Virus record (IMG/VR): IMGVR_UViG_3300030107_004423
Span: 18,924-82,923 of that record
Strand: one strand, 5' to 3'
Length of the DNA stretch: 64,000 bases
DNA from: a virus
This document shows positions 1 through 64,000 of this stretch, one piece after another; the stretch's first letter is position 1; every line of letters starts with the position of its first letter. Both the position numbers and the translations under genes were made by a program. The notes under the pieces are model-generated. The model saw only the letters and a list, made by a program, of their open reading frames with translations, was not told where the DNA came from and ran no database searches.

Positions 1-32
1 CCTCCAGGATCTATATCGTAATTCATATTCAT
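1..32 (-). CDS. 5' end of a gene truncated by the window edge
   Basis: ATG at 32 preceded by AGGAGG; frame open to the window start. Confidence 0.5.
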   Translation of the reverse strand, partial: MNMNYDIDPG

Positions 33-43
33 TTTAGGCCTCC

Positions 44-691
44 TTAATATATATCTTTTTTAAATTTTATTAAATCTTTTGTTGATTCGTTCCCTCTAAC
101 AGGCAGCATTCCGCTAAATTTAATATTTTCATTAGCTCCTGATATTCTATCTGCTACATTCATTGCAGTATCAGTAGTTAAAGGTAATCTATCTACATCT
201 ATATTTCCACCCTTACCAAATATAGACATCAAATCTTCTTTTATATTTGACACCTTCTTAAGTTCTAGAGGGCCTGGTGCTTCACCTGTTAACTCGCTCA
301 TATATTTAGAAGTCATCCCTTTTCCAACTCCTTTTATACTAGAGCCTATTAAGCTTTCTGTACTCAAAGGATCTAAAGAGCTTTCATAAGTAGATTGCAA
401 ATCTTGTCTAAATCTAGGGTCTTTAGGCATATCACCAGCAAATAGATTTCCTATTGATTTTCCAAGAACATCACCACCAGCTTGTTTAACTCCTTGAGCA
501 ATAAAACCTCCACCAGGAATAAGATAATTTAAAGCTAGTGTAGTAAATAAACTCCCTGCAGATTGGAATAATCCTGCATTCTCTATATAATCTTGTAGCT
601 TTTGAAAATAATCTATTTTATCTGAAGTATGTTTTGTTTTCTTAGCATAATATTGACCGCTAGACTTTCTTTCATATTTATTCCCTGCCAT
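44..691 (-). CDS. hypothetical virion protein (possible ejection/pilot-type, Gly-rich hydrophobic segment)
   Basis: 215 aa ORF with RBS; lies downstream of tail genes, the position of the small ejection-type genes in the second copy. Confidence 0.6.
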   Translation of the reverse strand: MAGNKYERKSSGQYYAKKTKHTSDKIDYFQKLQDYIENAGLFQSAGSLFTTLALNYLIPGGGFIAQGVKQAGGDVLGKSIGNLFAGDMPKDPRFRQDLQSTYESSLDPLSTESLIGSSIKGVGKGMTSKYMSELTGEAPGPLELKKVSNIKEDLMSIFGKGGNIDVDRLPLTTDTAMNVADRISGANENIKFSGMLPVRGNESTKDLIKFKKDIY

Positions 692-703
692 TGTAACCTC
701 TCT

Positions 704-1423
704 TTAAAATGTTCTATTGCTTGTATTTAATTCTGGATCTTGAGCTGATACAGAGCCCCTTGTCTTTATTGTCTCAGCTATATTCCATCTATATACTACT
801 GTTATATTAGTATCATCCATATTATCAGGAGTTGTAAGTTTTACAGAATATATCTTTCCCTTTGTTAATGCATTAGTACCTGAATCCATAGTACCTAATT
901 TCATTTCATGTACTGTGTTTGCAGCCAAATCTACAATCTCTTGTTTTGTACAAACAGGAGACTTAGCTACAGGCAATTCAGTGCCATCACTTTGCTCAAA
1001 TATTTCGTATTTTAATGGAGTAGTACCATCCGATATAGCATTCTCTGATCTAAACAATATCTTCATTATATGACCATTGTATGGAGCTAATAAAGTCAAA
1101 TGTTCATTAGCACCTGTTAGTGCTGTTCCTTCTGAAGTAGTTTGACTACTTAAAGGAATATAAGCAGTAGTACCAGCTCTATTAAAATTACATGTATGTA
1201 CTCCATAAGTATATATAGGTTTAATCATACCTCTATCTCTAGTCACTTTATTATAATTTCTTTTGTATATAGTATTTTCAACTCTAACATATTCAACTAA
1301 ACCTTCTTTAGTTACTCTTAACTCTGGAACTCCAATAGATAAATCAGAAAGACTAGGAACTCCTCTTCTTATTACTAGTTTATCTTGCTTTCTTTTTAAC
1401 TTATTTCTTAAAGTTTTATCCAT
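704..1423 (-). CDS. tail-associated protein; N-terminal ~60 aa homologous to 55851..56075, plus beta-rich C-terminal extension
   Basis: DKTLRNKLKRKQDK..GVPELR vs DRTIRNLIHKKQER..GVPEFR; TAATG coupling to upstream gene. Confidence 0.7.
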   Translation of the reverse strand: MDKTLRNKLKRKQDKLVIRRGVPSLSDLSIGVPELRVTKEGLVEYVRVENTIYKRNYNKVTRDRGMIKPIYTYGVHTCNFNRAGTTAYIPLSSQTTSEGTALTGANEHLTLLAPYNGHIMKILFRSENAISDGTTPLKYEIFEQSDGTELPVAKSPVCTKQEIVDLAANTVHEMKLGTMDSGTNALTKGKIYSVKLTTPDNMDDTNITVVYRWNIAETIKTRGSVSAQDPELNTSNRTF

Positions 1424-4400
1424 TAAATATTTTTCAACCTGTAAACTATAGATATATCATGTATTTTAAATGTACTTGGAACTTTAACAGATCCAGATTC
1501 TATTTTAAATCTTATAGAATAAGCATTAGTTATTTTAGCAGAAGGCTTTAATACAGCTATATGATCTCCTGCAGCACCTTCTAAATTACTATCAAATTGC
1601 AACCAACTACCAGTATTATTTACCATATAAACTACATCTGCATTTAAACTTGTACCTCCAGAATAAGCTATTATTAATTTGTATATATTCTTTCTTACTC
1701 CTGGAAATCCTAAATCATAATCTTTTGTTCTTATATCTAAATCACCTACTATAACATGCTGAGAATCATCAGTCCATTTAAAAACACTAGTATCACTAGT
1801 TGCTGTAGTGTTGCTAGTTTGAGTTATAAGCATTGTATTTGCACCATAAACTAGATCACTATTACCATCTACAACAAAATTAGTCTTATATGCATCTACA
1901 ACTCTTGTTTCTTCTAATGATTGCTGAGATCCTCTTGTCCATGATTTACTTATTGTATCATAAATAAAGCATCTTGGGTCTGTTGTACTACCACTAGATA
2001 TATCATCATAAACTATTATATGTGGACCTTTTGGAAAGAATCCTACCATAGGTGTTAATTCTGTTTCACCACTACCTGAATCTGATTTGTCTGCAACTAA
2101 AAAATCTTTCCATGTAGATAAGTCTATAACTCTTCCACCTTCTTCTCCTTCTTTGACAAATAAATCTTTTACATCTTCTCCATTATAATTAAATACTCCT
2201 AAATTATTTGCCCATGTAACTCCAAGAGAAGTTCTTGCTACACTAGCAGAATGCTTTACTCCCTTATACATAATAGTATCTTCCATAGTGGTTTTACCAT
2301 CTGCATCTATACTTAATATATGTAGCTTATTCTTTTTAAATTGTAATATTCTATCCCCATAAGATTCTAAATGTACTACCTCATCTCCATCTTGGATAGA
2401 AGCTTCATCTATCATATTTGAAGTAAATACATCATACCTATTAGGCCTAGATTTAATCATAGCATCAGGCATTTGAGTTTCATTACCTTCTCTATCTTTT
2501 ATAGTAACATTACCTATAACAACTCTTCTACCTAATATAGCTGCTGTTTTAAATTTTATTTCTAGATTTGGGTCTACTATATCATAACCAGTATTATCTT
2601 CATATGTTATTAATTCTGAGGGAGTAAATAAAGGCTCAGTCTCAGTATATAAAACTTCAGGATTAGTTTGCTCGGCTCCATTTGAATATCCTATAGCATG
2701 TTGCCATCCTTTAGTTGCATAAGTACCAGTAGACATATCCTTTATGCCTTTGTATAAATCAACTTCAGCTTGTAAATACCAAGTACTTGTACCAGCTTCT
2801 CTCATATATATATTTACACCTGTAATTCTATCATTCCAATACTTCAATTCATTGACACCTGTATACACACGTATAGATGCTTTATTACTAGTAAAGTTTC
2901 CATTCATTATATTGCCTAATTCATTACTAGTACCAAGACTTCCAGCTGTATCTCCATCGAAATTAAAGTGTGGATCTCCACTACTATTTTGAATAACATG
3001 CAAAGAAGATTCTTGTCCAGTAGGATTTTCATTATCATATATCAAACTATAAGCACAATTCCATACTCTATCCCATCCAGCTCCTTCGTCATTTTCAGTA
3101 GTATATAAAGCTATATCATCAGCATCTCCATTAGCACTATATAGCCTTACATGTATAGCATGTTTTTCAGAAGGCACACTTCCGTAATTTGTTGCAGTAC
3201 TACTTCCACCTGATCCATCTAAATCTGTCCCTGGATGTGTATTGCCACCTGATCCTGTTGATCTTGCAAGTACTGTAAATTCTGAGCTATGATCATTAGT
3301 CAATAACTCAGAAGGCCCTTTTACTTCTGCATCACCAGTATGCCAACCTTCAATTTTATATGATTGATCTACAGGATAAGGACTTCCACTTCCTTTATCT
3401 GTTGTATAATTAGTGCTAGATGCTGCGTGTCTATTCCCTGTATAATATCTTTCTTTATTTATGTATCCTAACCATTGTGTTGTATTAGAACCTGATGCAT
3501 CTGAACATCTTATAGCTCCATCCATATTATAATATACATGCTTAGCACCTGCAGTAGATCCCATGTCTAATACATTTGTGGATGACCAACTACTTAAGCT
3601 GTTATCATCAAAATACTTACTATGAACAAAGCTATCTGCATCCCCACTTGCATCACCTAGTATTAAATAATCATCTGTAGTATTAGTTTGATCTACAATT
3701 CTTAAATCTAAAGCTTCCATTATAAAAGATGGTCCAAATGTCAATGTTTGATTTGAGTTCGTTGCTGTAGTATCTGCACTTACTTTAAATAAAGTTGCAC
3801 TTATTATTTTTATAATAGTGCTGCCTGCTGCTATTCCTGTACCACTAACTGTCATACCTACAGCTAAATTTGCTGTGCTGTCACATTGAACTACATGAGG
3901 ATCACTTCCAAAAGTATCTTCAGAGCTTAAAGCTGAAGAATTAGTATCACAAGTAGCATCTGTAAATGAAGTGCTAGTTGCTGTTATTTTAAAATCACAA
4001 CTACCATCATTAACATCAGCATGAGATGTAACTAATACTTGATGAGTTCCAGGGGTACTTTTTCCAGCTAAAGCTACATTATCAGCAGCAAAAAATCCTG
4101 CACCACCAGCTAATACTAATGTATCTATTGTTCCTGCTACTTGTCTTAATTGATATGTAAAGAGATATGTAACACCACCAGTTGGTGTCTTTGTCCATTT
4201 ACCATCTATATCTTGTACTATTGTATTAGCACTAGCATTATGTTGATATAATATTTGAGTAGAGCTCCTACTAAATCCATTAGCAACAACCCAATCAGTG
4301 CCATTATCAAAACTTGAATAGCTATTAATAAGCATATTTCCTATAGAAAGATTTGCATATCTTTTATCATGAGGAAATCTATGTAAACCATATCCTGGAT

Positions 4401-4863
4401 TTATAGTAACTGTTGGTACTGTAGAATTAGCACCTTGTAAAGTAGCTACAACTAAATCAGCTGTATTAGATGTACTGCCAGGATCAGTAAATCTTATAGC
4501 TTCATCTACAACATACCCATTGCCTGGATTTGCTATTTCAAATGTAGGAATACCAGAAACATTTGTTGTTACCTTTACACGTAAGCCAACTCCACTACCA
4601 CTAGTACTTGTTTGTAAAAATGCTGTATGAGTTTGACTAGCCTGCCAAAGCCCGCTAGGAGTTGGAGTCAAATCATCTACAGTAAGTACACCAGTATCGC
4701 TAGAGCTATGAGCAATAGTACCACCCATAGTTCTGATTGTACCTTTCCTATCTACCATTATATCATCAGCTTTATATAATTCATTTTCAGCTAAATCTCT
4801 AATGTTAGTATGGGTATTTAATCCACCAGAAAAATCTATTTGCTTAAATATATCTTTAGGCAT
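1423..4863 (-). CDS. tail nozzle / stabilization-type protein, copy 1
   Basis: 1146 aa; N-terminal DFSGGLN..RDLAENE, C-terminal TKDYDLGFPGVRKNIYK..IHDISIVYRLK typical of podoviral tail tubular/stabilization proteins; homolog at 56075..59569. Confidence 0.75.
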   Translation of the reverse strand: MPKDIFKQIDFSGGLNTHTNIRDLAENELYKADDIMVDRKGTIRTMGGTIAHSSSDTGVLTVDDLTPTPSGLWQASQTHTAFLQTSTSGSGVGLRVKVTTNVSGIPTFEIANPGNGYVVDEAIRFTDPGSTSNTADLVVATLQGANSTVPTVTINPGYGLHRFPHDKRYANLSIGNMLINSYSSFDNGTDWVVANGFSRSSTQILYQHNASANTIVQDIDGKWTKTPTGGVTYLFTYQLRQVAGTIDTLVLAGGAGFFAADNVALAGKSTPGTHQVLVTSHADVNDGSCDFKITATSTSFTDATCDTNSSALSSEDTFGSDPHVVQCDSTANLAVGMTVSGTGIAAGSTIIKIISATLFKVSADTTATNSNQTLTFGPSFIMEALDLRIVDQTNTTDDYLILGDASGDADSFVHSKYFDDNSLSSWSSTNVLDMGSTAGAKHVYYNMDGAIRCSDASGSNTTQWLGYINKERYYTGNRHAASSTNYTTDKGSGSPYPVDQSYKIEGWHTGDAEVKGPSELLTNDHSSEFTVLARSTGSGGNTHPGTDLDGSGGSSTATNYGSVPSEKHAIHVRLYSANGDADDIALYTTENDEGAGWDRVWNCAYSLIYDNENPTGQESSLHVIQNSSGDPHFNFDGDTAGSLGTSNELGNIMNGNFTSNKASIRVYTGVNELKYWNDRITGVNIYMREAGTSTWYLQAEVDLYKGIKDMSTGTYATKGWQHAIGYSNGAEQTNPEVLYTETEPLFTPSELITYEDNTGYDIVDPNLEIKFKTAAILGRRVVIGNVTIKDREGNETQMPDAMIKSRPNRYDVFTSNMIDEASIQDGDEVVHLESYGDRILQFKKNKLHILSIDADGKTTMEDTIMYKGVKHSASVARTSLGVTWANNLGVFNYNGEDVKDLFVKEGEEGGRVIDLSTWKDFLVADKSDSGSGETELTPMVGFFPKGPHIIVYDDISSGSTTDPRCFIYDTISKSWTRGSQQSLEETRVVDAYKTNFVVDGNSDLVYGANTMLITQTSNTTATSDTSVFKWTDDSQHVIVGDLDIRTKDYDLGFPGVRKNIYKLIIAYSGGTSLNADVVYMVNNTGSWLQFDSNLEGAAGDHIAVLKPSAKITNAYSIRFKIESGSVKVPSTFKIHDISIVYRLKNI

Positions 4864-4881
4864 TCTTCTTCCTTAAAATTA

Positions 4882-4972
4882 TACTGGATGGGGTATATTC
4901 AACAATGATAGACCCACATGAACTTAAAGGAGTAGTGAACTTTTGCGGTTCAGTACATACCCCATACCAGTA
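4882..4972 (-). ncRNA. conserved structured intergenic element upstream of the tail nozzle gene
   Basis: stem TACTGGATGGGGTAT / ATACCCCATACCAGTA enclosing a loop conserved in the second copy (59579..59668). Confidence 0.55.
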
Positions 4973-4982
4973 ATATTTAAGT

Positions 4983-5162
4983 TTACTTGAGGATGACACC
5001 TTTAACCACAGCCTCAACTGATTCATAAATAGCTTCTATTATCTTTCCTTCAGTTTTTTCATTGATAATAGGTATATTTATATTCTCATTTAACTCTTTA
5101 ACCATTTTAGCTTTCATTTCATCATTAAAGATGTAGTTTGCTATCATATCCTTCATGTCCAT
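4983..5162 (-). CDS. small hypothetical protein, 59 aa (MDMKDMIANY..NENINIPIINEKTE..)
   Basis: AGGAG RBS; conserved in second copy 59675..59854; not in ORF track. Confidence 0.75.
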   Translation of the reverse strand: MDMKDMIANYIFNDEMKAKMVKELNENINIPIINEKTEGKIIEAIYESVEAVVKGVILK

Positions 5163-5172
5163 TTAACTTCTC

Positions 5173-5277
5173 CTATTTGCTTGACCATTCTCGCCATTTA
5201 ATCTTAACAGCTATATAGCATATCCATATAGGTATTGATATAAATATACTCTTCACTATAGCTATTAATAATTCCAT
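5173..5277 (-). CDS. 34 aa hydrophobic membrane peptide
   Basis: MELLIAIVKSIFISIPIWICYIAVKIKWREWSSK; TAATG-coupled; conserved at 59865..59969. Confidence 0.6.
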   Translation of the reverse strand: MELLIAIVKSIFISIPIWICYIAVKIKWREWSSK

Positions 5278-5507
5278 TATTGATTCTTCCAATATCTTTT
5301 TCTAGCCTTTGCTTCAAAATAATTATCAGTAGAATCTTCTGGAGCTAAGATGTATTTATCATTTATTAAATAAAAATCATCTTCTTCCCAACTACACACT
5401 AATCCTTCACTATCGTAATGCTCTTCAATCCTTGGATACATACAATTTAATCCTTCACCAATAATAGTAAAGGATATTGCATATGTAAGATAAGTAGTAA
5501 AATCCAT
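5277..5507 (-). CDS. small membrane/secreted protein (possible lysis accessory)
   Basis: N-terminal hydrophobic stretch, two Cys; near-identical copy at 60054..60284. Confidence 0.65.
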   Translation of the reverse strand: MDFTTYLTYAISFTIIGEGLNCMYPRIEEHYDSEGLVCSWEEDDFYLINDKYILAPEDSTDNYFEAKARKRYWKNQ

Positions 5508-5968
5508 TACTTTTTACCTCTTTTTAATGGTTTGTCGCTTCCCCATACTGCATCTTTATCAGTCTGTAATTCACACGTAGTTCCACCATCTCCACCAACT
5601 TCAACAACTTTATCATTTAATTTAACTTTCATTGGAGCTTTAGTTAAAACATAGTCCATTAATTTTTCTAGAGAATGGTTTGCAGCTTCATTAGCTTTAG
5701 CAGCATCTGATGGCTTTTCAGGTGGTGCAGTCATTTGTTGCAATACATTTATAAGACCTAAAGTAACAGTTGAAACTAAACCAGTAACTACAGCTAAAGC
5801 CTCAGACTTAAGGTAATAAGCAGAACCTACAAGAACTCCAACCATAATCATAATAGCTGGTACTGATTGTATTCCTACATAATATCGTAGTGAATCAGCC
5901 ATCATCCTTTTCTTAACTGCCCTCTCTTTTTTAATCTTATCTATTTCTTCTTTACTTAACTGAGCCAT
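5507..5968 (-). CDS. two-TM membrane protein (holin candidate)
   Basis: two hydrophobic helices, charged termini; near-identical copy at 60284..60745. Confidence 0.6.
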   Translation of the reverse strand: MAQLSKEEIDKIKKERAVKKRMMADSLRYYVGIQSVPAIMIMVGVLVGSAYYLKSEALAVVTGLVSTVTLGLINVLQQMTAPPEKPSDAAKANEAANHSLEKLMDYVLTKAPMKVKLNDKVVEVGGDGGTTCELQTDKDAVWGSDKPLKRGKK

Positions 5969-6743
5969 TTATCATTTCTCCCCATACGCTAGTTTTACCT
6001 TTTATTATTTCTACTACCTCTACTTTGAAATCACCATTCTTAAACCAATCAACTATAGCAAATGCATGATTCCAATTATGTAAATTACCTTTAAGCCATG
6101 TATTAGCTTCTGACTTCATATCCTTTAAACATCCAAGACTCCATGCTGACTGAGTACCACCTAATCCAGTCTCTGTAAATCTCTGTAAATCATGTGTATG
6201 TCCATATATAATATTTTCCTTATACGCTGATAAATGCTTTTTAGCGTGATGTATAGGAACATAATCACCATGTGTAAAGTTTAATTTGCCTATTTTGAGC
6301 TTATTAGTGCTTATATAGGGCCAATACTCATAACCTCTATCATCTAGCCTTAAAGCCTTTTTAGTCTCATATTGCGGCAAATATGGATGTTTATGTACAA
6401 AGTTATCCAACCATACTTCATGATTACCTTGTATGAAATGCCTTTCAGTACAATTTACTTTATTCAAAGAGCTGTCTATAATATCCATACCTTTGTTAAC
6501 CTGTCTCACTTCTTTGTTTAACATTGGTATTAAAACTTCTAATGGAGGTTTTTCTTTGTGCCTCCAGTGATGCGGACTGAATGTTTCCCATTCACCTGTA
6601 TCACCTAAATCTATATAGATATCGGGTCCTACTAACTCTATTGCTTTACATACTACATTTATTGCTTTTTTATCGTGTAACGGGAAATGCTTATCTGGTG
6701 TAACTATAGCTCTTTTTATTACACCATTTTTAACATTAGGCAT
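5952..6743 (-). CDS. calcineurin-like metallophosphoesterase, copy 1
   Basis: motifs DKH, GD, GNHE, HG, GHTH in canonical order. Confidence 0.85.
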   Translation of the reverse strand: MPNVKNGVIKRAIVTPDKHFPLHDKKAINVVCKAIELVGPDIYIDLGDTGEWETFSPHHWRHKEKPPLEVLIPMLNKEVRQVNKGMDIIDSSLNKVNCTERHFIQGNHEVWLDNFVHKHPYLPQYETKKALRLDDRGYEYWPYISTNKLKIGKLNFTHGDYVPIHHAKKHLSAYKENIIYGHTHDLQRFTETGLGGTQSAWSLGCLKDMKSEANTWLKGNLHNWNHAFAIVDWFKNGDFKVEVVEIIKGKTSVWGEMINGSVK

Positions 6744-6751
6744 ATAGCCTC

Positions 6752-6898
6752 CTATTTTATCTCTTTAAATATCTTTATACACATATAGATAAATGTTGCA
6801 ACCCCAACTAGTAAGCTTACCACTGGTGGTACCATTTCCATAAAAGATATCCAAAAACCTCCCATTCCAACTCCTGCTGTTCTTAATGTATCTGCCAT
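6752..6898 (-). CDS. 48 aa holin-like membrane protein
   Basis: MADTLRTAGVGMGGFWISF..SLLVGVATFIYMCIKIFKEIK; conserved at 61529..61675. Confidence 0.6.
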   Translation of the reverse strand: MADTLRTAGVGMGGFWISFMEMVPPVVSLLVGVATFIYMCIKIFKEIK

Positions 6899-8031
6899 TA
6901 TCTTATTCCTACTTTAGGAGCTTGTATTTGCCTTATAGTCTTAATTAAACTCCCATCGTACTTATCTATTTTCTTATAAAATTCTTTCATATAATATTCT
7001 TTAGCCTTAAACTCTCCTTGATCTTCCATAGCCCTAGCTTTCATATAGCATATTATAGCTCTACAAAGATATGGTGGTAAATCTAAATCAAAGTCCTCAT
7101 CTTCCATTACATTTACATCACTAACTAAATAACAATGATCTCTATATGCGCCATATATTAAAGCGCTAGAATTAGCAACTGCTGTAGTGTTAGGACTAGT
7201 ATCAACATATTCTTCTTCTACGCTTGTAATGCCTGCAGATTCATCTAATACTATAGGAACATAAACTTTATTTTTTATATACATTTGATGTTCTTCTTCT
7301 TGAGATCCATCTCCAACATCTATTGAATGTACTTGCCATAATCCTGCATTTAAAGTTGTAGTATTGTATATATAAATATAATCACCAGCCTCAAATATAT
7401 TACCAAGCCATATATTGCTAGCATTATTTGCATTAATCTTAGATAAAACAACTCCGCTTGTAGATAATGCTTCAGCTCCTATGTCTATATTAGAAGATCC
7501 TGTAACACCTGCTACTGTTTGGTTTACTTTTGTATAAGTTTGTATTAATCCGCCATTATCTACAGCTTGTACTTTATGAATACCATTCCATCTTGTGCTG
7601 TTTTTAATAAGTATATTTTCATTTACTGCTACTGCGCTATAAGGAGAGGATCCCCAATTAGGAGCAGTAGAAAGATGACTTCTAATAAATGAAAGGTATC
7701 CATCCTTTACAGTCCATCCATTTAACCAGAATTTATTAGACATATTTTTTAATTCATCGCTTACCCAATATGTAGGAGAATAAGCATATTCTATTTCTAA
7801 GCCATTTGTAATAGTCTCTAAAGGACTTTGCCATTCTTCAAAAGAACCTATAGAGCTACCACCACTACTTGGTATCCATTGACCGCCAGCAGCTTCACAA
7901 GCATCTTTAGTTGTATGGCTTCCTACAGTACAATGAGCTACAGCTTTAAATCCAGAAGATGATCTACTTTCAGATTCTACTATAGCAAGTTTATTACCTC
8001 TTATATAATATGCATATTTTTTAAATGCCAT
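6898..8031 (-). CDS. tail/neck structural protein with large internal insertion
   Basis: likely start MAFKKYAYY at 8031; N- and C-termini align with 121 aa ORF 61675..62040 (..YMKARAMEDQGEFKAKEYYMKEFYK..). Confidence 0.7.
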   Translation of the reverse strand: MAFKKYAYYIRGNKLAIVESESRSSSGFKAVAHCTVGSHTTKDACEAAGGQWIPSSGGSSIGSFEEWQSPLETITNGLEIEYAYSPTYWVSDELKNMSNKFWLNGWTVKDGYLSFIRSHLSTAPNWGSSPYSAVAVNENILIKNSTRWNGIHKVQAVDNGGLIQTYTKVNQTVAGVTGSSNIDIGAEALSTSGVVLSKINANNASNIWLGNIFEAGDYIYIYNTTTLNAGLWQVHSIDVGDGSQEEEHQMYIKNKVYVPIVLDESAGITSVEEEYVDTSPNTTAVANSSALIYGAYRDHCYLVSDVNVMEDEDFDLDLPPYLCRAIICYMKARAMEDQGEFKAKEYYMKEFYKKIDKYDGSLIKTIRQIQAPKVGIR

Positions 8032-8302
8032 CATTATCTCCTCTAGCAGGCTTATAAATACTTCTAGGTATACTTTCGTATTCATTTTCTGAATTATTTT
8101 GATTTTTACATCTAATATCTATAATTTTAATAGCATTATGAGGTATATCATAATATCTTTGATCTTTTTTTAAATCTTGTCTTTCTACTTCAATATGGGT
8201 CTCGCTTTTTAAATTTATTTCTTCCAAAGCATCTTCAATATAAGCTATAGCTAGTCCAGTTTGATTCATACCAGCTCTTTCCATTAATTTTTGAACTTTC
8301 AT
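8021..8302 (-). CDS. tail/neck structural protein, short form (93 aa)
   Basis: MKVQKLMERAG..AIAYIEDALEE aligns with termini of 437 aa ORF 62040..63353. Confidence 0.7.
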   Translation of the reverse strand: MKVQKLMERAGMNQTGLAIAYIEDALEEINLKSETHIEVERQDLKKDQRYYDIPHNAIKIIDIRCKNQNNSENEYESIPRSIYKPARGDNDGI

Positions 8303-9003
8303 TATCTACCGCCTCTTTGTTGTTTTTGTTGTGGAGGTTTTCCAAAAGAATTGCTATAGTCTGCTTTTAAAGATTCTAAATGAGTATTTAAAGTTCTTGC
8401 CAATTCACTATCTTCCTCTGTTATGTTAATTTCTGCAATCTTAGCTTCTATTGATCTTATAGCTGCAAAAGTAACTACTAAATATACCATTTCTGCAGGA
8501 AAATACTTAACATCATCATGAGTATTATTTAAAGCTACACCATTACCATCTACTGGACTATTATTAATATAGTACACTTCAATACCATTATTACTACTTG
8601 GAACAGGATATACATTTACAATACCAGTATCATCTAATACATAAGCAGGATGATATTGAGATGCATAATGTATGCTATCTTTATCTACTACTCTTGATTG
8701 TAGAGCTACACTTACTTTTCTACACTCTCTCCATGCAGTAGATCCATCTGAACTTCCATCAGCTCCAGCTTCCCTTAAAACTGTAAGTATCTTTGCTCTA
8801 CCTATTTCTATTCCTTGAGAATCACTTGCAGTTTTTCTTATAAAAAGATCAGCATCTTGAGGTCTTGATGCTATAATTTTATTAGTAACATCTATAACAC
8901 CATCTCTTAAGAATTGACTTAATTCTGTATTGTCTGGAGTAGTACCACTATCAGATATTGTTATTCCTGTTAAAGCTGATACTTGTGAATTAAAATTTGC
9001 CAT
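8302..9003 (-). CDS. head-tail adaptor / tail tubular-like structural protein
   Basis: directly downstream of capsid genes; ELSQFLRDGVIDVTNKII also at window end (63353..64000). Confidence 0.65.
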   Translation of the reverse strand: MANFNSQVSALTGITISDSGTTPDNTELSQFLRDGVIDVTNKIIASRPQDADLFIRKTASDSQGIEIGRAKILTVLREAGADGSSDGSTAWRECRKVSVALQSRVVDKDSIHYASQYHPAYVLDDTGIVNVYPVPSSNNGIEVYYINNSPVDGNGVALNNTHDDVKYFPAEMVYLVVTFAAIRSIEAKIAEINITEEDSELARTLNTHLESLKADYSNSFGKPPQQKQQRGGR

Positions 9004-9017
9004 TTATCTCCTAAGGC

Positions 9018-9061
9018 GCCCGCCCTCCTAGAAGAACCCATATCATTCCAGGAGAGCGAGC
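9018..9061 (-). promoter_or_regulatory. GC-rich stem-loop between capsid and neck genes (attenuator/processing site)
   Basis: 15 bp stem GCTCGCTCTCCTGGA/TCTAGGAGGGCGGGC on - strand with G-U pairs. Confidence 0.55.
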
Positions 9062-9092
9062 TTTTTAGTTTGTTAGTTAACTGTTATGCATC

Positions 9093-9689
9093 CTATGTTG
9101 TTGCAAATGCCCCTGTAGCCGCTGAACCACCATTACCTTGGTTGCCCCCTACGCATTCTACATGCCATTTACTACCATTGAAAACAAACGTTAGTTTGGT
9201 GCCAATTCCCCAGCCGCCATTTGTAGCGCCTGTTAAATTCAAGAAATCGTCACCAGTTCCGTCTGCTATATCTATAGTATATCCAGCACCAGCAGCAACT
9301 GCTGTTTGCTTTAATACATATGATGTAGCAGCAAAGAACTCACCTGCTGTTCCATACTTATGAACTGCCGAATCAGCTAAAGCTGCGATATATAATACTA
9401 CTATCTTATCGCCAACTGTAGAACTAGCAGCTGCAGGCAGTGTATATGCCGCAGCATCTGTATCATTTAGATGATATGTTGTATTTGCTGCTAATGCTCC
9501 TGCAGCTGTTAATGCAGTTACGCTAGTATGAATACCAACACCTTTATTGATTTCATTAGCAGTAACTGTTAAATCACTAACTACACCAAAATCAGTTTCT
9601 GATATTGTCGCAAGCTCTTTAACTTCATCATAGGTAATCTCAGAGTCTGAGTGACCAGCTAACCAGTATTTTCCTTTACTTTGAGCCAT
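9093..9689 (-). CDS. capsid decoration / auxiliary capsid protein
   Basis: Ala/Gly/Thr-rich, TLPAA motif, follows major capsid gene. Confidence 0.6.
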   Translation of the reverse strand: MAQSKGKYWLAGHSDSEITYDEVKELATISETDFGVVSDLTVTANEINKGVGIHTSVTALTAAGALAANTTYHLNDTDAAAYTLPAAASSTVGDKIVVLYIAALADSAVHKYGTAGEFFAATSYVLKQTAVAAGAGYTIDIADGTGDDFLNLTGATNGGWGIGTKLTFVFNGSKWHVECVGGNQGNGGSAATGAFATT

Positions 9690-9703
9690 TGTCTACCTCC
9701 TTA

Positions 9704-10321
9704 TTATACTGTTGAGAATGCAAGTGAACCATTAACTGATCCGTCACCAAGTTCAACGCCTCTAAAAGCAGGTGTCCAAACGCCTTCTTCTTCGCAAAAG
9801 AAAGCCCATTCTGCACCAGTCATTGTTTGATTATTAGTTGCACTACCTGCATAAGTAAGAGTATTATTCCCAAATGCTATATTTACAATAGTGCCGCCTG
9901 CCATACCTACAGTTGGAGTATTGACAGAGTGGTAATTAGGAGACATTACAGTTCCTGCACCAGCTCCACCAGCAGCAACATTCAAGTTCCCAGCTTTGAA
10001 TGTTTCTCCTGAAGCGCATGATATAACGTGATTCTGACCGCCATCAAATTGAGCAGCATGTCTGTATACAGTCAATCCGCCTACTTTAGCAGCAGGAAGA
10101 GTTGTTGCAGCAGCACCTGTGTCAGCTACACCAAGAGACTCGCAGAGTTGACCATCAACTAATGTTATTCCACTTCTTGATTTGGCTTCTGTTGTATCAG
10201 CAGCTAATTGTATAGTTAGGTGTCCAAAATTCCAAGAATTTAAAGCAAGTTTATTTTCCCAAAACTTAGCACTAACCATATGGCCATCAAATGAATTTTG
10301 TCCGTATAATGGATTTGCCAT
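9704..10321 (-). CDS. capsid decoration / auxiliary capsid protein
   Basis: immediately after major capsid gene; TLPAA motif shared with 9093..9689. Confidence 0.6.
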   Translation of the reverse strand: MANPLYGQNSFDGHMVSAKFWENKLALNSWNFGHLTIQLAADTTEAKSRSGITLVDGQLCESLGVADTGAAATTLPAAKVGGLTVYRHAAQFDGGQNHVISCASGETFKAGNLNVAAGGAGAGTVMSPNYHSVNTPTVGMAGGTIVNIAFGNNTLTYAGSATNNQTMTGAEWAFFCEEEGVWTPAFRGVELGDGSVNGSLAFSTV

Positions 10322-10336
10322 TTTAAACCTCCTTTA

Positions 10337-11896
10337 TTAAGTCCAGATAGAATGAGTCTCAGGACAGCACCATTCCATTCCAGCTTCAGTTAAGATTTGA
10401 TCTACTCTACGATCGACCCCAGAGTTCTCTAATGTTTGAACTCCTACGTAGACTGATGTATCTCTATTAAGACCGTTACCAACTAATGGTCTGTATGCAC
10501 AATATTTCATATTAATACCAAGCATTTTAACTTGAGTACCATCTAAATGAACATTACGTGCAACATTAATATCTCCATATACAGTTGATATAGTAGTAAC
10601 ATCAATACCGAATACTTTTTTCTTATTAGCTATTGAAAAATCAGCTCTATAGTTAGAAGAAAGCTCTAGATTATTTCTAAAGTATCCAGATAATTTATGC
10701 ATCCAATTAAATACTTCTGTAGAACAGAAGAAGATAGTTGAAGAAGCATTATTATATCTAGGATCTAACATTGCTGAAAGATCATCTAAGAAATCATCTT
10801 GAGTTTTAGTTGCTATTGCAAGGCTAAAAGTATTACCATATGTTGAAATATAGTTTACAGCACCTTCAGTAGTATTATATGTACTATTTTGACTACCAAA
10901 AAGCATTGCATTTTCAATATCCCATTTATGTTCAATCAGCTTTTCTTTCCAGATACGTGCCCACTCATTACCTTCATACTTAAGAACTGTAGCTCTATCA
11001 GTATTGTTCATCACACATGATGTTTTGAAGATTTGAGTTTGGCCTGTAGCTGTTACATAAGGCTGATCTTGCCATGTTTCGGGATATCCACTACCAGCTG
11101 CAAAAGCACTACCAACAACATATGATTTAAAGCCTTCCATATATTCAGTACTCTTAGCTACTGTAGTAACACTAGCATCTGCACCCAATCCAGCGCCAGT
11201 AGGACTATCTGCTGAAGTATCATCAGTAGTACCTGCTGCAGATGTAAATACTATACTTGAAGCACCCTTAACACAAGTAACATTTAATATAGCTTTATTA
11301 ATTACACTTGAATTTGCTGTTGCAGAATCAGGATGAGAATCCAAATCAACTGAATTTACTTTCCATAAAGTGTATCCTGAAACAGTACCAGCTGTTGAAT
11401 TTCCTGTGCTAGAAGCATGAGGAACTTTGATTATTTGACCAGGAATAAAGAACAATGGTTGTGTACCTTTAGCTCCTTCATGATAATCAACTGTTTTTCC
11501 ATATATATTACCTTGATTACCGTTATTATTATAATCAGTAAAAAAGCTCATAGTATATACATTACCTTCAGCTGGAGATAATGCTCCATTATTAGCTGAT
11601 GTTGTAGGTATAGCTGCTGATGTTGTACTTAAATCAGCTAAATAGCCATACCTTTTAGTGTATGAAGATCTCTTCTCTGTAAATTTAAAAGAAGGATCAT
11701 CAGTAGGCTTCTTAGAAACCTTACTCAAGAAACGGAAAAACGGATCTTGCGCTAAAGAAAGTTCTGATACCATATCACCGAAGTTATACTTTCTTCGTAA
11801 AGCACCAGTACTTAAACTAGTAGCGGATCCAGTTCTGCCGTCATTATAAGTACCAGAAGTATAATTACTTCCAGTTACGTTTAGAATGTCAGACAT
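10337..11896 (-). CDS. major capsid protein
   Basis: 519 aa in portal-scaffold-capsid order; TQIFKT..EHKWDIENAMLFG and C-terminal DQILTEAGME pattern of HK97-fold capsid proteins. Confidence 0.85.
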   Translation of the reverse strand: MSDILNVTGSNYTSGTYNDGRTGSATSLSTGALRRKYNFGDMVSELSLAQDPFFRFLSKVSKKPTDDPSFKFTEKRSSYTKRYGYLADLSTTSAAIPTTSANNGALSPAEGNVYTMSFFTDYNNNGNQGNIYGKTVDYHEGAKGTQPLFFIPGQIIKVPHASSTGNSTAGTVSGYTLWKVNSVDLDSHPDSATANSSVINKAILNVTCVKGASSIVFTSAAGTTDDTSADSPTGAGLGADASVTTVAKSTEYMEGFKSYVVGSAFAAGSGYPETWQDQPYVTATGQTQIFKTSCVMNNTDRATVLKYEGNEWARIWKEKLIEHKWDIENAMLFGSQNSTYNTTEGAVNYISTYGNTFSLAIATKTQDDFLDDLSAMLDPRYNNASSTIFFCSTEVFNWMHKLSGYFRNNLELSSNYRADFSIANKKKVFGIDVTTISTVYGDINVARNVHLDGTQVKMLGINMKYCAYRPLVGNGLNRDTSVYVGVQTLENSGVDRRVDQILTEAGMEWCCPETHSIWT

Positions 11897-11898
11897 TT

Positions 11899-11929
11899 GT
11901 CTATCTCCTTTGTTAAGTTCGAGATAGAC
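11899..11929 (-). promoter_or_regulatory. hairpin overlapping the capsid gene RBS
   Basis: GTCTATCTC..GAGATAGAC 9 bp inverted repeat including part of AGGAGA. Confidence 0.5.
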
Positions 11930-11946
11930 TTAATTATTATATAAGC

Positions 11947-12873
11947 CTACCCAAACAAGTTATCAACTTTATTATCAAAGCCTAAGATATTATCAAAGAC
12001 ATCTCTGTCTACTGATTGATCTTTACTACCTTGATTATTTGCTCCTGATGCGGTTGTAGGCATATTTCTAACATTTTGCATTTGATTTAACATATCTTGC
12101 TTAGTAGCATTTGCTACATTAGCATTTGTCTTGTCTTTATTTAATAAATAATGTATATCATCTAAAGTCATAGTATGTTTTTTTGCATCTTCTTTAAACT
12201 GTGCAAATTGTTCATCAGACATATTATTCTTTTGCTTAAATTCTTGCTCTTGTTGAACTTTTATTCTTTGTTGTCCAGCTTGTACAGCTTTTGTTTGTTC
12301 AGTTTTGATCATTTGCTGAACTCTGTTTTGAACCATACCGTCAACATGGGCATTCATAAGCTTAGCACTGTCTGAATCTGGATTTGACATAGCTTCTTGT
12401 GCATCAAATACAAAATCCTCTTCGAGATCTAATTTTTGTTGTATAGTTTGAGAAGGCTTACCTCCACTAACTAAATAATCTCTAACATGCTCTACTAAAC
12501 CACCATCTTTTTTCATAGCTTCAAGAACAGGTACGAAAGCTTCTACTTCCTTATACTGATCTCTCCACTTAACAGCTTCTCTGCTACTATCTTTGTAGCG
12601 TGTTTCCCAGTCTGTGCTGTTATCAGGCTGAGCACTTTCCACATTATCGGAGCCAACTTGTTGATTATCGTAGGTTACCTGTGCGGGGCTACTATCTTGT
12701 TGGGTTGCCTCAGTGTTGTCTATAATGCCGCCATTAACGACATTTTCTAGTTCATTAAAGAAATCGCTGGAGCCTGAAGTAGATTCTGGTACTGCTGATT
12801 CTGCTTGTTCAAATGAATCAGCTTGCATTCCTATTTCAGGGTTACCTTGACTTTCTTGTTGGTTGTCTATCAT
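11947..12873 (-). CDS. capsid scaffolding protein
   Basis: acidic, Gln-rich, helical protein between portal and capsid genes. Confidence 0.75.
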   Translation of the reverse strand: MIDNQQESQGNPEIGMQADSFEQAESAVPESTSGSSDFFNELENVVNGGIIDNTEATQQDSSPAQVTYDNQQVGSDNVESAQPDNSTDWETRYKDSSREAVKWRDQYKEVEAFVPVLEAMKKDGGLVEHVRDYLVSGGKPSQTIQQKLDLEEDFVFDAQEAMSNPDSDSAKLMNAHVDGMVQNRVQQMIKTEQTKAVQAGQQRIKVQQEQEFKQKNNMSDEQFAQFKEDAKKHTMTLDDIHYLLNKDKTNANVANATKQDMLNQMQNVRNMPTTASGANNQGSKDQSVDRDVFDNILGFDNKVDNLFG

Positions 12874-12908
12874 TTATTCTCCTTTTGGATAAATTAAACC
12901 ATTGTAGT

Positions 12909-15212
12909 TTAATCATTCTTTTTGCTATTTTGCAAATTGTTTTTCATATTCTGTAATATATCGCCTTGTCTTGCTTTATTTAACTCGGCATTATTGCTCA
13001 TTACATTCTGCAGAAGTTTTTGTTTTGCTTCTGTTTCTGTGAATTGCTTGCCCATTTGAGATTTAACTTCTTCTTTCTTTTTATTTATCTCAACATCGGC
13101 TTGCATTACTTTTTGTTTGATACCAGCTTGTACCAACTGCCTTTCAAGCGTCTCAATAGTGCCATCTTTGTCTTTAACAGCTTCGGATAATTGTTGTATC
13201 TGTCCTTGAAGTTGCGCATATAATGATTTCCTTTTTACTATATTTTCTTTGTTTTTAATATCAGTTTCAGCTAATACAGCAATATCATCAACAACTCCAA
13301 GTTGCATTAATTGCTTTAGCTCTTCTAAATAAGCCCATCTATTAACAGGCATAGTAGAACCTGATACTATTCTTATATCAAATTTCTGAGCACTGATATC
13401 CATAGATTTTCCTATAGCTTCTCCCATATCATTATATATTGGAATATTAATTTCTTGATTCTTTCCTTCTTGTATTGCAGAAGGTTGTATTATTCTAAAT
13501 CTTTTATTTGCAGTATAAACAGATTGACACATCTGGACAACTATATCACCTAATTGTTTTAATGCAGGTTCAATAGATGTATGCATCCATTGTTTAATCC
13601 TTCTTGTTCCGTATTCATCTAAAGCTAACATACCTCTATATGTTTCACTAGCTCCTCCAGAATCTCCCATCATAGAGCTATATATACCTGCTAAATATTC
13701 CATATCACCTTTACCTTCTTGTACTATTTGAAAGAAAGCATTTGCTAATGGTGCAGGCATAACAGGTGTTGGTTTTTCTACTCCTGGCCTAATAGGTAAC
13801 AAAGCTCCTGGACTTGCAGAATATTTTTCCCATATATCTGCATCTAAAGAACCTTCTTCATACATCCATCTTAATGATGATCCTAATGAGGCATTATGAA
13901 CCATTATTTGATGAGCCTTATTAATTTCTTGTTGCTTTCCTATCAAAGGAGCTACAGCACTTATAGGAAATGGTGTCCCTGTCCATTTAAAATGGAATGG
14001 AACTATAGGATATTCTTTAATAGTATCAGGTAAAATATATTCATATAACAATTTGTCACTAGCTGTACAAGTTTGCTTTATTCTAGTATCATAAAATTGA
14101 ATAGTATCTACTATATTTTCTGCTATAGTAGGGTCTTTTAATAGTATTTTATATTCTTTTTCACTTATAATCTGATTTTCTATTTTAGATGCTTCTGCTT
14201 GCAATTTACTCATACATTCTTTTTGAAATGCTTGTATTTGATCCTGCATAAGTTTTTTAGCTTTTTCCATTTCTAAATTGTATCTTTCAGGAAGCATTTG
14301 ACCAGACTGAACTGCTTGTTCCATTTTAGCTTGTTGTTCCATTAATTGAACTTGCATTTCATTGGCCATTTCTTTGACCATAACCTCACATTGTTGCTTT
14401 ATAGCTTCTAACTCTTGTTTATTAGGTGGTATTCTATAAAATAAATTTATATAGGATATCTTGACTTTCTCATATGTTTCAAAAAATTCTACAAGTTGTT
14501 CCATCTCACCATCAGAAGTTATACCAAATGAATTTTGCTCATTATGATCATTATGCATAAATAATTTTTGATCATCATCTCCCAAAGGTCTTTCTGTATA
14601 AGTATTATTATTATCTTCAGCAGATGCTTGTAATATTTTTCTTTTTGATCCTGGAAATAGTTTTATTAAATGAGATTTAGGCAATACTTTTCTTATCATA
14701 ATAAAAGAAGCATCTTTAAATAGCATATCTCTAGACTTAGGATCTACAAATAAATCAAATGGCTCTGGTTGTTGTATGATTACTTCTCCCATTCCATTAT
14801 CTGCATCTTTATCTACAGATACTAACATATAGCCTACACCTTTTGTAATACTATCATTTATGGCATTGTTATAAAGTGTCCCTCCATTAGAATAATCCCA
14901 TACATAATCAGTTAAATCAGAAACGACAGAAGCAACATCAGTATCGCTCCCTTCAGTTCCTATAGCTTGCCATCTAGGATTATTATCAGTAGCATAAAAA
15001 TTTAACATTTCAACTACAGGTAATATCCTATTAATAGTAAATGTAGGCATACCTTGTTCTTCTAATAACTCTTTTTCATTATGAGTTAATTGTTCATCAT
15101 GAGCAAATTCATAACCTTTTTGGTTAATATTCTCCCATTGTTTTCTAGTAAAGTTATTAGCTAGATTATATAAAGACCTTATTTCACCTACTCTTTTATT
15201 TTGCTTTGCCAT
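12909..15212 (-). CDS. portal protein (P22-like)
   Basis: 767 aa; P-x-x-TINRI, GVGY, DPKSR motifs; C-terminal coiled coil; located between terL and scaffold. Confidence 0.85.
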   Translation of the reverse strand: MAKQNKRVGEIRSLYNLANNFTRKQWENINQKGYEFAHDEQLTHNEKELLEEQGMPTFTINRILPVVEMLNFYATDNNPRWQAIGTEGSDTDVASVVSDLTDYVWDYSNGGTLYNNAINDSITKGVGYMLVSVDKDADNGMGEVIIQQPEPFDLFVDPKSRDMLFKDASFIMIRKVLPKSHLIKLFPGSKRKILQASAEDNNNTYTERPLGDDDQKLFMHNDHNEQNSFGITSDGEMEQLVEFFETYEKVKISYINLFYRIPPNKQELEAIKQQCEVMVKEMANEMQVQLMEQQAKMEQAVQSGQMLPERYNLEMEKAKKLMQDQIQAFQKECMSKLQAEASKIENQIISEKEYKILLKDPTIAENIVDTIQFYDTRIKQTCTASDKLLYEYILPDTIKEYPIVPFHFKWTGTPFPISAVAPLIGKQQEINKAHQIMVHNASLGSSLRWMYEEGSLDADIWEKYSASPGALLPIRPGVEKPTPVMPAPLANAFFQIVQEGKGDMEYLAGIYSSMMGDSGGASETYRGMLALDEYGTRRIKQWMHTSIEPALKQLGDIVVQMCQSVYTANKRFRIIQPSAIQEGKNQEINIPIYNDMGEAIGKSMDISAQKFDIRIVSGSTMPVNRWAYLEELKQLMQLGVVDDIAVLAETDIKNKENIVKRKSLYAQLQGQIQQLSEAVKDKDGTIETLERQLVQAGIKQKVMQADVEINKKKEEVKSQMGKQFTETEAKQKLLQNVMSNNAELNKARQGDILQNMKNNLQNSKKND

Positions 15213-15472
15213 GTGTTATCCTTTTTAAAGTTCCAATAAACGTAGTGATTACATATAGTATCGCTATCGCATATAAATTCAATATTGTGTGCATAATGCA
15301 CATGATCAGCACTGCAATAATCAGGACAAAAGTAGGAGCTGCTCCAAGGATGTACAACAGTGACCATTTCACCAAGCCTATTGTTTCCTTTAAAAGGCTT
15401 ATCCTTGATTTTATGCTGAACATATCCTGCCACATATGCTAAAACTCCTAATATTACAAATTGCTTAATCAC
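15188..15472 (-). CDS. membrane-anchored Cys/His-rich small protein
   Basis: probable GTG start overlapping endolysin end; N-terminal TM then CPDYC..HVHYAH..C..CNH. Confidence 0.45.
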   Translation of the reverse strand: MIKQFVILGVLAYVAGYVQHKIKDKPFKGNNRLGEMVTVVHPWSSSYFCPDYCSADHVHYAHNIEFICDSDTICNHYVYWNFKKDNTWQSKIKE

Positions 15473-15857
15473 GTATTTCGAAATGTGGAAAGTCATCAAA
15501 CTTATTATCCTGCACTTCAAAATCTTGGTCCCAATCTCCACCCCAGCGAAGATTTACACCCATACTTTTTCCTATTCCAATGACAAAGCCCGCAAAAAGA
15601 GTTTGACGCTCCCTGTCAGCCCAATCAACAGGATAAGGAGTAATGTCCACAGCCCTAGATGGATCAGCATTATGGCGACCATTTGGGTACTTGACTTTAG
15701 TCTTACCTTCTTCAAATAATTTATCTTGTCTTTCTTGGCTTCTATGCCCTTCGAGTACTGAGCAATCCACGTGTTTAATAACTTCATTCATTACATCCTG
15801 TAATTTTTGGTCGCATGTTGCTAACCTTTCTTTTGATCTTTTTCCAAATTTAGGCAT
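15465..15857 (-). CDS. endolysin, L-alanyl-D-glutamate peptidase (M15 family)
   Basis: EGHRS.ERQ..L, H..(RAV)D, RWGGDW and D.PHFE motifs. Confidence 0.9.
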   Translation of the reverse strand: MPKFGKRSKERLATCDQKLQDVMNEVIKHVDCSVLEGHRSQERQDKLFEEGKTKVKYPNGRHNADPSRAVDITPYPVDWADRERQTLFAGFVIGIGKSMGVNLRWGGDWDQDFEVQDNKFDDFPHFEIRD

Positions 15858-15940
15858 TAATACCCTCCATATTTCCTAGTTCTTTTACTTGTTGTTGTCT
15901 TTTTTTTCTTTGGTTTCGATGCCTTTCTTTTGTAAGCCAT
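15857..15940 (-). CDS. 27 aa highly basic peptide
   Basis: MAYKRKASKPKKKKTTTSKRTRKYGGY; AGGAGA RBS; TAATG coupling to endolysin. Confidence 0.6.
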   Translation of the reverse strand: MAYKRKASKPKKKKTTTSKRTRKYGGY

Positions 15941-16013
15941 TGAATATTCTCCTATAGTTTTCTTCAAAATCTTTTGACCATTTTACTCTATACTTATCAC
16001 CTTTACCATTCAT
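15885..16013 (-). CDS. small hypothetical protein, 42 aa (MNGKGDKYR..FEENYRRIF)
   Basis: ATGA-coupled to upstream ORF. Confidence 0.5.
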   Translation of the reverse strand: MNGKGDKYRVKWSKDFEENYRRIFNGLQKKGIETKEKKDNNK

Positions 16014-16165
16014 ATTTTGTCTATAACCTTTTTCATTATTATTTTACCTACCCATAATATAGCTATAACTCCTACCACAGTTACAACATCTAATGTATGA
16101 TTCCCGCTATCACTTTTTATAGATCCTACTGGAGTTTCTATACTGAATTGTCTTTCCTCTGTCAT
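16010..16165 (-). CDS. 51 aa single-TM protein
   Basis: ATGA overlap with terL stop; hydrophobic VVTVVGVIAILWVG. Confidence 0.55.
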   Translation of the reverse strand: MTEERQFSIETPVGSIKSDSGNHTLDVVTVVGVIAILWVGKIIMKKVIDKI

Positions 16166-17715
16166 GCTGTAACCCAGCTTCTTGCTTTTGGTTTTTTCTT
16201 ATACCAACCTTCCTTAGACTCTTTATAATCTTGTGGAGGATGCGCATACTTACACGCATAGGCCAAAGCGTCAATCGTATCGTCATGTGCCATCCTCGGA
16301 CCAAAAGTAATAATTTCCCTATGTAAATCATACTGAGACTTTTTAATATGAACTTGCCCCACTGCAAACCTTTGTGCAAGTATTTCTTGAATCCTGTCCC
16401 GCTTTGACATACGAGTTCCAGGCTTTTCTTCTTTAAACGGTATAATAAATTCATTTCTCCTCCTCATTTCAGCTCTGATAGCTTGAAAGATAGGCTTTGA
16501 CATAGTTGTATCTTCAATAGTAAATAAAGTAGGATTATAAAATTTAGCATATTCAAATATATAATCAACTATTCCTTTTTTGCCAGTACCTGGTACTCCC
16601 AATACAGGTAATGTTCTATTTCTGATATAATCTAAAACATATAAATTATTGTCTGGAGTGACTGCAACAACGATGATAACACTGAAATCCGAATTACGCC
16701 TTGCTGAATCAGTTGCTGGATCAACACCAACAAATATATTACATGGTTTTGCATCATCCCCATCTGGTATAATAAATTTAAGCCCACTTTCATCCTCCTG
16801 AATAAATTGTCCGTCCCAATATTTAATATGATCTCTTGTGAAAATAGAATCTTCTTCACTTTGGACTTCCATCATATATTCTTGATAAAACTTTTGAGGC
16901 TGACCAGAGTCTTGGTAAAATTTCTTTTTTCTCTCCATTTCTTCATGACCAAACCAAGAAGGCCAAAGAGGTGTTCCATCATCTTGTAAAGCTTTATATG
17001 TTATAACTTTCCAAGCAAAATCCTCTTTTTCTTTCTTAGCTTTTTCATGACCTATTAAAATCTTTTGTATAAAAGCATCAAAATGCACAGGAGTTCCATT
17101 TATACGCAATCTCCCTGTTTTAGGTTCAAGTGCGGGGAATACCACAGCTGTAACAAGATTGCTTATTTTAGACCTTGATTCTGGCGTAATTGTATTATTT
17201 TCATCTTCAAAGTCATCAAGTATAATAAGATCATATCTTTTATGTAGCTTAGCCCCGCCACGAATACCTGATAAATTAGATTTACTAATAAGCTTACAGT
17301 TATTCTTAAGTTCGATATCATCTTCTGTCCATTTCCTGCCTTTTAAATTTCCAAAATAATATTTTATTTTATCATTATATTCCAAATGATATTTGATATA
17401 ATCTAGGTTGGGGACTGATATTTTAGAACTAGCAGCCACCCAACCATAGAATAAGGGTTCTTGTGTAAAGCAAAAGTCTTGCATTATATTACACTTAGTT
17501 AATACTGTTTTGCCGTGTCCTCTTGGCAATATAACAGCTAACTGTCTAACACTAGTATCAGATAAAGAATCAGCTACTTCATAATGAAAGAATGGACTTT
17601 CAGATCTCATAAAATCTTCAGGTAAAAATAATTTACCAAAAGCTATAAGATCTTTACTAGCTAGCCTTAAATCTTCTTCAGCCTTACTAACGTTATGTGT
17701 ATTAATATTACTCAA
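16162..17715 (-). CDS. terL: terminase large subunit
   Basis: Walker A PRGHGKT, Walker B LIILDD, coupling motif GTP, RNase H-like GVDPA..D and HDDTIDALAY. Confidence 0.95.
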   Translation of the reverse strand: MSNINTHNVSKAEEDLRLASKDLIAFGKLFLPEDFMRSESPFFHYEVADSLSDTSVRQLAVILPRGHGKTVLTKCNIMQDFCFTQEPLFYGWVAASSKISVPNLDYIKYHLEYNDKIKYYFGNLKGRKWTEDDIELKNNCKLISKSNLSGIRGGAKLHKRYDLIILDDFEDENNTITPESRSKISNLVTAVVFPALEPKTGRLRINGTPVHFDAFIQKILIGHEKAKKEKEDFAWKVITYKALQDDGTPLWPSWFGHEEMERKKKFYQDSGQPQKFYQEYMMEVQSEEDSIFTRDHIKYWDGQFIQEDESGLKFIIPDGDDAKPCNIFVGVDPATDSARRNSDFSVIIVVAVTPDNNLYVLDYIRNRTLPVLGVPGTGKKGIVDYIFEYAKFYNPTLFTIEDTTMSKPIFQAIRAEMRRRNEFIIPFKEEKPGTRMSKRDRIQEILAQRFAVGQVHIKKSQYDLHREIITFGPRMAHDDTIDALAYACKYAHPPQDYKESKEGWYKKKPKARSWVTA

Positions 17716-17926
17716 CTATTTCTGCTTCTTCCTCTTTTTCAGATGTTTCTTCACCAATAAGTCCTTGAAGAACTTCTATAGCTCCTAAACATCTTTTAGC
17801 TAACTCATCTGCAGCCGCTCTATCTTGAATAGCTTTATTATATTGAGTTACTACAGATTCAAGCTCAGGCTTTAAATCTTCTTTTTTTATAATATCTTCT
17901 ACTTGTGGGTCTTGTTTTTTACTCAT
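17708..17926 (-). CDS. small coiled-coil hypothetical protein
   Basis: 72 aa, coupled to neighbours. Confidence 0.65.
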   Translation of the reverse strand: MSKKQDPQVEDIIKKEDLKPELESVVTQYNKAIQDRAAADELAKRCLGAIEVLQGLIGEETSEKEEEAEIVE

Positions 17927-18186
17927 AGTGCTTTTATATCCTTTATTATTTCTGTTAATGCATCTTTTTTTGTTGTTAATTCAGAAATTTCAGCTTCAAT
18001 ACTTGCTTTATCTGATTCATAATGATGAAGCTCTACTTCAGACTTATTATCAGCTAAAGCAGTGCCTGTTTCACTATCCCATCTTTTTTGTGTTAGATAG
18101 TAACGAGTAATTCCATCACTATCATCAGCTTTACTAAAACTTACTGCTGATTTACTTTTTAAACTTACATAGTTTTTTATATTCAT
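17923..18186 (-). CDS. hypothetical protein (possible fibre assembly chaperone)
   Basis: 87 aa, ATGA-coupled after tail fibre. Confidence 0.6.
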   Translation of the reverse strand: MNIKNYVSLKSKSAVSFSKADDSDGITRYYLTQKRWDSETGTALADNKSEVELHHYESDKASIEAEISELTTKKDALTEIIKDIKAL

Positions 18187-21100
18187 TTCAATCTCCTTTT
18201 TAATTCATTAACTTCTTTAGATAATTCTTGCACTGCTTTAATAAGAGGCACAACTAATGCTGAATATTGTATTCCTTGTTTTCCATTTGCATCTTCTGAC
18301 CAACCACTAAAACTTGTACCACTTTTTTCTATTGTTTCTTTTACTTCTTGTGCAATTAATCCGTCCCAAACCTTTTCATCATCAAACTCATCTCTAACAC
18401 CATCTTCATATCTTTTTTCTCGTATCTCTTTATCCCAATCGGCAGGGTGTAATTTTTTATATTTTCTTGGCTTTAAATCATTTATAAAATCTAATCCTAA
18501 TGTATTATTTTCTATATCTTTTTTAATTCTTTTATCTGAATCTATAGTCCAATCTACTTGGATATTAGCATTAGCAATAGAAGCATTACCTATTTTAACA
18601 CTATTTAATGCTGTTGTTGTTGCTTGATAGCCTATACAAATTTGATTATCAGCATCTGCATCAAAAGCTACATCTGAACCAACACCTGTATTATTTGCAC
18701 CTGTAGTAATTCCATCACCTGCTTGATATCCTACCATCGTATTTTCATTGCCTGTAGTTAATGTATCTAATGCTTCATCACCTATTCCAACATTTTTATC
18801 ACCTGATAAATTCATATATCCTGCTTTAGTACCAATTAAAACATTTTGATTAGCAGTACAATGTCCTGCATCAGCACCTACATTGCCTGACATAGCGTTC
18901 CAACCTAATATTACATTTTCATAACCTGTATTACTATCTGCATCATCACTTTCACCATTTCTAAAAGCTGAAGAACCTATTGCTATATTTCTACCTGCAC
19001 CACTTGCTCCTGTTGATTTGTATCTTCCTGCTTGATAGCCAATATATACATTATCATTTGATGTAGTGTTTTCATATCCTGCTGTATATCCTAAAAAGAA
19101 ATTATATTGCCCTGTTGTATTTTTATAACCTGCATCAGAACCTATACCTGTATTAAAACTTGCTGTAGATGTGTACAATGCTCTGCGACCCATTGCTACA
19201 TTGTAGCCACCTGTTACATTAGTACTTAACGATTTTGGACCAACTGCTGTATTGTAATTTCCTGTAGTGATATTTTGCCCTGCCTCATCTCCTACTAATG
19301 TATTACCTACACCATATGTTAAATCAACACCTGCATTATATCCGATTGCTACTTGTCTATCTGTTTCGCTTAATGTAGCATTTACTACTACTACTGCTGT
19401 ATTTGATGTACCTGCGTGTGGGTCTGTAAATGTTAATTCATCATCTGATTTATATCCGTACCCTGCTGTATTAACTGTAAATGTAGGATTTCCTGAACCA
19501 TCAGTTTCTATATCAAATGTTGCTCCTGTTCCATTTACCGAATCATCACTTGTTGCTGGTATATTTGTATGTGATTGACCTGGTTCCCAAGCATCTGATG
19601 GTGTTGGAGTGGTATCATCTACTGTACTTATTCCACCACTTACTCTTAAATTTTTAAATGCTCCTACTCCTATAGCAACACAACCTGTTTGACCACTATA
19701 AGAACCCATAGCATTACCTATAGCTACTACATTACTTGCATTAAATACATTACTACCAGCACCACTACCAATCATGGTATTTAAATTACCTAATACATTT
19801 CCACCTGCACCTGCACCTATTAAAGTATTTTGTTTAGCAGTAGTCATATCAGTACCTGCATAAGCACCAATTACAGTATTGTTGTATGATGATGCTGATG
19901 TTCCAAGTATTAATGTATCTGAAGAAGCTATATAATTACTTAAACTATATAATGCTCTATATCCAATAGCAATATTTCTTTCACCTGAATATGCAGCCAT
20001 TCCACCACCATCACCATAACCTCTTAATCTATTAGCACCCTTACCTGCACCAAGCGTTTCGTAACCTAATGCAATGTTATTATTAGCAGTTGTTACATAT
20101 TTACCTGCTGATTGACCAAGAAAAAATGAAAATTGCGTAGACGTAGCACTTTCACCTGCACTATTACCTATACATACATTATACCCACTTCCATCATAAT
20201 TTTGAAGTTTTAATGAGTTTTTTCCAATCGCTATATTATCACTACCTGTATCTTCTGTCTTTAGTGCTTCATATCCTATAGCAATATTATTTGAACCTGT
20301 TAAATTTTTACTTAATGTACTACTTCCAATCCCTATATTTTTTTCTGCTGTAAAATTAACAGCCGATTCAGAACCTGTAGCAAAATTATCTCCCATTGAT
20401 TTGTAACCAAAAGCAATATTATCTGATGCGCTTAATGTAGCTGAAGCATAATTAGTAGCTTCGTGATAAGTTCCATTGACAAAAGCATAAGCACCCATAG
20501 CAATATTATAATTACCTGTCTTGTGATTTTGACCTGCAAAAGTACCACAATAAAAATTATCTGCACCTGTTGTTGTGCTTCTACCTGCTTGGCTACCAAG
20601 CGCTGTATTTCTATTCCCTGTAGTTAAATCATTTAAAGCATAATTACCTATAGCAGTGCAATTCATATAATTAGAAGCAGTTGTTCCATATAATGAACCG
20701 TGTCCTATACTTATATTTCCTCTATTACTTGAGCCTGTATTATCTCCTAAAGTGCCATAATTATATCCTGCACTATTGCCTATATGTATATAATCTGCTG
20801 AATAGTTACCATATGCAGTTTGCCAACCTACTGCTACAGTTCCACGAGCATTTAAAGCATTCCTACCTGCTTCATATCCTAATGCTGTCGATTTAAAAGG
20901 CACTCCATCTCCTTTTGTGTTGCTATGCCCTTTTAATGAATAATAGCCTACTGCTGTATTACTATGCCCTGTTGTTGTAGTGTCGCCTGAATATGCTCCT
21001 ATATATGTATTTCCATCTGCTGTTGTTATTTCTTCACCTGAATATGCCCCTAAAAATACATTTTTTTCCCCTGTAGATAAAGAAGTCCCTGAATAAGAAC

Positions 21101-23651
21101 CAACAGCAACATTTTTATCTGCTGTAAATGCTGTAGATGTTCCAACATTATCAGAATGTCCTAAACTTTTATATCCAACAGCCACATTATCAGATGCATC
21201 ATTATCTGCCCAACCTACACTACCATCTCCATTAGGGTCTTCTGTATTATAGCCACCTCTCATTGCTTCGTTGCCTATAATTGTATTTCTTGCACCACCT
21301 CCTAAATATGCTCCTGCAAAATATCCTATACCTGTACTTGTTGCTCCTGACCTATATAAAGCATAATTACCTATAGCAGTACCACCTGTTTGTGTTGTTA
21401 TAGCACCTAATGCAGATTTACCAATACACATATTACCAGAACCTGAAGTGATTAATGCTCCTGCTCCTGCTCCTAATGCTACATTTTGTGAGCCACTTGA
21501 TATATCTCCTAATGCAACCTTACCAATAGCTGTATTTTCTCCACCTGTAAATGCACTTGAATTTGCAGTTCCCATAGCACTGTACCCTAAAGCTACATTA
21601 CCACTGCAATTATTATCTCCATAACTATTAGCACTTGTTCCGTTTCTACCTGCTCTTGCACCTACAAAAACATTATATCCTAATTGTGAAGCACCTGAAT
21701 ATCCCCAAGTTTCTCCTGCTTTATCTCCAATAAAAACATTCCAACCTGTATTTGAACCACCTCTTACTTGATATCCTGCTTGATATCCAATAGCTACTGT
21801 ACCATAATCACTTCGACTTGCAGTCATATTTACTAAAGATTCATACCCTATTGATACATTTCTTGAACCTGTTAAATTTTCACTTAATGCTTTAGTACCT
21901 ATAGCAACATTCTTTTCTCCTGTAAAATTAGCTACATCATCTCCATAATTATGTCCCATTGCATAATGACCAATAGCAATATTATCTTCGCCTGTATTAT
22001 TACCTTTATCATCTGATTCACCATTTATTAAAGCATAATTTCCTATAGATATATTCCAATCTGATGCAGTTCTATATCTACCTGATACATAGCCAATAGC
22101 AATATTATCATCTCCTGATTGCATATCTATCATAGAATGAGTACCAATAGCTGTACATCTATGAGCATCTTGAATATGTTGCATAGATGTATTTCCAATA
22201 GCTATGCTGTTTTGTGCTGTAAAATTAGTTTCACCTTGCCCTTGCATAGAAGCATAACCAATAGCTACATTTTGATATCCTGTATTATTAGCAGGTGCTG
22301 TACTATGTCCGTGTGTCATAGAAAATACACCAATAGCTACATTATATGAGCCAAGATTTATATCACTTGTTCTATCTGCACCACCTAAATATCTACCTGC
22401 TTGTTTCCCTAAAAAGAAATTAGCATCTCCATATTGACATTGATATCCTGCTTGATATCCTATTGCTACATTACCAAATGTTTGCTGATTATTTCCTGAC
22501 GACTCTGTACCTGCATCAAGCAATGCTTGATAACCTATAGCAACATTAGAATTAGAATATCTATTGTCTTTTAATGTTTCATAGCCTAAAGCCATATTAT
22601 AACTTGCAGTGATTGCATTTAATAATGATGATTGACCTATAGCTACATTACTTGTGCCTGTAATAAAAGCATTCACACCTTGCGAATTATCAGAATCATA
22701 TAATGCCTTTTGGTAACCATACATAGCTTGGTCGCCAATAGCTACATTACTACCTGCTCCTCTTAAATTTCCTAATGTTTGAAATCCTATAGCTACATTT
22801 TTATCATCAGCACCATCATTAGCATTCATCAATGCACCCCTACCAATAGCTACATTTCGTTCAGGGTCTGTATCTCCTGTCATTACAGAATGCATAGCTT
22901 GATAGCCTATTATTACGCTACTTTGTCTTGCTAAAGAAATATTATTATATTGACCTAATTCTAAATATTGATTTCCTGATACTCCGTGTACAGTTAATGC
23001 TACATTTGCAGTATTTTTATCTCTTAAATAAATAGAATTTGCACCAATACCAAATTGCCAAGTATCATATGTATCTCTTGCTATTTCAAATGGTCTTGCT
23101 AAACTCGATGTTCCACTTATCTGTACTTCGCCATCTTCATATACTATAAGCCTATTATTTCCACCACTCATTAATGTTAATTGTATAGCATTGCCTGATG
23201 TATAATCAGTTAAATTAATTCTACCTCTTGATGTTGCATTAGCAAATATACTTACATTGACTGCTTGTGCATCACCTGTAAATGCTAAATTTTGATAATC
23301 ACCACCAGCAGCTTTTGATATAGCAACAGATCCTCCAAATGTAGTTGTGTTAGTACTTGGGTCCATTGCCATAAGTACACTTGAAGTTAATGCAGAACCA
23401 TTAGATATTTTTAATATATCTGAATCACTATTATCTACACCTACAGACCAAGATTCATCAGCTGTTTTCATTTCAATAGCTGCATCACCAGAACCTGTTT
23501 GTTCTACTTTTAGGGAGGGTACAGTACTATCATTAGACTTTAATACATCTAATATATAATCTGTATCTACAGCTGTTTTACCAACAGCAATAGCCTTCTG
23601 TCCACTTACGGGACTAGGAGTGCTTATAAATCCGCCACCAATTAACGCCAT
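18183..23651 (-). CDS. long tail fibre with N(V/T)AIG repeats and C-terminal intramolecular chaperone (peptidase S74)
   Basis: dozens of ~14 aa NxAIGxxA repeats (YadA/Hep_Hag-like beta-roll); SDKRIKKDI..GLIAQEV..LIKAVQEL S74 signature. Confidence 0.9.
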   Translation of the reverse strand: MALIGGGFISTPSPVSGQKAIAVGKTAVDTDYILDVLKSNDSTVPSLKVEQTGSGDAAIEMKTADESWSVGVDNSDSDILKISNGSALTSSVLMAMDPSTNTTTFGGSVAISKAAGGDYQNLAFTGDAQAVNVSIFANATSRGRINLTDYTSGNAIQLTLMSGGNNRLIVYEDGEVQISGTSSLARPFEIARDTYDTWQFGIGANSIYLRDKNTANVALTVHGVSGNQYLELGQYNNISLARQSSVIIGYQAMHSVMTGDTDPERNVAIGRGALMNANDGADDKNVAIGFQTLGNLRGAGSNVAIGDQAMYGYQKALYDSDNSQGVNAFITGTSNVAIGQSSLLNAITASYNMALGYETLKDNRYSNSNVAIGYQALLDAGTESSGNNQQTFGNVAIGYQAGYQCQYGDANFFLGKQAGRYLGGADRTSDINLGSYNVAIGVFSMTHGHSTAPANNTGYQNVAIGYASMQGQGETNFTAQNSIAIGNTSMQHIQDAHRCTAIGTHSMIDMQSGDDNIAIGYVSGRYRTASDWNISIGNYALINGESDDKGNNTGEDNIAIGHYAMGHNYGDDVANFTGEKNVAIGTKALSENLTGSRNVSIGYESLVNMTASRSDYGTVAIGYQAGYQVRGGSNTGWNVFIGDKAGETWGYSGASQLGYNVFVGARAGRNGTSANSYGDNNCSGNVALGYSAMGTANSSAFTGGENTAIGKVALGDISSGSQNVALGAGAGALITSGSGNMCIGKSALGAITTQTGGTAIGNYALYRSGATSTGIGYFAGAYLGGGARNTIIGNEAMRGGYNTEDPNGDGSVGWADNDASDNVAVGYKSLGHSDNVGTSTAFTADKNVAVGSYSGTSLSTGEKNVFLGAYSGEEITTADGNTYIGAYSGDTTTTGHSNTAVGYYSLKGHSNTKGDGVPFKSTALGYEAGRNALNARGTVAVGWQTAYGNYSADYIHIGNSAGYNYGTLGDNTGSSNRGNISIGHGSLYGTTASNYMNCTAIGNYALNDLTTGNRNTALGSQAGRSTTTGADNFYCGTFAGQNHKTGNYNIAMGAYAFVNGTYHEATNYASATLSASDNIAFGYKSMGDNFATGSESAVNFTAEKNIGIGSSTLSKNLTGSNNIAIGYEALKTEDTGSDNIAIGKNSLKLQNYDGSGYNVCIGNSAGESATSTQFSFFLGQSAGKYVTTANNNIALGYETLGAGKGANRLRGYGDGGGMAAYSGERNIAIGYRALYSLSNYIASSDTLILGTSASSYNNTVIGAYAGTDMTTAKQNTLIGAGAGGNVLGNLNTMIGSGAGSNVFNASNVVAIGNAMGSYSGQTGCVAIGVGAFKNLRVSGGISTVDDTTPTPSDAWEPGQSHTNIPATSDDSVNGTGATFDIETDGSGNPTFTVNTAGYGYKSDDELTFTDPHAGTSNTAVVVVNATLSETDRQVAIGYNAGVDLTYGVGNTLVGDEAGQNITTGNYNTAVGPKSLSTNVTGGYNVAMGRRALYTSTASFNTGIGSDAGYKNTTGQYNFFLGYTAGYENTTSNDNVYIGYQAGRYKSTGASGAGRNIAIGSSAFRNGESDDADSNTGYENVILGWNAMSGNVGADAGHCTANQNVLIGTKAGYMNLSGDKNVGIGDEALDTLTTGNENTMVGYQAGDGITTGANNTGVGSDVAFDADADNQICIGYQATTTALNSVKIGNASIANANIQVDWTIDSDKRIKKDIENNTLGLDFINDLKPRKYKKLHPADWDKEIREKRYEDGVRDEFDDEKVWDGLIAQEVKETIEKSGTSFSGWSEDANGKQGIQYSALVVPLIKAVQELSKEVNELKRRLK

Positions 23652-23660
23652 ATTATTCCT

Positions 23661-23990
23661 TTAACAAAGTATCATTCGCACAGTAGCATTGGTAGAGCCA
23701 TCTCTTCTCCAATGCAAATAAATAGTCTTACCCAATCCTTTAGGTATTTTCATAGATGATATACCTAATGGTATCTTTAAATCATTAGTATCACTGCAAT
23801 TAGTAGTAGCTTGATTGTCAAATAATATATCTATAGGAGATGAAGCATCTATTATTGCTATATGATGATTAGAAACATCTACATGTTGTGTAGTAGTATC
23901 TGTAGTAGTAACTGCTGTTTGTACATCCCATATAGCTGAAGTATCTACATTAACTGCTTCTTGTGTTGAATATTTTCCAAGTACACTCAT
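23661..23990 (-). CDS. small structural protein
   Basis: 109 aa, beta-rich; KYSTQE N-terminal motif shared with 24476..24775. Confidence 0.6.
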   Translation of the reverse strand: MSVLGKYSTQEAVNVDTSAIWDVQTAVTTTDTTTQHVDVSNHHIAIIDASSPIDILFDNQATTNCSDTNDLKIPLGISSMKIPKGLGKTIYLHWRRDGSTNATVRMILC

Positions 23991-23999
23991 TAATACTCC

Positions 24000-24473
24000 T
24001 TATTGTAATATATGTATATAACAATTAGTAAATCCTGTTATAGTAGTATCTTTGTCTCCTGAAAATATATCTCTGATTACTAATCTAGTAAATGCAGTAT
24101 TTGCAGCTGCCATATGATAGGCACCTACTGTATTTCCAGAATCAGTATATACAGTTAAAACACTATTAGTTCCTCCGCCATCTGTTTGAGATGATAAAAA
24201 TACTCCAATATTTCCACCAGACTCTATTGAATTTATATTAAAATCATAAGTAACTACAATTTGCTCTGCATGACTTGGTATTGTAAATGCATCTGAATAT
24301 ACCATCCAATCATCATCATTATCGATAACATCCCAACCTAATCCTCCACTAACTTCAGAAAATGTATCTACATCGCTTTGACTCCAACTTGAAAAAGCTG
24401 TAAGATCTATAGTATTGATAAGTTTAAATGGAGTATTTCTTTGATTAATTGCGCTACTACTTAATCCTAACAT
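24000..24473 (-). CDS. putative structural protein
   Basis: 157 aa, MLGL start, beta-rich. Confidence 0.55.
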   Translation of the reverse strand: MLGLSSSAINQRNTPFKLINTIDLTAFSSWSQSDVDTFSEVSGGLGWDVIDNDDDWMVYSDAFTIPSHAEQIVVTYDFNINSIESGGNIGVFLSSQTDGGGTNSVLTVYTDSGNTVGAYHMAAANTAFTRLVIRDIFSGDKDTTITGFTNCYIHILQ

Positions 24474-24475
24474 AA

Positions 24476-24775
24476 TTAACCTCTATATACTATTGCTGCA
24501 TCACCACTTCCAACAGTAACTCCAGACCATCTACCATATATAGTAACTCCTGCTGGAACTTCTATTGTACTGCATGTATCCCAATAATCTGTATCTTCCG
24601 ATGTTAAAGTTAAAGTTGCAGCACCAACTCCAGATGTAGTTCCAAGACTAGTAACTGCTATATATGTATTAGCATTTACAGTAGCATTAGTTACATAATC
24701 GTAACCTGATTGACCTAGACCTATGTTTTGAGATTCTTGTACAGTATACTTCTGCATACCTTTTGCGTAAGCCAT
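24476..24775 (-). CDS. small structural protein
   Basis: 99 aa; KYTVQE N-terminus and PAGVTIYGRW..V.SG..IVY C-terminus. Confidence 0.65.
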   Translation of the reverse strand: MAYAKGMQKYTVQESQNIGLGQSGYDYVTNATVNANTYIAVTSLGTTSGVGAATLTLTSEDTDYWDTCSTIEVPAGVTIYGRWSGVTVGSGDAAIVYRG

Positions 24776-24786
24776 ATTATCCTCCT

Positions 24787-24817
24787 GCCCTAAGCACTGG
24801 CTGTGCGTGAATGGGCT
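24787..24817 (-). promoter_or_regulatory. structured leader directly upstream of RBS
   Basis: GCCCATTCACGCACAGCCAGTGCTTAGGGC (GCCC/GGGC and GCAC/GTGC stems) followed by AGGAGG. Confidence 0.5.
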
Positions 24818-24833
24818 TGTTTGTTGTTATTAA

Positions 24834-25310
24834 CTATACCTTTAAAAACTGTAAAGGTTTTCTAAATTCTTCTAAAGTCATATCTTTATTAAAAGATTTA
24901 AACTTGCCTGACTTAATTAAATCTATAGCTATCTTATTATTCCATATACTAGTAGCTTTTGCTTCATCATCATCCCATGGAATATTTTCACTATCTTTTT
25001 TATGGTACTCTTCTAACCAATTAGCTAGCTTAGGACCAAATACATTATACAGCTCTAATAATCCATAATAGGATTTAAGAGCTTCTTTCTCTCCTTCAGG
25101 CATACTATCATATAATTTAAGATGATCTTCTACATCCTTTACAGGATCCATCTCCATCATCTTGTCATTTAAAAATGCAAGCAATGCTTGACTTGAATCT
25201 TTTTCTTCAGCTACAGGTTCTTCTTTAACTTCTTCTTTAAATATATCTAAGTCCATATCATCTTTAGTAGCTTCATTCATTTGATTAAATGCAGATACAT
25301 TTGCGTCCAT
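24834..25310 (-). CDS. hypothetical acidic protein
   Basis: 158 aa ORF in co-oriented block. Confidence 0.6.
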   Translation of the reverse strand: MDANVSAFNQMNEATKDDMDLDIFKEEVKEEPVAEEKDSSQALLAFLNDKMMEMDPVKDVEDHLKLYDSMPEGEKEALKSYYGLLELYNVFGPKLANWLEEYHKKDSENIPWDDDEAKATSIWNNKIAIDLIKSGKFKSFNKDMTLEEFRKPLQFLKV

Positions 25311-25314
25311 TTAT

Positions 25315-26076
25315 TTAATATCCTGCTTCTTCTATTTCTGGTAATAAAAAAGGAGCTGCTCTGCCTAACCTTTTATTAGGATTTAATTGCTCTGCAATTT
25401 TTTGAGGAAACGGTTTAAGTGGATTTAATTGCTCTGCAATTTCTTGAGGAAATGGTTTAAGTTTTCCAAGATCTTTTATATTTGGAACTCTGCCTATTGT
25501 TTCAACCCATTGATTTCTTAACAGTTCTGTTTCTATTATATCTGCCTCTCTTCTAAGATTTTCAATATCTTTATATTTACCCGCCAAAGGACTTCTAAGG
25601 CTTCCTGGTCTTCCAAAAGCATCTGACATCCTACCTTTATTTGTCATTTCTATAGCTAAATCATCAGCTTTTTTTAGTCTATCTAAATAAGATTTTTGCA
25701 TCATCCCAACTTCTTTTTTACTATATAAAGCAGGCTTTTTAGACATTCCAGTTGCCATTTTCATAATATCATCTTTAGACATTTTTTGAGCTACAGGCAA
25801 ATATGATTTTAAAAGGTTTTTTATATTATTTATTTTAGTTGCTTGATTTACAGCTTTAGCAGCGCTTCCTCCTCCAGCCAAAGAAAGTATCATATTTAGA
25901 GCTTCTCCTGAATATTCTGGCATTTGTAAAGCATCATCGAATATTTCTGGGAATAATCTTCCACCTTCTGGAAACCAAGCATTATCAGATGTAGTTCCCC
26001 ATTCCCCTTGGTTATCTTCTGCTCCAGCAGTCATTTGCCCAAATGCATATTTATTTACTTCATTAGTCATTTCCAA
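25315..26076 (-). CDS. hypothetical protein with C-terminal tandem repeat
   Basis: 253 aa ORF. Confidence 0.6.
   Translation of the reverse strand: MEMTNEVNKYAFGQMTAGAEDNQGEWGTTSDNAWFPEGGRLFPEIFDDALQMPEYSGEALNMILSLAGGGSAAKAVNQATKINNIKNLLKSYLPVAQKMSKDDIMKMATGMSKKPALYSKKEVGMMQKSYLDRLKKADDLAIEMTNKGRMSDAFGRPGSLRSPLAGKYKDIENLRREADIIETELLRNQWVETIGRVPNIKDLGKLKPFPQEIAEQLNPLKPFPQKIAEQLNPNKRLGRAAPFLLPEIEEAGY
25379..25462. repeat. 2 x 42 bp in-frame tandem repeat
   Basis: GGATTTAATTGCTCTGCAATTT(T/C)TTGAGGAAA(C/T)GGTTTAAGT twice; encodes LKPFPQ(E/K)IAEQLNP. Confidence 0.95.
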
Positions 26077-26084
26077 CTCCCTAT

Positions 26085-26687
26085 CTATTTTTTTCTATTA
26101 GGAACATTATGTAAAAATTCAATTATATCTCTTTCTTTAATTTTTAATGCATCTGCAGGATTTTCTGTTCCTAACACTCTTTTAGCAAAATCCTTTCTTG
26201 CTTGACTTTCCTTTTTTAGTCGTTCATCTATTTCTTTTTTTCTAAGATTAGCATCTGAGATAGTATATATAATCTGCATAATATTATCTTGTGCTTGATA
26301 TCCCTCTTCCCTAGCTTTGTATAAATAATCGTCTAAATCTTTAGCTAAAGTTGCGTACATCATATCACCAACATTAGCTTTTTTAGCTCTATCTACAGCT
26401 TTTTTATCTTTAATATCATAATAATCATCAGATTCAGAATCCCAATAATCTTTAAGAAGACTTTGAGTTGTAGCAGAGCCTTCTCCATAATCTTGTCTAT
26501 ATCTATCAGTAGCTAATTGATTTGCACCTACTCCCCAACCCATTAAATCTAAAAATCTTTCGTCATATTTAGGATATCCAGGTATTTTGTCTATTTCCAT
26601 ATCTAAGGGATAACCATGTTTCATGTTAAATAATCGTGACTCTAACGATTCTTTATTATTTTTATACTCATCATAATCATTAGCCAT
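26085..26687 (-). CDS. hypothetical protein
   Basis: 200 aa ORF with AGGAG RBS. Confidence 0.6.
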   Translation of the reverse strand: MANDYDEYKNNKESLESRLFNMKHGYPLDMEIDKIPGYPKYDERFLDLMGWGVGANQLATDRYRQDYGEGSATTQSLLKDYWDSESDDYYDIKDKKAVDRAKKANVGDMMYATLAKDLDDYLYKAREEGYQAQDNIMQIIYTISDANLRKKEIDERLKKESQARKDFAKRVLGTENPADALKIKERDIIEFLHNVPNRKK

Positions 26688-27417
26688 TTCCTAACTCCTT
26701 TGGTCTTTCTGCCGCTTCTAGAGTATCATCTGAAAAACCCTTAAATACAGCACCTGTTAATTGAGTAACTTGCGTCTTATTCTTATCTTCCATATCCATA
26801 ATATCAGCAAGCTTAAATAAAGCTTTCAACTTAGTATCATCCTTAGCCTCTTCTTTATCTATTACTCCCTTTATCTCTCTTAGTATATAACCTTCGTCTA
26901 TACCTAATTCTTCCATATGGGGTTTTAATTCTTCTTTCATACTACTTAATATCCTCGTTGTTTTCATTAATTTAGTGGCCTTCATACCTGCATAATGTGG
27001 ATCATTAGTAGGAAAAGCCTCTAAATAAGCTTTCTTTGGATCCATACCTTTACTCACATATTGCACAAATAAGGCCTCTTTACCAGATAAGGTCTGTCTT
27101 TTCTCTACTCTTTCATTACGTTCTAGGTTTCCACCTATACTATATATATTTACTCTTTTAGAGCTATCCAGCTTCTTCTTATCTGATACTATAAATGTCC
27201 CAGTACATGTCCCTATATAATGGACACACCTATCAGCACCACGTGCCTTCATCATCTTACCTTTACGTAAGATCTGAAGTACCGCACCATCATCAGCTAA
27301 CACCCAGTCACCTATAATACCATCTCTCCAATTACGTAGATAAACAAAGTCATCTGGTAATTCGTCAATGGAATCAAATACTGTGTGTTCTATTTTCCTT
27401 ATTCTGTAGTTTCTCAT
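26680..27417 (-). CDS. terS: probable terminase small subunit
   Basis: KEALFVQYV..AYLEAF..KATKLMK helix-turn-helix pattern followed by helical oligomerisation region (KLKAL.KL); near the start of the late block. Confidence 0.6.
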   Translation of the reverse strand: MRNYRIRKIEHTVFDSIDELPDDFVYLRNWRDGIIGDWVLADDGAVLQILRKGKMMKARGADRCVHYIGTCTGTFIVSDKKKLDSSKRVNIYSIGGNLERNERVEKRQTLSGKEALFVQYVSKGMDPKKAYLEAFPTNDPHYAGMKATKLMKTTRILSSMKEELKPHMEELGIDEGYILREIKGVIDKEEAKDDTKLKALFKLADIMDMEDKNKTQVTQLTGAVFKGFSDDTLEAAERPKELGNG

Positions 27418-27448
27418 AGGCTCAAGGCCGCCAGGCCTTGGTAAATAA

Positions 27449-27628
27449 TTAAGCTAATCCCAGAATATTGCTATCAAGTTCTAATAACATTCTTGCCATC
27501 TCTTCTGGGCATAAAACATCTTTATCATCTATTGTAAATATAAGCTCTTCTTCATCAAGATATTCATCAATCTCACAACCATCTCCATTATCATCATATT
27601 TAATAGTCAGATTATATTCCTTCTTCAT
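27449..27628 (-). CDS. 59 aa highly acidic protein
   Basis: AGGAGG RBS; MKKEYNLTIKYDDNGDGCEIDEYLDEEE..; not in ORF track. Confidence 0.7.
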   Translation of the reverse strand: MKKEYNLTIKYDDNGDGCEIDEYLDEEELIFTIDDKDVLCPEEMARMLLELDSNILGLA

Positions 27629-27685
27629 AAGTCCTCCTGGATATAGTTCTCCCTGAGAGTTTCAAACTTTTAACTTTAAATTTCC

Positions 27686-27862
27686 TCTAGAGCCAGTCAT
27701 ATCTCCCTTACTCTAGATTTATATTAAAGCAGTTTTTATCGGTTATTGGGGACCCCTCAGTTAACTATATTGATAACCTACAACCCAACTTCTGACCCTA
27801 CCAGCAGAACGATTCTCACGTGTACCTTAAGGGTGATAACTATATTTCAATAATTACCGATG
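27686..27862 (-). ncRNA. putative structured ncRNA / 5' leader of the late transcript
   Basis: closing stem 27738-27748/27848-27861, internal hairpins, second stem 27686-27717; begins just downstream of a promoter-like motif. Confidence 0.5.
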
Positions 27863-27864
27863 CG

Positions 27865-27897
27865 ATAATATAATCTTTGATATTGGTATTTTACAAA
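27865..27897 (-). promoter_or_regulatory. putative promoter TTTG-N20-TTATATTAT
   Basis: same motif at 31202 and 32977 on + strand. Confidence 0.5.
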
Positions 27898-28062
27898 TGA
27901 TATTTTTGGAATTGTAATAAAGGTTTTAAAAAATGTGGCATTTTGGTGTGTGGTCTTTTATATAGAGGTACCCCCTTATCAGGGGTTTTTCGTTATCACG
28001 ATTTCGTTATTTTTCATTTGTATTTTTTTTGATTAATTAATTCATAAGAATAAGGAGAGCCA

Positions 28063-28344
28063 ATGGCACTAGAAAATGAAGTAGAAGTTGTAGAAGATAA
28101 CAAGTATGCTAATGCTTTAGATAGTCAGCTGCATAGAGAGTATGATGATGGTAAGGCTGAGTATAAGCAAGCTATTAAGTTATGTCATAGTAAAGCAGAA
28201 CGTAGAAGAGTTACTAATCTATACATGGAAGACTTGATGGATCTAGCAATAGATGCACAAGAAGAGCAAGATTGGGAACTTAGAGCTACTATTAATCTAA
28301 GGATTAAAGCTTTACAACGTAGGGTTTATGCTGGTAATAGGTAA
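28063..28344 (+). CDS. hypothetical early protein
   Basis: TAAGGAG RBS; first gene after strand switch. Confidence 0.7.
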   Translation: MALENEVEVVEDNKYANALDSQLHREYDDGKAEYKQAIKLCHSKAERRRVTNLYMEDLMDLAIDAQEEQDWELRATINLRIKALQRRVYAGNR

Positions 28345-28347
28345 TGG

Positions 28348-28378
28348 TATAGGGGAATATTCATTTATTCCCTTTATA
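28348..28378 (+). terminator. hairpin terminator-like element
   Basis: TATAGGGGAATA..TATTCCCTTTATA. Confidence 0.5.
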
Positions 28379-28549
28379 CTTCTTATTCATATGGTTAGCG
28401 TGGACATGATAATGACGCACACATTAGTTATTATTACACCAACTTATACCACACATATACACATTAATAAGCACTTCCATGCAATTATCTTAGGCAACCA
28501 ATAAGAACATAAAAAGATAGCCATTAATAATAAGATAAGGAGATGTAAT

Positions 28550-28762
28550 ATGTATTTGTATGAGGTGTTTATGATAGTTGAGTCAACTGCTCTTACTGCA
28601 ATATTAAACACTAAGTTAGTCAAAGTGGCAAATGTCATGGCGAAGAACTCAAGTTATGCTTGTCGTAGAGCTAGGTTACATTATGATATTGAATCTGAAC
28701 AGCAATTAGTTGCCTATCAGAGGGTGAGATATAATCATCCAATCATAGATGATGATGACTAA
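28550..28762 (+). CDS. hypothetical early protein
   Basis: TAAGGAG RBS. Confidence 0.55.
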   Translation: MYLYEVFMIVESTALTAILNTKLVKVANVMAKNSSYACRRARLHYDIESEQQLVAYQRVRYNHPIIDDDD

Positions 28763-28829
28763 ATTAACTCCTTGGGGGATGGAGAGAAATTCCCCCCTTA
28801 ATTATTAATTAAAAGAAAAGGAGTAGTAA

Positions 28830-29108
28830 ATGTTCGTAAAATTACAAGTAAATAAGTTTTATAACTTAAATGAAATAAGATCAGTTGAGATAGTACCATT
28901 TGATAGTCTAGGTACAGATTTAAATAGATCATACATAGCAATATATTATGTAGAAAGACATCCTGATGGTGAATTAAATGACACATTATATTATGGTGAT
29001 GATTGTAAGCATGATAATAATCAGTTTAGAAAGGACGTTGAAGAGATTTATAGAGCTACACACACTAAGATGTGGACAGCTGATCGCCAAGCATTTAAAT
29101 TTGAATAA
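28830..29108 (+). CDS. hypothetical early protein
   Basis: AAGGAG RBS, 92 aa. Confidence 0.7.
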   Translation: MFVKLQVNKFYNLNEIRSVEIVPFDSLGTDLNRSYIAIYYVERHPDGELNDTLYYGDDCKHDNNQFRKDVEEIYRATHTKMWTADRQAFKFE

Positions 29109-29132
29109 TAGTAGCCTGTGAGCTATCTTCAA

Positions 29133-29590
29133 GGGAGAGTGAGGTAAGTACGATTGCTCCTTTCGCTTACCTCCTCCTGCAGTTTTAATATTATCTACCA
29201 TAATAGATATTTGAATCATAGACTTTTGGGGAAAGGTTGGTGATCTAGTATTGTGTTCTGACCGAAGATTATGGTAGTAATAAAGCCCTCTTAATAGCCA
29301 AGTGTTGTATGAATAGATATTGGAGTGTCTATAAGTACAAATTTACCACAAAGCCGTGACTTGAGAGGGTATAATTTAAGGGCATAAGAATATCTACAAA
29401 ATGTTATTATAAAGACATTTATAATGGGCTAGTAGATAACACCATACTGATGAGTATGTGGCTCTTATGTCCTAAACATTACACTCTAGAGCTAAGAGTG
29501 GAGTAGGTTAATGGCACAAGCTCTGATGGTTGAATCCTGGGATATATATTGATCAACTTATGAATGCTGTTAGCTAGGGTATGTAAATGT
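29133..29590 (+). ncRNA. tandem array of structured RNA-like domains
   Basis: five consecutive stem-closed units; mismatches in the closing stems read as G-U on + strand; no long ORF. Confidence 0.6.
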
Positions 29591-29644
29591 ATTAATAACA
29601 ATGCAATAGGCGGAAGGACAACACGAGAGTGATAACAAATACCG

Positions 29645-29875
29645 ATGAGCAACAATGAACATAAATTTCACAGGTTATCCTCCATTAATACAGCCTGTGA
29701 TGTACATAGAAAAGAGGTAGCAATGAATAAAGATAGATGGTATGAGTATTGTGATGATATTGGTTGTATATGTCAAGGCCGTGATTATGAAATAATTAAA
29801 CATAACATGCTAGACGGATGGTCAAGAGAAATGTCTGAAGCATTGTTAGGTGAACATAAATATGGAGGTATGTAA
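29645..29875 (+). CDS. hypothetical protein (start may be 29723)
   Basis: AGAGGT RBS before internal Met. Confidence 0.5.
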   Translation: MSNNEHKFHRLSSINTACDVHRKEVAMNKDRWYEYCDDIGCICQGRDYEIIKHNMLDGWSREMSEALLGEHKYGGM

Positions 29876-30110
29876 TGACAGATGCAATGTATGATTTATT
29901 ATATATTATAGATATAGTATCGCAATGTGTATTAAGTGGGAGTATTATGATGTATGTTGTATATCATATAATAAAGAAATGAATAAATTAGATAATGTTA
30001 GTAAATATTATTTATTAATGGATTACTATTTATTAAGCTTTATGTTCGCTGACTATAAGAATGATAATAGATACTCACTGATAGTTAAAGAGCTAAATAG
30101 GAGATATAAT

Positions 30111-30251
30111 ATGATACCCTGCAAATGTATACAATGTGATATAGATATAGAGGATGCAACAGAAGCATTTTGTGAGAAATGTTTAAAGCGTGGTCCTAAA
30201 GATAAACTTAAAAAACTAATAAGAAAGGGAGTAGTTAATGAAAGAAGATAG
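30111..30251 (+). CDS. small zinc-finger protein (CxxC..CxxC)
   Basis: AGGAG RBS; MIPCKCIQC..FCEKC; 3' part of ORF-track 29925..30251. Confidence 0.55.
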   Translation: MIPCKCIQCDIDIEDATEAFCEKCLKRGPKDKLKKLIRKGVVNERR

Positions 30252-30552
30252 AGTATATTGGCTGCAAGGCTGGGAAGGTAGAGTAATTCAAGGTGGTTTA
30301 TATCGTAGTGATATAGCTGCAGTAATTAAACTACAAGAACAACATATAAATGGTCATGTAGTAGGTATTAAAATAAGTGAGAAAGAATCAGGTAAAGATA
30401 ATTATACAATTCAATTTATAATAAATACCGAAGATCAAATAGCTACTAATTATGAAAACAAAAAAGAGATGAATAAGCAATACGATGATAAACATAGAAC
30501 TACTGAATTTACAGAAGGCAAGTTATTTAAAGAGGATGATGATAATGTATAA
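30238..30552 (+). CDS. hypothetical protein
   Basis: 104 aa with RBS. Confidence 0.65.
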   Translation: MKEDRVYWLQGWEGRVIQGGLYRSDIAAVIKLQEQHINGHVVGIKISEKESGKDNYTIQFIINTEDQIATNYENKKEMNKQYDDKHRTTEFTEGKLFKEDDDNV

Positions 30553-30690
30553 AAAAGATAACGAAAAATGGGAAGAAGTACCAATGGAAGATTTATGGGA
30601 AGATGGTGAATTAACTGAACAAGAGGTAGCAACTACATTATTTGTAAGAGTAAGGAATCAAGGTATTTGGAAAATAATAAGGAGAATACA

Positions 30691-30987
30691 ATGAGTTATT
30701 ACAATACTAACAAGTTGATGGGTAAAGATCTAGAAACAGCTATTAATAAAGCTAAATCACAGGAATCACAGCTAGAGCTACACATGAAAGTTAACTCTAA
30801 TAATAGCTACACACCATTTCAATTACAAGAAGCATTTATTACAGATTATAATATAATATTTCCTATAACATCTGTACGTAGAGCTTTAACTAACCTTACT
30901 AATAATAATATTCTTATTAAAAGTGAGAAAACAGTCATTGGTGATTATGGTAGTCCTAATCATACATGGCAATATAAGGAGAAATAA
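30691..30987 (+). CDS. winged helix-turn-helix DNA-binding protein
   Basis: TPFQLQ..PITSVRRALTNL..LIKS..G.YG.P...W pattern; TAAGGAG RBS. Confidence 0.6.
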   Translation: MSYYNTNKLMGKDLETAINKAKSQESQLELHMKVNSNNSYTPFQLQEAFITDYNIIFPITSVRRALTNLTNNNILIKSEKTVIGDYGSPNHTWQYKEK

Positions 30988-31172
30988 TGGCACTTGGAGA
31001 AGTTAGAAAGCGTACTATTACTATGTACGATAAAATGATTAAATATTATAAAAATAACATTGGAGAGATAAGTGAATATGGCAATACTGTTATTACTGAA
31101 GATCTAATAAAGAATATTGAAAAGAGAAGATCTGAATTGTCTGAAACTTATGATAGCCGATGGGTAAGATAA
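30987..31172 (+). CDS. hypothetical protein
   Basis: 61 aa, TAATG-coupled. Confidence 0.6.
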   Translation: MALGEVRKRTITMYDKMIKYYKNNIGEISEYGNTVITEDLIKNIEKRRSELSETYDSRWVR

Positions 31173-31201
31173 AATCTTATTACTGGAAAGAAAGCATATC
31201 A

Positions 31202-31234
31202 TTTGATGATAGTTTAAATGACTATTTATATTAT
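31202..31234 (+). promoter_or_regulatory. putative promoter TTTG-N20-TTATATTAT
   Basis: repeated motif upstream of a two-gene operon. Confidence 0.5.
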
Positions 31235-31703
31235 ATGCATGTTAAAGAACAACAAGAAAAAGGAGAACGTAGTGAAGCAAAAATACGTAAAGTATCAACA
31301 AGGAGATGTGTTGATGTTAAGAATAAATGATAATGAAGAAATGATGGACTCATTTATTAAGTTTAATGGTAAAAGTACCATTCATAGTAGAAAAAATCCA
31401 AAAGAATCATCTGTTGCTACATTAGCATTGGGTGAGGCAACTGGACATCATCATTCTATAGATGTAATGCATGATGAAAATAAAGATGTAGAAGTTACTA
31501 GACACTTTAATAATTGGGGATGGAATAATAGAAATAATCAAGGCTTAGGTCGAGTTCCTGAATATTTTGAAGTATCTGGCTCTGAAGCAACTATTAAGCA
31601 TCAAGAACATGAAGCTATTACATTACCAGAAGGTGTTTATAGAGTTAGAATAGTTAAAGAATATGATCCATTCTCTAACACAGTAAGTGGGGTAGCAGAC
31701 TAA
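31218..31703 (+). CDS. His-rich conserved protein (QGDV..GEATGHHH..HQEH..LPEGVY..EYDP), partner of DUF6745-like gene; likely GTG start near 31272
   Basis: motif series recognised by eye. Confidence 0.7.
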   Translation: MTIYIICMLKNNKKKENVVKQKYVKYQQGDVLMLRINDNEEMMDSFIKFNGKSTIHSRKNPKESSVATLALGEATGHHHSIDVMHDENKDVEVTRHFNNWGWNNRNNQGLGRVPEYFEVSGSEATIKHQEHEAITLPEGVYRVRIVKEYDPFSNTVSGVAD

Positions 31704-32728
31704 TGTATAAAAATATAAAAACACTTATGAGGCATGGTAAAGTAAATGAAGCTCTTATCTGTAGAGGTGGTGCTAAATTCATGTATAATATGTTTTATTT
31801 TGTCAAAATGGCTAAAAATAAGATAAATGTATACAAAGGCAATACATGGCAACAAGGAAAGTATGTAAAAACTCCTGTAGCTAAATTAACCAATGAATAT
31901 ATTATGTTATGTCCAAGAACTGCTTCTGAAAGATATAATAGACCTCCTGATGAAGCTCAAATAGCTAGAAAATGGGATATCTGGGATATTGGATCATTCT
32001 TATCTCTTAATCTATTATATAATACTTATACTAGATATAGCAGAGGATATGACATAGTACATGCAAATGGTAATGAGTTTATTCCATTTTCAAATAAAAT
32101 GAAGTTTGATTGGAATGGAAAGCTAATATCTAAAATACCTAAATGGGCTAATGAAAAGTATAATCAATATTTAGATGAAGATAAGTCTATTAGAAATAAT
32201 GGTGCTAAAGCTAGATATCATGATAAGAAAGCTATTGAAAGATATGAGGCTTCTGAAGGTAATTTTGAATATATACCTATTGATGATGTATTTAAGCATC
32301 GTAATTCAGATAGAAGGCGTAGATTAATAAATCACTTTGGTATAGAACAAGTATTGTCTCCATATAAGCAAAATGTATTAGATAAAGCTACTGTTAATGG
32401 ACTACCATATGAATTGGTACAAATAACAATACCATTATCATGGAGTGAATGGTCAGGACAATCACAAACAGTTCATCCAGACAAAGTATGTACATATCTT
32501 AAAATGACCAATCCTAGTACAGGAGAGTATCATTTAGAAGGTGTTGCTACTAAAGCTGATAATAACTGGGATCATATAGCTGATCTTACTGTTAAATCTG
32601 CTCTTGCATGGAGAGATGGTGAAAATGAAAATACTAGATTCACCCCACTTGATATGCCTGATGGAGTAGCTGAACATGATGGTGGATTGTCTGATTATGC
32701 TTATGTAGAGCCTACAACATTAACCTAA
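31703..32728 (+). CDS. DUF6745-like domain protein
   Basis: N.D.RR.LI..FG.E..L, LKMTNPSTG..H...V and T...ALAW motifs in C-terminal half. Confidence 0.65.
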   Translation: MYKNIKTLMRHGKVNEALICRGGAKFMYNMFYFVKMAKNKINVYKGNTWQQGKYVKTPVAKLTNEYIMLCPRTASERYNRPPDEAQIARKWDIWDIGSFLSLNLLYNTYTRYSRGYDIVHANGNEFIPFSNKMKFDWNGKLISKIPKWANEKYNQYLDEDKSIRNNGAKARYHDKKAIERYEASEGNFEYIPIDDVFKHRNSDRRRRLINHFGIEQVLSPYKQNVLDKATVNGLPYELVQITIPLSWSEWSGQSQTVHPDKVCTYLKMTNPSTGEYHLEGVATKADNNWDHIADLTVKSALAWRDGENENTRFTPLDMPDGVAEHDGGLSDYAYVEPTTLT

Positions 32729-32738
32729 GGAGGGTTAC

Positions 32739-32903
32739 ATGACAGAGGAGATGATGATAACTGATAATAAAGATGGTGTTATTGCAACACGTAATCGCAT
32801 ATCAGTTACTGTTGATAGAGAGAGCAACGTAGTTTCAATGAAAGACCTAGAGTATACTTTTGAAGATATATTTGCTTTGGCAGATAAACTTAAAAACATT
32901 TAG
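32739..32903 (+). CDS. small hypothetical protein, 54 aa
   Basis: TAAGGAGG RBS. Confidence 0.6.
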   Translation: MTEEMMITDNKDGVIATRNRISVTVDRESNVVSMKDLEYTFEDIFALADKLKNI

Positions 32904-32926
32904 AGGTAATTTGAATTGAAGCTACA

Positions 32927-32979
32927 TGGGAGGTGTAATAAAGGTTGTAAAAAACCCTGCACCTCCCCCTTTTCTCTTT
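32927..32979 (+). terminator. intrinsic terminator
   Basis: GGGAGGTGTA..TGCACCTCCC followed by T-rich tract. Confidence 0.65.
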
Positions 32980-33007
32980 GATAGATATCATGAAAGTATT
33001 ATATTAT
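32977..33007 (+). promoter_or_regulatory. putative promoter TTTG-N18-TTATATTAT
   Basis: third copy of motif, directly after a terminator and upstream of replication genes. Confidence 0.45.
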
Positions 33008-33268
33008 GCAGATGGAAAACAACCAAGAATATAATATTGATGATGAAATTATAAAGGTCTATTTAAAAGTTTATTTAAATGCTTTAGAACTAAAAAAAGA
33101 CCCTAAAGTCATAAACATTATTCAAAAGAGAATGATGTTTTTAGTAAAAAGAAAAAGAATAGATAATAATTAAATCCAGTATGGGAATCCATGCTATAAG
33201 GAACTAGACATCCATAGAAGATTCCGTCTAGGCTGGTATATTATCTAATTTCACAACAGGAGAACCCA

Positions 33269-33733
33269 ATGGAAGAACAATCGCAAGAAGTAATTCCTGC
33301 TGTCCAACAGGTCCCGCCAGAAAACACGAACTCTGAGTGGAAATCTGACCAAATCGACAAGCTAGCAGGAGCTTTAGCAAAGGCACAGTCTGAAATAAGA
33401 GGTGCAGCTAAGAAAAGTAAAAATCCATTCTTTAATAGTAATTATGCTGATTTACATACAGTAATAGAATCTTGTATGCCACAATTAAGCAAGAATGGTA
33501 TATCTGTAGTTCAAGGAACTGATTTCAATAGAACAGATGGATGGTTTGTAACAACAATGTTGATGCATTCATCAGGACAATGGATAAAGAGTAGTTGTAA
33601 GATCATATTAGGCCCAAAGCAGGATATTCAAGCATTAGGTAGCGCAATAACATATGGTAGAAGATATGGATTGTCATCTATAGCTGGTATAGGTCAATTT
33701 GATGATGATGGTAATAGTATTTCAAAAAAATAA
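33269..33733 (+). CDS. erf: ERF-family single-strand annealing recombinase
   Basis: KNPFFNSNYADL and QALGSAITYGRRYGL..IAGI..DDDGN signatures. Confidence 0.9.
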   Translation: MEEQSQEVIPAVQQVPPENTNSEWKSDQIDKLAGALAKAQSEIRGAAKKSKNPFFNSNYADLHTVIESCMPQLSKNGISVVQGTDFNRTDGWFVTTMLMHSSGQWIKSSCKIILGPKQDIQALGSAITYGRRYGLSSIAGIGQFDDDGNSISKK

Positions 33734-33744
33734 AGGAGAGCTAA

Positions 33745-34293
33745 ATGGCTATTAAGACAATGTCTGCCTCAACTGGAGGTGGAAGTAAATATTCTGAAGG
33801 GTGGCATGAAGCTACTATATCTAAAGCAGAATATGGTGACTGGAATGGTAAAAAGTATCTAGAAGTATGGTTTGATGGTTATGGTGAGTACCAAACTATG
33901 AAAGTTTGGGAAACTATAAGTTCAAAAGATAATGAAGAATTTGCTATAGCTAGAGTATTTAAATATGCTCAAGCAGGCATTATAGCAGTTCTTGATGATC
34001 CTACTGGCAAAAGACCAATAATTCAATTTGACGATGAGGCTCAAGGATTAGTAGGTAAGAATGTATCTATATACTTATATCCTGATCCAAAGAAACCTCA
34101 GTATAATAGAATATCTAGTGAATGTGCACCTATTCCAGGAAAATATGAGCATATGACATTCAGTGAAGACATTTGTAATAGTATTCAAACTGGTGCAGCT
34201 AAGAGATTAGAAACATATTTAGCTAAAAAAGCTAATAATGTTACAGTCCCAGTTACAGAAACTAATACACAATCAGCTGATATCCCTTTCTAA
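33745..34293 (+). CDS. single-stranded DNA-binding protein (putative)
   Basis: follows erf; beta-rich core and C-terminal DIPF tail. Confidence 0.7.
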   Translation: MAIKTMSASTGGGSKYSEGWHEATISKAEYGDWNGKKYLEVWFDGYGEYQTMKVWETISSKDNEEFAIARVFKYAQAGIIAVLDDPTGKRPIIQFDDEAQGLVGKNVSIYLYPDPKKPQYNRISSECAPIPGKYEHMTFSEDICNSIQTGAAKRLETYLAKKANNVTVPVTETNTQSADIPF

Positions 34294-34315
34294 AAGATAT
34301 AAAGGTAAAGTAATT

Positions 34316-34354
34316 AGGGGATATAAGTTTTAGCCGACCCAATGTCCCCTTTTT
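34316..34354 (+). terminator. intrinsic terminator
   Basis: AGGGGATAT..ATGTCCCCT followed by T run. Confidence 0.6.
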
Positions 34355-34369
34355 ACATTAAGGAGAATA

Positions 34370-34552
34370 ATGAAATTAAAAAAAGCAATAGAAAATCTAT
34401 TAATTATGTATATGCCTGAAGAGAAAAGACACTTTGAAGAATCTTCTAAAATGGCTATGGATCATAATATAGATGTAGGTGAAAATGATCATATATATTT
34501 CTCCTTTTATAGACTAAAGATTGGTTTAGAGAGAGGAGAATTTGATGATTAA
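34370..34552 (+). CDS. hypothetical protein
   Basis: TAAGGAG RBS. Confidence 0.65.
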   Translation: MKLKKAIENLLIMYMPEEKRHFEESSKMAMDHNIDVGENDHIYFSFYRLKIGLERGEFDD

Positions 34553-36293
34553 AGAGTTTGCATTTGGATTATCAAATAGACATCACTTTAGTGATTCAGC
34601 AGATATGGAGAAGTATGCTGGTATGGCTCAAGATACATTTATGTCACTGTATGATTATGATGCTCATGTGGTAGATTATGTAAAGAAAAATCATACATTA
34701 TCATCTTATGATGGGATGCTTTACATGCCTAATGAATATATATTAGATGTAGATGGTTCAAACTCAGAAGAAGCGAGACAGGCAGCTATTGGTTTGACTA
34801 TACTATTAGATGATATGTGCATACCATACCAGTTGTATTTCTCAGGAACAGGATTTCATTTAGGAATACCTGAAGCTGCATTTAGATGGAAACCATCACC
34901 TGATTTGCATTTAAAAGTAAAAGATGAGATGAAAGCACAAGGAATATATGAATATGCTGATGCATCGGTATCAGATAAAACAAGGCTTATTCGAATTGTC
35001 AATACTTTGAATAGTAAATCTAAGTTATGGAAAATACCATTAAAACCAAGTGAGTTACATGGAACTATAGATACTATATTAGAACTTGCAAAAACTAAAC
35101 GCTCAACATATGAATGGAACACAGCTGTTAGAGATAATGACTGTGAACCAGTATTTGACGTATTGAAAAGAAAAACTGTAGCTAGTGATAAAACATTTGA
35201 AACAGTAACTCTTGGCAGAAACCCTGATCCTATATGGTATACTTGTGTACAAAAGATGGTAGCAGGTAGTGCTCAAGGATCAAGACATCAGATAGCTTTA
35301 CGCATAGCAGCACATTTGCGTTGGAGATATCCAGAGCATATGGTAAGATTGGTAATGGAAGATTGGAGACAAAGAGTTGATCTTAAATCACACCCATTTA
35401 CTAAAGCTGAAATGGATAAAATAGTTACTGATTGTTATGAAGGTCATAATGGTAATGGATATAACTATGGTTGTTCAGATATTTGGATGGATAAATATTG
35501 TAGTACTAATTGTAGGCTTTATAAGTCTAAGAAATCACAAAATACTATGGATGCTAAAGCCATGGAAAAGGAATTAGTTGATTTTCTTACTACAAATCAT
35601 GATCCTATAAATATAGGCAAACCTTATGGACAAGATTTCCCTGTTTATCCAGGAGAAGTAGTAATTATACAGGCACCTCCTAAATCTATGAAAACAATGT
35701 TCTTACAGAATATAGTTAATATGTTCAAAAGAAACACTTATTTTGTAGAAATGGAGATGAGTCCACGTCAAATGTGGATGAGATTTGTAATGATGGAGAA
35801 TGATTGGGATGAAAAACAGTTAAAAGACCATTATAGTCAATATGCTAATGGTATAAGTCAGCAATTTGACTGGTTAACTGTAGATTATAACAGTTGTTTT
35901 CCACATGAATTACAAAAACGTATAATGTTACTACCAAGAAAGCCTGAAATAGTAGTTATAGACCATATGGGCTTATTAAGAAGTCAAAAATCAGATAATA
36001 ATATGAAAGTAGAGGAAGCTTCACAAGCATTAATGGAACTTGCTGTAAAAAATAATATTATCGTATTTGCTGTATCTGAAATAACTAAATCAGCTTTTCA
36101 AGAAGGTATGAATATAGCTTCAGCAAAAGGTTCATTTAGAGTAGCTTATAATGCAAATAAAGTGCTATCTATTACTCCATTTAAGGAGAAAGAGACTAAT
36201 TTAATTAGATCTTTAAGGATAGAAAGTACAGCTAATAGAGAAAAAGAGCATCTTGATGTTAATTTACCTGTTAAAGGAGCTAAAATAGGATGA
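34542..36293 (+). CDS. primase-helicase fusion (AEP primase/primpol + Cys-rich PriL/PriCT-like region + RecA/SF4-like helicase)
   Basis: AEP motifs LDVD, YFSGTGFH, D..V...TRLIR..NTLN.KS; four Cys cluster; Walker A-like APPKSMKT, Walker B VVIDH. Confidence 0.8.
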   Translation: MMIKEFAFGLSNRHHFSDSADMEKYAGMAQDTFMSLYDYDAHVVDYVKKNHTLSSYDGMLYMPNEYILDVDGSNSEEARQAAIGLTILLDDMCIPYQLYFSGTGFHLGIPEAAFRWKPSPDLHLKVKDEMKAQGIYEYADASVSDKTRLIRIVNTLNSKSKLWKIPLKPSELHGTIDTILELAKTKRSTYEWNTAVRDNDCEPVFDVLKRKTVASDKTFETVTLGRNPDPIWYTCVQKMVAGSAQGSRHQIALRIAAHLRWRYPEHMVRLVMEDWRQRVDLKSHPFTKAEMDKIVTDCYEGHNGNGYNYGCSDIWMDKYCSTNCRLYKSKKSQNTMDAKAMEKELVDFLTTNHDPINIGKPYGQDFPVYPGEVVIIQAPPKSMKTMFLQNIVNMFKRNTYFVEMEMSPRQMWMRFVMMENDWDEKQLKDHYSQYANGISQQFDWLTVDYNSCFPHELQKRIMLLPRKPEIVVIDHMGLLRSQKSDNNMKVEEASQALMELAVKNNIIVFAVSEITKSAFQEGMNIASAKGSFRVAYNANKVLSITPFKEKETNLIRSLRIESTANREKEHLDVNLPVKGAKIG

Positions 36294-36469
36294 TACAGAT
36301 AACAAAATGGATAGATCCACATGATAAGGTATGGCATAAAGGTAAACTTGTGCCTGCCTTTGATTGGCTAACAGATCTACAAGTAAAACTAGAAAAGTTA
36401 ACTAAAAAAAGAGTAACAATAAGAACTGATGAAGGCAAAGTAGCTTTATTCAGAGAAAGGTTAAGATGA
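36290..36469 (+). CDS. hypothetical protein, 59 aa (MIQITKWIDP..)
   Basis: ATGA overlaps on both sides; not in ORF track. Confidence 0.65.
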   Translation: MIQITKWIDPHDKVWHKGKLVPAFDWLTDLQVKLEKLTKKRVTIRTDEGKVALFRERLR

Positions 36470-37251
36470 AGAACCCATACGCAGAAATGCGAAAAGTACC
36501 TTTGAATTATGAAGGTATTCAATCATCTGCTTACTCTGTTCAATACCAAGAATCTCTTGATGAATGGAAAGAGGCAGGAGTTGTAGGTAATAATTACATG
36601 TTATTACCAAATATTAAAGTAAAAGAAGCTGCTGATGAAGTAGCTTTATTATCAAATATCCCATTTGAACATGATAAAACATTCTTTGATGGCAAAAGAT
36701 ATGTATATTCATTAAGATCTACAAACATTATAGGTAATGTTAAACCAGGAGATGATATGGCATTAGGTATTCAATTCTGGAATAGCTATGACGGCAGTAG
36801 ATCCTTTGGATTCTCTATGATGCTTTATAGATTAATATGTACTAATGGTATGCTAAGTAAACAATACTTTAATACTTTTAGATTTAAACATGAACCAAAT
36901 AGCAATGGATGGGAAGAAAGCTTAAATCAAGTAGTCAATACTATTAATTCCACATCTCAAAATGGTCTTGATAGTATGATAGGAAAATTAAAAAAGCTTG
37001 ATAATCTTAAAATAACATCTAAAGAACTAGGTAGAATTAGACATAAACATCTTTCTGATATACCGTCTGGTTTATGGGGAAATATTATAGATAGATTCTT
37101 AGATCCTTCTAAAGAATATCATTCAGAAACTAGTGGATGGGGATTACTTAATGCTGCTACAGATATATTGTGGCATAAAGATAAACCTACAATAGCTAGC
37201 TATAATCAGAATGCATCTATAGTAGATGGATTGTGTAAAGCAATATCATAA
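36466..37251 (+). CDS. DUF932/DUF945-family protein
   Basis: NSYDGS......RLICTNGM and W.L.NA.T motifs. Confidence 0.8.
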   Translation: MKNPYAEMRKVPLNYEGIQSSAYSVQYQESLDEWKEAGVVGNNYMLLPNIKVKEAADEVALLSNIPFEHDKTFFDGKRYVYSLRSTNIIGNVKPGDDMALGIQFWNSYDGSRSFGFSMMLYRLICTNGMLSKQYFNTFRFKHEPNSNGWEESLNQVVNTINSTSQNGLDSMIGKLKKLDNLKITSKELGRIRHKHLSDIPSGLWGNIIDRFLDPSKEYHSETSGWGLLNAATDILWHKDKPTIASYNQNASIVDGLCKAIS

Positions 37252-37346
37252 ACTTTCACACGAGCAGGTACGCTTCTTATAAAACGCCAATAATAAGTAT
37301 AGCAACTTACCTAATAGCTGCCTGCTCAACAATTTAAAGGAGAACA

Positions 37347-37574
37347 ATGGGAGTACGTTTTAGAGAAACCAAAGATAAAATAGGTGATTATAAAGATAGT
37401 ATGGATAATATTAACGAATCTATAAAAACCTTGAAAGAGAAAATAGAAATTCTTGAAGAAAGGTTAAGTAAGGCTGAAGGTATTATCAAAATTATTCATT
37501 ATGAATCAAACCCAGCATATCTTGAAGGTTTAAAATTTAAATACGAAGAAATGTATGGAGACAAAAATGAGTAA
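37347..37574 (+). CDS. coiled-coil hypothetical protein
   Basis: AAGGAG RBS. Confidence 0.65.
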   Translation: MGVRFRETKDKIGDYKDSMDNINESIKTLKEKIEILEERLSKAEGIIKIIHYESNPAYLEGLKFKYEEMYGDKNE

Positions 37575-37785
37575 AAATGTATTAAAAGGTGAAATGGATA
37601 ATGTAGAAAGAAGATCTAGCGCCAGAAAAACATACAATAAGGAAAGAATATATAGTAAAGAATATGCTTCATGCAAAGATGCTAATACTAGATTTATGAA
37701 GATGGCTAATTTAGCTTCTGATAATGGTAGATGTTGGTGGATATATAACTATATAATGGCTAATTCAAAATACAAAGGAAAATAA
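37555..37785 (+). CDS. hypothetical protein
   Basis: in operon. Confidence 0.6.
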   Translation: METKMSKNVLKGEMDNVERRSSARKTYNKERIYSKEYASCKDANTRFMKMANLASDNGRCWWIYNYIMANSKYKGK

Positions 37786-37786
37786 T

Positions 37787-38149
37787 ATGGAAATAATAGG
37801 AGATGTTATAAAAAAACGTCAAAATCTAAGTGTAGAAGATGAATATCCCAGAATGTGTGATTCATTTGAACATATTACTGATGAAATGTTTGAATTGTTT
37901 AAAAAGAAACAGTCAGACTACGGTCCTACAAATATAGGTATGGGTAATCGTACTATAGAAACAGATGAAGATGTTCAAAGATCAATGATAGGATTGGTTG
38001 TTAGAATGAATGATAAAGTTCAAAGACTAATGAATCTTGTTCTTGACCGTAAAGATCCACAAAATGAATCTGTAGAAGATACATTGATAGATATAGCTAA
38101 TTATGCAGTAATGGCTAAATTAGTTATGGATAAAGAGTGGGGAAAATGA
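37787..38149 (+). CDS. nucleotide modification associated domain 1 (Nmad1/DUF1599) protein
   Basis: KKQSDYG..GLVVRMNDK..RL..ESVEDTLIDIANYA motif. Confidence 0.8.
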   Translation: MEIIGDVIKKRQNLSVEDEYPRMCDSFEHITDEMFELFKKKQSDYGPTNIGMGNRTIETDEDVQRSMIGLVVRMNDKVQRLMNLVLDRKDPQNESVEDTLIDIANYAVMAKLVMDKEWGK

Positions 38150-38370
38150 AGATAGTTGCTAAGCTATCTAAAGAGCATTATAATTGTTATATGTGTTCTT
38201 TTTCAGGATATGCAGAAAGATATATTGTAGTTCCACATATAGTAGATACAGATAAAGAATATACAATATGTAGTGCATGTGCTAAAAGAGAACATGGTAG
38301 TAAAAATAAAGTTAAATTATTAGATGTCATAGAAGAAAGGACAAAAACATGGCTACAAAAAAAGCAATAA
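38137..38370 (+). CDS. small zinc-binding protein
   Basis: CYMC..CSAC. Confidence 0.6.
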   Translation: MGKMKIVAKLSKEHYNCYMCSFSGYAERYIVVPHIVDTDKEYTICSACAKREHGSKNKVKLLDVIEERTKTWLQKKQ

Positions 38371-38570
38371 AAGAAGTTCAAGAAAAAGCTGAAAAACACC
38401 ATAAAAATAGAGTTGATCAACTTTTCACTATGTTTGAATCTCATGGTGAGATGCTTGCAGATCATATAGGCTATATAAATGATATAAATAAAAGAATTGA
38501 TGAATTAGAGTCTGAATTAAATCAGAGTAAGGCATTAATTACCACTATGAGAGGAAGAATGGGAGTATGA
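38349..38570 (+). CDS. coiled-coil hypothetical protein
   Basis: 73 aa in operon. Confidence 0.6.
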   Translation: MATKKAIKEVQEKAEKHHKNRVDQLFTMFESHGEMLADHIGYINDINKRIDELESELNQSKALITTMRGRMGV

Positions 38571-38785
38571 AGCAGAGAACAAAACCTACACGTAATGAGA
38601 TAAAAACTGTATTAAATAATATGTTAATAGAAATGTCTCAAATGTCTGAATTTCTTAAAGGATTAGACACTTCATTTGCAGCTTATTTAGAGATGAAAGG
38701 TGATGGAGATAAATTAAATAAATTCATTAAAGCTAAGATAAAGGAGGCTAAGGATGCCCAGCAAGAGCAAAGCAAAGGGGAATAG
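38567..38785 (+). CDS. hypothetical protein
   Basis: ATGA-coupled. Confidence 0.6.
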   Translation: MKQRTKPTRNEIKTVLNNMLIEMSQMSEFLKGLDTSFAAYLEMKGDGDKLNKFIKAKIKEAKDAQQEQSKGE

Positions 38786-39080
38786 GTTTGAAAGAGAAAT
38801 AGTTAAGATAGCTAAGGAGCATGGATTTGAATCTAGAAGAGCATGGGGATCAAATGGTCAAGCTTTAGGAATGCATGAAGAAGTAGATCTAACTCTAGGT
38901 AAAAATCCTGAACTTAAAATACAGGCTAAATGTAGAAAGAGTATAGCTTCTTATCTTATCCCTAGTGAGCATGTAGATGCAGTAGTTTGCAAGGAAGACA
39001 GAGGTGAACCCTTGATGATAATGAGATTAAATGATTGGCTCAATATGTTTTGGGTTAACTGTATGACGGAGGATAGATGA
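38754..39080 (+). CDS. Holliday junction resolvase (Hjc-like PD-(D/E)xK nuclease)
   Basis: SKAKGNRFERE..RAWGS..VD..IQAK. Confidence 0.8.
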   Translation: MPSKSKAKGNRFEREIVKIAKEHGFESRRAWGSNGQALGMHEEVDLTLGKNPELKIQAKCRKSIASYLIPSEHVDAVVCKEDRGEPLMIMRLNDWLNMFWVNCMTEDR

Positions 39081-39286
39081 AACAGCTGTTAAAATTAGGA
39101 GATCATACATTCTTTGGATTAAGTTTGTTAAAATTAGATTTAAGGCAAAATGTATATGTTCTTATGATAACATTGATATTTTTTACTTTTGATTTTTCAT
39201 TTAGAAAATGGGGAGTAAGAATAGGAATGTCAAGTGGCGACTCTGAAGTATTTTTTAAAATACACTTAGGAGCTCAATGGAGTTAA
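39077..39286 (+). CDS. hypothetical hydrophobic protein
   Basis: ATGA-coupled; last + strand gene. Confidence 0.55.
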   Translation: MKQLLKLGDHTFFGLSLLKLDLRQNVYVLMITLIFFTFDFSFRKWGVRIGMSSGDSEVFFKIHLGAQWS

Positions 39287-39296
39287 TTAATCAATT

Positions 39297-39324
39297 AAGT
39301 AGGGATAGTTATCTGTCCCTACTT
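39297..39324. terminator. bidirectional hairpin at convergence of the two transcription blocks
   Basis: AAGTAGGGATAG-TTAT-CTGTCCCTACTT. Confidence 0.7.
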
Positions 39325-42036
39325 TCCTCTTAATTCTTCAGATAAAGCTATTAACTTTAAACTACCACTTTGATTTTTCTTTTTATTAAGCTTAAAAGGT
39401 TTAAATCCTAAGTACTCTTTAGATGCTTTATTTATAGCCTTTCTATTATCTTTTATCCAAGAACGTGGATATAAGCCTAATTCATGCCTAACTATATCCA
39501 TACCTCTTCCATCACGTATAGCAGGCCCAGTTTTTGTCATCCACCTTGCAAACTCAGTATTTAATTTATTCCACATATTTCTTTTTTCTACAGTATCTAT
39601 TCTTTTCTTTGGGCCAACCCAATCAGGAACATCACCTTCTCCATAATAATCTATATAACCTGTAAGCATTCTTTGCCAATTTTCATCTGGCATTTTATAT
39701 AGTTGAAGTGCATTTAACCCATATAATATATCGCCTACTAAAGGCCCTGTATAATCATTTATTAACCCTCTTTTTCCTTCTAGTTCTTTAGGGGGTTTTT
39801 TAGATTTTAACGTCTTTCTACCTTGAACATTTGCTTTAAATTCTTCTACTGGAAGAGTTAGATAATCTTTCATATCTCTAATTCTTCTTACAGTATCATT
39901 CTCTAATAAATTATTAAAATCTAAGTTAAATCCTACAGATAAAGCTTGTACAGCTGTATATATTCCTGCAAATCTTAAAGCTTGTCTTAATTCAGGAGCA
40001 TCCCATTGAGCTGATAAGGCAGCATCTTTAGCTCCATGCAATATTTTAGATTGAAGATTTAAAAATGACATAGGATAATGTAAAAATTGGAACACCATCT
40101 CACCAGTAGCAGTAGCATAATCTCTACCTTTCATTTTAGGAAGTCCATCAGGACCAATTTCACCTGCAGGAGCAGTACCACCTATAGCTCTTGCTTTAGC
40201 ATGTGATGCATATTCAAAAGCAAAAGCATTAACAGATTTTAATGCAAATCTAGTGGCCATTTGCTGTATTTTACGGTTATTAGCTGAATCTAATTTTTCT
40301 ATAGCATTATAATCTGTAGGTTTTAATATATTATGATCTTTTAAAGATTCATAAGCTTGAACCCATGCAATTCTAAACATCCATTTACGAGTAGCATTCT
40401 CAGTAAACCTATGGAATACCAAAGATTTACCTACTACATTATCTATCATAGGATCTAAAGTTTTTAAAACTCCTCTATCTCTATATGTAACCTTATTTTT
40501 TACTGGATCAAATATAATATCACTTTGATTAACAGAAGAAGGTATTAATCCTTCAGCTACTAATTCTCTACCACCTTCTGCGAATTTAAATCCCTGCTCC
40601 GTTTCTATTTTAGTAAGCATAGATTCATAATGAGAATTATATTTTCCTATAGCAGCTGTAGCACTAGATATACCATTTTCTGCAAAGAAGTAGGCAGCAC
40701 TAGCACCATTTCTTATAGCTCCTGTAACAGACAATCCCATAGATTTTAAAGTTTCAGCTGCCATTAAACCTCTAACCATAGCATTTACATAATTAGGTCT
40801 TTCTAAGTTTCCTTTAGTAGCTACTTGAAAAGTATCCTCAAGATATCCTCTCATACTTCTTATAAATTCAGGATTAGTATCATCTTTTTGAAATTTTCTT
40901 ATAGCTGGTAAATATTGTTCTTGTATAAAATTGATTTTATTAAAAGCTATTACATCTTTAGAGTAGTTAGTCAGTATAAAGAATGGATTCTTACTCCATG
41001 AATTATTTAAAAGCTCGTTACGAGATTTAGCAGCATCTGGTATCATAGTTTCTATTTTATCAACCACAACTCCTAAAGCAGTGTCAGCCTCATTTCCTTT
41101 TTTTGCTTCTAATGCTTGCCTCATTTTATAATTAACCTCAACTATATTATCCATTATATAGTGAGGAAGATAACCACCTTCTTTAATTCCCTTGCCTATC
41201 TTTTCTTTGGCTTGTCTGATTCTTTCTACATATTTTTGGCCTGTCTTAGGAAGTAACGGACTATCATAAACCATTTTAACTACATTTTCCATTCTATCTA
41301 ATCCATTTATTAATACTTTTCCCATATTATCCAATAAAGATCTAGATTCTTTTACAGCTAAAATAACATTCCTATCATATTTAGTGCCTCTTTGAGTATT
41401 TTTTAAGAAATTAGTATTATCCATCTCCATTAAAGATATATAATCATTAATTACTTCATCTCCATATTTAGTAAATAAATCGTTATATTCTTTTGTATAT
41501 TCAGTGTTAACACCTTCATCACCTTCAACCATTATAAGTCTTTCCAGGTCAGCTAATCTTTTTTGGTATTTTTTTACTTCTTTTTTAGATTTGCCTGTTT
41601 TTAATATTAAAGCATTTCTTATATGACTAGCTATAGATTTAGATGTTGTTAAATATTGATCTAAATTATTACGTTCATAGTTAATAGCTTCATTTACTTT
41701 TTCATAAAATACTCTTGTTACTGGAGAATAGTTAGCTATAGCATCAGATACATAAAAATATCTTTTAAAAGTACCTATTTTTCTATACTTGTAATTATAT
41801 TCTATGTTATCTATTTCTTTTTTCATTCTATTTATCATACCTTCTGAGAAATTAAAATCACTGCTAAAAGGAATTTTAAATAAATGTTCAGATACATCAT
41901 TTATATATAACTCAGCATTTCTATCATTAGGACTAGACCCACCTATTTTCCCAATACTTTTAGATAGCTTTTTGTTCCAATGACTAACGACATCTTCAAA
42001 TCTTTTATTTGGTACACCGTAAAAACAATCTATCAT
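39319..42036 (-). CDS. large internal virion / ejection protein (putative)
   Basis: 905 aa helical protein, TAATG-coupled to the 2830 aa gene. Confidence 0.6.
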   Translation of the reverse strand: MIDCFYGVPNKRFEDVVSHWNKKLSKSIGKIGGSSPNDRNAELYINDVSEHLFKIPFSSDFNFSEGMINRMKKEIDNIEYNYKYRKIGTFKRYFYVSDAIANYSPVTRVFYEKVNEAINYERNNLDQYLTTSKSIASHIRNALILKTGKSKKEVKKYQKRLADLERLIMVEGDEGVNTEYTKEYNDLFTKYGDEVINDYISLMEMDNTNFLKNTQRGTKYDRNVILAVKESRSLLDNMGKVLINGLDRMENVVKMVYDSPLLPKTGQKYVERIRQAKEKIGKGIKEGGYLPHYIMDNIVEVNYKMRQALEAKKGNEADTALGVVVDKIETMIPDAAKSRNELLNNSWSKNPFFILTNYSKDVIAFNKINFIQEQYLPAIRKFQKDDTNPEFIRSMRGYLEDTFQVATKGNLERPNYVNAMVRGLMAAETLKSMGLSVTGAIRNGASAAYFFAENGISSATAAIGKYNSHYESMLTKIETEQGFKFAEGGRELVAEGLIPSSVNQSDIIFDPVKNKVTYRDRGVLKTLDPMIDNVVGKSLVFHRFTENATRKWMFRIAWVQAYESLKDHNILKPTDYNAIEKLDSANNRKIQQMATRFALKSVNAFAFEYASHAKARAIGGTAPAGEIGPDGLPKMKGRDYATATGEMVFQFLHYPMSFLNLQSKILHGAKDAALSAQWDAPELRQALRFAGIYTAVQALSVGFNLDFNNLLENDTVRRIRDMKDYLTLPVEEFKANVQGRKTLKSKKPPKELEGKRGLINDYTGPLVGDILYGLNALQLYKMPDENWQRMLTGYIDYYGEGDVPDWVGPKKRIDTVEKRNMWNKLNTEFARWMTKTGPAIRDGRGMDIVRHELGLYPRSWIKDNRKAINKASKEYLGFKPFKLNKKKNQSGSLKLIALSEELRGK

Positions 42037-45000
42037 TATCTACATGATCTCCTTCTATCTATTTGGTTTTCTTTCCAATTTCTAAACATATTTCTTACTC
42101 TTTTTTGATCTACTTGACCCTCAGGAACAACTGTAGTTCTAACTGTTTGCCCTACACCAGCTTTTATAAGAGAAGCTTCCATGTCAGGAGTGATTATACC
42201 TGATAATATGTCAACTAGTGGTTGATTAGCTCCTTCTGGTAAAGCATAGTCTTTTAAAAATAAGGAACTTTTATTTAATTTCCTAGTAGTTTCATTGCTT
42301 CTTCCAGATATAAAATCTTTATGTTCATTATACTCAGATACTATCATAGTAGCTTCATCATGATGTCCATTTTTATGCAAGTAATTAAACACTTCTGTAA
42401 ATATCTTTTTATTCATTCTTAATATAGGCATAGGAGTATCGCCTTCTGCATACTCTCTAGCTATAATATCAGGTCTTAAAAGCATTTTAGCTTTATAATA
42501 TATTAAAGAACCACTTTCGCCTAATTCTTTTATTATATATTGAGGTCCTAATACTTGTCCATTTAAGTCTGTAATATTATTCTTAAAAAACTTAGATAGC
42601 TCTAATTCTTTTCTCATATGATAATTATTAAATATATCTTCAGCTAAAGCTCCTGTTTGTCTATATTCTCTTAAAGCATTTTTCCAACCATCCATAATAG
42701 TTTTTCTAGTTTGAGCTGCCACAGATTCATATTTTCCATAAGTAGCTCTATCTACAAAATTCATAGGTAGAGAATTATATGTAAAGTTCCAAGCATAACC
42801 ATCTAAAGCTGAATCTCTAGTAATTCTTGTTCCTACTATTGGTTGTTGTAATATTAAATGCTTTCCTCTTAAATTTTTAGATCTTTGACCAGGAGAAACT
42901 GTTTGTACAAATTGCAATGCATCAAAATTTGGAACTCCATCAGTATATAATTTCCCTACTACTTTATATATAACATGATCTTTATTATAATCTTGGTTAT
43001 AATATTTAGGAGTTCTTCCATCTTTATTAGGTTTGAAGTCTTTTATGTATTTTTTCTGATTATCTTTGATATTCTTTAATACTTCATTTCCTCTTAAAGT
43101 CTCTATAATAGTCTTTGCACTTGATATATTATTTAATAAATCTGTAGTATGTTCTATTATAGCTCTATTACCTGACTTCATTCCCATGTGATAATTTAAC
43201 TTGTTATGTAGGAAATTTTCTTCACTTATTAATAGATCATGCACTAATGAAGCTTTTTCAGCATTTCTAGGTAAGTATCCTATTTCATCCAATTTTAACA
43301 ATGTTTCTCCATTTGCTATCATTTCTGAATCTGTAATGCCTAGTACTCTCATCATAGCTATGTCATTTAAAAGCTTGTCTGTACCTATTTTATAATTACT
43401 GATATTAGGATTATCCCAAGCATTGTCAATTTCAGTAGATTTAAACATTTGTTTTTTTACTATCTCATCCATAACAACGCCTATGTTGTTTTTTCTTATA
43501 GCTTCTGTAATACTTTTAGCGCCAAATTTTATAACATTATTTCTTGGTCTTATTTTCCCTTGTAATGCTAATATCTTTAACTCATCTATATCTCTAGCTG
43601 TTACATCTGATTTTTTTCCAGTTTTAGGATCTGCCTCAACTGAAAAGAAAAGAGGTACTAATTCATTAAGTTTATTGTTAATGTCTACATCAGCTCTTTT
43701 ATACTTTCTTACCAAATTAGTAAAAACAACTTGATTAGGATTGCTAAAGAATCTTCTCATATCAGAATATCTTTGTTGTATATCCCAAGAAGTAGCTTTC
43801 TTAGGTCCCATATCTCCATATATTTGATTAAATATGGCTGCAGGTTGCTTTAATATATTTATAACTTCATATACTATATCTCTATGAACGCTATTTTCTG
43901 GATGATTAAACATCTTTCCTGTTAGATCAGTTTCACCATCACCATATATCATATAGTCTAACCCTTTATCACCAGCTATTTTGTCGCTTAGATTTGCTAT
44001 AAAGTCAACTACACTCTGATTACCTTTTTCTAATCTGTTAAACATACCTTTGTTATTGACTAGAGTATTTACATCATAATCAAAATTATCTTTCATTCTT
44101 TTTCCATCTATGGAGAAATCATTTAGATACATCCATTCTATAGCACTTTGCATTCCAATTACTTTTCCAACTTGCATAGAATCAAAATGTATTTTTTGTT
44201 TTAATTCTGATATATCATTAGAGCTAACAGTTCCTGCAGGTAATAATCTACCATCATTATCTTTTCCTATTCCATATATATTTGCTTTTCTAGGTGTAGA
44301 TTCTAATACAGGATATTCCTCTTGAAAACTTGCCATCTTAAAAGAATGCTTTAAAAATTCTTTAGTTTCTTTAGTAGAATAATCATGAGTATGTCTTACA
44401 TGATCCCCATCCCAATCACCTTGAGCATTAGCTCTAGAGTCATATGAATTTAATTTAAATGCTGTACCTATTCCTGAGTCTTGCTTTCTAACTCTTACAG
44501 GCATAAAATCAGAAGGACCTTTTCTAGGACCTCTTTCAACATTTATAACCAATCCAAAGTTGTTATTTTTCAATCCTTTCCATCCTTGTGTATTCATGGA
44601 TTTTTGTATAAATTTTTGAACTCCTGCAATAGAAGGAGCTCCTCCTTCTCCACCCATAACAGCATGTATTTTTTGACGAGATTTATTTTTAAATATAGCA
44701 TCTAAATACTCTACAAATTCAGCTACTTTTTTAGGTACCTTAATATTTTTATCAGCATCTATAGATACTCTATTTCCATCTTTGTCTAATACATTAGTTC
44801 TATAGCCCGCATCTTGATATTCCATTAAAGGATTATATATATTTGTAAATTTGCCATTCTCGTAATTAAATGTATAATCTATATCGTTATCTCTAAATAC
44901 AAAAGAAAGCTCTTTCATGCTATGCACAGGCATAAAATCAGCGTCTGCACCCATAACAGCTTCACCTAACTGTATTCTAGCAGTACTTTTCACATCTCCC

Positions 45001-48000
45001 GCTTGATCATATATATCTAATCCTATAGGATTTTTAGAATTTAAATCAGGTATTATAAATGGATATGCAAATTTAGGATTTCTTGGCTGTACAATTATAG
45101 GCAAAGCATTTTCTTCCCAAGTCTTGACTATAGCTTCCCTTACGACAGCATTTCTACTTGTAAATCCAAAATTAAGCATAGCCTCTGCAAAAGATTCTAT
45201 TTTCATTTGGTGAGCACCAGCAGTTTTAGCTTTATGCATTATCATATACGAAGCCAATTCATTATTTGCAGACTTTCTCAAAGCATTACTAAAATTACCT
45301 ACTTCATTTATTTTATCTGTAAGTTTTTGCCAACCATCTCTTACTCCAATAACAAGATCTTCAGGCATATAATGACTCCAAGGATGAGGAACAGGAGAAT
45401 TATTACTCTTATGACCACCATATCTAAGATTTACTCCATCTAAATTATGCATCATTATATTGTCATTAGTTAGATTTCCTATGTCTGATATCAGATCTAA
45501 ATTATTTGCCGTTCTAGGTACCAATTTCTTCCCAGAAACAGCATTTCCTGCATAGCCTTTAGCTGCAGAAGCTCCTTTTAAAAATGACAATCCTTTCTCA
45601 TTCATAGCAGTAGCTATATTAGGATCAAATATAAACAAACCCTTATCATACATAATATAATCTACATTCTCTGCACCACCCCTAGCTATAGAGCCTTTAA
45701 AGCCATTTACAATCCCTGATTCTCCTAAATTAGCGTGCATTAAATTTTTAATATCCTCACTAATATATATAGCTCCATCTATTATTGATTGATCTAGTGT
45801 ATTTTTAAACCTTTCTGGGTTAGAATATCTTTCATTCAAATGCGATTTAAGAGTGCTATTTTGTATATCATTGTCAATTTGATTTATTATTCTACCTCTT
45901 ACAAGTAAGGGATTTCCATCTACTTCATCATCATAATACCCAGTTCTTAATTGCTTATTAGGATTGTCTAGATCATCAGCTATTCTTAATATAGATGCTC
46001 TTTTATCTGGTGATAATTCTGTCAATCCACTAGCTAAAGCTCTTAAAGAATTAGAATCTCCTAGATTTTTTAAAGAACCACCTTCTGCTAATTTCTGATA
46101 TTTAAGATTTTTACCATTCATAGCAAAATGACCTGCTTCTAAATCATTTATAGCATCTGGAGTCCATAACTTATCAAATCCTGCTGTATTTAATTTTGCA
46201 TTATACATAGCTCTAAGCCTATGCTCTGAACTATTAACTTTCTCAGGATCCCAAGCTCTTTTAAAATTATCTATAGTTTGCTTGTTCACATCAGGATCTG
46301 ACTCATATCTAGATACTGTTTCATCGTACCAATTATTATACATTTTATCTAATTGTTTTAATGTTTTTGTAGACTCTATAAATGCTAATGGCCTTCCATA
46401 TGAAACTTCTACGTATCTAATCTTATCTCCAGGCTGCATTTTTATTCTAAGAAAACTTAAAGCTAAATCATCATAGTTTAATTGCTCTCCATCTAGAACC
46501 TCAGTTACATATTTTTGCTCAGGTCTATTTTGAGCTATATCAGATTCAAATCTTAATTTAGATGTTTCTCCATTTCTGCCTTTATATGCGCTTATGTCTG
46601 AATAAAACCTTCCATCTATTATACCTGATTTAGCTATAGGTATTACCATTGTTAAATCTTGGTTGAACATATCTATTAGCATATTTGCAGGAGTATTAAA
46701 TTCAGTATTATCAGGTCCTGATACCCATTCTCTTACAATACTTATAGTTCCATCAGGATTTTTAATTTCTTTTAATCTTATTATGGGTTGCTCTCTAGTA
46801 TTTCTTACTATTTCAGATAGAAAGAATAAATCATCATCTAACTTTTTAGTTTTAAGCTCAGGATTTATAATTCCTTTTAGACTATCAAAATCACGATTCT
46901 TTAACATTTTCATATACTTTGCATCTATTTGATTATCTTTATCTAAAAGTCCATATTGACCAGCTATAGTAATTTTAGTTTTAGTATTAGGGCTTTTATA
47001 GTTTTGCATCATTCTCTCATATTCATTTAACATGTGAGAGTTGTCTAAGTCATTAGGAGTTTTTCTTCCTGCAAGTTCTTGATTTAATCCTGTTATTAAG
47101 TCTTCTAATGATTTAAAGCTATTATTTTGCAAATATGCTTCAAAAAGCTGATCTAAAGTAGCTTTTTCAGATCGCTTTCCTATTTTTGAGGATAACTCAT
47201 CTATTAATCTATTATGCTCCCATATAGCCCCTTCTCTAAAGCCCTGACCTTTATATATCAATTCAACTAATAATGATTGTATATTAGAGCTAGAAAGGCT
47301 GTTTTCAGTTATCATATTCATCAAAGCATCATACGTACTGCCTGTTCCATCTGCTAATTCTTTTATTCTCAAATCTAAAGGTAATTGATTTCTATCAGCA
47401 TCTATTAACATATTTTTAATAGATTCATAATCTATAGCATTAGGTATTAATTTCTCTATATTTTCTAAATTTAATAATGCTTTTTTCATATCGCCTTTGA
47501 TAATATTATCTTCCATAAGATTCAATTCAGCAACAGCAGAATCCTCATCTATTTGAGGCACAAGCCTTATAGCTTCTTTTGTAGATTTGATTATTTCTTT
47601 ACTATAAATTTCAGGCATCAATTTATGAATAGTTCTTAAAGCTGCTATATTAGTTTCTTTTCCTGCTTCTAAAGGAAATTCTATTATATCTCCAGTAGCG
47701 GGAGGTTGTATAACATTACTAGGTAAGCTCTCTTTTATTTCATTATAGAATCTTATATATTCTTCAGGATCCAATCCGTTTCTTTCTGCAAGATATCTTA
47801 TTCCTTGATCTGTCATCATTGTAATTTTGCCAGATTCTCTGTCTATATCTATTAAAGCATTCTCATTTAGACTATCTATGACTCTAATGTTTTGAGGTTT
47901 AACTCCTATAGTTTCATATAGCCTACTTTTTATATAATCTATATTATCGTTTAATAATAAACTCTCAGGAGTAATTGAATATCCTAACCCTTTGTAAGCT

Positions 48001-50528
48001 TTTATTAAATCGACAGCTTGACTTTCTTGTATAGGTATTCTGTTTTTCTTTCTAATAGGATCAGCTACAGCAAATTTACTTCCCTGATATAATAATTGGA
48101 TTATACCTTGCACTTGTTGTTGCATATTAAAATCACCTATTTCCAAGCCTTCTGAATCTACTATTTTATAGTTTAAAGGATTATTGATATTACCATTTTC
48201 ATCTGTTATTACATTTAAAGCACTATCTCTAAATTTAATCTCTTTCTTTTGAGTATCAGGATTTAATTTTCCTATAGCAAGATCACCTATATTTTTTTGG
48301 CTTTTTATAGAATGTGAATCTAACCATGTTCTTAAATAAGGATTTCCTTCTGGATCTCCTATATTAAGATACATTTCAACTCCATCTCCTAATCCCATTC
48401 TGTTAAGAGTCCCTTTTAATTCTTTATTAATTCTTTCTAATCTTTTTATTGTTGGGCTTCCATCTTTTTCTGCAATTCTTGGCAAATCTTCTGAGGATAC
48501 TTCTTGAGCCATGTTTCTTTTTTTCAAATGGCTTAATAATCTATATAACTCATGTACAGAATTTGATTCTACTTCAAAATCAAATCCTCCATAATTAATT
48601 ATTCCATTTGCATCAACAAATGTATTTAATATTCTATCTTCAGCACCTTTACTACTTTCTCTTCCTAGTCTTTCAAAGTACTTTTTATATAAATTTCCTA
48701 TACCATCTGCCTGATTTACTATAAATTCGTTCATAAATTCAGTATATTTAATATCAGCTAATGGCTTATCACCAACTTTTATTTTAGACAAAGCTTCATT
48801 CATAGCGGCTCTTTGCTTAGGAGTTAGGTGACTTGGATCAAACCCTCGATAGTTTTGAGATTCCATAGTTCCTAAAGCACTTCTTAATATCATCCATTCT
48901 TTAGAAAGCTCATTTAGTTCTCCTTTGGATTTTTTAGAACCTGTAGGATTTTCATCATTAGCTATTTTTTCATACTGCTTAAATATATTATTAATTTCTT
49001 CTACGGTAGGATCTCCTCTTAATCCTATATGAGCACTTACAACATAGTCTTGAAAATCTTTAACCTTTAAATAATCAGATACTTGATCATGTTTTATACC
49101 AAGTATTCCCATTAATTCATAATGGTCATTTAAGTTTTCAGCAAAAGCTCCTCTAGTTCTTGACTCTGGATCTCTTAACCATCCGCCTCTACCTCTAGAC
49201 ATCATACCACCTAATAATAAATGAGTAAGTAATTCCTCACCTGGCATATCTTTTAATGAAGCAGGACTTTTAAATAAACCCAAATTCATAACTCCTGCAC
49301 CTACAGCCATTCTGGTTATAGTCATCGCATTAAATGTATCAGCAAGATATTCTTTCCTAAACATTTTAACCATATCTATTTTGCCAACACTATTTTGTAT
49401 TTGACCCATTATATCTACAGCATCATCTAATACCTTGGGATCTTTTATGTCTTTAAATCCTGTTAAGAAGTCATCTAAATGATATTCATTCCCACTTTTG
49501 GCAGTCCATTTAGTTTTGGAAAACATATTACCTTTTTTACCACCAGCTATAACTTTCATCAAACCTAGTAAATCTTCGCCACCATTAGGACCTGCAGCTA
49601 CTTTAGCATAGTTAGTCTTTTTAAAATCAGCCCTTAAAACATTCCATAATTCACCCATTCTTCTTTCACCACCACCTGGAATAGCCCTAACTAATGGGAA
49701 GGCAAAAGACATAGCTAAACCGTTTCCTATAGCTGTTCCTGGTGCAAATTCGGTATCTTCTCTAGCCGCTGCATGTATAGCATTACTTAATGTTCCTTGA
49801 ACGCCTAATACAGCCATATCTTCAGCTACTTCACCAATATATCTAGACATCCATTTTCCTACTGGACCACTTCCTAATCTTCTTCCTGCATAACCTTCTA
49901 TCCAATGACTTACAGAATTTAAATGCTCTCCATTTTTCAATCCTTTTGAAAGACCATTCATTATATCGCCTATTAAAGCATCATCAGCCTTCAATCCTGC
50001 TTCTTTTATACCATTTCTTAAGGCTGCTTCAGTATTATTCATTAAAGTTCTATTTACTTGCTCTAATGTTTCTCCACCTAATTCATGTTGATATAATAAT
50101 CTTTTACCTTCTTTAGAAAATATTTCTTTATTTAATCCTTTTTTAGCAGCTTGCTTAAATGCATCGTCTTTGATATTTTTAGTAGCAGATTTAATAGCTT
50201 GATTAGCTATAGCTTTAGATCCTTTTACAGCTGAAACTCCAGCTCTCATCCCTCTTCCTAGTAATCCCATAGGCACAAAAAATCCAGCTGCTTCTCCTAT
50301 GGCTGCACCAACTCTTTCAGAAGTATTTTTTTCTTCCCAAGATTTAGTTGGAGCTGCAAACTCAGTAAGTCCTAAAGTACCTGAAGATAATGCATGCCAA
50401 GCAGCAGAGCCTAGCATATCATACATACTAAATTTATCATCTACATCCTCTTCTTTAAATTCAGGATATAAACTATCATCTGTTATACTTACAGGTTTTC
50501 TTGAAAAATAATCTTCTGGTAATGGCAT
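42036..50528 (-). CDS. giant virion protein with two-barrel RNA polymerase motifs (candidate virion RNA polymerase)
   Basis: DGAIYIS (aa ~1584), FKG (~1611), DKG (~1629), RGP (~1999), GDWDGD (~2037-2042); Gly/Ala-rich membrane-like N-terminus. Confidence 0.75.
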   Translation of the reverse strand: MPLPEDYFSRKPVSITDDSLYPEFKEEDVDDKFSMYDMLGSAAWHALSSGTLGLTEFAAPTKSWEEKNTSERVGAAIGEAAGFFVPMGLLGRGMRAGVSAVKGSKAIANQAIKSATKNIKDDAFKQAAKKGLNKEIFSKEGKRLLYQHELGGETLEQVNRTLMNNTEAALRNGIKEAGLKADDALIGDIMNGLSKGLKNGEHLNSVSHWIEGYAGRRLGSGPVGKWMSRYIGEVAEDMAVLGVQGTLSNAIHAAAREDTEFAPGTAIGNGLAMSFAFPLVRAIPGGGERRMGELWNVLRADFKKTNYAKVAAGPNGGEDLLGLMKVIAGGKKGNMFSKTKWTAKSGNEYHLDDFLTGFKDIKDPKVLDDAVDIMGQIQNSVGKIDMVKMFRKEYLADTFNAMTITRMAVGAGVMNLGLFKSPASLKDMPGEELLTHLLLGGMMSRGRGGWLRDPESRTRGAFAENLNDHYELMGILGIKHDQVSDYLKVKDFQDYVVSAHIGLRGDPTVEEINNIFKQYEKIANDENPTGSKKSKGELNELSKEWMILRSALGTMESQNYRGFDPSHLTPKQRAAMNEALSKIKVGDKPLADIKYTEFMNEFIVNQADGIGNLYKKYFERLGRESSKGAEDRILNTFVDANGIINYGGFDFEVESNSVHELYRLLSHLKKRNMAQEVSSEDLPRIAEKDGSPTIKRLERINKELKGTLNRMGLGDGVEMYLNIGDPEGNPYLRTWLDSHSIKSQKNIGDLAIGKLNPDTQKKEIKFRDSALNVITDENGNINNPLNYKIVDSEGLEIGDFNMQQQVQGIIQLLYQGSKFAVADPIRKKNRIPIQESQAVDLIKAYKGLGYSITPESLLLNDNIDYIKSRLYETIGVKPQNIRVIDSLNENALIDIDRESGKITMMTDQGIRYLAERNGLDPEEYIRFYNEIKESLPSNVIQPPATGDIIEFPLEAGKETNIAALRTIHKLMPEIYSKEIIKSTKEAIRLVPQIDEDSAVAELNLMEDNIIKGDMKKALLNLENIEKLIPNAIDYESIKNMLIDADRNQLPLDLRIKELADGTGSTYDALMNMITENSLSSSNIQSLLVELIYKGQGFREGAIWEHNRLIDELSSKIGKRSEKATLDQLFEAYLQNNSFKSLEDLITGLNQELAGRKTPNDLDNSHMLNEYERMMQNYKSPNTKTKITIAGQYGLLDKDNQIDAKYMKMLKNRDFDSLKGIINPELKTKKLDDDLFFLSEIVRNTREQPIIRLKEIKNPDGTISIVREWVSGPDNTEFNTPANMLIDMFNQDLTMVIPIAKSGIIDGRFYSDISAYKGRNGETSKLRFESDIAQNRPEQKYVTEVLDGEQLNYDDLALSFLRIKMQPGDKIRYVEVSYGRPLAFIESTKTLKQLDKMYNNWYDETVSRYESDPDVNKQTIDNFKRAWDPEKVNSSEHRLRAMYNAKLNTAGFDKLWTPDAINDLEAGHFAMNGKNLKYQKLAEGGSLKNLGDSNSLRALASGLTELSPDKRASILRIADDLDNPNKQLRTGYYDDEVDGNPLLVRGRIINQIDNDIQNSTLKSHLNERYSNPERFKNTLDQSIIDGAIYISEDIKNLMHANLGESGIVNGFKGSIARGGAENVDYIMYDKGLFIFDPNIATAMNEKGLSFLKGASAAKGYAGNAVSGKKLVPRTANNLDLISDIGNLTNDNIMMHNLDGVNLRYGGHKSNNSPVPHPWSHYMPEDLVIGVRDGWQKLTDKINEVGNFSNALRKSANNELASYMIMHKAKTAGAHQMKIESFAEAMLNFGFTSRNAVVREAIVKTWEENALPIIVQPRNPKFAYPFIIPDLNSKNPIGLDIYDQAGDVKSTARIQLGEAVMGADADFMPVHSMKELSFVFRDNDIDYTFNYENGKFTNIYNPLMEYQDAGYRTNVLDKDGNRVSIDADKNIKVPKKVAEFVEYLDAIFKNKSRQKIHAVMGGEGGAPSIAGVQKFIQKSMNTQGWKGLKNNNFGLVINVERGPRKGPSDFMPVRVRKQDSGIGTAFKLNSYDSRANAQGDWDGDHVRHTHDYSTKETKEFLKHSFKMASFQEEYPVLESTPRKANIYGIGKDNDGRLLPAGTVSSNDISELKQKIHFDSMQVGKVIGMQSAIEWMYLNDFSIDGKRMKDNFDYDVNTLVNNKGMFNRLEKGNQSVVDFIANLSDKIAGDKGLDYMIYGDGETDLTGKMFNHPENSVHRDIVYEVINILKQPAAIFNQIYGDMGPKKATSWDIQQRYSDMRRFFSNPNQVVFTNLVRKYKRADVDINNKLNELVPLFFSVEADPKTGKKSDVTARDIDELKILALQGKIRPRNNVIKFGAKSITEAIRKNNIGVVMDEIVKKQMFKSTEIDNAWDNPNISNYKIGTDKLLNDIAMMRVLGITDSEMIANGETLLKLDEIGYLPRNAEKASLVHDLLISEENFLHNKLNYHMGMKSGNRAIIEHTTDLLNNISSAKTIIETLRGNEVLKNIKDNQKKYIKDFKPNKDGRTPKYYNQDYNKDHVIYKVVGKLYTDGVPNFDALQFVQTVSPGQRSKNLRGKHLILQQPIVGTRITRDSALDGYAWNFTYNSLPMNFVDRATYGKYESVAAQTRKTIMDGWKNALREYRQTGALAEDIFNNYHMRKELELSKFFKNNITDLNGQVLGPQYIIKELGESGSLIYYKAKMLLRPDIIAREYAEGDTPMPILRMNKKIFTEVFNYLHKNGHHDEATMIVSEYNEHKDFISGRSNETTRKLNKSSLFLKDYALPEGANQPLVDILSGIITPDMEASLIKAGVGQTVRTTVVPEGQVDQKRVRNMFRNWKENQIDRRRSCR

Positions 50529-50531
50529 ATT

Positions 50532-52400
50532 CTATCTTTCTTCTATTTTTTGTTTTTCTGCTTCTAATAAAGTCATAGCATATCTAAGATCAGGATTCAT
50601 ATTTAAAAAATCAGGGTCTTGAGCTAGTTTTTGTATAGCTTTATCAACATCAGATAAATTAGTGTTGTTTTCTTTTATGTTATATTGATTAGAAAGTTTA
50701 TCTATAGCTTTTAAGGCAGGGCTCATATCTATACTTTCAATATTCTTATAATCTAAATAAGCTTTTTCAAACTTTTCCCAATCATCTAGTAAATTAATAG
50801 CATCATCTCTATCTGCTGCATTAGTAAAGGTACTTTTTAACCATCCAACAGGAGGAGCATCTGCCCATTCTTTTGCCTTATTCAATATAACATCTCTTAA
50901 AAGTTTCATTTGATCTTGACTAAGATCAGGAGGAATAACAAACCCGCCCCGTTCTACTGGATTGTAAAGATTCATTAAAGCTGGATTATTGCCTGTCTCT
51001 TCTCTAAATAATTGTAATAATTCAGGGAATTTTGGTGATGGACTAGCGCCCCATCTTTTAAATATTTTTGCAGATTCTATATAATTATTGAGAGTATTTA
51101 AATTTAACGACTCTTGATCTTTTACTTTCTGAATTTCATCTCTAAAATTAGTTTCAGCTTTAGACCCTTTTGTTAGCCAATCCATATATTCAGAGCCTAA
51201 ATCTTTACCTCCAAAATTATCTTCCAAAGATTTGAATACTACTTGCTGTTCATCTTTATTTAATCCTATGCCTGTAGTGCTTTCCTTGAAAATACTAAAT
51301 GCTTCATTTTTAGACAATCCTTTTATTTTAGATTTAAAATCACTGTTAAATGAATTTAAATTTTGATTTGATTCAAAATTATAAACTTCTCTAAACATTT
51401 CATTAGATTCATTTGCAGAATTTATAATATTACTCATTGCAGCTGGATAAGCGCCTTGTATAGCTTTTAAAGCAGCATTAGATATATCTGTACCTGATTG
51501 CATCCAATCAGCAAAATCTTTAACATTAGAAAATCCTAATGCTACTTGTATTCCTTGCTGTACCTTTTCATCATTAGTTATCAAAGAAAAATCATAATCA
51601 TCAGTCAATATAGTTGTTCTTAAGCCCTCATAATCAACTACAGCAGAATCCATATTGAATTTATCTAAAGTAGCAACTTGATTAGCATGCTCTATAGGAG
51701 TAGGTTTATTAGCTAAGTAAGCATTTTTTAATCCTGCTATATTTATACTACCATCTCCTTTAGTATAATCATTAACCATCTGATCAAACTCAGGTTCATC
51801 TATCATTAAGTTTCTGCCTACATATTTTTGTAAATTTTCATCATACCATATTTCTTGAGATTTTAAATCTTGACTTAATTTATGCAAACCTGAAATATCT
51901 GATCCCAAAGATTTTATTGTATTTTGTATATTTTCAAGATTGCCTTCAGCAACTCCTTCAAATGTATTGGCTACATTTTTAAATCCAGAACTTATATCTG
52001 CCATATTTAAAGATTTGTATTTACCTGCCATCTCCGCAACCAATTTATCTCTTTCATCTTCTTTATTATAAAATTCTTTTATAAGTAATTCTCTTTCAAG
52101 TAATTTCCCTGCAGACATATTTTTAATGTCTTCTTGCATTTTAAATATTTTCCACTCTGGTGTAAACTCAACATTAAAGCCTTCAGACTTAACTTTTGGC
52201 AAATTACCAGAATAATCTATATTTTCTTGACCATATCTTGCAACCAAACTATTTTCATATTCAGCCTTTCTAAATCGAGCCTCTTCATCATATTGTTCTT
52301 TTGCAATACGGTTTTGCTGAGCAACTATATTAAGCTCATGAACTTTGCTTAAACCACTTGTAAGTATTGATAATGCTTGTAATGCGTCTGAATTTCCCAT
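50532..52400 (-). CDS. internal virion / ejection protein (putative)
   Basis: 622 aa helical protein upstream of the giant gene. Confidence 0.55.
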   Translation of the reverse strand: MGNSDALQALSILTSGLSKVHELNIVAQQNRIAKEQYDEEARFRKAEYENSLVARYGQENIDYSGNLPKVKSEGFNVEFTPEWKIFKMQEDIKNMSAGKLLERELLIKEFYNKEDERDKLVAEMAGKYKSLNMADISSGFKNVANTFEGVAEGNLENIQNTIKSLGSDISGLHKLSQDLKSQEIWYDENLQKYVGRNLMIDEPEFDQMVNDYTKGDGSINIAGLKNAYLANKPTPIEHANQVATLDKFNMDSAVVDYEGLRTTILTDDYDFSLITNDEKVQQGIQVALGFSNVKDFADWMQSGTDISNAALKAIQGAYPAAMSNIINSANESNEMFREVYNFESNQNLNSFNSDFKSKIKGLSKNEAFSIFKESTTGIGLNKDEQQVVFKSLEDNFGGKDLGSEYMDWLTKGSKAETNFRDEIQKVKDQESLNLNTLNNYIESAKIFKRWGASPSPKFPELLQLFREETGNNPALMNLYNPVERGGFVIPPDLSQDQMKLLRDVILNKAKEWADAPPVGWLKSTFTNAADRDDAINLLDDWEKFEKAYLDYKNIESIDMSPALKAIDKLSNQYNIKENNTNLSDVDKAIQKLAQDPDFLNMNPDLRYAMTLLEAEKQKIEER

Positions 52401-52409
52401 ATCTATCCT

Positions 52410-52955
52410 TTAACTATATTGATCAATAAAATCGTCAAAATCACCGCTTGCTGAGCCTTTATAGGCATCTCCAGTAGCTGTACTATAATCCATTAGGAGT
52501 TGTGTTTTTTGTTTCTTTAGATCTTGTATGAAATCTATTTGTGATTTTTGAGATTCCATATTAATATCTCCTAAACTTAACTTATAATTATCAATTAGGC
52601 TTTGCTCTGACCTTGTAGTCAAATCAACTCCTGTAGCCATGTTGCCTTTCATAGCAACTGTATTTGCATAATTATCTATTTTACTTAATTGATTTCCTAC
52701 ATTCATTCCTAAAGCTTTAATTTTAGATTCTTCTTGTTGCTGAAGAAATCCATCACTTCCAAGCATTGATTGTCCATAATCTTGTAAATCACTTATCCCA
52801 GATTGAACAAACCCTTTAGATCTTTTTATTAAAGCATCTTTTTCGCTAACTGCTCCTCCAGAAAGCCAATCGCCTAAACCATGCTTTCCTAATGTTTGAT
52901 CCCATGCTTCACTTGCACTTGTCCTTCCTTCTAACCATGCTGAAAGTACTGACAT
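52410..52955 (-). CDS. small ejection/pilot-type protein (putative)
   Basis: 181 aa, Gly/Gln/Ser-rich. Confidence 0.5.
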   Translation of the reverse strand: MSVLSAWLEGRTSASEAWDQTLGKHGLGDWLSGGAVSEKDALIKRSKGFVQSGISDLQDYGQSMLGSDGFLQQQEESKIKALGMNVGNQLSKIDNYANTVAMKGNMATGVDLTTRSEQSLIDNYKLSLGDINMESQKSQIDFIQDLKKQKTQLLMDYSTATGDAYKGSASGDFDDFIDQYS

Positions 52956-53635
52956 TATTTTCTCCTTTTACTTAAGAAATTACCCAAACTTAACAACCCT
53001 CCTAAAACAGGAGCACCTATTCCTATTGCGCTTGGTATTGCACTTAATCTATCTCTATTAGCTAGACCATATCCTATAGCACCTATAGCTAAAGATTTTC
53101 CTAGCAAGTTAATTAAATTATTACCAGCAGCACTTTTAGCTCCTTCTACTGCGCTATCTGCAACGCCTTTAACTTTTTTTGTAAGACTTTTAACACCTTC
53201 CTTAGTTTGATCTCCTATATTAGTAGCACCTCTAACATCTTCCATTTCAGGCTTTAAAAGATTTGCACCTTTATTAATAGCACTTTTGTTAGGCATATAA
53301 GATTGATTTTCAAGAATACTTGGAGTTGTTGCTGTTTTCCCTGCATCTGTAAGACTTACTCTACCTCCAGCAGGAGTATATAAATCTTGAAAAACATTTG
53401 TAGACTTTTCATATATAGGATTGTCTTGAGCATCTTTTATATCAAGCATTTTATTAGTATCAAATGTTTGTTGCTCACTCCACATACCATGAAGATCTCC
53501 AGCTATTTTTGCACTAGCTTCTATCCTTTGAGATTGCTCTTTTTCTAATTCTGCTAACTTATCACCTATTACTGAAAGCTCATATCTACTTTCATATGGA
53601 TCAAAAGCACTCATATTTCTATATTTAGGTGGCAT
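52955..53635 (-). CDS. virion protein with C-terminal hydrophobic Gly-rich helices (putative ejection protein)
   Basis: 226 aa; LAIGAIGYGL..IGIGAPVLGGLLSLG. Confidence 0.55.
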   Translation of the reverse strand: MPPKYRNMSAFDPYESRYELSVIGDKLAELEKEQSQRIEASAKIAGDLHGMWSEQQTFDTNKMLDIKDAQDNPIYEKSTNVFQDLYTPAGGRVSLTDAGKTATTPSILENQSYMPNKSAINKGANLLKPEMEDVRGATNIGDQTKEGVKSLTKKVKGVADSAVEGAKSAAGNNLINLLGKSLAIGAIGYGLANRDRLSAIPSAIGIGAPVLGGLLSLGNFLSKRRK

Positions 53636-53658
53636 AATTTTTTCCTTTATATTTTCCT

Positions 53659-55851
53659 TTAAGGATTGTAATGGGTAGCATATGTTACATGAACTACCAT
53701 TGAAGTTAAACTATTATTTGTTATTGCATTATTAAATTTTAAACATAATGGTTTATTATTTAGATCAGTTAATCCTTGACTCATTTCAGAATTTGCATCA
53801 ACTCGCAATCTATAAACCCTATCACCTGCTTCGGATTTCATGAAATTCTTTAAATAACTCCACAATCCAGCTCCACTAGTAGTCGATCCATTGGTTCCAC
53901 TGCCTAAGTATAGGCCTGAACTAGAACTAACGGTTGAATTTCTATCAACAAATACAACACAGCTAATAGGAATAATCATATAGTCAGATCCTGGAGCAGC
54001 AACTAATTCTAAAGCTGTAGTATGCATACTATTTATAGTTGCTTGGTTTGCTGATACTTTATTAAATACTACTGCAGCAGCACCTCCAGTTAAATCAGTT
54101 TCACTGACATCATCAGAAATCCAATAAGGTTTTCCATCTGCCTTAGTATATAAATAACCACCATTACCAGCTGAAGGAGCAGATGGACTAGAACCTTGCT
54201 CAGATTTAATATTTAATAATCCATTTATTGTTTGTTTTGAATCATCACCAAATCCTAGAGTTACGCCAACTTTTCCAGTAATACCACTAGTTTCACCTAA
54301 AGCATAAAAAGCTTGTTTTAGGAGACTGCCTGCTGCAACATACATATACATTTCTCCAGCTTCAGAACCTGCTGTATTGCTGTTACATAAAAATCTTATA
54401 TTTCCATAATCTTGAGAATTATTAGCACTATCATAACCTTCTGCTGTAATAGAAAGTATTGAATCTGCATCATTGGTTGATGTCCCACCTCTATTTTTAA
54501 GAAATACTATTTGAGAAGGTTTATTGTCAGCTGTTGTATTTTTTATAGTTATTTGTGGTTTATAAGATGTTGAACTTGCAAAAGTAGCAGCATCACCATT
54601 AACTGTTAAATTTCCTGCAATAGTAGTATTAGAACTAGCTCCATTTGCTATAGTAACATCTAGTTCAGCATCAGCATCACCATCTTCTATTAATAATCCT
54701 TGTTCTAAACCACCATCATGAGATGCTATATTAAATTGTAATTTACCACCTTCATTACCAGCAGTAGATTCTTCTATAGAGCCTATTATAGTAGCATATG
54801 TATGAGCAGCGCTACCAGCATCTTCACCGTCAAAAGATATAGTTCCAAGAGTATCATTAGCAGGACTAGATCCATTTTTATTAAATCTTAATTTACCTGC
54901 ATTACCATCTGCATTTGTATTTTCTATTGTTATTACGGGATATTCACTGCCAGAGTTAGAAAAAGTTATATCTCTATTATTAGAATCATTATATGTTATT
55001 ACTTCTTTATTTTCTACTGCTATTGTAGCTTCTGCACTTCTAGATATTGTAGTATTATCTGCATGCCCTAATTCTATAGATCCTATACCTAAAGTATGAG
55101 AAGTAGAATTTGCTATATTGCTTTGTGCTAATGTATTGGTAAAGCTACTAGCTCCTAAATCAACAGCTATTTTATTACTTTCTATTACTAGACCACCATT
55201 AGATTTTAAATCTACAGCTAGTCCTAATGTACCATTTCCTGTAGTAGATGTTATACCGTCACCAGCAGTTAAATCATTCACAGCTGGTCCATCAGTTCCT
55301 CCTATTAATAATTTACCATCAGTAGACATAGCAACAGAACCAACAGTATCAGTTCCACTATCTTGACTTATTAATACAGCTTTATCTGTTAAACTAGTAG
55401 CTCCAGTTCCTCCAGAGGCTACTGGAAGAGTGCCATCAAAATCAATAGTTACTTTATCATCACTAGTATCTGTACCTTCAGCTACTGTAGTAGTTATATT
55501 TGTTCCACCTAAAATTTCTAATGTATTTCCGTGACCAACAGGTCTATTAGATCCAGAATTTCCCTCTACGTTAAAAGAATGCGCAGATTGCAAATCAATA
55601 GTACCATTGCCATTAGCTATAACTAATGGGCTTTGTACAGTTATAGTTGCTTTATTTAAAGAATTATCAGAACTTTTGCCAATCAATATTTCTCCATTAG
55701 CATATGTAGTTTGACCAGTACCTCCATCAGCTACTGCTAATGTAGTACCAGTGCCAGACCCAAGACCAACAGCTACTTTTCCAGGTCCAGTTTCTGTTAA
55801 GCCTAGTCCACTTAAATCTATCTTAGTTATATTTTTATATTTTTTAGCCAT
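53659..55851 (-). CDS. tail fibre / spike protein
   Basis: 730 aa; L.V..GGTG.T collar-like repeats, Gly/Thr/Asn-rich. Confidence 0.75.
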   Translation of the reverse strand: MAKKYKNITKIDLSGLGLTETGPGKVAVGLGSGTGTTLAVADGGTGQTTYANGEILIGKSSDNSLNKATITVQSPLVIANGNGTIDLQSAHSFNVEGNSGSNRPVGHGNTLEILGGTNITTTVAEGTDTSDDKVTIDFDGTLPVASGGTGATSLTDKAVLISQDSGTDTVGSVAMSTDGKLLIGGTDGPAVNDLTAGDGITSTTGNGTLGLAVDLKSNGGLVIESNKIAVDLGASSFTNTLAQSNIANSTSHTLGIGSIELGHADNTTISRSAEATIAVENKEVITYNDSNNRDITFSNSGSEYPVITIENTNADGNAGKLRFNKNGSSPANDTLGTISFDGEDAGSAAHTYATIIGSIEESTAGNEGGKLQFNIASHDGGLEQGLLIEDGDADAELDVTIANGASSNTTIAGNLTVNGDAATFASSTSYKPQITIKNTTADNKPSQIVFLKNRGGTSTNDADSILSITAEGYDSANNSQDYGNIRFLCNSNTAGSEAGEMYMYVAAGSLLKQAFYALGETSGITGKVGVTLGFGDDSKQTINGLLNIKSEQGSSPSAPSAGNGGYLYTKADGKPYWISDDVSETDLTGGAAAVVFNKVSANQATINSMHTTALELVAAPGSDYMIIPISCVVFVDRNSTVSSSSGLYLGSGTNGSTTSGAGLWSYLKNFMKSEAGDRVYRLRVDANSEMSQGLTDLNNKPLCLKFNNAITNNSLTSMVVHVTYATHYNP

Positions 55852-56075
55852 TATACTTCTATTGTTATTCCTACTGAGCTTGTACCTTCTGAATCAAATC
55901 TTGTTCTCCACAATTTATTATTATACCTTATATACATACATAATTGCTCTTCATCTGTAAATCTAAATTCAGGAACACCTTCTTTCATATCTGATAATCT
56001 TGGTTTTCCTTTACCAATATTAACTCTTTCTTGCTTTTTATGTATTAAATTTCTTATAGTTCTATCAAAGCCCAT
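55851..56075 (-). CDS. tail-associated protein, short form
   Basis: homologous to N-terminus of 704..1423. Confidence 0.7.
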   Translation of the reverse strand: MGFDRTIRNLIHKKQERVNIGKGKPRLSDMKEGVPEFRFTDEEQLCMYIRYNNKLWRTRFDSEGTSSVGITIEV

Positions 56076-59000
56076 TATTTAATACCTTTCACTCTGTATA
56101 CTATTGATATATCGTTTATTTCAAATCCAGCAGGCACTGTGCCATCGCAAGTAAGTTTTAAAGCAAATGACTTAATATTATTTGCTTCTGATGATGTATT
56201 AGGCTTTAATTCCGCTATTGTCCAATTAGAATCTACATGAGCTAATTCATTGCTTGTAAAATTATCTCCATCTTTAAATACTTTTGAAAATGATTGAGCG
56301 CCATTTACATCATATTTAACTTGAACATTAGTAGTGCCACCTCCACTTTTATATGTAATATACACTTTATAAATCTTTTTTCTTACTCCTGGGCTACCAA
56401 AGTCAATATCCTTTGTTGTAAGTAGTAATTTGCCACTAGAAACAGTACTAGGAGATGGATTCCACTTTCTCATGTCTGCAGCTATTTGATATACTAAATC
56501 ACCATCCCAATCCAATACCATATTTGTTTTATTGGCAGCCTCAAAAGCTTCAGTACTTTTTGACCAAGACTGAGTAACTAAATCATAAATATATGCATCA
56601 GTTCCAGTTCCTAAATCATTAAATATTAAATGTTTTTCCTTAGGTATATACGATACATTTTGATTTGAAGTAATAAAGCTTCTCCATGTACTAGCTTTAA
56701 TTAATCTTCTTCCTTGTTTTTGTAACAAATCAACTACTTCTTTACCATTATATAAAAAAGCTCCATACTTATTAGCAAAAGCTATACCTATATCAGTTTT
56801 TGTAGAAGCATTTATATTAGATATACCTCTATGCTCTAAAGTATCTTCTAAAAATTCTATATCTTGTGATATATTTATTATGTGTAATTTATTCTCTTTA
56901 AATTGTAATATCCTATCAGCATATTCTTCTAGTTTAATTATCCTATCTCCATCTTGTACAGATGCTTCTACAAGTCTATCATTAGTAAATGTATCAAATC
57001 TATTAACATGGGATTTCATCATAGCATCAGTTTTTATATCTGTATGCCCAAATTCATCTACTATTTCAGGAGCGGCTATATATAATTTCCTATTAGCAAC
57101 TACACCAGTTCCATATTTAGGAGTTAATTGTAAGGCTGTTACATTATCATTAGGATATCCTGTTTCTAATTGATATGTTATTAATTCGCTAAAATCATCA
57201 TTAATAGTAGAGCAAGAAACACTTGTTGAATTATGAGCTACCCAAGGTTCAAAAGAAGTGGATGTTATAGCCTTTCCTCCTTTTTCTAAGTCATATCTAG
57301 ATTGTAAATACCAATCAGTACTTTCTTTATCATTTTCTCTAGCATAGACCTTAAACCCTGTTATTCTTGGATTAATATCATCAGGATTAGAAGCGTTAAT
57401 AATAAATTTCAATCTATACCCAAAGCCATCATATGCTTGTTGATCTCCACCACCACCACCTCCACTACCAGCTGTCCAATAAGTAACAACACCATCTCTA
57501 GATCCATTTTGATAAAAATTATTTATTTTATAAAGTGGAGATTCTTGAACATCATCATATATAGTAGTTACAGCAAAATCCCAATGTTTCTCTTTCCAAT
57601 TAGTTTCATAACCAGATTTAACATATTCTTCCATTGTAACTATTACACTGCCAGCCTCTGGTGGATCCATATCATTTACATAATTCTCTTTAAAATTAAA
57701 ATCAAACATATCATGAGCATCTAACCTGCAAACAGTATTCACCCATCTTTTTTCAGAATATGACAAAGGAAAGTTAGTAAATATTCTAAATGTTGCTCCA
57801 TCAGCATTAGTATTATCTGTAGCATTTTGACTTAAATCAAATTCAGTTGGACCAAACCCACCGTCACTTGCTCTGTTTTGTATTGTAGTTCCTGCAGGTA
57901 TTGCATTAGTACCATTAGTCTGTTCAATATACCATCCAGGCCTAATTGTCTTATCGATATCAAATACTTGTTGACCACTAGTACCTATATTAACTTCATC
58001 ATCACCAGAGTCGACAGAAACTGGAGATTGAGCTCCAGAACTTGGAAAAGTACCTGTTACCTCGGCTTGCTCAAAATTAACAAATCTTGTTCTATCTATA
58101 TAAGAATAAAAAATTCCAGGACTAGAATAGTTTCCATCAGTTATTCTTAATGTTCCATCTATTATAGTATAAAATGGTTTTGAATTTGCTCCACTTATCA
58201 ATCCTGTCATTCCTGAAGTCCATGCATTGTCATATACACTAAAAAAGTACGATTTTCCTGTAGCATCATTATCGTGCAATAATAAATAATTATCAAATTG
58301 TATTGGATGCTCTGGGTATGATAATGATTCAATATCAACCGATACATAAGAATCTTCTTTATCTGCAGAGACATCTCCTAAATCAACTGCTTTAATATAT
58401 AGCTTGTCATTTATAGCCCATGGAGTAGTACCATCATTTTTATATCCATTACCATTGGATGTTATAACTAAATTAGAACCTGCTTCGGTAGCAGTTGTGC
58501 TTCCAGTAGAATTTCTAACCATTCTAACTTGAAATCCATTTCTTTTACCTACATTCTTTAGTCTATATACTGTCGATTTGTTATCTGCAAAAGATCTTAA
58601 TATACCAGTAGAATTATTAGCCCAATAATAAGCATTTTTTTTAAGATTTCCATAACCTCCAGAAGTACCGTTTCTAAGACCACCACCTCTTACAGACATG
58701 TTTAATGCATCGTTATGATCTTGTACTCTATTCCAATGATCAGTACTTTCACTCATAAAGAAATATGCAGATCCAGATAAATCTTCATCAAAATCTCTCC
58801 AGCCAATAGAATCTTGATTTTCAACGCTCATTCCCATCCATCCTTCTAAATTCTTCCAATCATCATCTGTAGCTACTCTCCAACCACCATCTGGTGGAAA
58901 ATTAGCATGATTAATAGCTGCATGATTGTATAAAAATCCAAAAGTATCTTGATTTCCATCTACTCCATCTGGAAATGCTCTGTGAGGATTATTACTAGTT

Positions 59001-59569
59001 GTCCAAGTATCATCATTTGCTGTTGTAGCTTCAGTGCCATTTGTATTCCCATTTCTAAAATGAGTTGCTTTCCAATCTTGTTGCATCCAATCTAAATCAC
59101 CAAGTTTTATCCAAGTATAGCTATTTGTTCCATCCATAACTCCTGATGCTAATGTATTCGTACCAGCAATATATACAGTAGCTCTTATTCCAGAATCAAC
59201 AGTCCTATTAGTATCTTCATATAATGTTACATTTGTATAAGTTCCTGCTACTAAATCTGCTACATCTCCTGTATAGGACGCTGAATTAAAAGTATCTACA
59301 GTAGAAACTCCAGTGGCTACTGTAGGTAGTCCAGCACCTCTATAATCATGATTAAATTGAAACAATCCATAACCTGGATTTATATCAATATCAGATTTAT
59401 CAGAACTTAAAGATCTATCTGCATTTTTACCTACAGTTTTAATTCTACCTAAATCTTCAACAGATACACCAGTAGCTTCAACAAGCTCATTAGGAGCTAT
59501 ATCTCTAGCATCAGAAGCTTCGCTTATTCCACCTTCAAATCTATCTATTTTAACTATTTGTTTTGGCAT
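56075..59569 (-). CDS. tail nozzle / stabilization-type protein, copy 2, with inserted FISUMP-like domain
   Basis: aligns with 1423..4863 (INPGYGL, DAMMKS.VNRFD.FT, EASVQDGD, RILQFK.NKLHI, TKDIDFG.PGVRK.IYK). Confidence 0.75.
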   Translation of the reverse strand: MPKQIVKIDRFEGGISEASDARDIAPNELVEATGVSVEDLGRIKTVGKNADRSLSSDKSDIDINPGYGLFQFNHDYRGAGLPTVATGVSTVDTFNSASYTGDVADLVAGTYTNVTLYEDTNRTVDSGIRATVYIAGTNTLASGVMDGTNSYTWIKLGDLDWMQQDWKATHFRNGNTNGTEATTANDDTWTTSNNPHRAFPDGVDGNQDTFGFLYNHAAINHANFPPDGGWRVATDDDWKNLEGWMGMSVENQDSIGWRDFDEDLSGSAYFFMSESTDHWNRVQDHNDALNMSVRGGGLRNGTSGGYGNLKKNAYYWANNSTGILRSFADNKSTVYRLKNVGKRNGFQVRMVRNSTGSTTATEAGSNLVITSNGNGYKNDGTTPWAINDKLYIKAVDLGDVSADKEDSYVSVDIESLSYPEHPIQFDNYLLLHDNDATGKSYFFSVYDNAWTSGMTGLISGANSKPFYTIIDGTLRITDGNYSSPGIFYSYIDRTRFVNFEQAEVTGTFPSSGAQSPVSVDSGDDEVNIGTSGQQVFDIDKTIRPGWYIEQTNGTNAIPAGTTIQNRASDGGFGPTEFDLSQNATDNTNADGATFRIFTNFPLSYSEKRWVNTVCRLDAHDMFDFNFKENYVNDMDPPEAGSVIVTMEEYVKSGYETNWKEKHWDFAVTTIYDDVQESPLYKINNFYQNGSRDGVVTYWTAGSGGGGGGDQQAYDGFGYRLKFIINASNPDDINPRITGFKVYARENDKESTDWYLQSRYDLEKGGKAITSTSFEPWVAHNSTSVSCSTINDDFSELITYQLETGYPNDNVTALQLTPKYGTGVVANRKLYIAAPEIVDEFGHTDIKTDAMMKSHVNRFDTFTNDRLVEASVQDGDRIIKLEEYADRILQFKENKLHIINISQDIEFLEDTLEHRGISNINASTKTDIGIAFANKYGAFLYNGKEVVDLLQKQGRRLIKASTWRSFITSNQNVSYIPKEKHLIFNDLGTGTDAYIYDLVTQSWSKSTEAFEAANKTNMVLDWDGDLVYQIAADMRKWNPSPSTVSSGKLLLTTKDIDFGSPGVRKKIYKVYITYKSGGGTTNVQVKYDVNGAQSFSKVFKDGDNFTSNELAHVDSNWTIAELKPNTSSEANNIKSFALKLTCDGTVPAGFEINDISIVYRVKGIK

Positions 59570-59578
59570 ATTTAATTT

Positions 59579-59668
59579 TTGGGAGAGATGTATGTTATCT
59601 CAATAGTCGACCCACACGAACATAGAGGAGTAGTAAACTCAGGAAGCTCATAACATACTCCCTCCCAA
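59579..59668 (-). ncRNA. conserved structured intergenic element, copy 2
   Basis: stem TTGGGAG..GTATGTTAT / ATAACATAC..CTCCCAA enclosing conserved GACCCACA.GAAC.TA.AGGAGTAGT.AACT. Confidence 0.55.
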
Positions 59669-59674
59669 TATTCC

Positions 59675-59854
59675 TTACTTAAGTATAACACCTTTAACTA
59701 CAGCTTCAACTGATTCGTAGATAGCTTCAATTATCTTTCCTTCAGTCTTTTCATTAATGATAGGTATATTTATATTTTCATTTAACTCTTTAACCATCTT
59801 TTCTTTCATTTCATCATTAAAGATGTAATTAGCTATCATTTCCTTCATGTCCAT
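59675..59854 (-). CDS. small hypothetical protein, copy 2
   Basis: homolog of 4983..5162. Confidence 0.75.
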   Translation of the reverse strand: MDMKEMIANYIFNDEMKEKMVKELNENINIPIINEKTEGKIIEAIYESVEAVVKGVILK

Positions 59855-59864
59855 TTAACTTCTC

Positions 59865-59969
59865 CTATTTATTTGACCATTCTTGCCATTTAATCTTAAC
59901 AGCTATATAGCATATAAATATCGGTATTGATATAAATATACTCTTTACTATAGCTATTAATAATTCCAT
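59865..59969 (-). CDS. 34 aa membrane peptide, copy 2
   Basis: homolog of 5173..5277. Confidence 0.6.
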   Translation of the reverse strand: MELLIAIVKSIFISIPIFICYIAVKIKWQEWSNK

Positions 59970-60040
59970 CACTTCTTCTTACCTGTTTTTTTCTTTTTAG
60001 GTCTTCCTGGTTTTTTATATGTTCCTGGCCCTTGAGGCAT
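59969..60040 (-). CDS. 23 aa basic peptide (AT-hook-like GRP)
   Basis: MPQGPGTYKKPGRPKKKKTGKKK with AAGGAG RBS; absent from copy 1. Confidence 0.6.
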   Translation of the reverse strand: MPQGPGTYKKPGRPKKKKTGKKK

Positions 60041-60053
60041 ATTGTTCTCCTTT

Positions 60054-60284
60054 TTATTGATTATTCCAATATCTTTTTCTAGCTTTTGCTTCAAAATAAT
60101 TATCAGTAGAATCCTCTGGAGCTAAAATATATTGATCATTTATTAAGTAAAAATCATCTTCCTCCCAGCTACATACAAATCCTTCACTATCATAAGATTC
60201 TTCTATCCTAGGATACATACAGTTTAATCCTTCACCAACAATAGTAAATGATATAGCATAAATAAGATATGTAGTAAAGTCCAC
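60054..60284 (-). CDS. small membrane/secreted protein, copy 2
   Basis: homolog of 5277..5507. Confidence 0.65.
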   Translation of the reverse strand: MDFTTYLIYAISFTIVGEGLNCMYPRIEESYDSEGFVCSWEEDDFYLINDQYILAPEDSTDNYFEAKARKRYWNNQ

Positions 60285-60745
60285 TACTTCTTACCTCTTT
60301 TTAATGGCTTATCACTTCCCCATACTGCATCTTTATCAGTCTGTAATTCACAAGTAGTTCCACCATCTCCACCAACTTCTACAACCTTATCATTTAATTT
60401 AACTTTCATTGGAGCTTTAGTTAAAACATAGTCCATTAATTTTTCTAAAGAATGATTTGCAGCTTCATTAGCTTTTGCAGCGTCTGATGGTTTTTCAGGT
60501 GGAGCAGTCATCTGTTGCAATACATTTATAAGACCTAAAGTAACAGTTGAAACTAGTCCAGTAACTACGGCTAAAGCCTCAGACTTAAGATAATAAGCAG
60601 AACCTACAAGAACTCCAACCATAATCATAATAGCTGGTACTGATTGTATCCCTACATAGTATCGTAAAGAATCAGCCATCATTCTTTTTTTGACTGCTCT
60701 GTCTTTTTTAATTCTATCTATTTCTTCTTTACTTAGTTGAGCCAT
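60284..60745 (-). CDS. two-TM membrane protein, copy 2
   Basis: near-identical to 5507..5968. Confidence 0.65.
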   Translation of the reverse strand: MAQLSKEEIDRIKKDRAVKKRMMADSLRYYVGIQSVPAIMIMVGVLVGSAYYLKSEALAVVTGLVSTVTLGLINVLQQMTAPPEKPSDAAKANEAANHSLEKLMDYVLTKAPMKVKLNDKVVEVGGDGGTTCELQTDKDAVWGSDKPLKRGKK

Positions 60746-61520
60746 TTATCATTTCTCCCCATACACTAGTTTTACCCTTTATTATCTCTACTACTTCTAC
60801 TTTAAAATCACCATTCTTAAACCAATCAACTATAGCGAATGCATGATTCCAATTATGTAGATTTCCTTTAAGCCATGTATTGGCCTCTGATTTCATATCT
60901 TTTAAGCATCCTAAACTCCATGCACTTTGAGTGCCTCCAAGGCCTGTTTCTGTAAACCTCTGTAAGTCATGTGTATGTCCATATATAATATTTTCTTTAT
61001 ACGCTGATAAATGCTTTTTAGCGTGATGTATAGGAACATAATCACCATGTGTAAAGTTTAATTTGCCTATTTTGAGCTTTTTGGTACTTATATAGGGCCA
61101 ATATGTATAACCCCTGTCATCTAGCCTTAAAGCTGATTTAGTCTCGTAAGCAGGCAAATATGGATGCCTATCAACAAAGTTATCTAACCATACTTCATGA
61201 TTACCTTGTATGAAATGCCTTTCTTTACAATTTATTTTATCCAAAGAGCGATCTATAATATCCATACCTTTGTTAACTTGTTTAACTTCTTTATTTAACA
61301 TTGGTATTAAAACTTCTAAAGGAGGTTTTTCTTTGTGCCTCCAGTGATGAGGACTAAACGTCTCCCATTCTCCTGTATCGCCTAAATCTATATAAGTATC
61401 AGGCTTTACTAATTCTATTGCTTTGCAAACTACATTTATGGCTTTTTTATCATGTAACGGGAAATGCTTATCTGGTGTAACTATAGCTCTTTTAACTACA
61501 CCATCTTTAACATCAGGCAT
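60729..61520 (-). CDS. calcineurin-like metallophosphoesterase, copy 2
   Basis: same motifs as 5952..6743. Confidence 0.85.
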   Translation of the reverse strand: MPDVKDGVVKRAIVTPDKHFPLHDKKAINVVCKAIELVKPDTYIDLGDTGEWETFSPHHWRHKEKPPLEVLIPMLNKEVKQVNKGMDIIDRSLDKINCKERHFIQGNHEVWLDNFVDRHPYLPAYETKSALRLDDRGYTYWPYISTKKLKIGKLNFTHGDYVPIHHAKKHLSAYKENIIYGHTHDLQRFTETGLGGTQSAWSLGCLKDMKSEANTWLKGNLHNWNHAFAIVDWFKNGDFKVEVVEIIKGKTSVWGEMINGSTK

Positions 61521-61528
61521 ATAGCCTC

Positions 61529-61675
61529 CTATTTTAGTTCTTTAAATATCTTTATACTCATATAGATAAAAGTTGCAACCCCAACTAGTAAACTCACTAC
61601 TGGTGGTACCATCTCCATAAAAGATATCCAAAATCCTCCCATTCCAACGCCTGCTGTTCTTAATGTATCTGTCAT
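61529..61675 (-). CDS. 48 aa holin-like protein, copy 2
   Basis: homolog of 6752..6898. Confidence 0.6.
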   Translation of the reverse strand: MTDTLRTAGVGMGGFWISFMEMVPPVVSLLVGVATFIYMSIKIFKELK

Positions 61676-62040
61676 TATCTTATTGCTATAGGTGCTTGCA
61701 TAATTCTAACGCTACCTATTTTATTACTTTCTGTTTTATCTATTAATTTATAAAATTCTCTCATATAATATTCTTTAGTTTCAAAATCGCTCATATCTTC
61801 AGCAATTCTTGCTTTTAAATAATAAACTAAAGCTCTAGCTATTGCATTGCTTATATTTGATATTTCATCTGATTCATCTGATATAGGACTACCATCTACT
61901 GCTTTTGGTACGTATGTATATGTAATATCTATAGATTCTGAAATATTTTCAACTGGAGATTTCCATTCTCCATCATCTAATTCTACTATAGCTAAACTTT
62001 GACCTTCCCAATAATATGCATATTCTCTAGAAGCACCCAT
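61675..62040 (-). CDS. tail/neck structural protein, short form
   Basis: homolog of 6898..8031 lacking the insert. Confidence 0.7.
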   Translation of the reverse strand: MGASREYAYYWEGQSLAIVELDDGEWKSPVENISESIDITYTYVPKAVDGSPISDESDEISNISNAIARALVYYLKARIAEDMSDFETKEYYMREFYKLIDKTESNKIGSVRIMQAPIAIR

Positions 62041-63353
62041 TATAAATTATCCTCATCTGTAATTGTTGGTCTTCCTATAAATCTAGGAATAGATCTTCTT
62101 TTGTCAGTTTCATTTAAATGATGTTTTACTTTTACATCTAAAACTCTTACTACTTCTTCTGGAAGATCATAAAATCTTTTATTTTTTACTATGTCTATAT
62201 ATTTATTACCTACTCCTTTTAAAATTATATTATTAGAAGAGTTTTCTATAAATGTAGACAAATTATTAGAAGATGCAGTTCCGCCTAAATATAATTTAGT
62301 GCCATCTGAACTAGCACCATGAACATTATAATATCCATTTGAAAAAGTATTATCTGAATTACTATCAATACCAACAGAATTTTCTATTGTTAATTTAGAT
62401 CCTGATTCAAATTGAGAAAAAGAAGAGGCTGATGAAGTATCTGTAACTTCTGTAAGTATTGGGGATATTCTCCAATTATCTAATGTGAATTTACATGTAG
62501 TACCTGCATTATGCATCCATACAAAAAAATAATGCTCTGATGCAGTCGCCTTAAATCCCCATTTATTTTCTATTGTATCACTTGTTTTTCCTATTGGTAT
62601 TATAGATCCTTTTTGATCTAGTGGGGTAGATAATTGTCCATCTATCGGTTTAGATCCAAATGTTTGAGGACTAAAACTAGAATGAGCATTATCACCAGCG
62701 GTTATTGCTTTAGCACAAATTACTTCAGTTTGATATTGTTGATTATCTGCTTCCCATGGAGTATACCACCATGCTGTTTGACCAGCAGCATCGCTTGATG
62801 CTCCCTTATATGTAGATATAGTTGCGTATGCATTTGTATTAGCAATGCTTAGAGTACTGTCAAATTCCCATAAATAATTATCTCCAACTACCAAATTACT
62901 TACTTTATATCCAACACCAAAAACACCACCAACGCCATCTACTCTCCATTGCAAATCAGTCCCACTACTTATATAACCTTGATAATCAGTTCCATTGCCC
63001 ACATCTCCAGTTGCATTGACAGGTATATAATTAAACCTAAAAAACCCAGAAGGAGGATTATTTCTATCTACATATGTTGGAAACGCAGTTCCTCCAGCCC
63101 ATCCAAAATCACTATTTCTAGGCATAATTCCACTACCTAAAGCTCCTATATCTAGTGGATCTTGGTGACTAGCGCTTTTTATATGAGGAGCAAATTTAAG
63201 GGTATTACTTTTTAACAATACCTCTGATTTGGATCCTTTTTTTACATTTATAGAAGAATACATATTCATTTCTTCTAAACCATCTTTTATATATGCTATA
63301 GCTCTACCAGTTTGATTAATACCAGCTCTTTCCATTATTTCTTTAACTTTCAT
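62040..63353 (-). CDS. tail/neck structural protein with large internal insertion
   Basis: termini homologous to 8021..8302. Confidence 0.7.
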   Translation of the reverse strand: MKVKEIMERAGINQTGRAIAYIKDGLEEMNMYSSINVKKGSKSEVLLKSNTLKFAPHIKSASHQDPLDIGALGSGIMPRNSDFGWAGGTAFPTYVDRNNPPSGFFRFNYIPVNATGDVGNGTDYQGYISSGTDLQWRVDGVGGVFGVGYKVSNLVVGDNYLWEFDSTLSIANTNAYATISTYKGASSDAAGQTAWWYTPWEADNQQYQTEVICAKAITAGDNAHSSFSPQTFGSKPIDGQLSTPLDQKGSIIPIGKTSDTIENKWGFKATASEHYFFVWMHNAGTTCKFTLDNWRISPILTEVTDTSSASSFSQFESGSKLTIENSVGIDSNSDNTFSNGYYNVHGASSDGTKLYLGGTASSNNLSTFIENSSNNIILKGVGNKYIDIVKNKRFYDLPEEVVRVLDVKVKHHLNETDKRRSIPRFIGRPTITDEDNL

Positions 63354-64000
63354 TATCTACCTCTCTGAGCTTGTTGCTTAGGAGCCATAACTCCAAAAGC
63401 TGTATTGTATTGTTCTTTTAAATTACCTAAATTAACTGATAAAGCTTGCACTAATTCTATATCTTCTTCATCTATAGTGTATTCAGCTAGTTTAGCCTCT
63501 AAAGACTTTATAGCTGCATATAGAACTACTAAATAAACTTTATCATCGGGGAATATACCTATATCACTATGAGAATAAACTAATGCTGATCCACTTTTAT
63601 TATAAGGGATATTATTTACATAATAAACTTTAAATTGATTTGGGTCCGATCCTGGTGCTGGAAATACACTTATTTTTCCATTTTCTAAGCATGTGTATGC
63701 AGGATTAAATTTAGAAGCATAATCTAAGCTTTCTGAATCTGTAACTAAATATTGTCTTGACGGATCTATTTCTCTACAAGGCCTCCAATTATTAGAAGTA
63801 ACTCCATCTTCACGAACTACAGATATAATTTTAGCTCCATACAAATTCAAACCATTTGCAGTTTGGTCGCTACTTTCTGCCATAAAATGCTTGGTTTGTT
63901 TAGGATCTAAAGATATTATTTTGTTAGTAACATCTATAACTCCATCCTTTAAGAATTGTGATAATTCATTTTGAGTTGGATTTGTAGCGTCTGTAATACT
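63353..64000 (-). CDS. head-tail adaptor-like protein, copy 2 (5' truncated by window edge)
   Basis: frame open to 64000 (SITDATNPTQNELSQFLKDGVIDVTNKII); homolog of 8302..9003. Confidence 0.75.
   Translation of the reverse strand, partial: SITDATNPTQNELSQFLKDGVIDVTNKIISLDPKQTKHFMAESSDQTANGLNLYGAKIISVVREDGVTSNNWRPCREIDPSRQYLVTDSESLDYASKFNPAYTCLENGKISVFPAPGSDPNQFKVYYVNNIPYNKSGSALVYSHSDIGIFPDDKVYLVVLYAAIKSLEAKLAEYTIDEEDIELVQALSVNLGNLKEQYNTAFGVMAPKQQAQRGR

Follow-up and report, generated by a model that had tools for sequence, protein, structure and literature searches.

A 1.5-lap marine podophage record in IMG/VR is very probably an inter-strain chimera rather than a genome with a duplicated tail module

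Gene content of the window

The window, that is, the whole stretch of 64,000 nucleotides analyzed here, is the final 64 kb of a single 82,923-bp IMG/VR virus record (IMGVR_UViG_3300030107_004423). Its features are collected in Table 1. The record starts in the middle of a helicase gene and contains neither N nor an obvious scaffold gap. We compared about 45 of its proteins with PHROGs and Pfam, and most were without a match. An ERF recombinase and an Hjc-like resolvase were recognized by Pfam, as an earlier sequence-only reading of the window had proposed. In the late-gene block that occurs twice, the lap-2 protein of 1164 aa carries a Fib_succ_major domain (PF09603). The conserved core of this block encodes proteins of 59, 76, 153, and 263 aa; the 263-aa protein is a metallophosphoesterase (phrog_221, E = 3.8e-26), the 153-aa protein has two hydrophobic helices, and the two small ones have no recognized function.

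The sequence-only reading had labeled the repeated block a tail/lysis module. No lysin was recognized in it, and because PHROGs and Pfam left most proteins without a match, these labels are backed for only a few genes. Searches of the record found no integrase (PF00589, PF00239), tRNA, or serine invertase, nor did they show host genes in any part of the 83 kb or inverted repeats of at least 40 nt. A blastn search of window positions 4900-9700 against 50,697 GenBank phage records returned no match.

Table 1. Coordinates of features in the window. A and B denote the two genotypes to which the record is assigned; lap 1 and lap 2 are the two passages through the genome unit.
Feature	Position in window	Strand	Basis or remark
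Strain A segment, low-abundance genotype	1..16288		Runs left to record base 1, 18,923 bases before the window
Putative crossover zone in the terminase large-subunit gene	16289..17622		A and B (near-)identical; assembly would pass from A to B
Strain B segment, abundant genotype	17623..64000		Reaches the record's end
Lap-1 (strain A) late-gene block	704..9003	-	ORF list, pairwise blastp; proteins of 239, 1146, 59, 76, 153, 263, 395, 93, 233 aa
Lap-2 (strain B) late-gene block	55851..64000	-	ORF list, pairwise blastp; proteins of 74, 1164, 59, 76, 153, 263, 121, 437, 176 aa
Conserved core, strain A allele	4983..7063	-	85-88.5% nucleotide identity to 59675-61837
Conserved core, strain B allele	59675..61837	-	Nucleotide and amino acid identity, dN/dS, high-depth letters of run X1
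Strain B early/replication genes	35673..39081	+	Helicase C-end, DUF932, Hjc-like resolvase (Pfam hits)
Strain A copy of early/replication genes	record bases 3-3550, before the window		Self-blastn, 82-85% nucleotide identity
Terminase large subunit	16162..17715	-	phrog_38, E = 8e-75; single copy in the record; holds the joint
Portal protein, strain A allele	12909..15212	-	phrog_156, E = 1.5e-58
Major capsid protein, SU10 type, strain A allele	10337..11896	-	PF17236, E = 5e-20
1822-aa tail fiber, strain B	18183..23651	-	C-terminal endosialidase-chaperone domain, PF13884 at residues 1705-1778
2830-aa giant virion protein, strain B	42036..50528	-	Positional equivalent of strain A's 2980-aa protein before the window

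Extent and divergence of the repeat

Whole-record self-blastn showed that the record comprises 1.52 laps of a unit of about 54.6 kb. Record bases 3-3550 match 54596-58004, and bases 23826-27848 match 78524-82890, both at offsets near 54.6 kb, with the two units collinear and in the same orientation. Because the record ends match, including the first 3.5 kb, which precedes the window and aligns with window positions 35673-39081 at 82-85% nucleotide identity, the first 28 kb of the record is syntenic with the last 28 kb, and synteny holds throughout this overlap. The repeat is therefore broader than a tail/lysis module: it spans 28 kb at both record ends, includes the giant virion protein as well as replication genes, and covers all that the record's span allows, not just a cassette.

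Within the window, the similarity between the copies is far above chance. Self-blastn and a repeat search aligned 5277-7063 with 60054-61837 (88.5% identity over 1787 nt, E = 0) and 4903-5303 with 59601-59994 (85.0%), and further matches link 8213-8686 with 63264-63740 (68%) and 2308-2468 with 56870-57030 (73%), the offsets between copies ranging from 54,562 to 55,051. Neither a near-exact terminal repeat at the record ends nor any exact word longer than 84 nt common to both copies was found, in line with the earlier view that this is not an exact terminal repeat. The record was also checked for ending on a shared graph node, and it does not: each end matches its partner at about 85% identity and not exactly.

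The recurrence of the genes in 704-9003 at 55851-64000 was confirmed, but nine homologous pairs were detected rather than the roughly eleven first counted. The description of a core nearly identical in protein and altered mostly at synonymous sites held up well: in pairwise blastp the 153-aa pair differs at 2 residues (98.7% identity), and its gene has 29 synonymous and 2 non-synonymous differences (dN/dS 0.016). The 59-, 76-, and 263-aa pairs are 96.6%, 90.8%, and 93.5% identical, and dN/dS across the conserved core genes is 0.016-0.086. The helicase C-end, which lies outside this block, is 97.5% identical in amino acids between strains A and B. The flanking genes are as strongly diverged as had been stated, with 36% identity across about 490 residues for the 1146/1164-aa pair, 43% for the 233/176-aa pair, and only partial matches for the 395/121- and 93/437-aa pairs. 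The giant virion proteins of 2830 and 2980 aa share only 26% local identity and are equated by position and synteny.

Comparison with related phages

Five relatives in IMG/VR are 50.4-54.5 kb long and 95-100% complete according to CheckV, and the record exceeds them all. Three of them (52,096, 54,531, and 54,476 bp), compared over their whole length, match one lap apiece, and one relative assembles as a circle with a 127-bp end overlap. Marine podophages of about 52-55 kb in IMG/VR (IMGVR_UViG_3300030329_003551, 54,531 bp; IMGVR_UViG_3300025168_000009, 52,096 bp) have the same gene order, with terminase proteins 84-87% identical to that of the record and portal and SU10-type capsid regions at about 55-85% in translated blast segments; unlike the 1.52-lap record, they hold one lap each. 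In none of the five complete relatives was the 153-aa core protein detected. Among cultured phages no close relative was found, the best terminase identity being 25%.

Another relative, L090, carries the lap-2-type 176-aa gene at 98% nucleotide identity, followed by a capsid, portal, and terminase set, and this arrangement is the natural continuation past window base 64000. Since L090 is 98% identical in this one gene and 82-89% elsewhere, mosaic exchange takes place among the relatives. No A-type relative turned up in IMG/VR or in metagenome contigs: the 233-aa gene of strain A had no match in IMG/VR, and in metagenome contigs the best portal match was 86% in amino acids.

Read depth of the two copies

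We examined the abundance of the two copies in X1, the presumed source run, which contains 98% of the words sampled from 54001-64000 and in which each depth is one mean per Logan contig. The exact-match contigs covering 6974-16318 have depths of 14.6, 14.7, 12.9, 13.5, 12.6, and 13.6, whereas the contig at 17623-24800, which covers the 1822-aa fiber gene, has a depth of 47.1 with zero differences from the record. Between them, the contig at 16289-16894 has a depth of 57.9, roughly what 13.6 and 47.1 add up to, as though A and B were counted together. The low- and high-depth series overlap by 30 nt (16289-16318), which is the behavior of k = 31 unitigs at a branch. Such a coverage step, here from about 14x to about 47x, is what the sequence-only reading had named as refuting a real duplication.

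The repeated core gave a similar picture in a letter comparison covering 30 listed X1 variant rows. At nine of the ten core places listed (5224-6761), the alternative letters of X1 are those of lap 2, with depths of 33.5-51. The exception, 5430, has the reference letter in V2 and an alternative at a depth of 5. The lap-1 letters have depths of 14-20 at eight of the nine matching places, mostly 14-16 and 20x at 6628, and at 5714 no depth remains for the lap-1 reference letter. The depths of strain B alleles scatter between 33 and 51. The two core alleles are about three-fold apart, and this inequality means that the copies are not present 1:1 on one molecule. Three further runs, X2-X4 (seawater, 2025), contain only relatives and B-like pieces and were excluded from the verdict.

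Location of the strain switch

An independent IMG/VR contig, L001 (IMGVR_UViG_3300044448_003043), marks a breakpoint in the single-copy middle. Per 200-nt bin, its identity to the window is 76-90% up to 16200 and 97.5-100% between 16400 and 18000; mismatches are dense up to 16288 and are followed by 500 mismatch-free nucleotides. The joint would thus sit in a stretch that is common to both genotypes and exceeds the assembly word in length. At all nine places listed within 14124-15571, the alternative letters of X1 (depth 35-96) are the letters of L001. Strain B's own capsid-side sequence is therefore in the sample, while it is absent from the record. We also considered a middle part (27.9-54.6 kb of the record) identical in both strains. 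For its left portion this does not hold, as X1 contains another version of that portion at higher abundance.

Taken together, the depth step, the unequal copies, and the L001 breakpoint indicate that strain A has been joined to strain B. The crossing would have been made through the near-identical terminase stretch and may lie anywhere in 16289-17623. Right of the joint, X1 shows minor variants only, with a depth of 11.8 at 19559 and 24.5 at 18043. As the continuation of strain A is seen only weakly there, A might equal B beyond 16894.

This uncertainty bears on a variant of the same explanation, in which strain A is a natural recombinant that is B-type from 16289 for many kb and the artificial switch lies further right; the record would still be a chimera. 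The depth of 57.9 at 16289-16894, near the sum of the two genotypes, and the lack of a clear A-specific continuation accord with it, and if B alone were at about 33.5, as in the core contig at 5370-5537, the 47.1 could represent A and B together. However, most B-specific alleles left of the joint are at 35-49x, near 47.1 by themselves, which leaves little room for an added 14x, and at 19559 the 11.8x variant may represent the fiber allele of strain A itself. We regard this variant as unlikely, though the least improbable of the alternatives.

Origin of the record

We conclude with high confidence that the record is an inter-strain chimeric contig, an assembly artefact of two co-occurring phage strains of about 54.6 kb each, and that the duplicated tail module is not a real biological feature. 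Of the two options weighed in the sequence-only reading, a map of about 55 kb continuing into a related strain is supported by the single-lap relatives, the unequal depths, and the L001 breakpoint, with one refinement: the switch probably falls in the terminase large-subunit gene and is not at the repeated module.

In the scenario we favor, a single uncultured lineage of marine podophages would have been present in the seawater source sample as two or more genotypes, with strain A at roughly 14x and strain B at roughly 35-47x. Because the DNA of these two diverges by more than 10% along most of the genome, each would have been assembled as a separate path, except in a terminase stretch of about 500-600 nt from window position 16289 that is (near-)identical in both. 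The assembler may have followed A from record base 1 to window position 16288, entered the shared stretch, and exited along B, then kept to B's map, circular or permuted, over the next 47.7 kb. On this path it would have met again the early genes, giant virion protein, tail genes, and core already crossed in A, hence the 1.52 laps and a "second tail module" that is the other strain's allele.

Assemblers are documented to build chimeric contigs when similar viruses co-exist in a sample (Roux et al. 2017, PeerJ, PMC5610896). The present record resembles such chimeras in that the joint would lie where 500-600 nt of the terminase gene are identical and in that its two sides are unequal in depth. 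It differs in extending past a full lap of the circular or permuted map, and so has the look of a large diverged duplication and not just of two mixed partial genomes. Concatemer-type and direct-terminal-repeat assemblies are likewise longer than the unit and carry the same genes one unit apart, but their repeats are exact; the copies here are only 68-88% identical in DNA, which points to two genotypes and not to one sequence assembled twice.

The other option, two tail cassettes in one genome, belongs with the readings that place both laps on one real molecule, either as a true two-cassette genome of more than 83 kb or as a hetero-concatemer or recombinant dimer that arose when A and B infected one cell together. 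The ungapped record and the mosaic exchange among relatives are compatible with such a molecule, and the encoded ERF recombinase and Hjc-like resolvase make recombination between co-infecting strains plausible. Against it, the copies are about three-fold unequal in X1, depth steps within the single-copy middle, B's own capsid-side sequence is present at B's depth, and the repeat fills all the available span. Moreover, complete relatives that share these capsid and portal genes reach only 50-54.5 kb, and by headful and capsid-size logic a molecule of 83-109 kb would probably not fit the same head. Mu/P1-type invertible tail-fiber cassettes likewise place two versions of host-recognition genes beside a conserved segment, but such systems have inverted repeats and a site-specific invertase and carry the two versions on the same molecule. 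None of this was seen here, and the present repeat also takes in 28 kb of unrelated functions. We consider a single real molecule highly improbable. The same low standing applies to its most specific form, a hetero-dimeric intermediate of replication or recombination between co-infecting strains, joined via the terminase stretch by ERF/resolvase homologous recombination and caught in the sample, which, if true, would be direct evidence of module swapping under way in the ocean.

Tandem polylysogeny yields head-to-tail arrays of related phages, and the collinear, equally oriented units resemble one, but a record cut from two such prophages in a bacterial chromosome is the most remote of the explanations, given the lack of a tyrosine or serine integrase, tRNA, or host genes in the 83 kb, a unit boundary without an att-like junction, a start inside the helicase gene, the unequal depth of the two units, and a relative that assembles as a circle.

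Implications for the lineage

The record merits a flag as a chimera of two strains that spans 1.5 genome lengths. Left unflagged, it would inflate genome-size estimates, suggest gene duplications, and mislead lineage clustering for phages that are abundant in the sea but uncultured. As a by-product, it allows two genotypes from the same water sample to be compared cleanly. The replication genes and the 2-kb core, with its metallophosphoesterase and small membrane protein, are under strong purifying selection, whereas between these conserved parts the tail genes and the giant virion protein have been replaced almost beyond recognition. Such replacement is the usual pattern of host-range module turnover.

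Contig architecture and gene content

The record holding the window is one contig of 82,923 bp, classed in IMG/VR as linear; the window spans its bases 18,924-82,923. In a whole-contig self-comparison, contig 3-3550, which precedes the window, matched contig 54596-58004 (window 35673-39081) at 82-85% identity, and the two helicase copies shared 97.5% identity over their last 201 residues. Between such conserved islands the gene order was kept and the proteins were nearly unrelated (e.g., 1034 versus 905 aa and 2980 versus 2830 aa). The repeat therefore extends beyond the tail module: the contig makes 1.52 laps around a ~54.6-kb unit. We refer to the rarer genotype, in its left part (including lap 1), as strain A and to the abundant one, in its right part (including lap 2), as strain B. 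As the sequence-only reading had stated, this is not an exact terminal repeat: the longest exact word common to both laps was 84 nt. The G+C content of the window was ~33%, and searches of the phage sequence for an integrase and tRNAs found none.

Laps, genes and assembled contigs of metagenome run X1 (window positions unless marked contig)
Feature	Position	Strand	Evidence or depth
Lap-1 sequence	contig 1-27.9 kb		
Single-copy middle	contig 27.9-54.6 kb		
Lap-2 sequence	contig 54.6-82.9 kb		
Late genes, first block	44-27417	minus	
Early genes	28063-39286	plus	
Late genes, second block	39319-64000	minus	
SU10-type major capsid protein	10337-11896	minus	PF17236
Portal	12909-15212	minus	phrog_156
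Large terminase	16162-17715	minus	phrog_38, E=8e-75
1822-aa fibre, endosialidase-chaperone end	18183-23651	minus	
Small terminase	26680-27417	minus	family match
ERF	33269-33733	plus	
DnaB-like helicase	34542-36293	plus	
DUF932 protein	36466-37251	plus	
Hjc-like resolvase	38754-39080	plus	
X1 exact-match contig	6974-9039		depth 14.6
X1 exact-match contig	9036-10409		depth 14.7
X1 exact-match contig	11087-11698		depth 12.9
X1 exact-match contig	11678-12270		depth 13.5
X1 exact-match contig	13713-14732		depth 12.6
X1 exact-match contig	15764-16318		depth 13.6
X1 contig	16289-16894		depth 57.9
X1 exact-match contig, 7.2 kb, no difference	17623-24800		depth 47.1

The 1146-aa protein (1423-4863) and the fibre have a module of ~88 aa in common, 49% identical, at residues 58-142 and 1340-1427, respectively. 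The fibre gene is repeat-rich, and contigs from three 2025 seawater runs (X2-X4) contained many joints there that jump forward or backward by 0.1-3.5 kb (e.g., 19060 to 21099), which suggests NxAIG-type repeat length variants among relatives or repeat-induced misalignment.

Comparison of the repeated late-gene blocks

The diverged recurrence of the tail-gene block is a real repeat, confirmed by blastn and by protein pairs. Nucleotide identity was 88.5% over 1787 nt between 5277-7063 and 60054-61837, and 85% between 4903-5303 and 59601-59994, with weaker flanking self-matches at 2308-2468, 8213-8686 and 8872-8925. The core proteins were nearly identical, as first noticed from the sequence (153-aa pair 98.7%, two differences; 263 aa 93.5%; 76 aa 90.8%; 59 aa 96.6%), and the core changes were indeed mostly synonymous (dN/dS 0.016-0.086). 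The flanking tail genes proved strongly diverged (1146/1164 aa 36%; 233/176 aa 43%), and the 395/121-aa and 93/437-aa pairs matched only partially. Synteny held, with nine detectable pairs rather than about eleven, and the "lysis" label drew no support from any family match.

The core encodes a metallophosphoesterase (phrog_221). Its most conserved protein, of 153 aa (5507-5968 and 60284-60745), has two hydrophobic helices with a charged tail after them and could, by inspection, be holin-like; it matched no family, and none of five complete relatives had a homologue. Between 6898-8302 and 61675-63353, the 437-aa protein is matched at its two termini (1-38 and 368-437) by the 93-aa protein, whose 395-aa neighbour resembles the 121-aa protein only over its own C-end; one domain appears to lie in different neighbouring genes of the two strains. 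In the 1164-aa strain-B protein (56075-59569), residues 154-352 form a Fib_succ_major domain (PF09603) that is missing from the 1146-aa strain-A allele, and the pair is alike only over the C-terminal ~490 residues, at that 36% identity.

Unequal depth of the two laps

The presumed source sample is public run X1, a marine metagenome from 2014 that contains 98% of the words sampled from 54001-64000. Its Logan contigs were compared with one 20-kb stretch, window 4801-24800, at a likeness of at least 80%; depths are one mean per Logan contig, not raw reads. The exact-match contigs fell into two depth classes, and the last low-depth and first high-depth contigs overlap by 30 nt, as unitigs of 31-mers do at a branch. 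The depth of 47.1 is not inflated by conserved words, because the 7.2-kb contig spans the strain-specific fibre gene. A coverage step, set beforehand as the sign against a real duplication, was thus found in the single-copy middle.

Among the 30 X1 rows compared, from a variant table more than 5011 rows long, ten listed places fall in the repeated core. At nine of them the alternative letter (depth 33.5-51) was the lap-2 letter; at position 5430, the tenth, the reference letter was carried by V2, as labelled in that comparison. Lap-1 letters had depths of 14-20x, mostly 14-16x, at eight of the nine matching places, and at 5714 no depth remained for the reference letter. Because lap-1 and lap-2 letters differ in depth in this way, the two core copies are about three-fold apart in abundance.

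Position of the strain switch

A different metagenome yielded the 4.9-kb IMG/VR contig IMGVR_UViG_3300044448_003043 (L001), which aligns to 13959-18789. In 200-nt bins its identity to the window was 76-90% up to 16199 and 97.5-100% over 16400-17999; the last dense mismatch, at 16288, is followed by 500 mismatch-free bases, and this break coincides exactly with the start of the high-depth X1 contig. Left of it (14124-15571), the more abundant X1 alternative letters (depth 35-96) were those of L001 at all nine listed places, indicating that the abundant genotype has its own L001-like portal-side sequence, which passes without a break into the sequence at the right of the window. The left-hand sequence of the window is the rarer genotype's. 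Since X1 contig 16289-16894 differs from the window twice, as does L001 in that span (16789 and 16840), the crossing may sit slightly right of 16840, and we place it only within 16289-17623.

Relatives and unit size

Five IMG/VR relatives measure 54,531, 54,116, 54,476, 50,384 and 52,096 bp (CheckV 95-100% complete), the last assembled as a circle given its 127-bp end overlap. Each of the three compared at full length aligns with a single lap; metagenome contigs of 51.6-55.0 kb, plus one of 60.2 kb, also exist. The terminase is carried by >599 IMG/VR contigs from marine samples. Tara and JGI contigs also represent the lineage, which is abundant in marine metagenomes and widespread among them. 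No close cultured relative was found (terminase identity at most 25% with GenBank phages), nor any close relative of strain A in the collections searched (IMG/VR and metagenome contigs). IMGVR_UViG_3300030329_001651 has the lap-2-type 176-aa gene at 98% nucleotide identity with a capsid/portal/terminase set upstream; read from this contig, the natural continuation past 64000, where a second capsid/portal set had been proposed as a check, is such a set. The same contig is a mosaic: it is 98% identical to strain B over that gene but outside it reaches just 82-89% with either strain, so gene-sized pieces have been exchanged within the lineage.

A chimera of two co-existing strains

Of the two earlier proposals, a contig running on into a related strain is supported and can be made more precise. 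Strain A (~14x) supplies contig 1 to window 16288 (35.2 kb), and strain B (~35-47x) supplies ~47 kb, beginning at some point in 16289-17623 and ending at window 64000. The 7.3 kb of B that the contig lacks, corresponding to 8960-16288, would close a ~55-kb circle, consistent with the relatives. The stretch 16289-16894 would be common to both strains, its depth of 57.9 lying near 13.6 + 47.1. Strain A may also be naturally identical to B some way right of 16289, with the artificial switch further right; the contig would still be a chimera. Three observations contradict a single real molecule carrying both laps: the copies differ in depth, the sample also contains strain B's own version of the capsid side, and relatives that share the capsid genes have ~54-kb genomes. 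As for tandem prophages, neither an integrase nor an att junction nor host DNA is present. Virome assembly has a documented error in which similar viruses that co-exist yield chimeric contigs (PMC5610896). The apparent "duplication" is not a genuine feature of any genome.

What the contig still offers is a comparison of two genotypes from one sample: the replication genes and the 2-kb core of both are kept under strong purifying selection, while the giant virion protein and the tail genes undergo exchange.

Follow-up and report, generated by a model that had tools for sequence, protein, structure and literature searches.

The ORF-free gap in the early-side gene block of this uncultured marine phage is non-coding and modular, folds preferentially on the plus strand, is conserved, and is syntenic with RNA genes of related phages. 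We read it as a series of plus-strand RNA modules, each autonomous, located at a hot spot for phage RNA genes, an interpretation to which we assign a probability of about 0.45, i.e., somewhat below even odds, and the island is probably a new accessory RNA locus. It constitutes a new family within a known kind, the accessory structured RNAs that phages carry in tRNA/GOLLD islands. Candidates of this kind have already been predicted in large sets from IMG/VR (PMC10690425).

The window, that is, the whole stretch of DNA that was analyzed, comprises 64,000 nt within an 82.9-kb IMG/VR record, and complete relatives of the phage are ~54-57 kb. With the portal protein as query, no cultured relative was found. 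The plus-strand genes at ~28.06-39.3 kb, including ERF, primase-helicase, and resolvase, make up an early-side block that diverges from the minus-strand terminase and structural genes. Two diverged copies of gene blocks, with 68-89% identity, lie ~54.8 kb apart (4903-7063 / 59601-61837, and also 8213-8925 / 63264-63967), and the 82.9-kb record therefore looks like ~1.5 genome lengths, with two ~55-kb phage variants joined. A cluster of very stable local folds was also observed at 8976-9526 of the window, on both strands (z -3.3 to -4.6, GC 0.42-0.44), in or beside ORFs 8302-9003 and 9093-9689.

The gap (Table 1) is bordered by the stop codon of the 92-aa ORF at 29108 and by an SD-preceded ATG at 29723. 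A sequence-only reading of this DNA had described an ORF-free gap in the early region that folds into consecutive closed RNA units. The gap is indeed free of plus-strand ORFs over all 614 nt, the longest stop-to-stop frame in 29109-29722 being 43 aa, and it does lie within the early-side gene block, in the slot where relatives have tRNA-Met, GOLLD, and Pistol. No homologs of the flanking 92-aa ORF were found in viral contigs; a homolog of ORF 31703 was found in one locus, where the upstream sequence is too short to reach the island.

Table 1. Features of the RNA island in the window and of RNA genes at related loci (z: stability of each isolated unit relative to 200 dinucleotide shuffles, plus strand / minus strand; the interval folded is given where it differs from the feature).
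Feature	Location	Strand	z (plus / minus)	Remarks
ORF-free RNA island	29109-29722 (614 nt)	+		between 92-aa ORF (28830-29108) and 50-aa ORF (29723-29875)
U1	29133-29177	+	-2.4 / -3.1	simple hairpin; equally stable on both strands; one variant (joint 29126>29195) lacks or replaces it
U2	29189-29283	+	-2.6 / -2.2	long irregular hairpin; never parted from U3 in variants seen
U3	29285-29370	+	-4.15 / -1.56	three-way junction: 10-bp closing stem and two arms
U4	29379-29473	+	-5.74 / -3.4	three-way junction with two arms and an 11-bp closing stem; no local fold of the window is more stable
U5	29478-29603	+	-1.2 / -0.5 (29476-29590)	conserved module; predicted long hairpin no better than shuffles
Tail	29604-29706	+	-0.1 / +0.7 (29591-29722)	highly conserved, mostly unstructured; 9-bp hairpin 29668-29700 at end
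GOLLD	L066:2788-3203, L028:696-1112; also records of L008, L030, L033, L014	- (L066, L028)		covariance model
Pistol ribozyme	L066:3994-4056	-		49 bits; immediately upstream of homolog of window ORF 28550
Module B	L064:649-1056, L032:1671-2082, L031:1650-2061, L022:2772-3210, L020:3020-3461, L060:951-1384, L061:2804-3237, L057:3532-3880	-		ORF-free RNA, related phages

The whole 621-nt stretch folds with -162.5 kcal/mol on the plus strand (z -3.07) and with -128.6 kcal/mol on the minus strand (z -1.42). All five units, U1 to U5, were recovered in the MFE fold, both of the entire 621 nt and of each unit alone, and the centroid fold likewise gives the five units, so the consecutive closed units of the earlier reading reappear, favored on the plus strand. 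That reading had also proposed a comparison with shuffled sequence, which bore out one part of the island and not another. U3 and U4 are outliers, with plus-strand z-scores of -4.15 and -5.74, and their predicted folds are clearly non-random and plus-strand specific. The modeled stability of U1 and U2, whose borders were picked post hoc, is marginal, and that of U5 (-1.2) and the tail (-0.1) is at chance level, i.e., no better than in shuffles. When stability was regressed on composition, the 100-nt window at 29376, which corresponds to U4, ranked first among the ~2,560 plus-strand windows of the 64 kb; on a scale of 480 nt, the z-score of the region was only -1.0 to -1.7 relative to the genome background.

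The Rfam search suggested alongside the sequence-only reading was run on the window, and no family explains the gap: nothing was found at gathering scores in the window, at E≤10 around the gap (28900-29900), or at E≤1 over 27400-39400. ARAGORN called 0 tRNA genes in the window, and the Rfam tRNA model (RF00005) had no match at E≤10; a tRNA ancestry of the units was rejected, as local alignment to ten tRNAs of relatives was no better than to shuffles. The covariance model of the conserved GOLLD 3′-domain (RF02032) matched nowhere in the 82.9-kb record at E≤10, and the same model gives 88-176 bits in six related records. The ROOL model (RF03087) also had no match at E≤10, in a search that found none in control genomes either. 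Ribozyme models (Pistol, hammerhead, twister, hatchet, and HDV-like) gave none at E≤10 in 28900-29900 and none at E≤1 in 27400-39400. The gap had no blastn match in a phage collection, and neither the gap (blastn, nhmmer) nor a three-sequence profile found anything in 71 loci related by their small terminase (TerS). Four exact 18-21-mers from U2, U4, U5, and the tail found no relative in IMG/VR besides the record itself, and a U4 covariance model run over 51 sources returned its three known copies only. Overall, the gap belongs to no known family.

Several more specific interpretations were considered and rejected. There is no repeat family inside the gap and there are no direct repeats of a common unit, which agrees with the earlier statement that the units share no primary sequence and are not CRISPR; a CRISPR array and type III antitoxin repeats were both dismissed for want of direct repeats. 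The record has no RVT_1 match, which speaks against a retron msr-msd, and the genome has no RtcB. A group I intron was rejected given that there is no Rfam Intron_gpI match and that the flanks are separate small ORFs varying independently. The motif CUGAUGA in U4 is not read as a hammerhead, as it lies in a hairpin loop with no flanking stems and no model match. The 9-mer AGCCTGTGA flanks the gap content at 29113 and 29692, and ~0.7 such pairs are expected by chance. Similarly, TATAAT at 29370-29375, before U4, is not promoter evidence, since ~90 occurrences per strand are expected in the A/T-rich window.

Natural variants were drawn from two ocean contigs, L073 and L075 (one metagenome scan), and from Logan contigs (two DNA runs and two RNA runs) that were compared with positions 28000-30600. 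L074 was rejected as a third variant, its match being a chance 18-mer inside a gene. Both L073 and L075 lack 29073-29370 (U1-U3) as well as ORF 29723, and they carry different closed hairpins, 65 and 68 nt in length (-22 and -19 kcal/mol, respectively), inserted exactly in the U4-U5 linker, just 5′ of U5. The hairpin insert of L075 (3811-3878, minus strand) has 22 nt (95% identity) in common with the non-coding gap of the distant relatives L065/L067 (2086-2107), a hint that small hairpin modules may circulate between RNA islands. A candidate helix closing the whole gap (29122-29129 with the SD at 29711-29721) was discarded, as it is not conserved in L073 and L075.

In Logan contigs, other sequence is joined directly to 29376 in three independent contexts (from 28461, 29072, and 29110), and one joint (29126>29195) omits U1. 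In another variant, unrelated sequence stands upstream of 29604, i.e., the tail lies behind foreign sequence. The borders of gain, loss, or replacement in the variants (29127, 29195, 29376, 29478, and 29604) all coincide with the borders of predicted closed units, where the linkers are short and A/T-rich. Because the breakpoints lie at unit borders and nearby ORFs are swapped likewise, the behavior of the units matches that of genes in phage mosaics, and natural recombinants support the view that the closed units are separable. The U4-U5-tail block occurs with each of the three upstream neighbors just mentioned and with either ORF 29723 or ORF 29875 downstream, and is therefore not tied to one gene.

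The island is also well conserved. Between the window and L073/L075, identity is 86% in U4 (85.8% to L075) and 93-94% over 29478-29706 (93.6% to L075 for U5 and the tail), and the flanking genes have 79-89%. In strain contigs, pieces of the gap show 0-4% differences, the exception being a divergent U4 copy of the L073/L075 type (12/106), and pieces of the flanking ORFs mostly show 4-16%, two ORF pieces having none. Judged by these identities, the U4-U5-tail core is more strictly kept than the neighboring protein genes, and the high identity of the core could instead reflect recent horizontal spread, not constraint.

The same variants bear on a reading in which the hairpins act in cis, punctuating the early transcript as RNase III/E sites, 3′-end stabilizers, attenuators, or translational operators, and serve as recombination cassettes with microhomology points for shuffling, rather than as trans-acting RNAs. 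Several features would suit such elements: U1 is strand-symmetric and lies just past a stop codon, U2 and U5 are long quasi-continuous helices, the joints fall within A/T-rich linkers, and the tail hairpin lies ~20 nt upstream of the SD of the next gene, with a loop (CCUCC/CCUUC) complementary to that SD. However, the five or six tandem elements are not interrupted by any ORF, the genes upstream and downstream of the U4-U5-tail block differ between variants, and conservation reaches beyond the hairpins; we regard cis action as quite unlikely.

Substitutions were compared with the predicted pairing in three homologous sequences, using 83 pairs modeled for U4, U5, and the tail hairpin. Across the three sequences, 98% of the modeled pairs are paired, and 13 of the 83 are G-U on the plus strand. 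Two-sided (compensatory) changes were found at two pairs, one in an inner arm of U4 and one in the tail hairpin (29668-29700), which also has one wobble change. The one-sided changes that keep a pair are all between G-U and Watson-Crick (6/6), so that only plus-strand pairing is kept. Among the variable pairs, three are broken, two of them by one-sided transitions. In U3, the strain variant G29335A turns a U-G pair into U-A. The argument of the earlier reading that G-U positions favor RNA over a DNA cruciform is upheld by these counts. Its expectation of covariation held to the extent that most changes keep plus-strand pairing; shuffles equaled the observed covariation in 50 of 500 trials, which is not significant because there are only three homologous sequences. 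Overall, the substitution pattern is consistent with the predicted structure, with weak covariation.

A minus-strand frame of 58-62 aa (29479-29667) that overlies U5 and the tail is not a gene, since its substitutions are all non-synonymous and a 1-nt indel shifts its end. Conserved small ORFs, the content that would have spoken for coding sequence in place of RNA units, were found on neither strand of the gap. It is highly improbable that the gap has no function, as a decayed gene remnant or a spacer with chance hairpins in A/T-rich sequence, or that it is a DNA-level site such as an origin or a packaging site. Such a reading draws on U5, the tail, and the 480-nt scale being no better than background, and on the lack of distant homologs in the collections searched. 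By contrast, conservation is higher in the gap than in the flanking ORFs, no fold of the window is more extreme than that of U4, and the minus-strand frame shows the changes just described, while the strand asymmetry and the G-U-preserving changes speak against a DNA cruciform.

Parts of the island also appear in RNA-run contigs. Two marine metatranscriptome runs of one study gave contigs with at least 99% identity over 29229-29355 and 29478-29639, for which DNA carry-over is possible, and the same runs also cover bits of two upstream ORFs. The contig ends at 29478 and 29639 were rejected as RNA ends; DNA runs break at the same points, which identifies them as branch points of the assembly graph. 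One 156-nt RNA contig (run X14) extends from 29236 to 29355 and then back to 29229-29264, which is the expected output of a cyclic unitig with a period of 126 at k=31. The 126-nt period joins the loop of the small hairpin of U3 to the apical loop of U2. A DNA run with the same variant continues linearly, and the folding of the 126-nt circle is not unusually good. The period could be the result of a circular RNA, a template switch, a duplication, or an artefact.

Related loci, collected via the TerS homolog, place the gap in a broader context. Members of the lineage are uncultured marine podophages with genomes of ~55 kb and an injected crAss-like RNA polymerase. The early regions of the TerS relatives have ORF-free gaps of 400-940 nt, located 1-4 kb from TerS and in the same reading direction, and these gaps form a mosaic of shared conserved non-coding modules. 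A tRNA-Met(CAT) is present in at least 10 related loci. GOLLD was identified in 6 of the 44 records of the lineage (88-176 bits), often downstream of tRNA-Met, and this marine podophage lineage may be a natural home of the marine GOLLD RNAs. GOLLD comes directly after the homolog of window ORF 28550 in L066; in the window, a single small ORF separates ORF 28550 from the gap. The Pistol ribozyme of L066 lies ~750 nt before the GOLLD match and ~200 nt before the ORF-free stretch leading into GOLLD.

Some of the tRNA-like genes in the lineage are themselves unusual. L008 has a 90-nt tRNA call (648-737, minus strand) in the RNA island that also includes tRNA-Met and GOLLD; its anticodon, UUA, reads the UAA stop, and it could be a suppressor tRNA or else a long-arm tRNA that was mis-called. 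A tRNA-Met-like gene in L060 (2082-2155, minus strand), with a homologous piece in L064, is 95% identical between the two; it was missed by ARAGORN, and in L060 Rfam detected it only weakly (31.5 bits).

Eight of the related loci contain Module B (Table 1), which is 430-460 nt long and has a terminal closing helix UGUGU/ACACA. Compensatory changes are present in 32 of its 70 predicted pairs, and it has no match in Rfam at E≤0.05. Module B looks like an undescribed large structured RNA alternating with GOLLD, and the two were never found together in this sample of relatives. It is conceivable, if doubtful, that the early region of the lineage is a hot spot in which GOLLD, Module B, and the U4-U5-tail island are interchangeable and that U2-U3 may also give a 126-nt circular RNA.

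These alternating RNAs also raise the possibility that the island is one large multi-domain "ornate" RNA (~340-610 nt), a functional equivalent of GOLLD, ROOL, or Module B, with U4-U5-tail as its 3′ core, U1-U3 as an optional 5′ domain, and a permissive site for peripheral hairpins. Self-assembly or binding to a host complex is conceivable for such an RNA. In favor of this view, the island is found in the genomic niche that GOLLD and Module B also use, no two of the three occur together in the sample, and the size is similar. In GOLLD, too, the 3′ region is conserved and the 5′ region and a linker vary (10.1101/2024.12.08.627333), and the conserved "unstructured" tail of the island could make tertiary contacts. 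Nevertheless, each unit is self-closed, with no support for a long-range helix, U1-U3 can be dispensed with entirely, and unrelated sequence precedes the tail in one variant; neither GOLLD nor ROOL matched at E≤10, though the GOLLD model detects weak relatives within the lineage down to 88 bits. We therefore consider a single large RNA rather unlikely.

Under the preferred reading of autonomous modules, we infer the timing of transcription, the processing, the action in trans, and the target of the modules as follows. The modules would be arranged on the plus strand in the order U1, U2+U3, U4, U5, and tail, and would be co-transcribed with the small early-side genes, with U4-U5-tail as the putative conserved core and U1 and U2+U3 as presumed optional parts. 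Whole modules would be swapped at the short A/T-rich linkers, as genes are in phage mosaicism. Host endonucleases, e.g., RNase E or RNase III, may cut in or beside the linkers, and the modules, freed or stabilized by their closed stems, would then be trans-acting accessory RNAs. They would serve the phage as the alternative RNAs (tRNA-Met, GOLLD, Pistol, and Module B) do, most likely via host translation or RNA metabolism.

The abundant phage RNAs GOLLD and ROOL form striking cage structures, and their function is not known. The alternation of GOLLD, Module B, and the modular island at one slot amounts to a natural substitution experiment, in which the common traits of the alternatives (timing, neighbors, and partners) narrow the possible function, and the lineage gives compact candidates for structure work and pull-downs. 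If the hot-spot reading is true, a shared function would be met by different RNA architectures. In addition, the exact coincidence of predicted fold borders with natural recombination joints is an unusual argument, made from sequence alone, for small RNA folds as independent genetic units.

Among known systems, GOLLD (RF02032) is like the island in being a phage-borne large non-coding RNA in the same early-region slot of related marine podophages, often just after tRNA-Met; according to 10.1101/2024.12.08.627333, marine GOLLD env-38 lies downstream of a Met-tRNA, and both GOLLD and ROOL are phage RNAs located close to tRNA islands, their 5′ region and linker being variable. With respect to tRNA proximity, which is a GOLLD trait, the island is phage-encoded and the window has no tRNA, and the same slot in relatives has tRNA-Met. 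Unlike GOLLD, the island has no match to the model at E≤10, its core spans ~336 nt compared with the 416 positions of the GOLLD 3′ model, and its units are individually closed and dispensable, with no pseudoknot or long-range helix supported. ROOL (RF03087), an RNA of ~580 nt and of similar length to the island, is encoded close to tRNA islands by phages as well as prophages, and its function is not known either. It differs from the island in architecture, and its model had no match at E≤10 in a search that was equally blank in control genomes.

Module B shares with the island the lineage, the early-region slot, the orientation, an RBS of the next gene directly after it, and the absence from Rfam. 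However, a terminal helix closes Module B into a single RNA, which has 32 compensatory pairs and no sequence in common with the island, whereas the island has no supported closing helix. In phage T4, species 1 and 2 (rnaC and rnaD) are small structured RNAs of unknown function beside the phage tRNA genes, cut from a co-transcribed polycistronic precursor; unlike that locus, the island of this phage has no tRNA and is known here from its sequence. The early RNase III sites of T7 and the T4-type PeSL cassettes are hairpin modules between early genes of lytic phages, located at processing points or, in hyperplastic regions, at recombination joints. They stand singly between genes, whereas the island is a gene-free series of five or six different tandem modules and, unlike those hairpins, has a core that is conserved beyond its stems.
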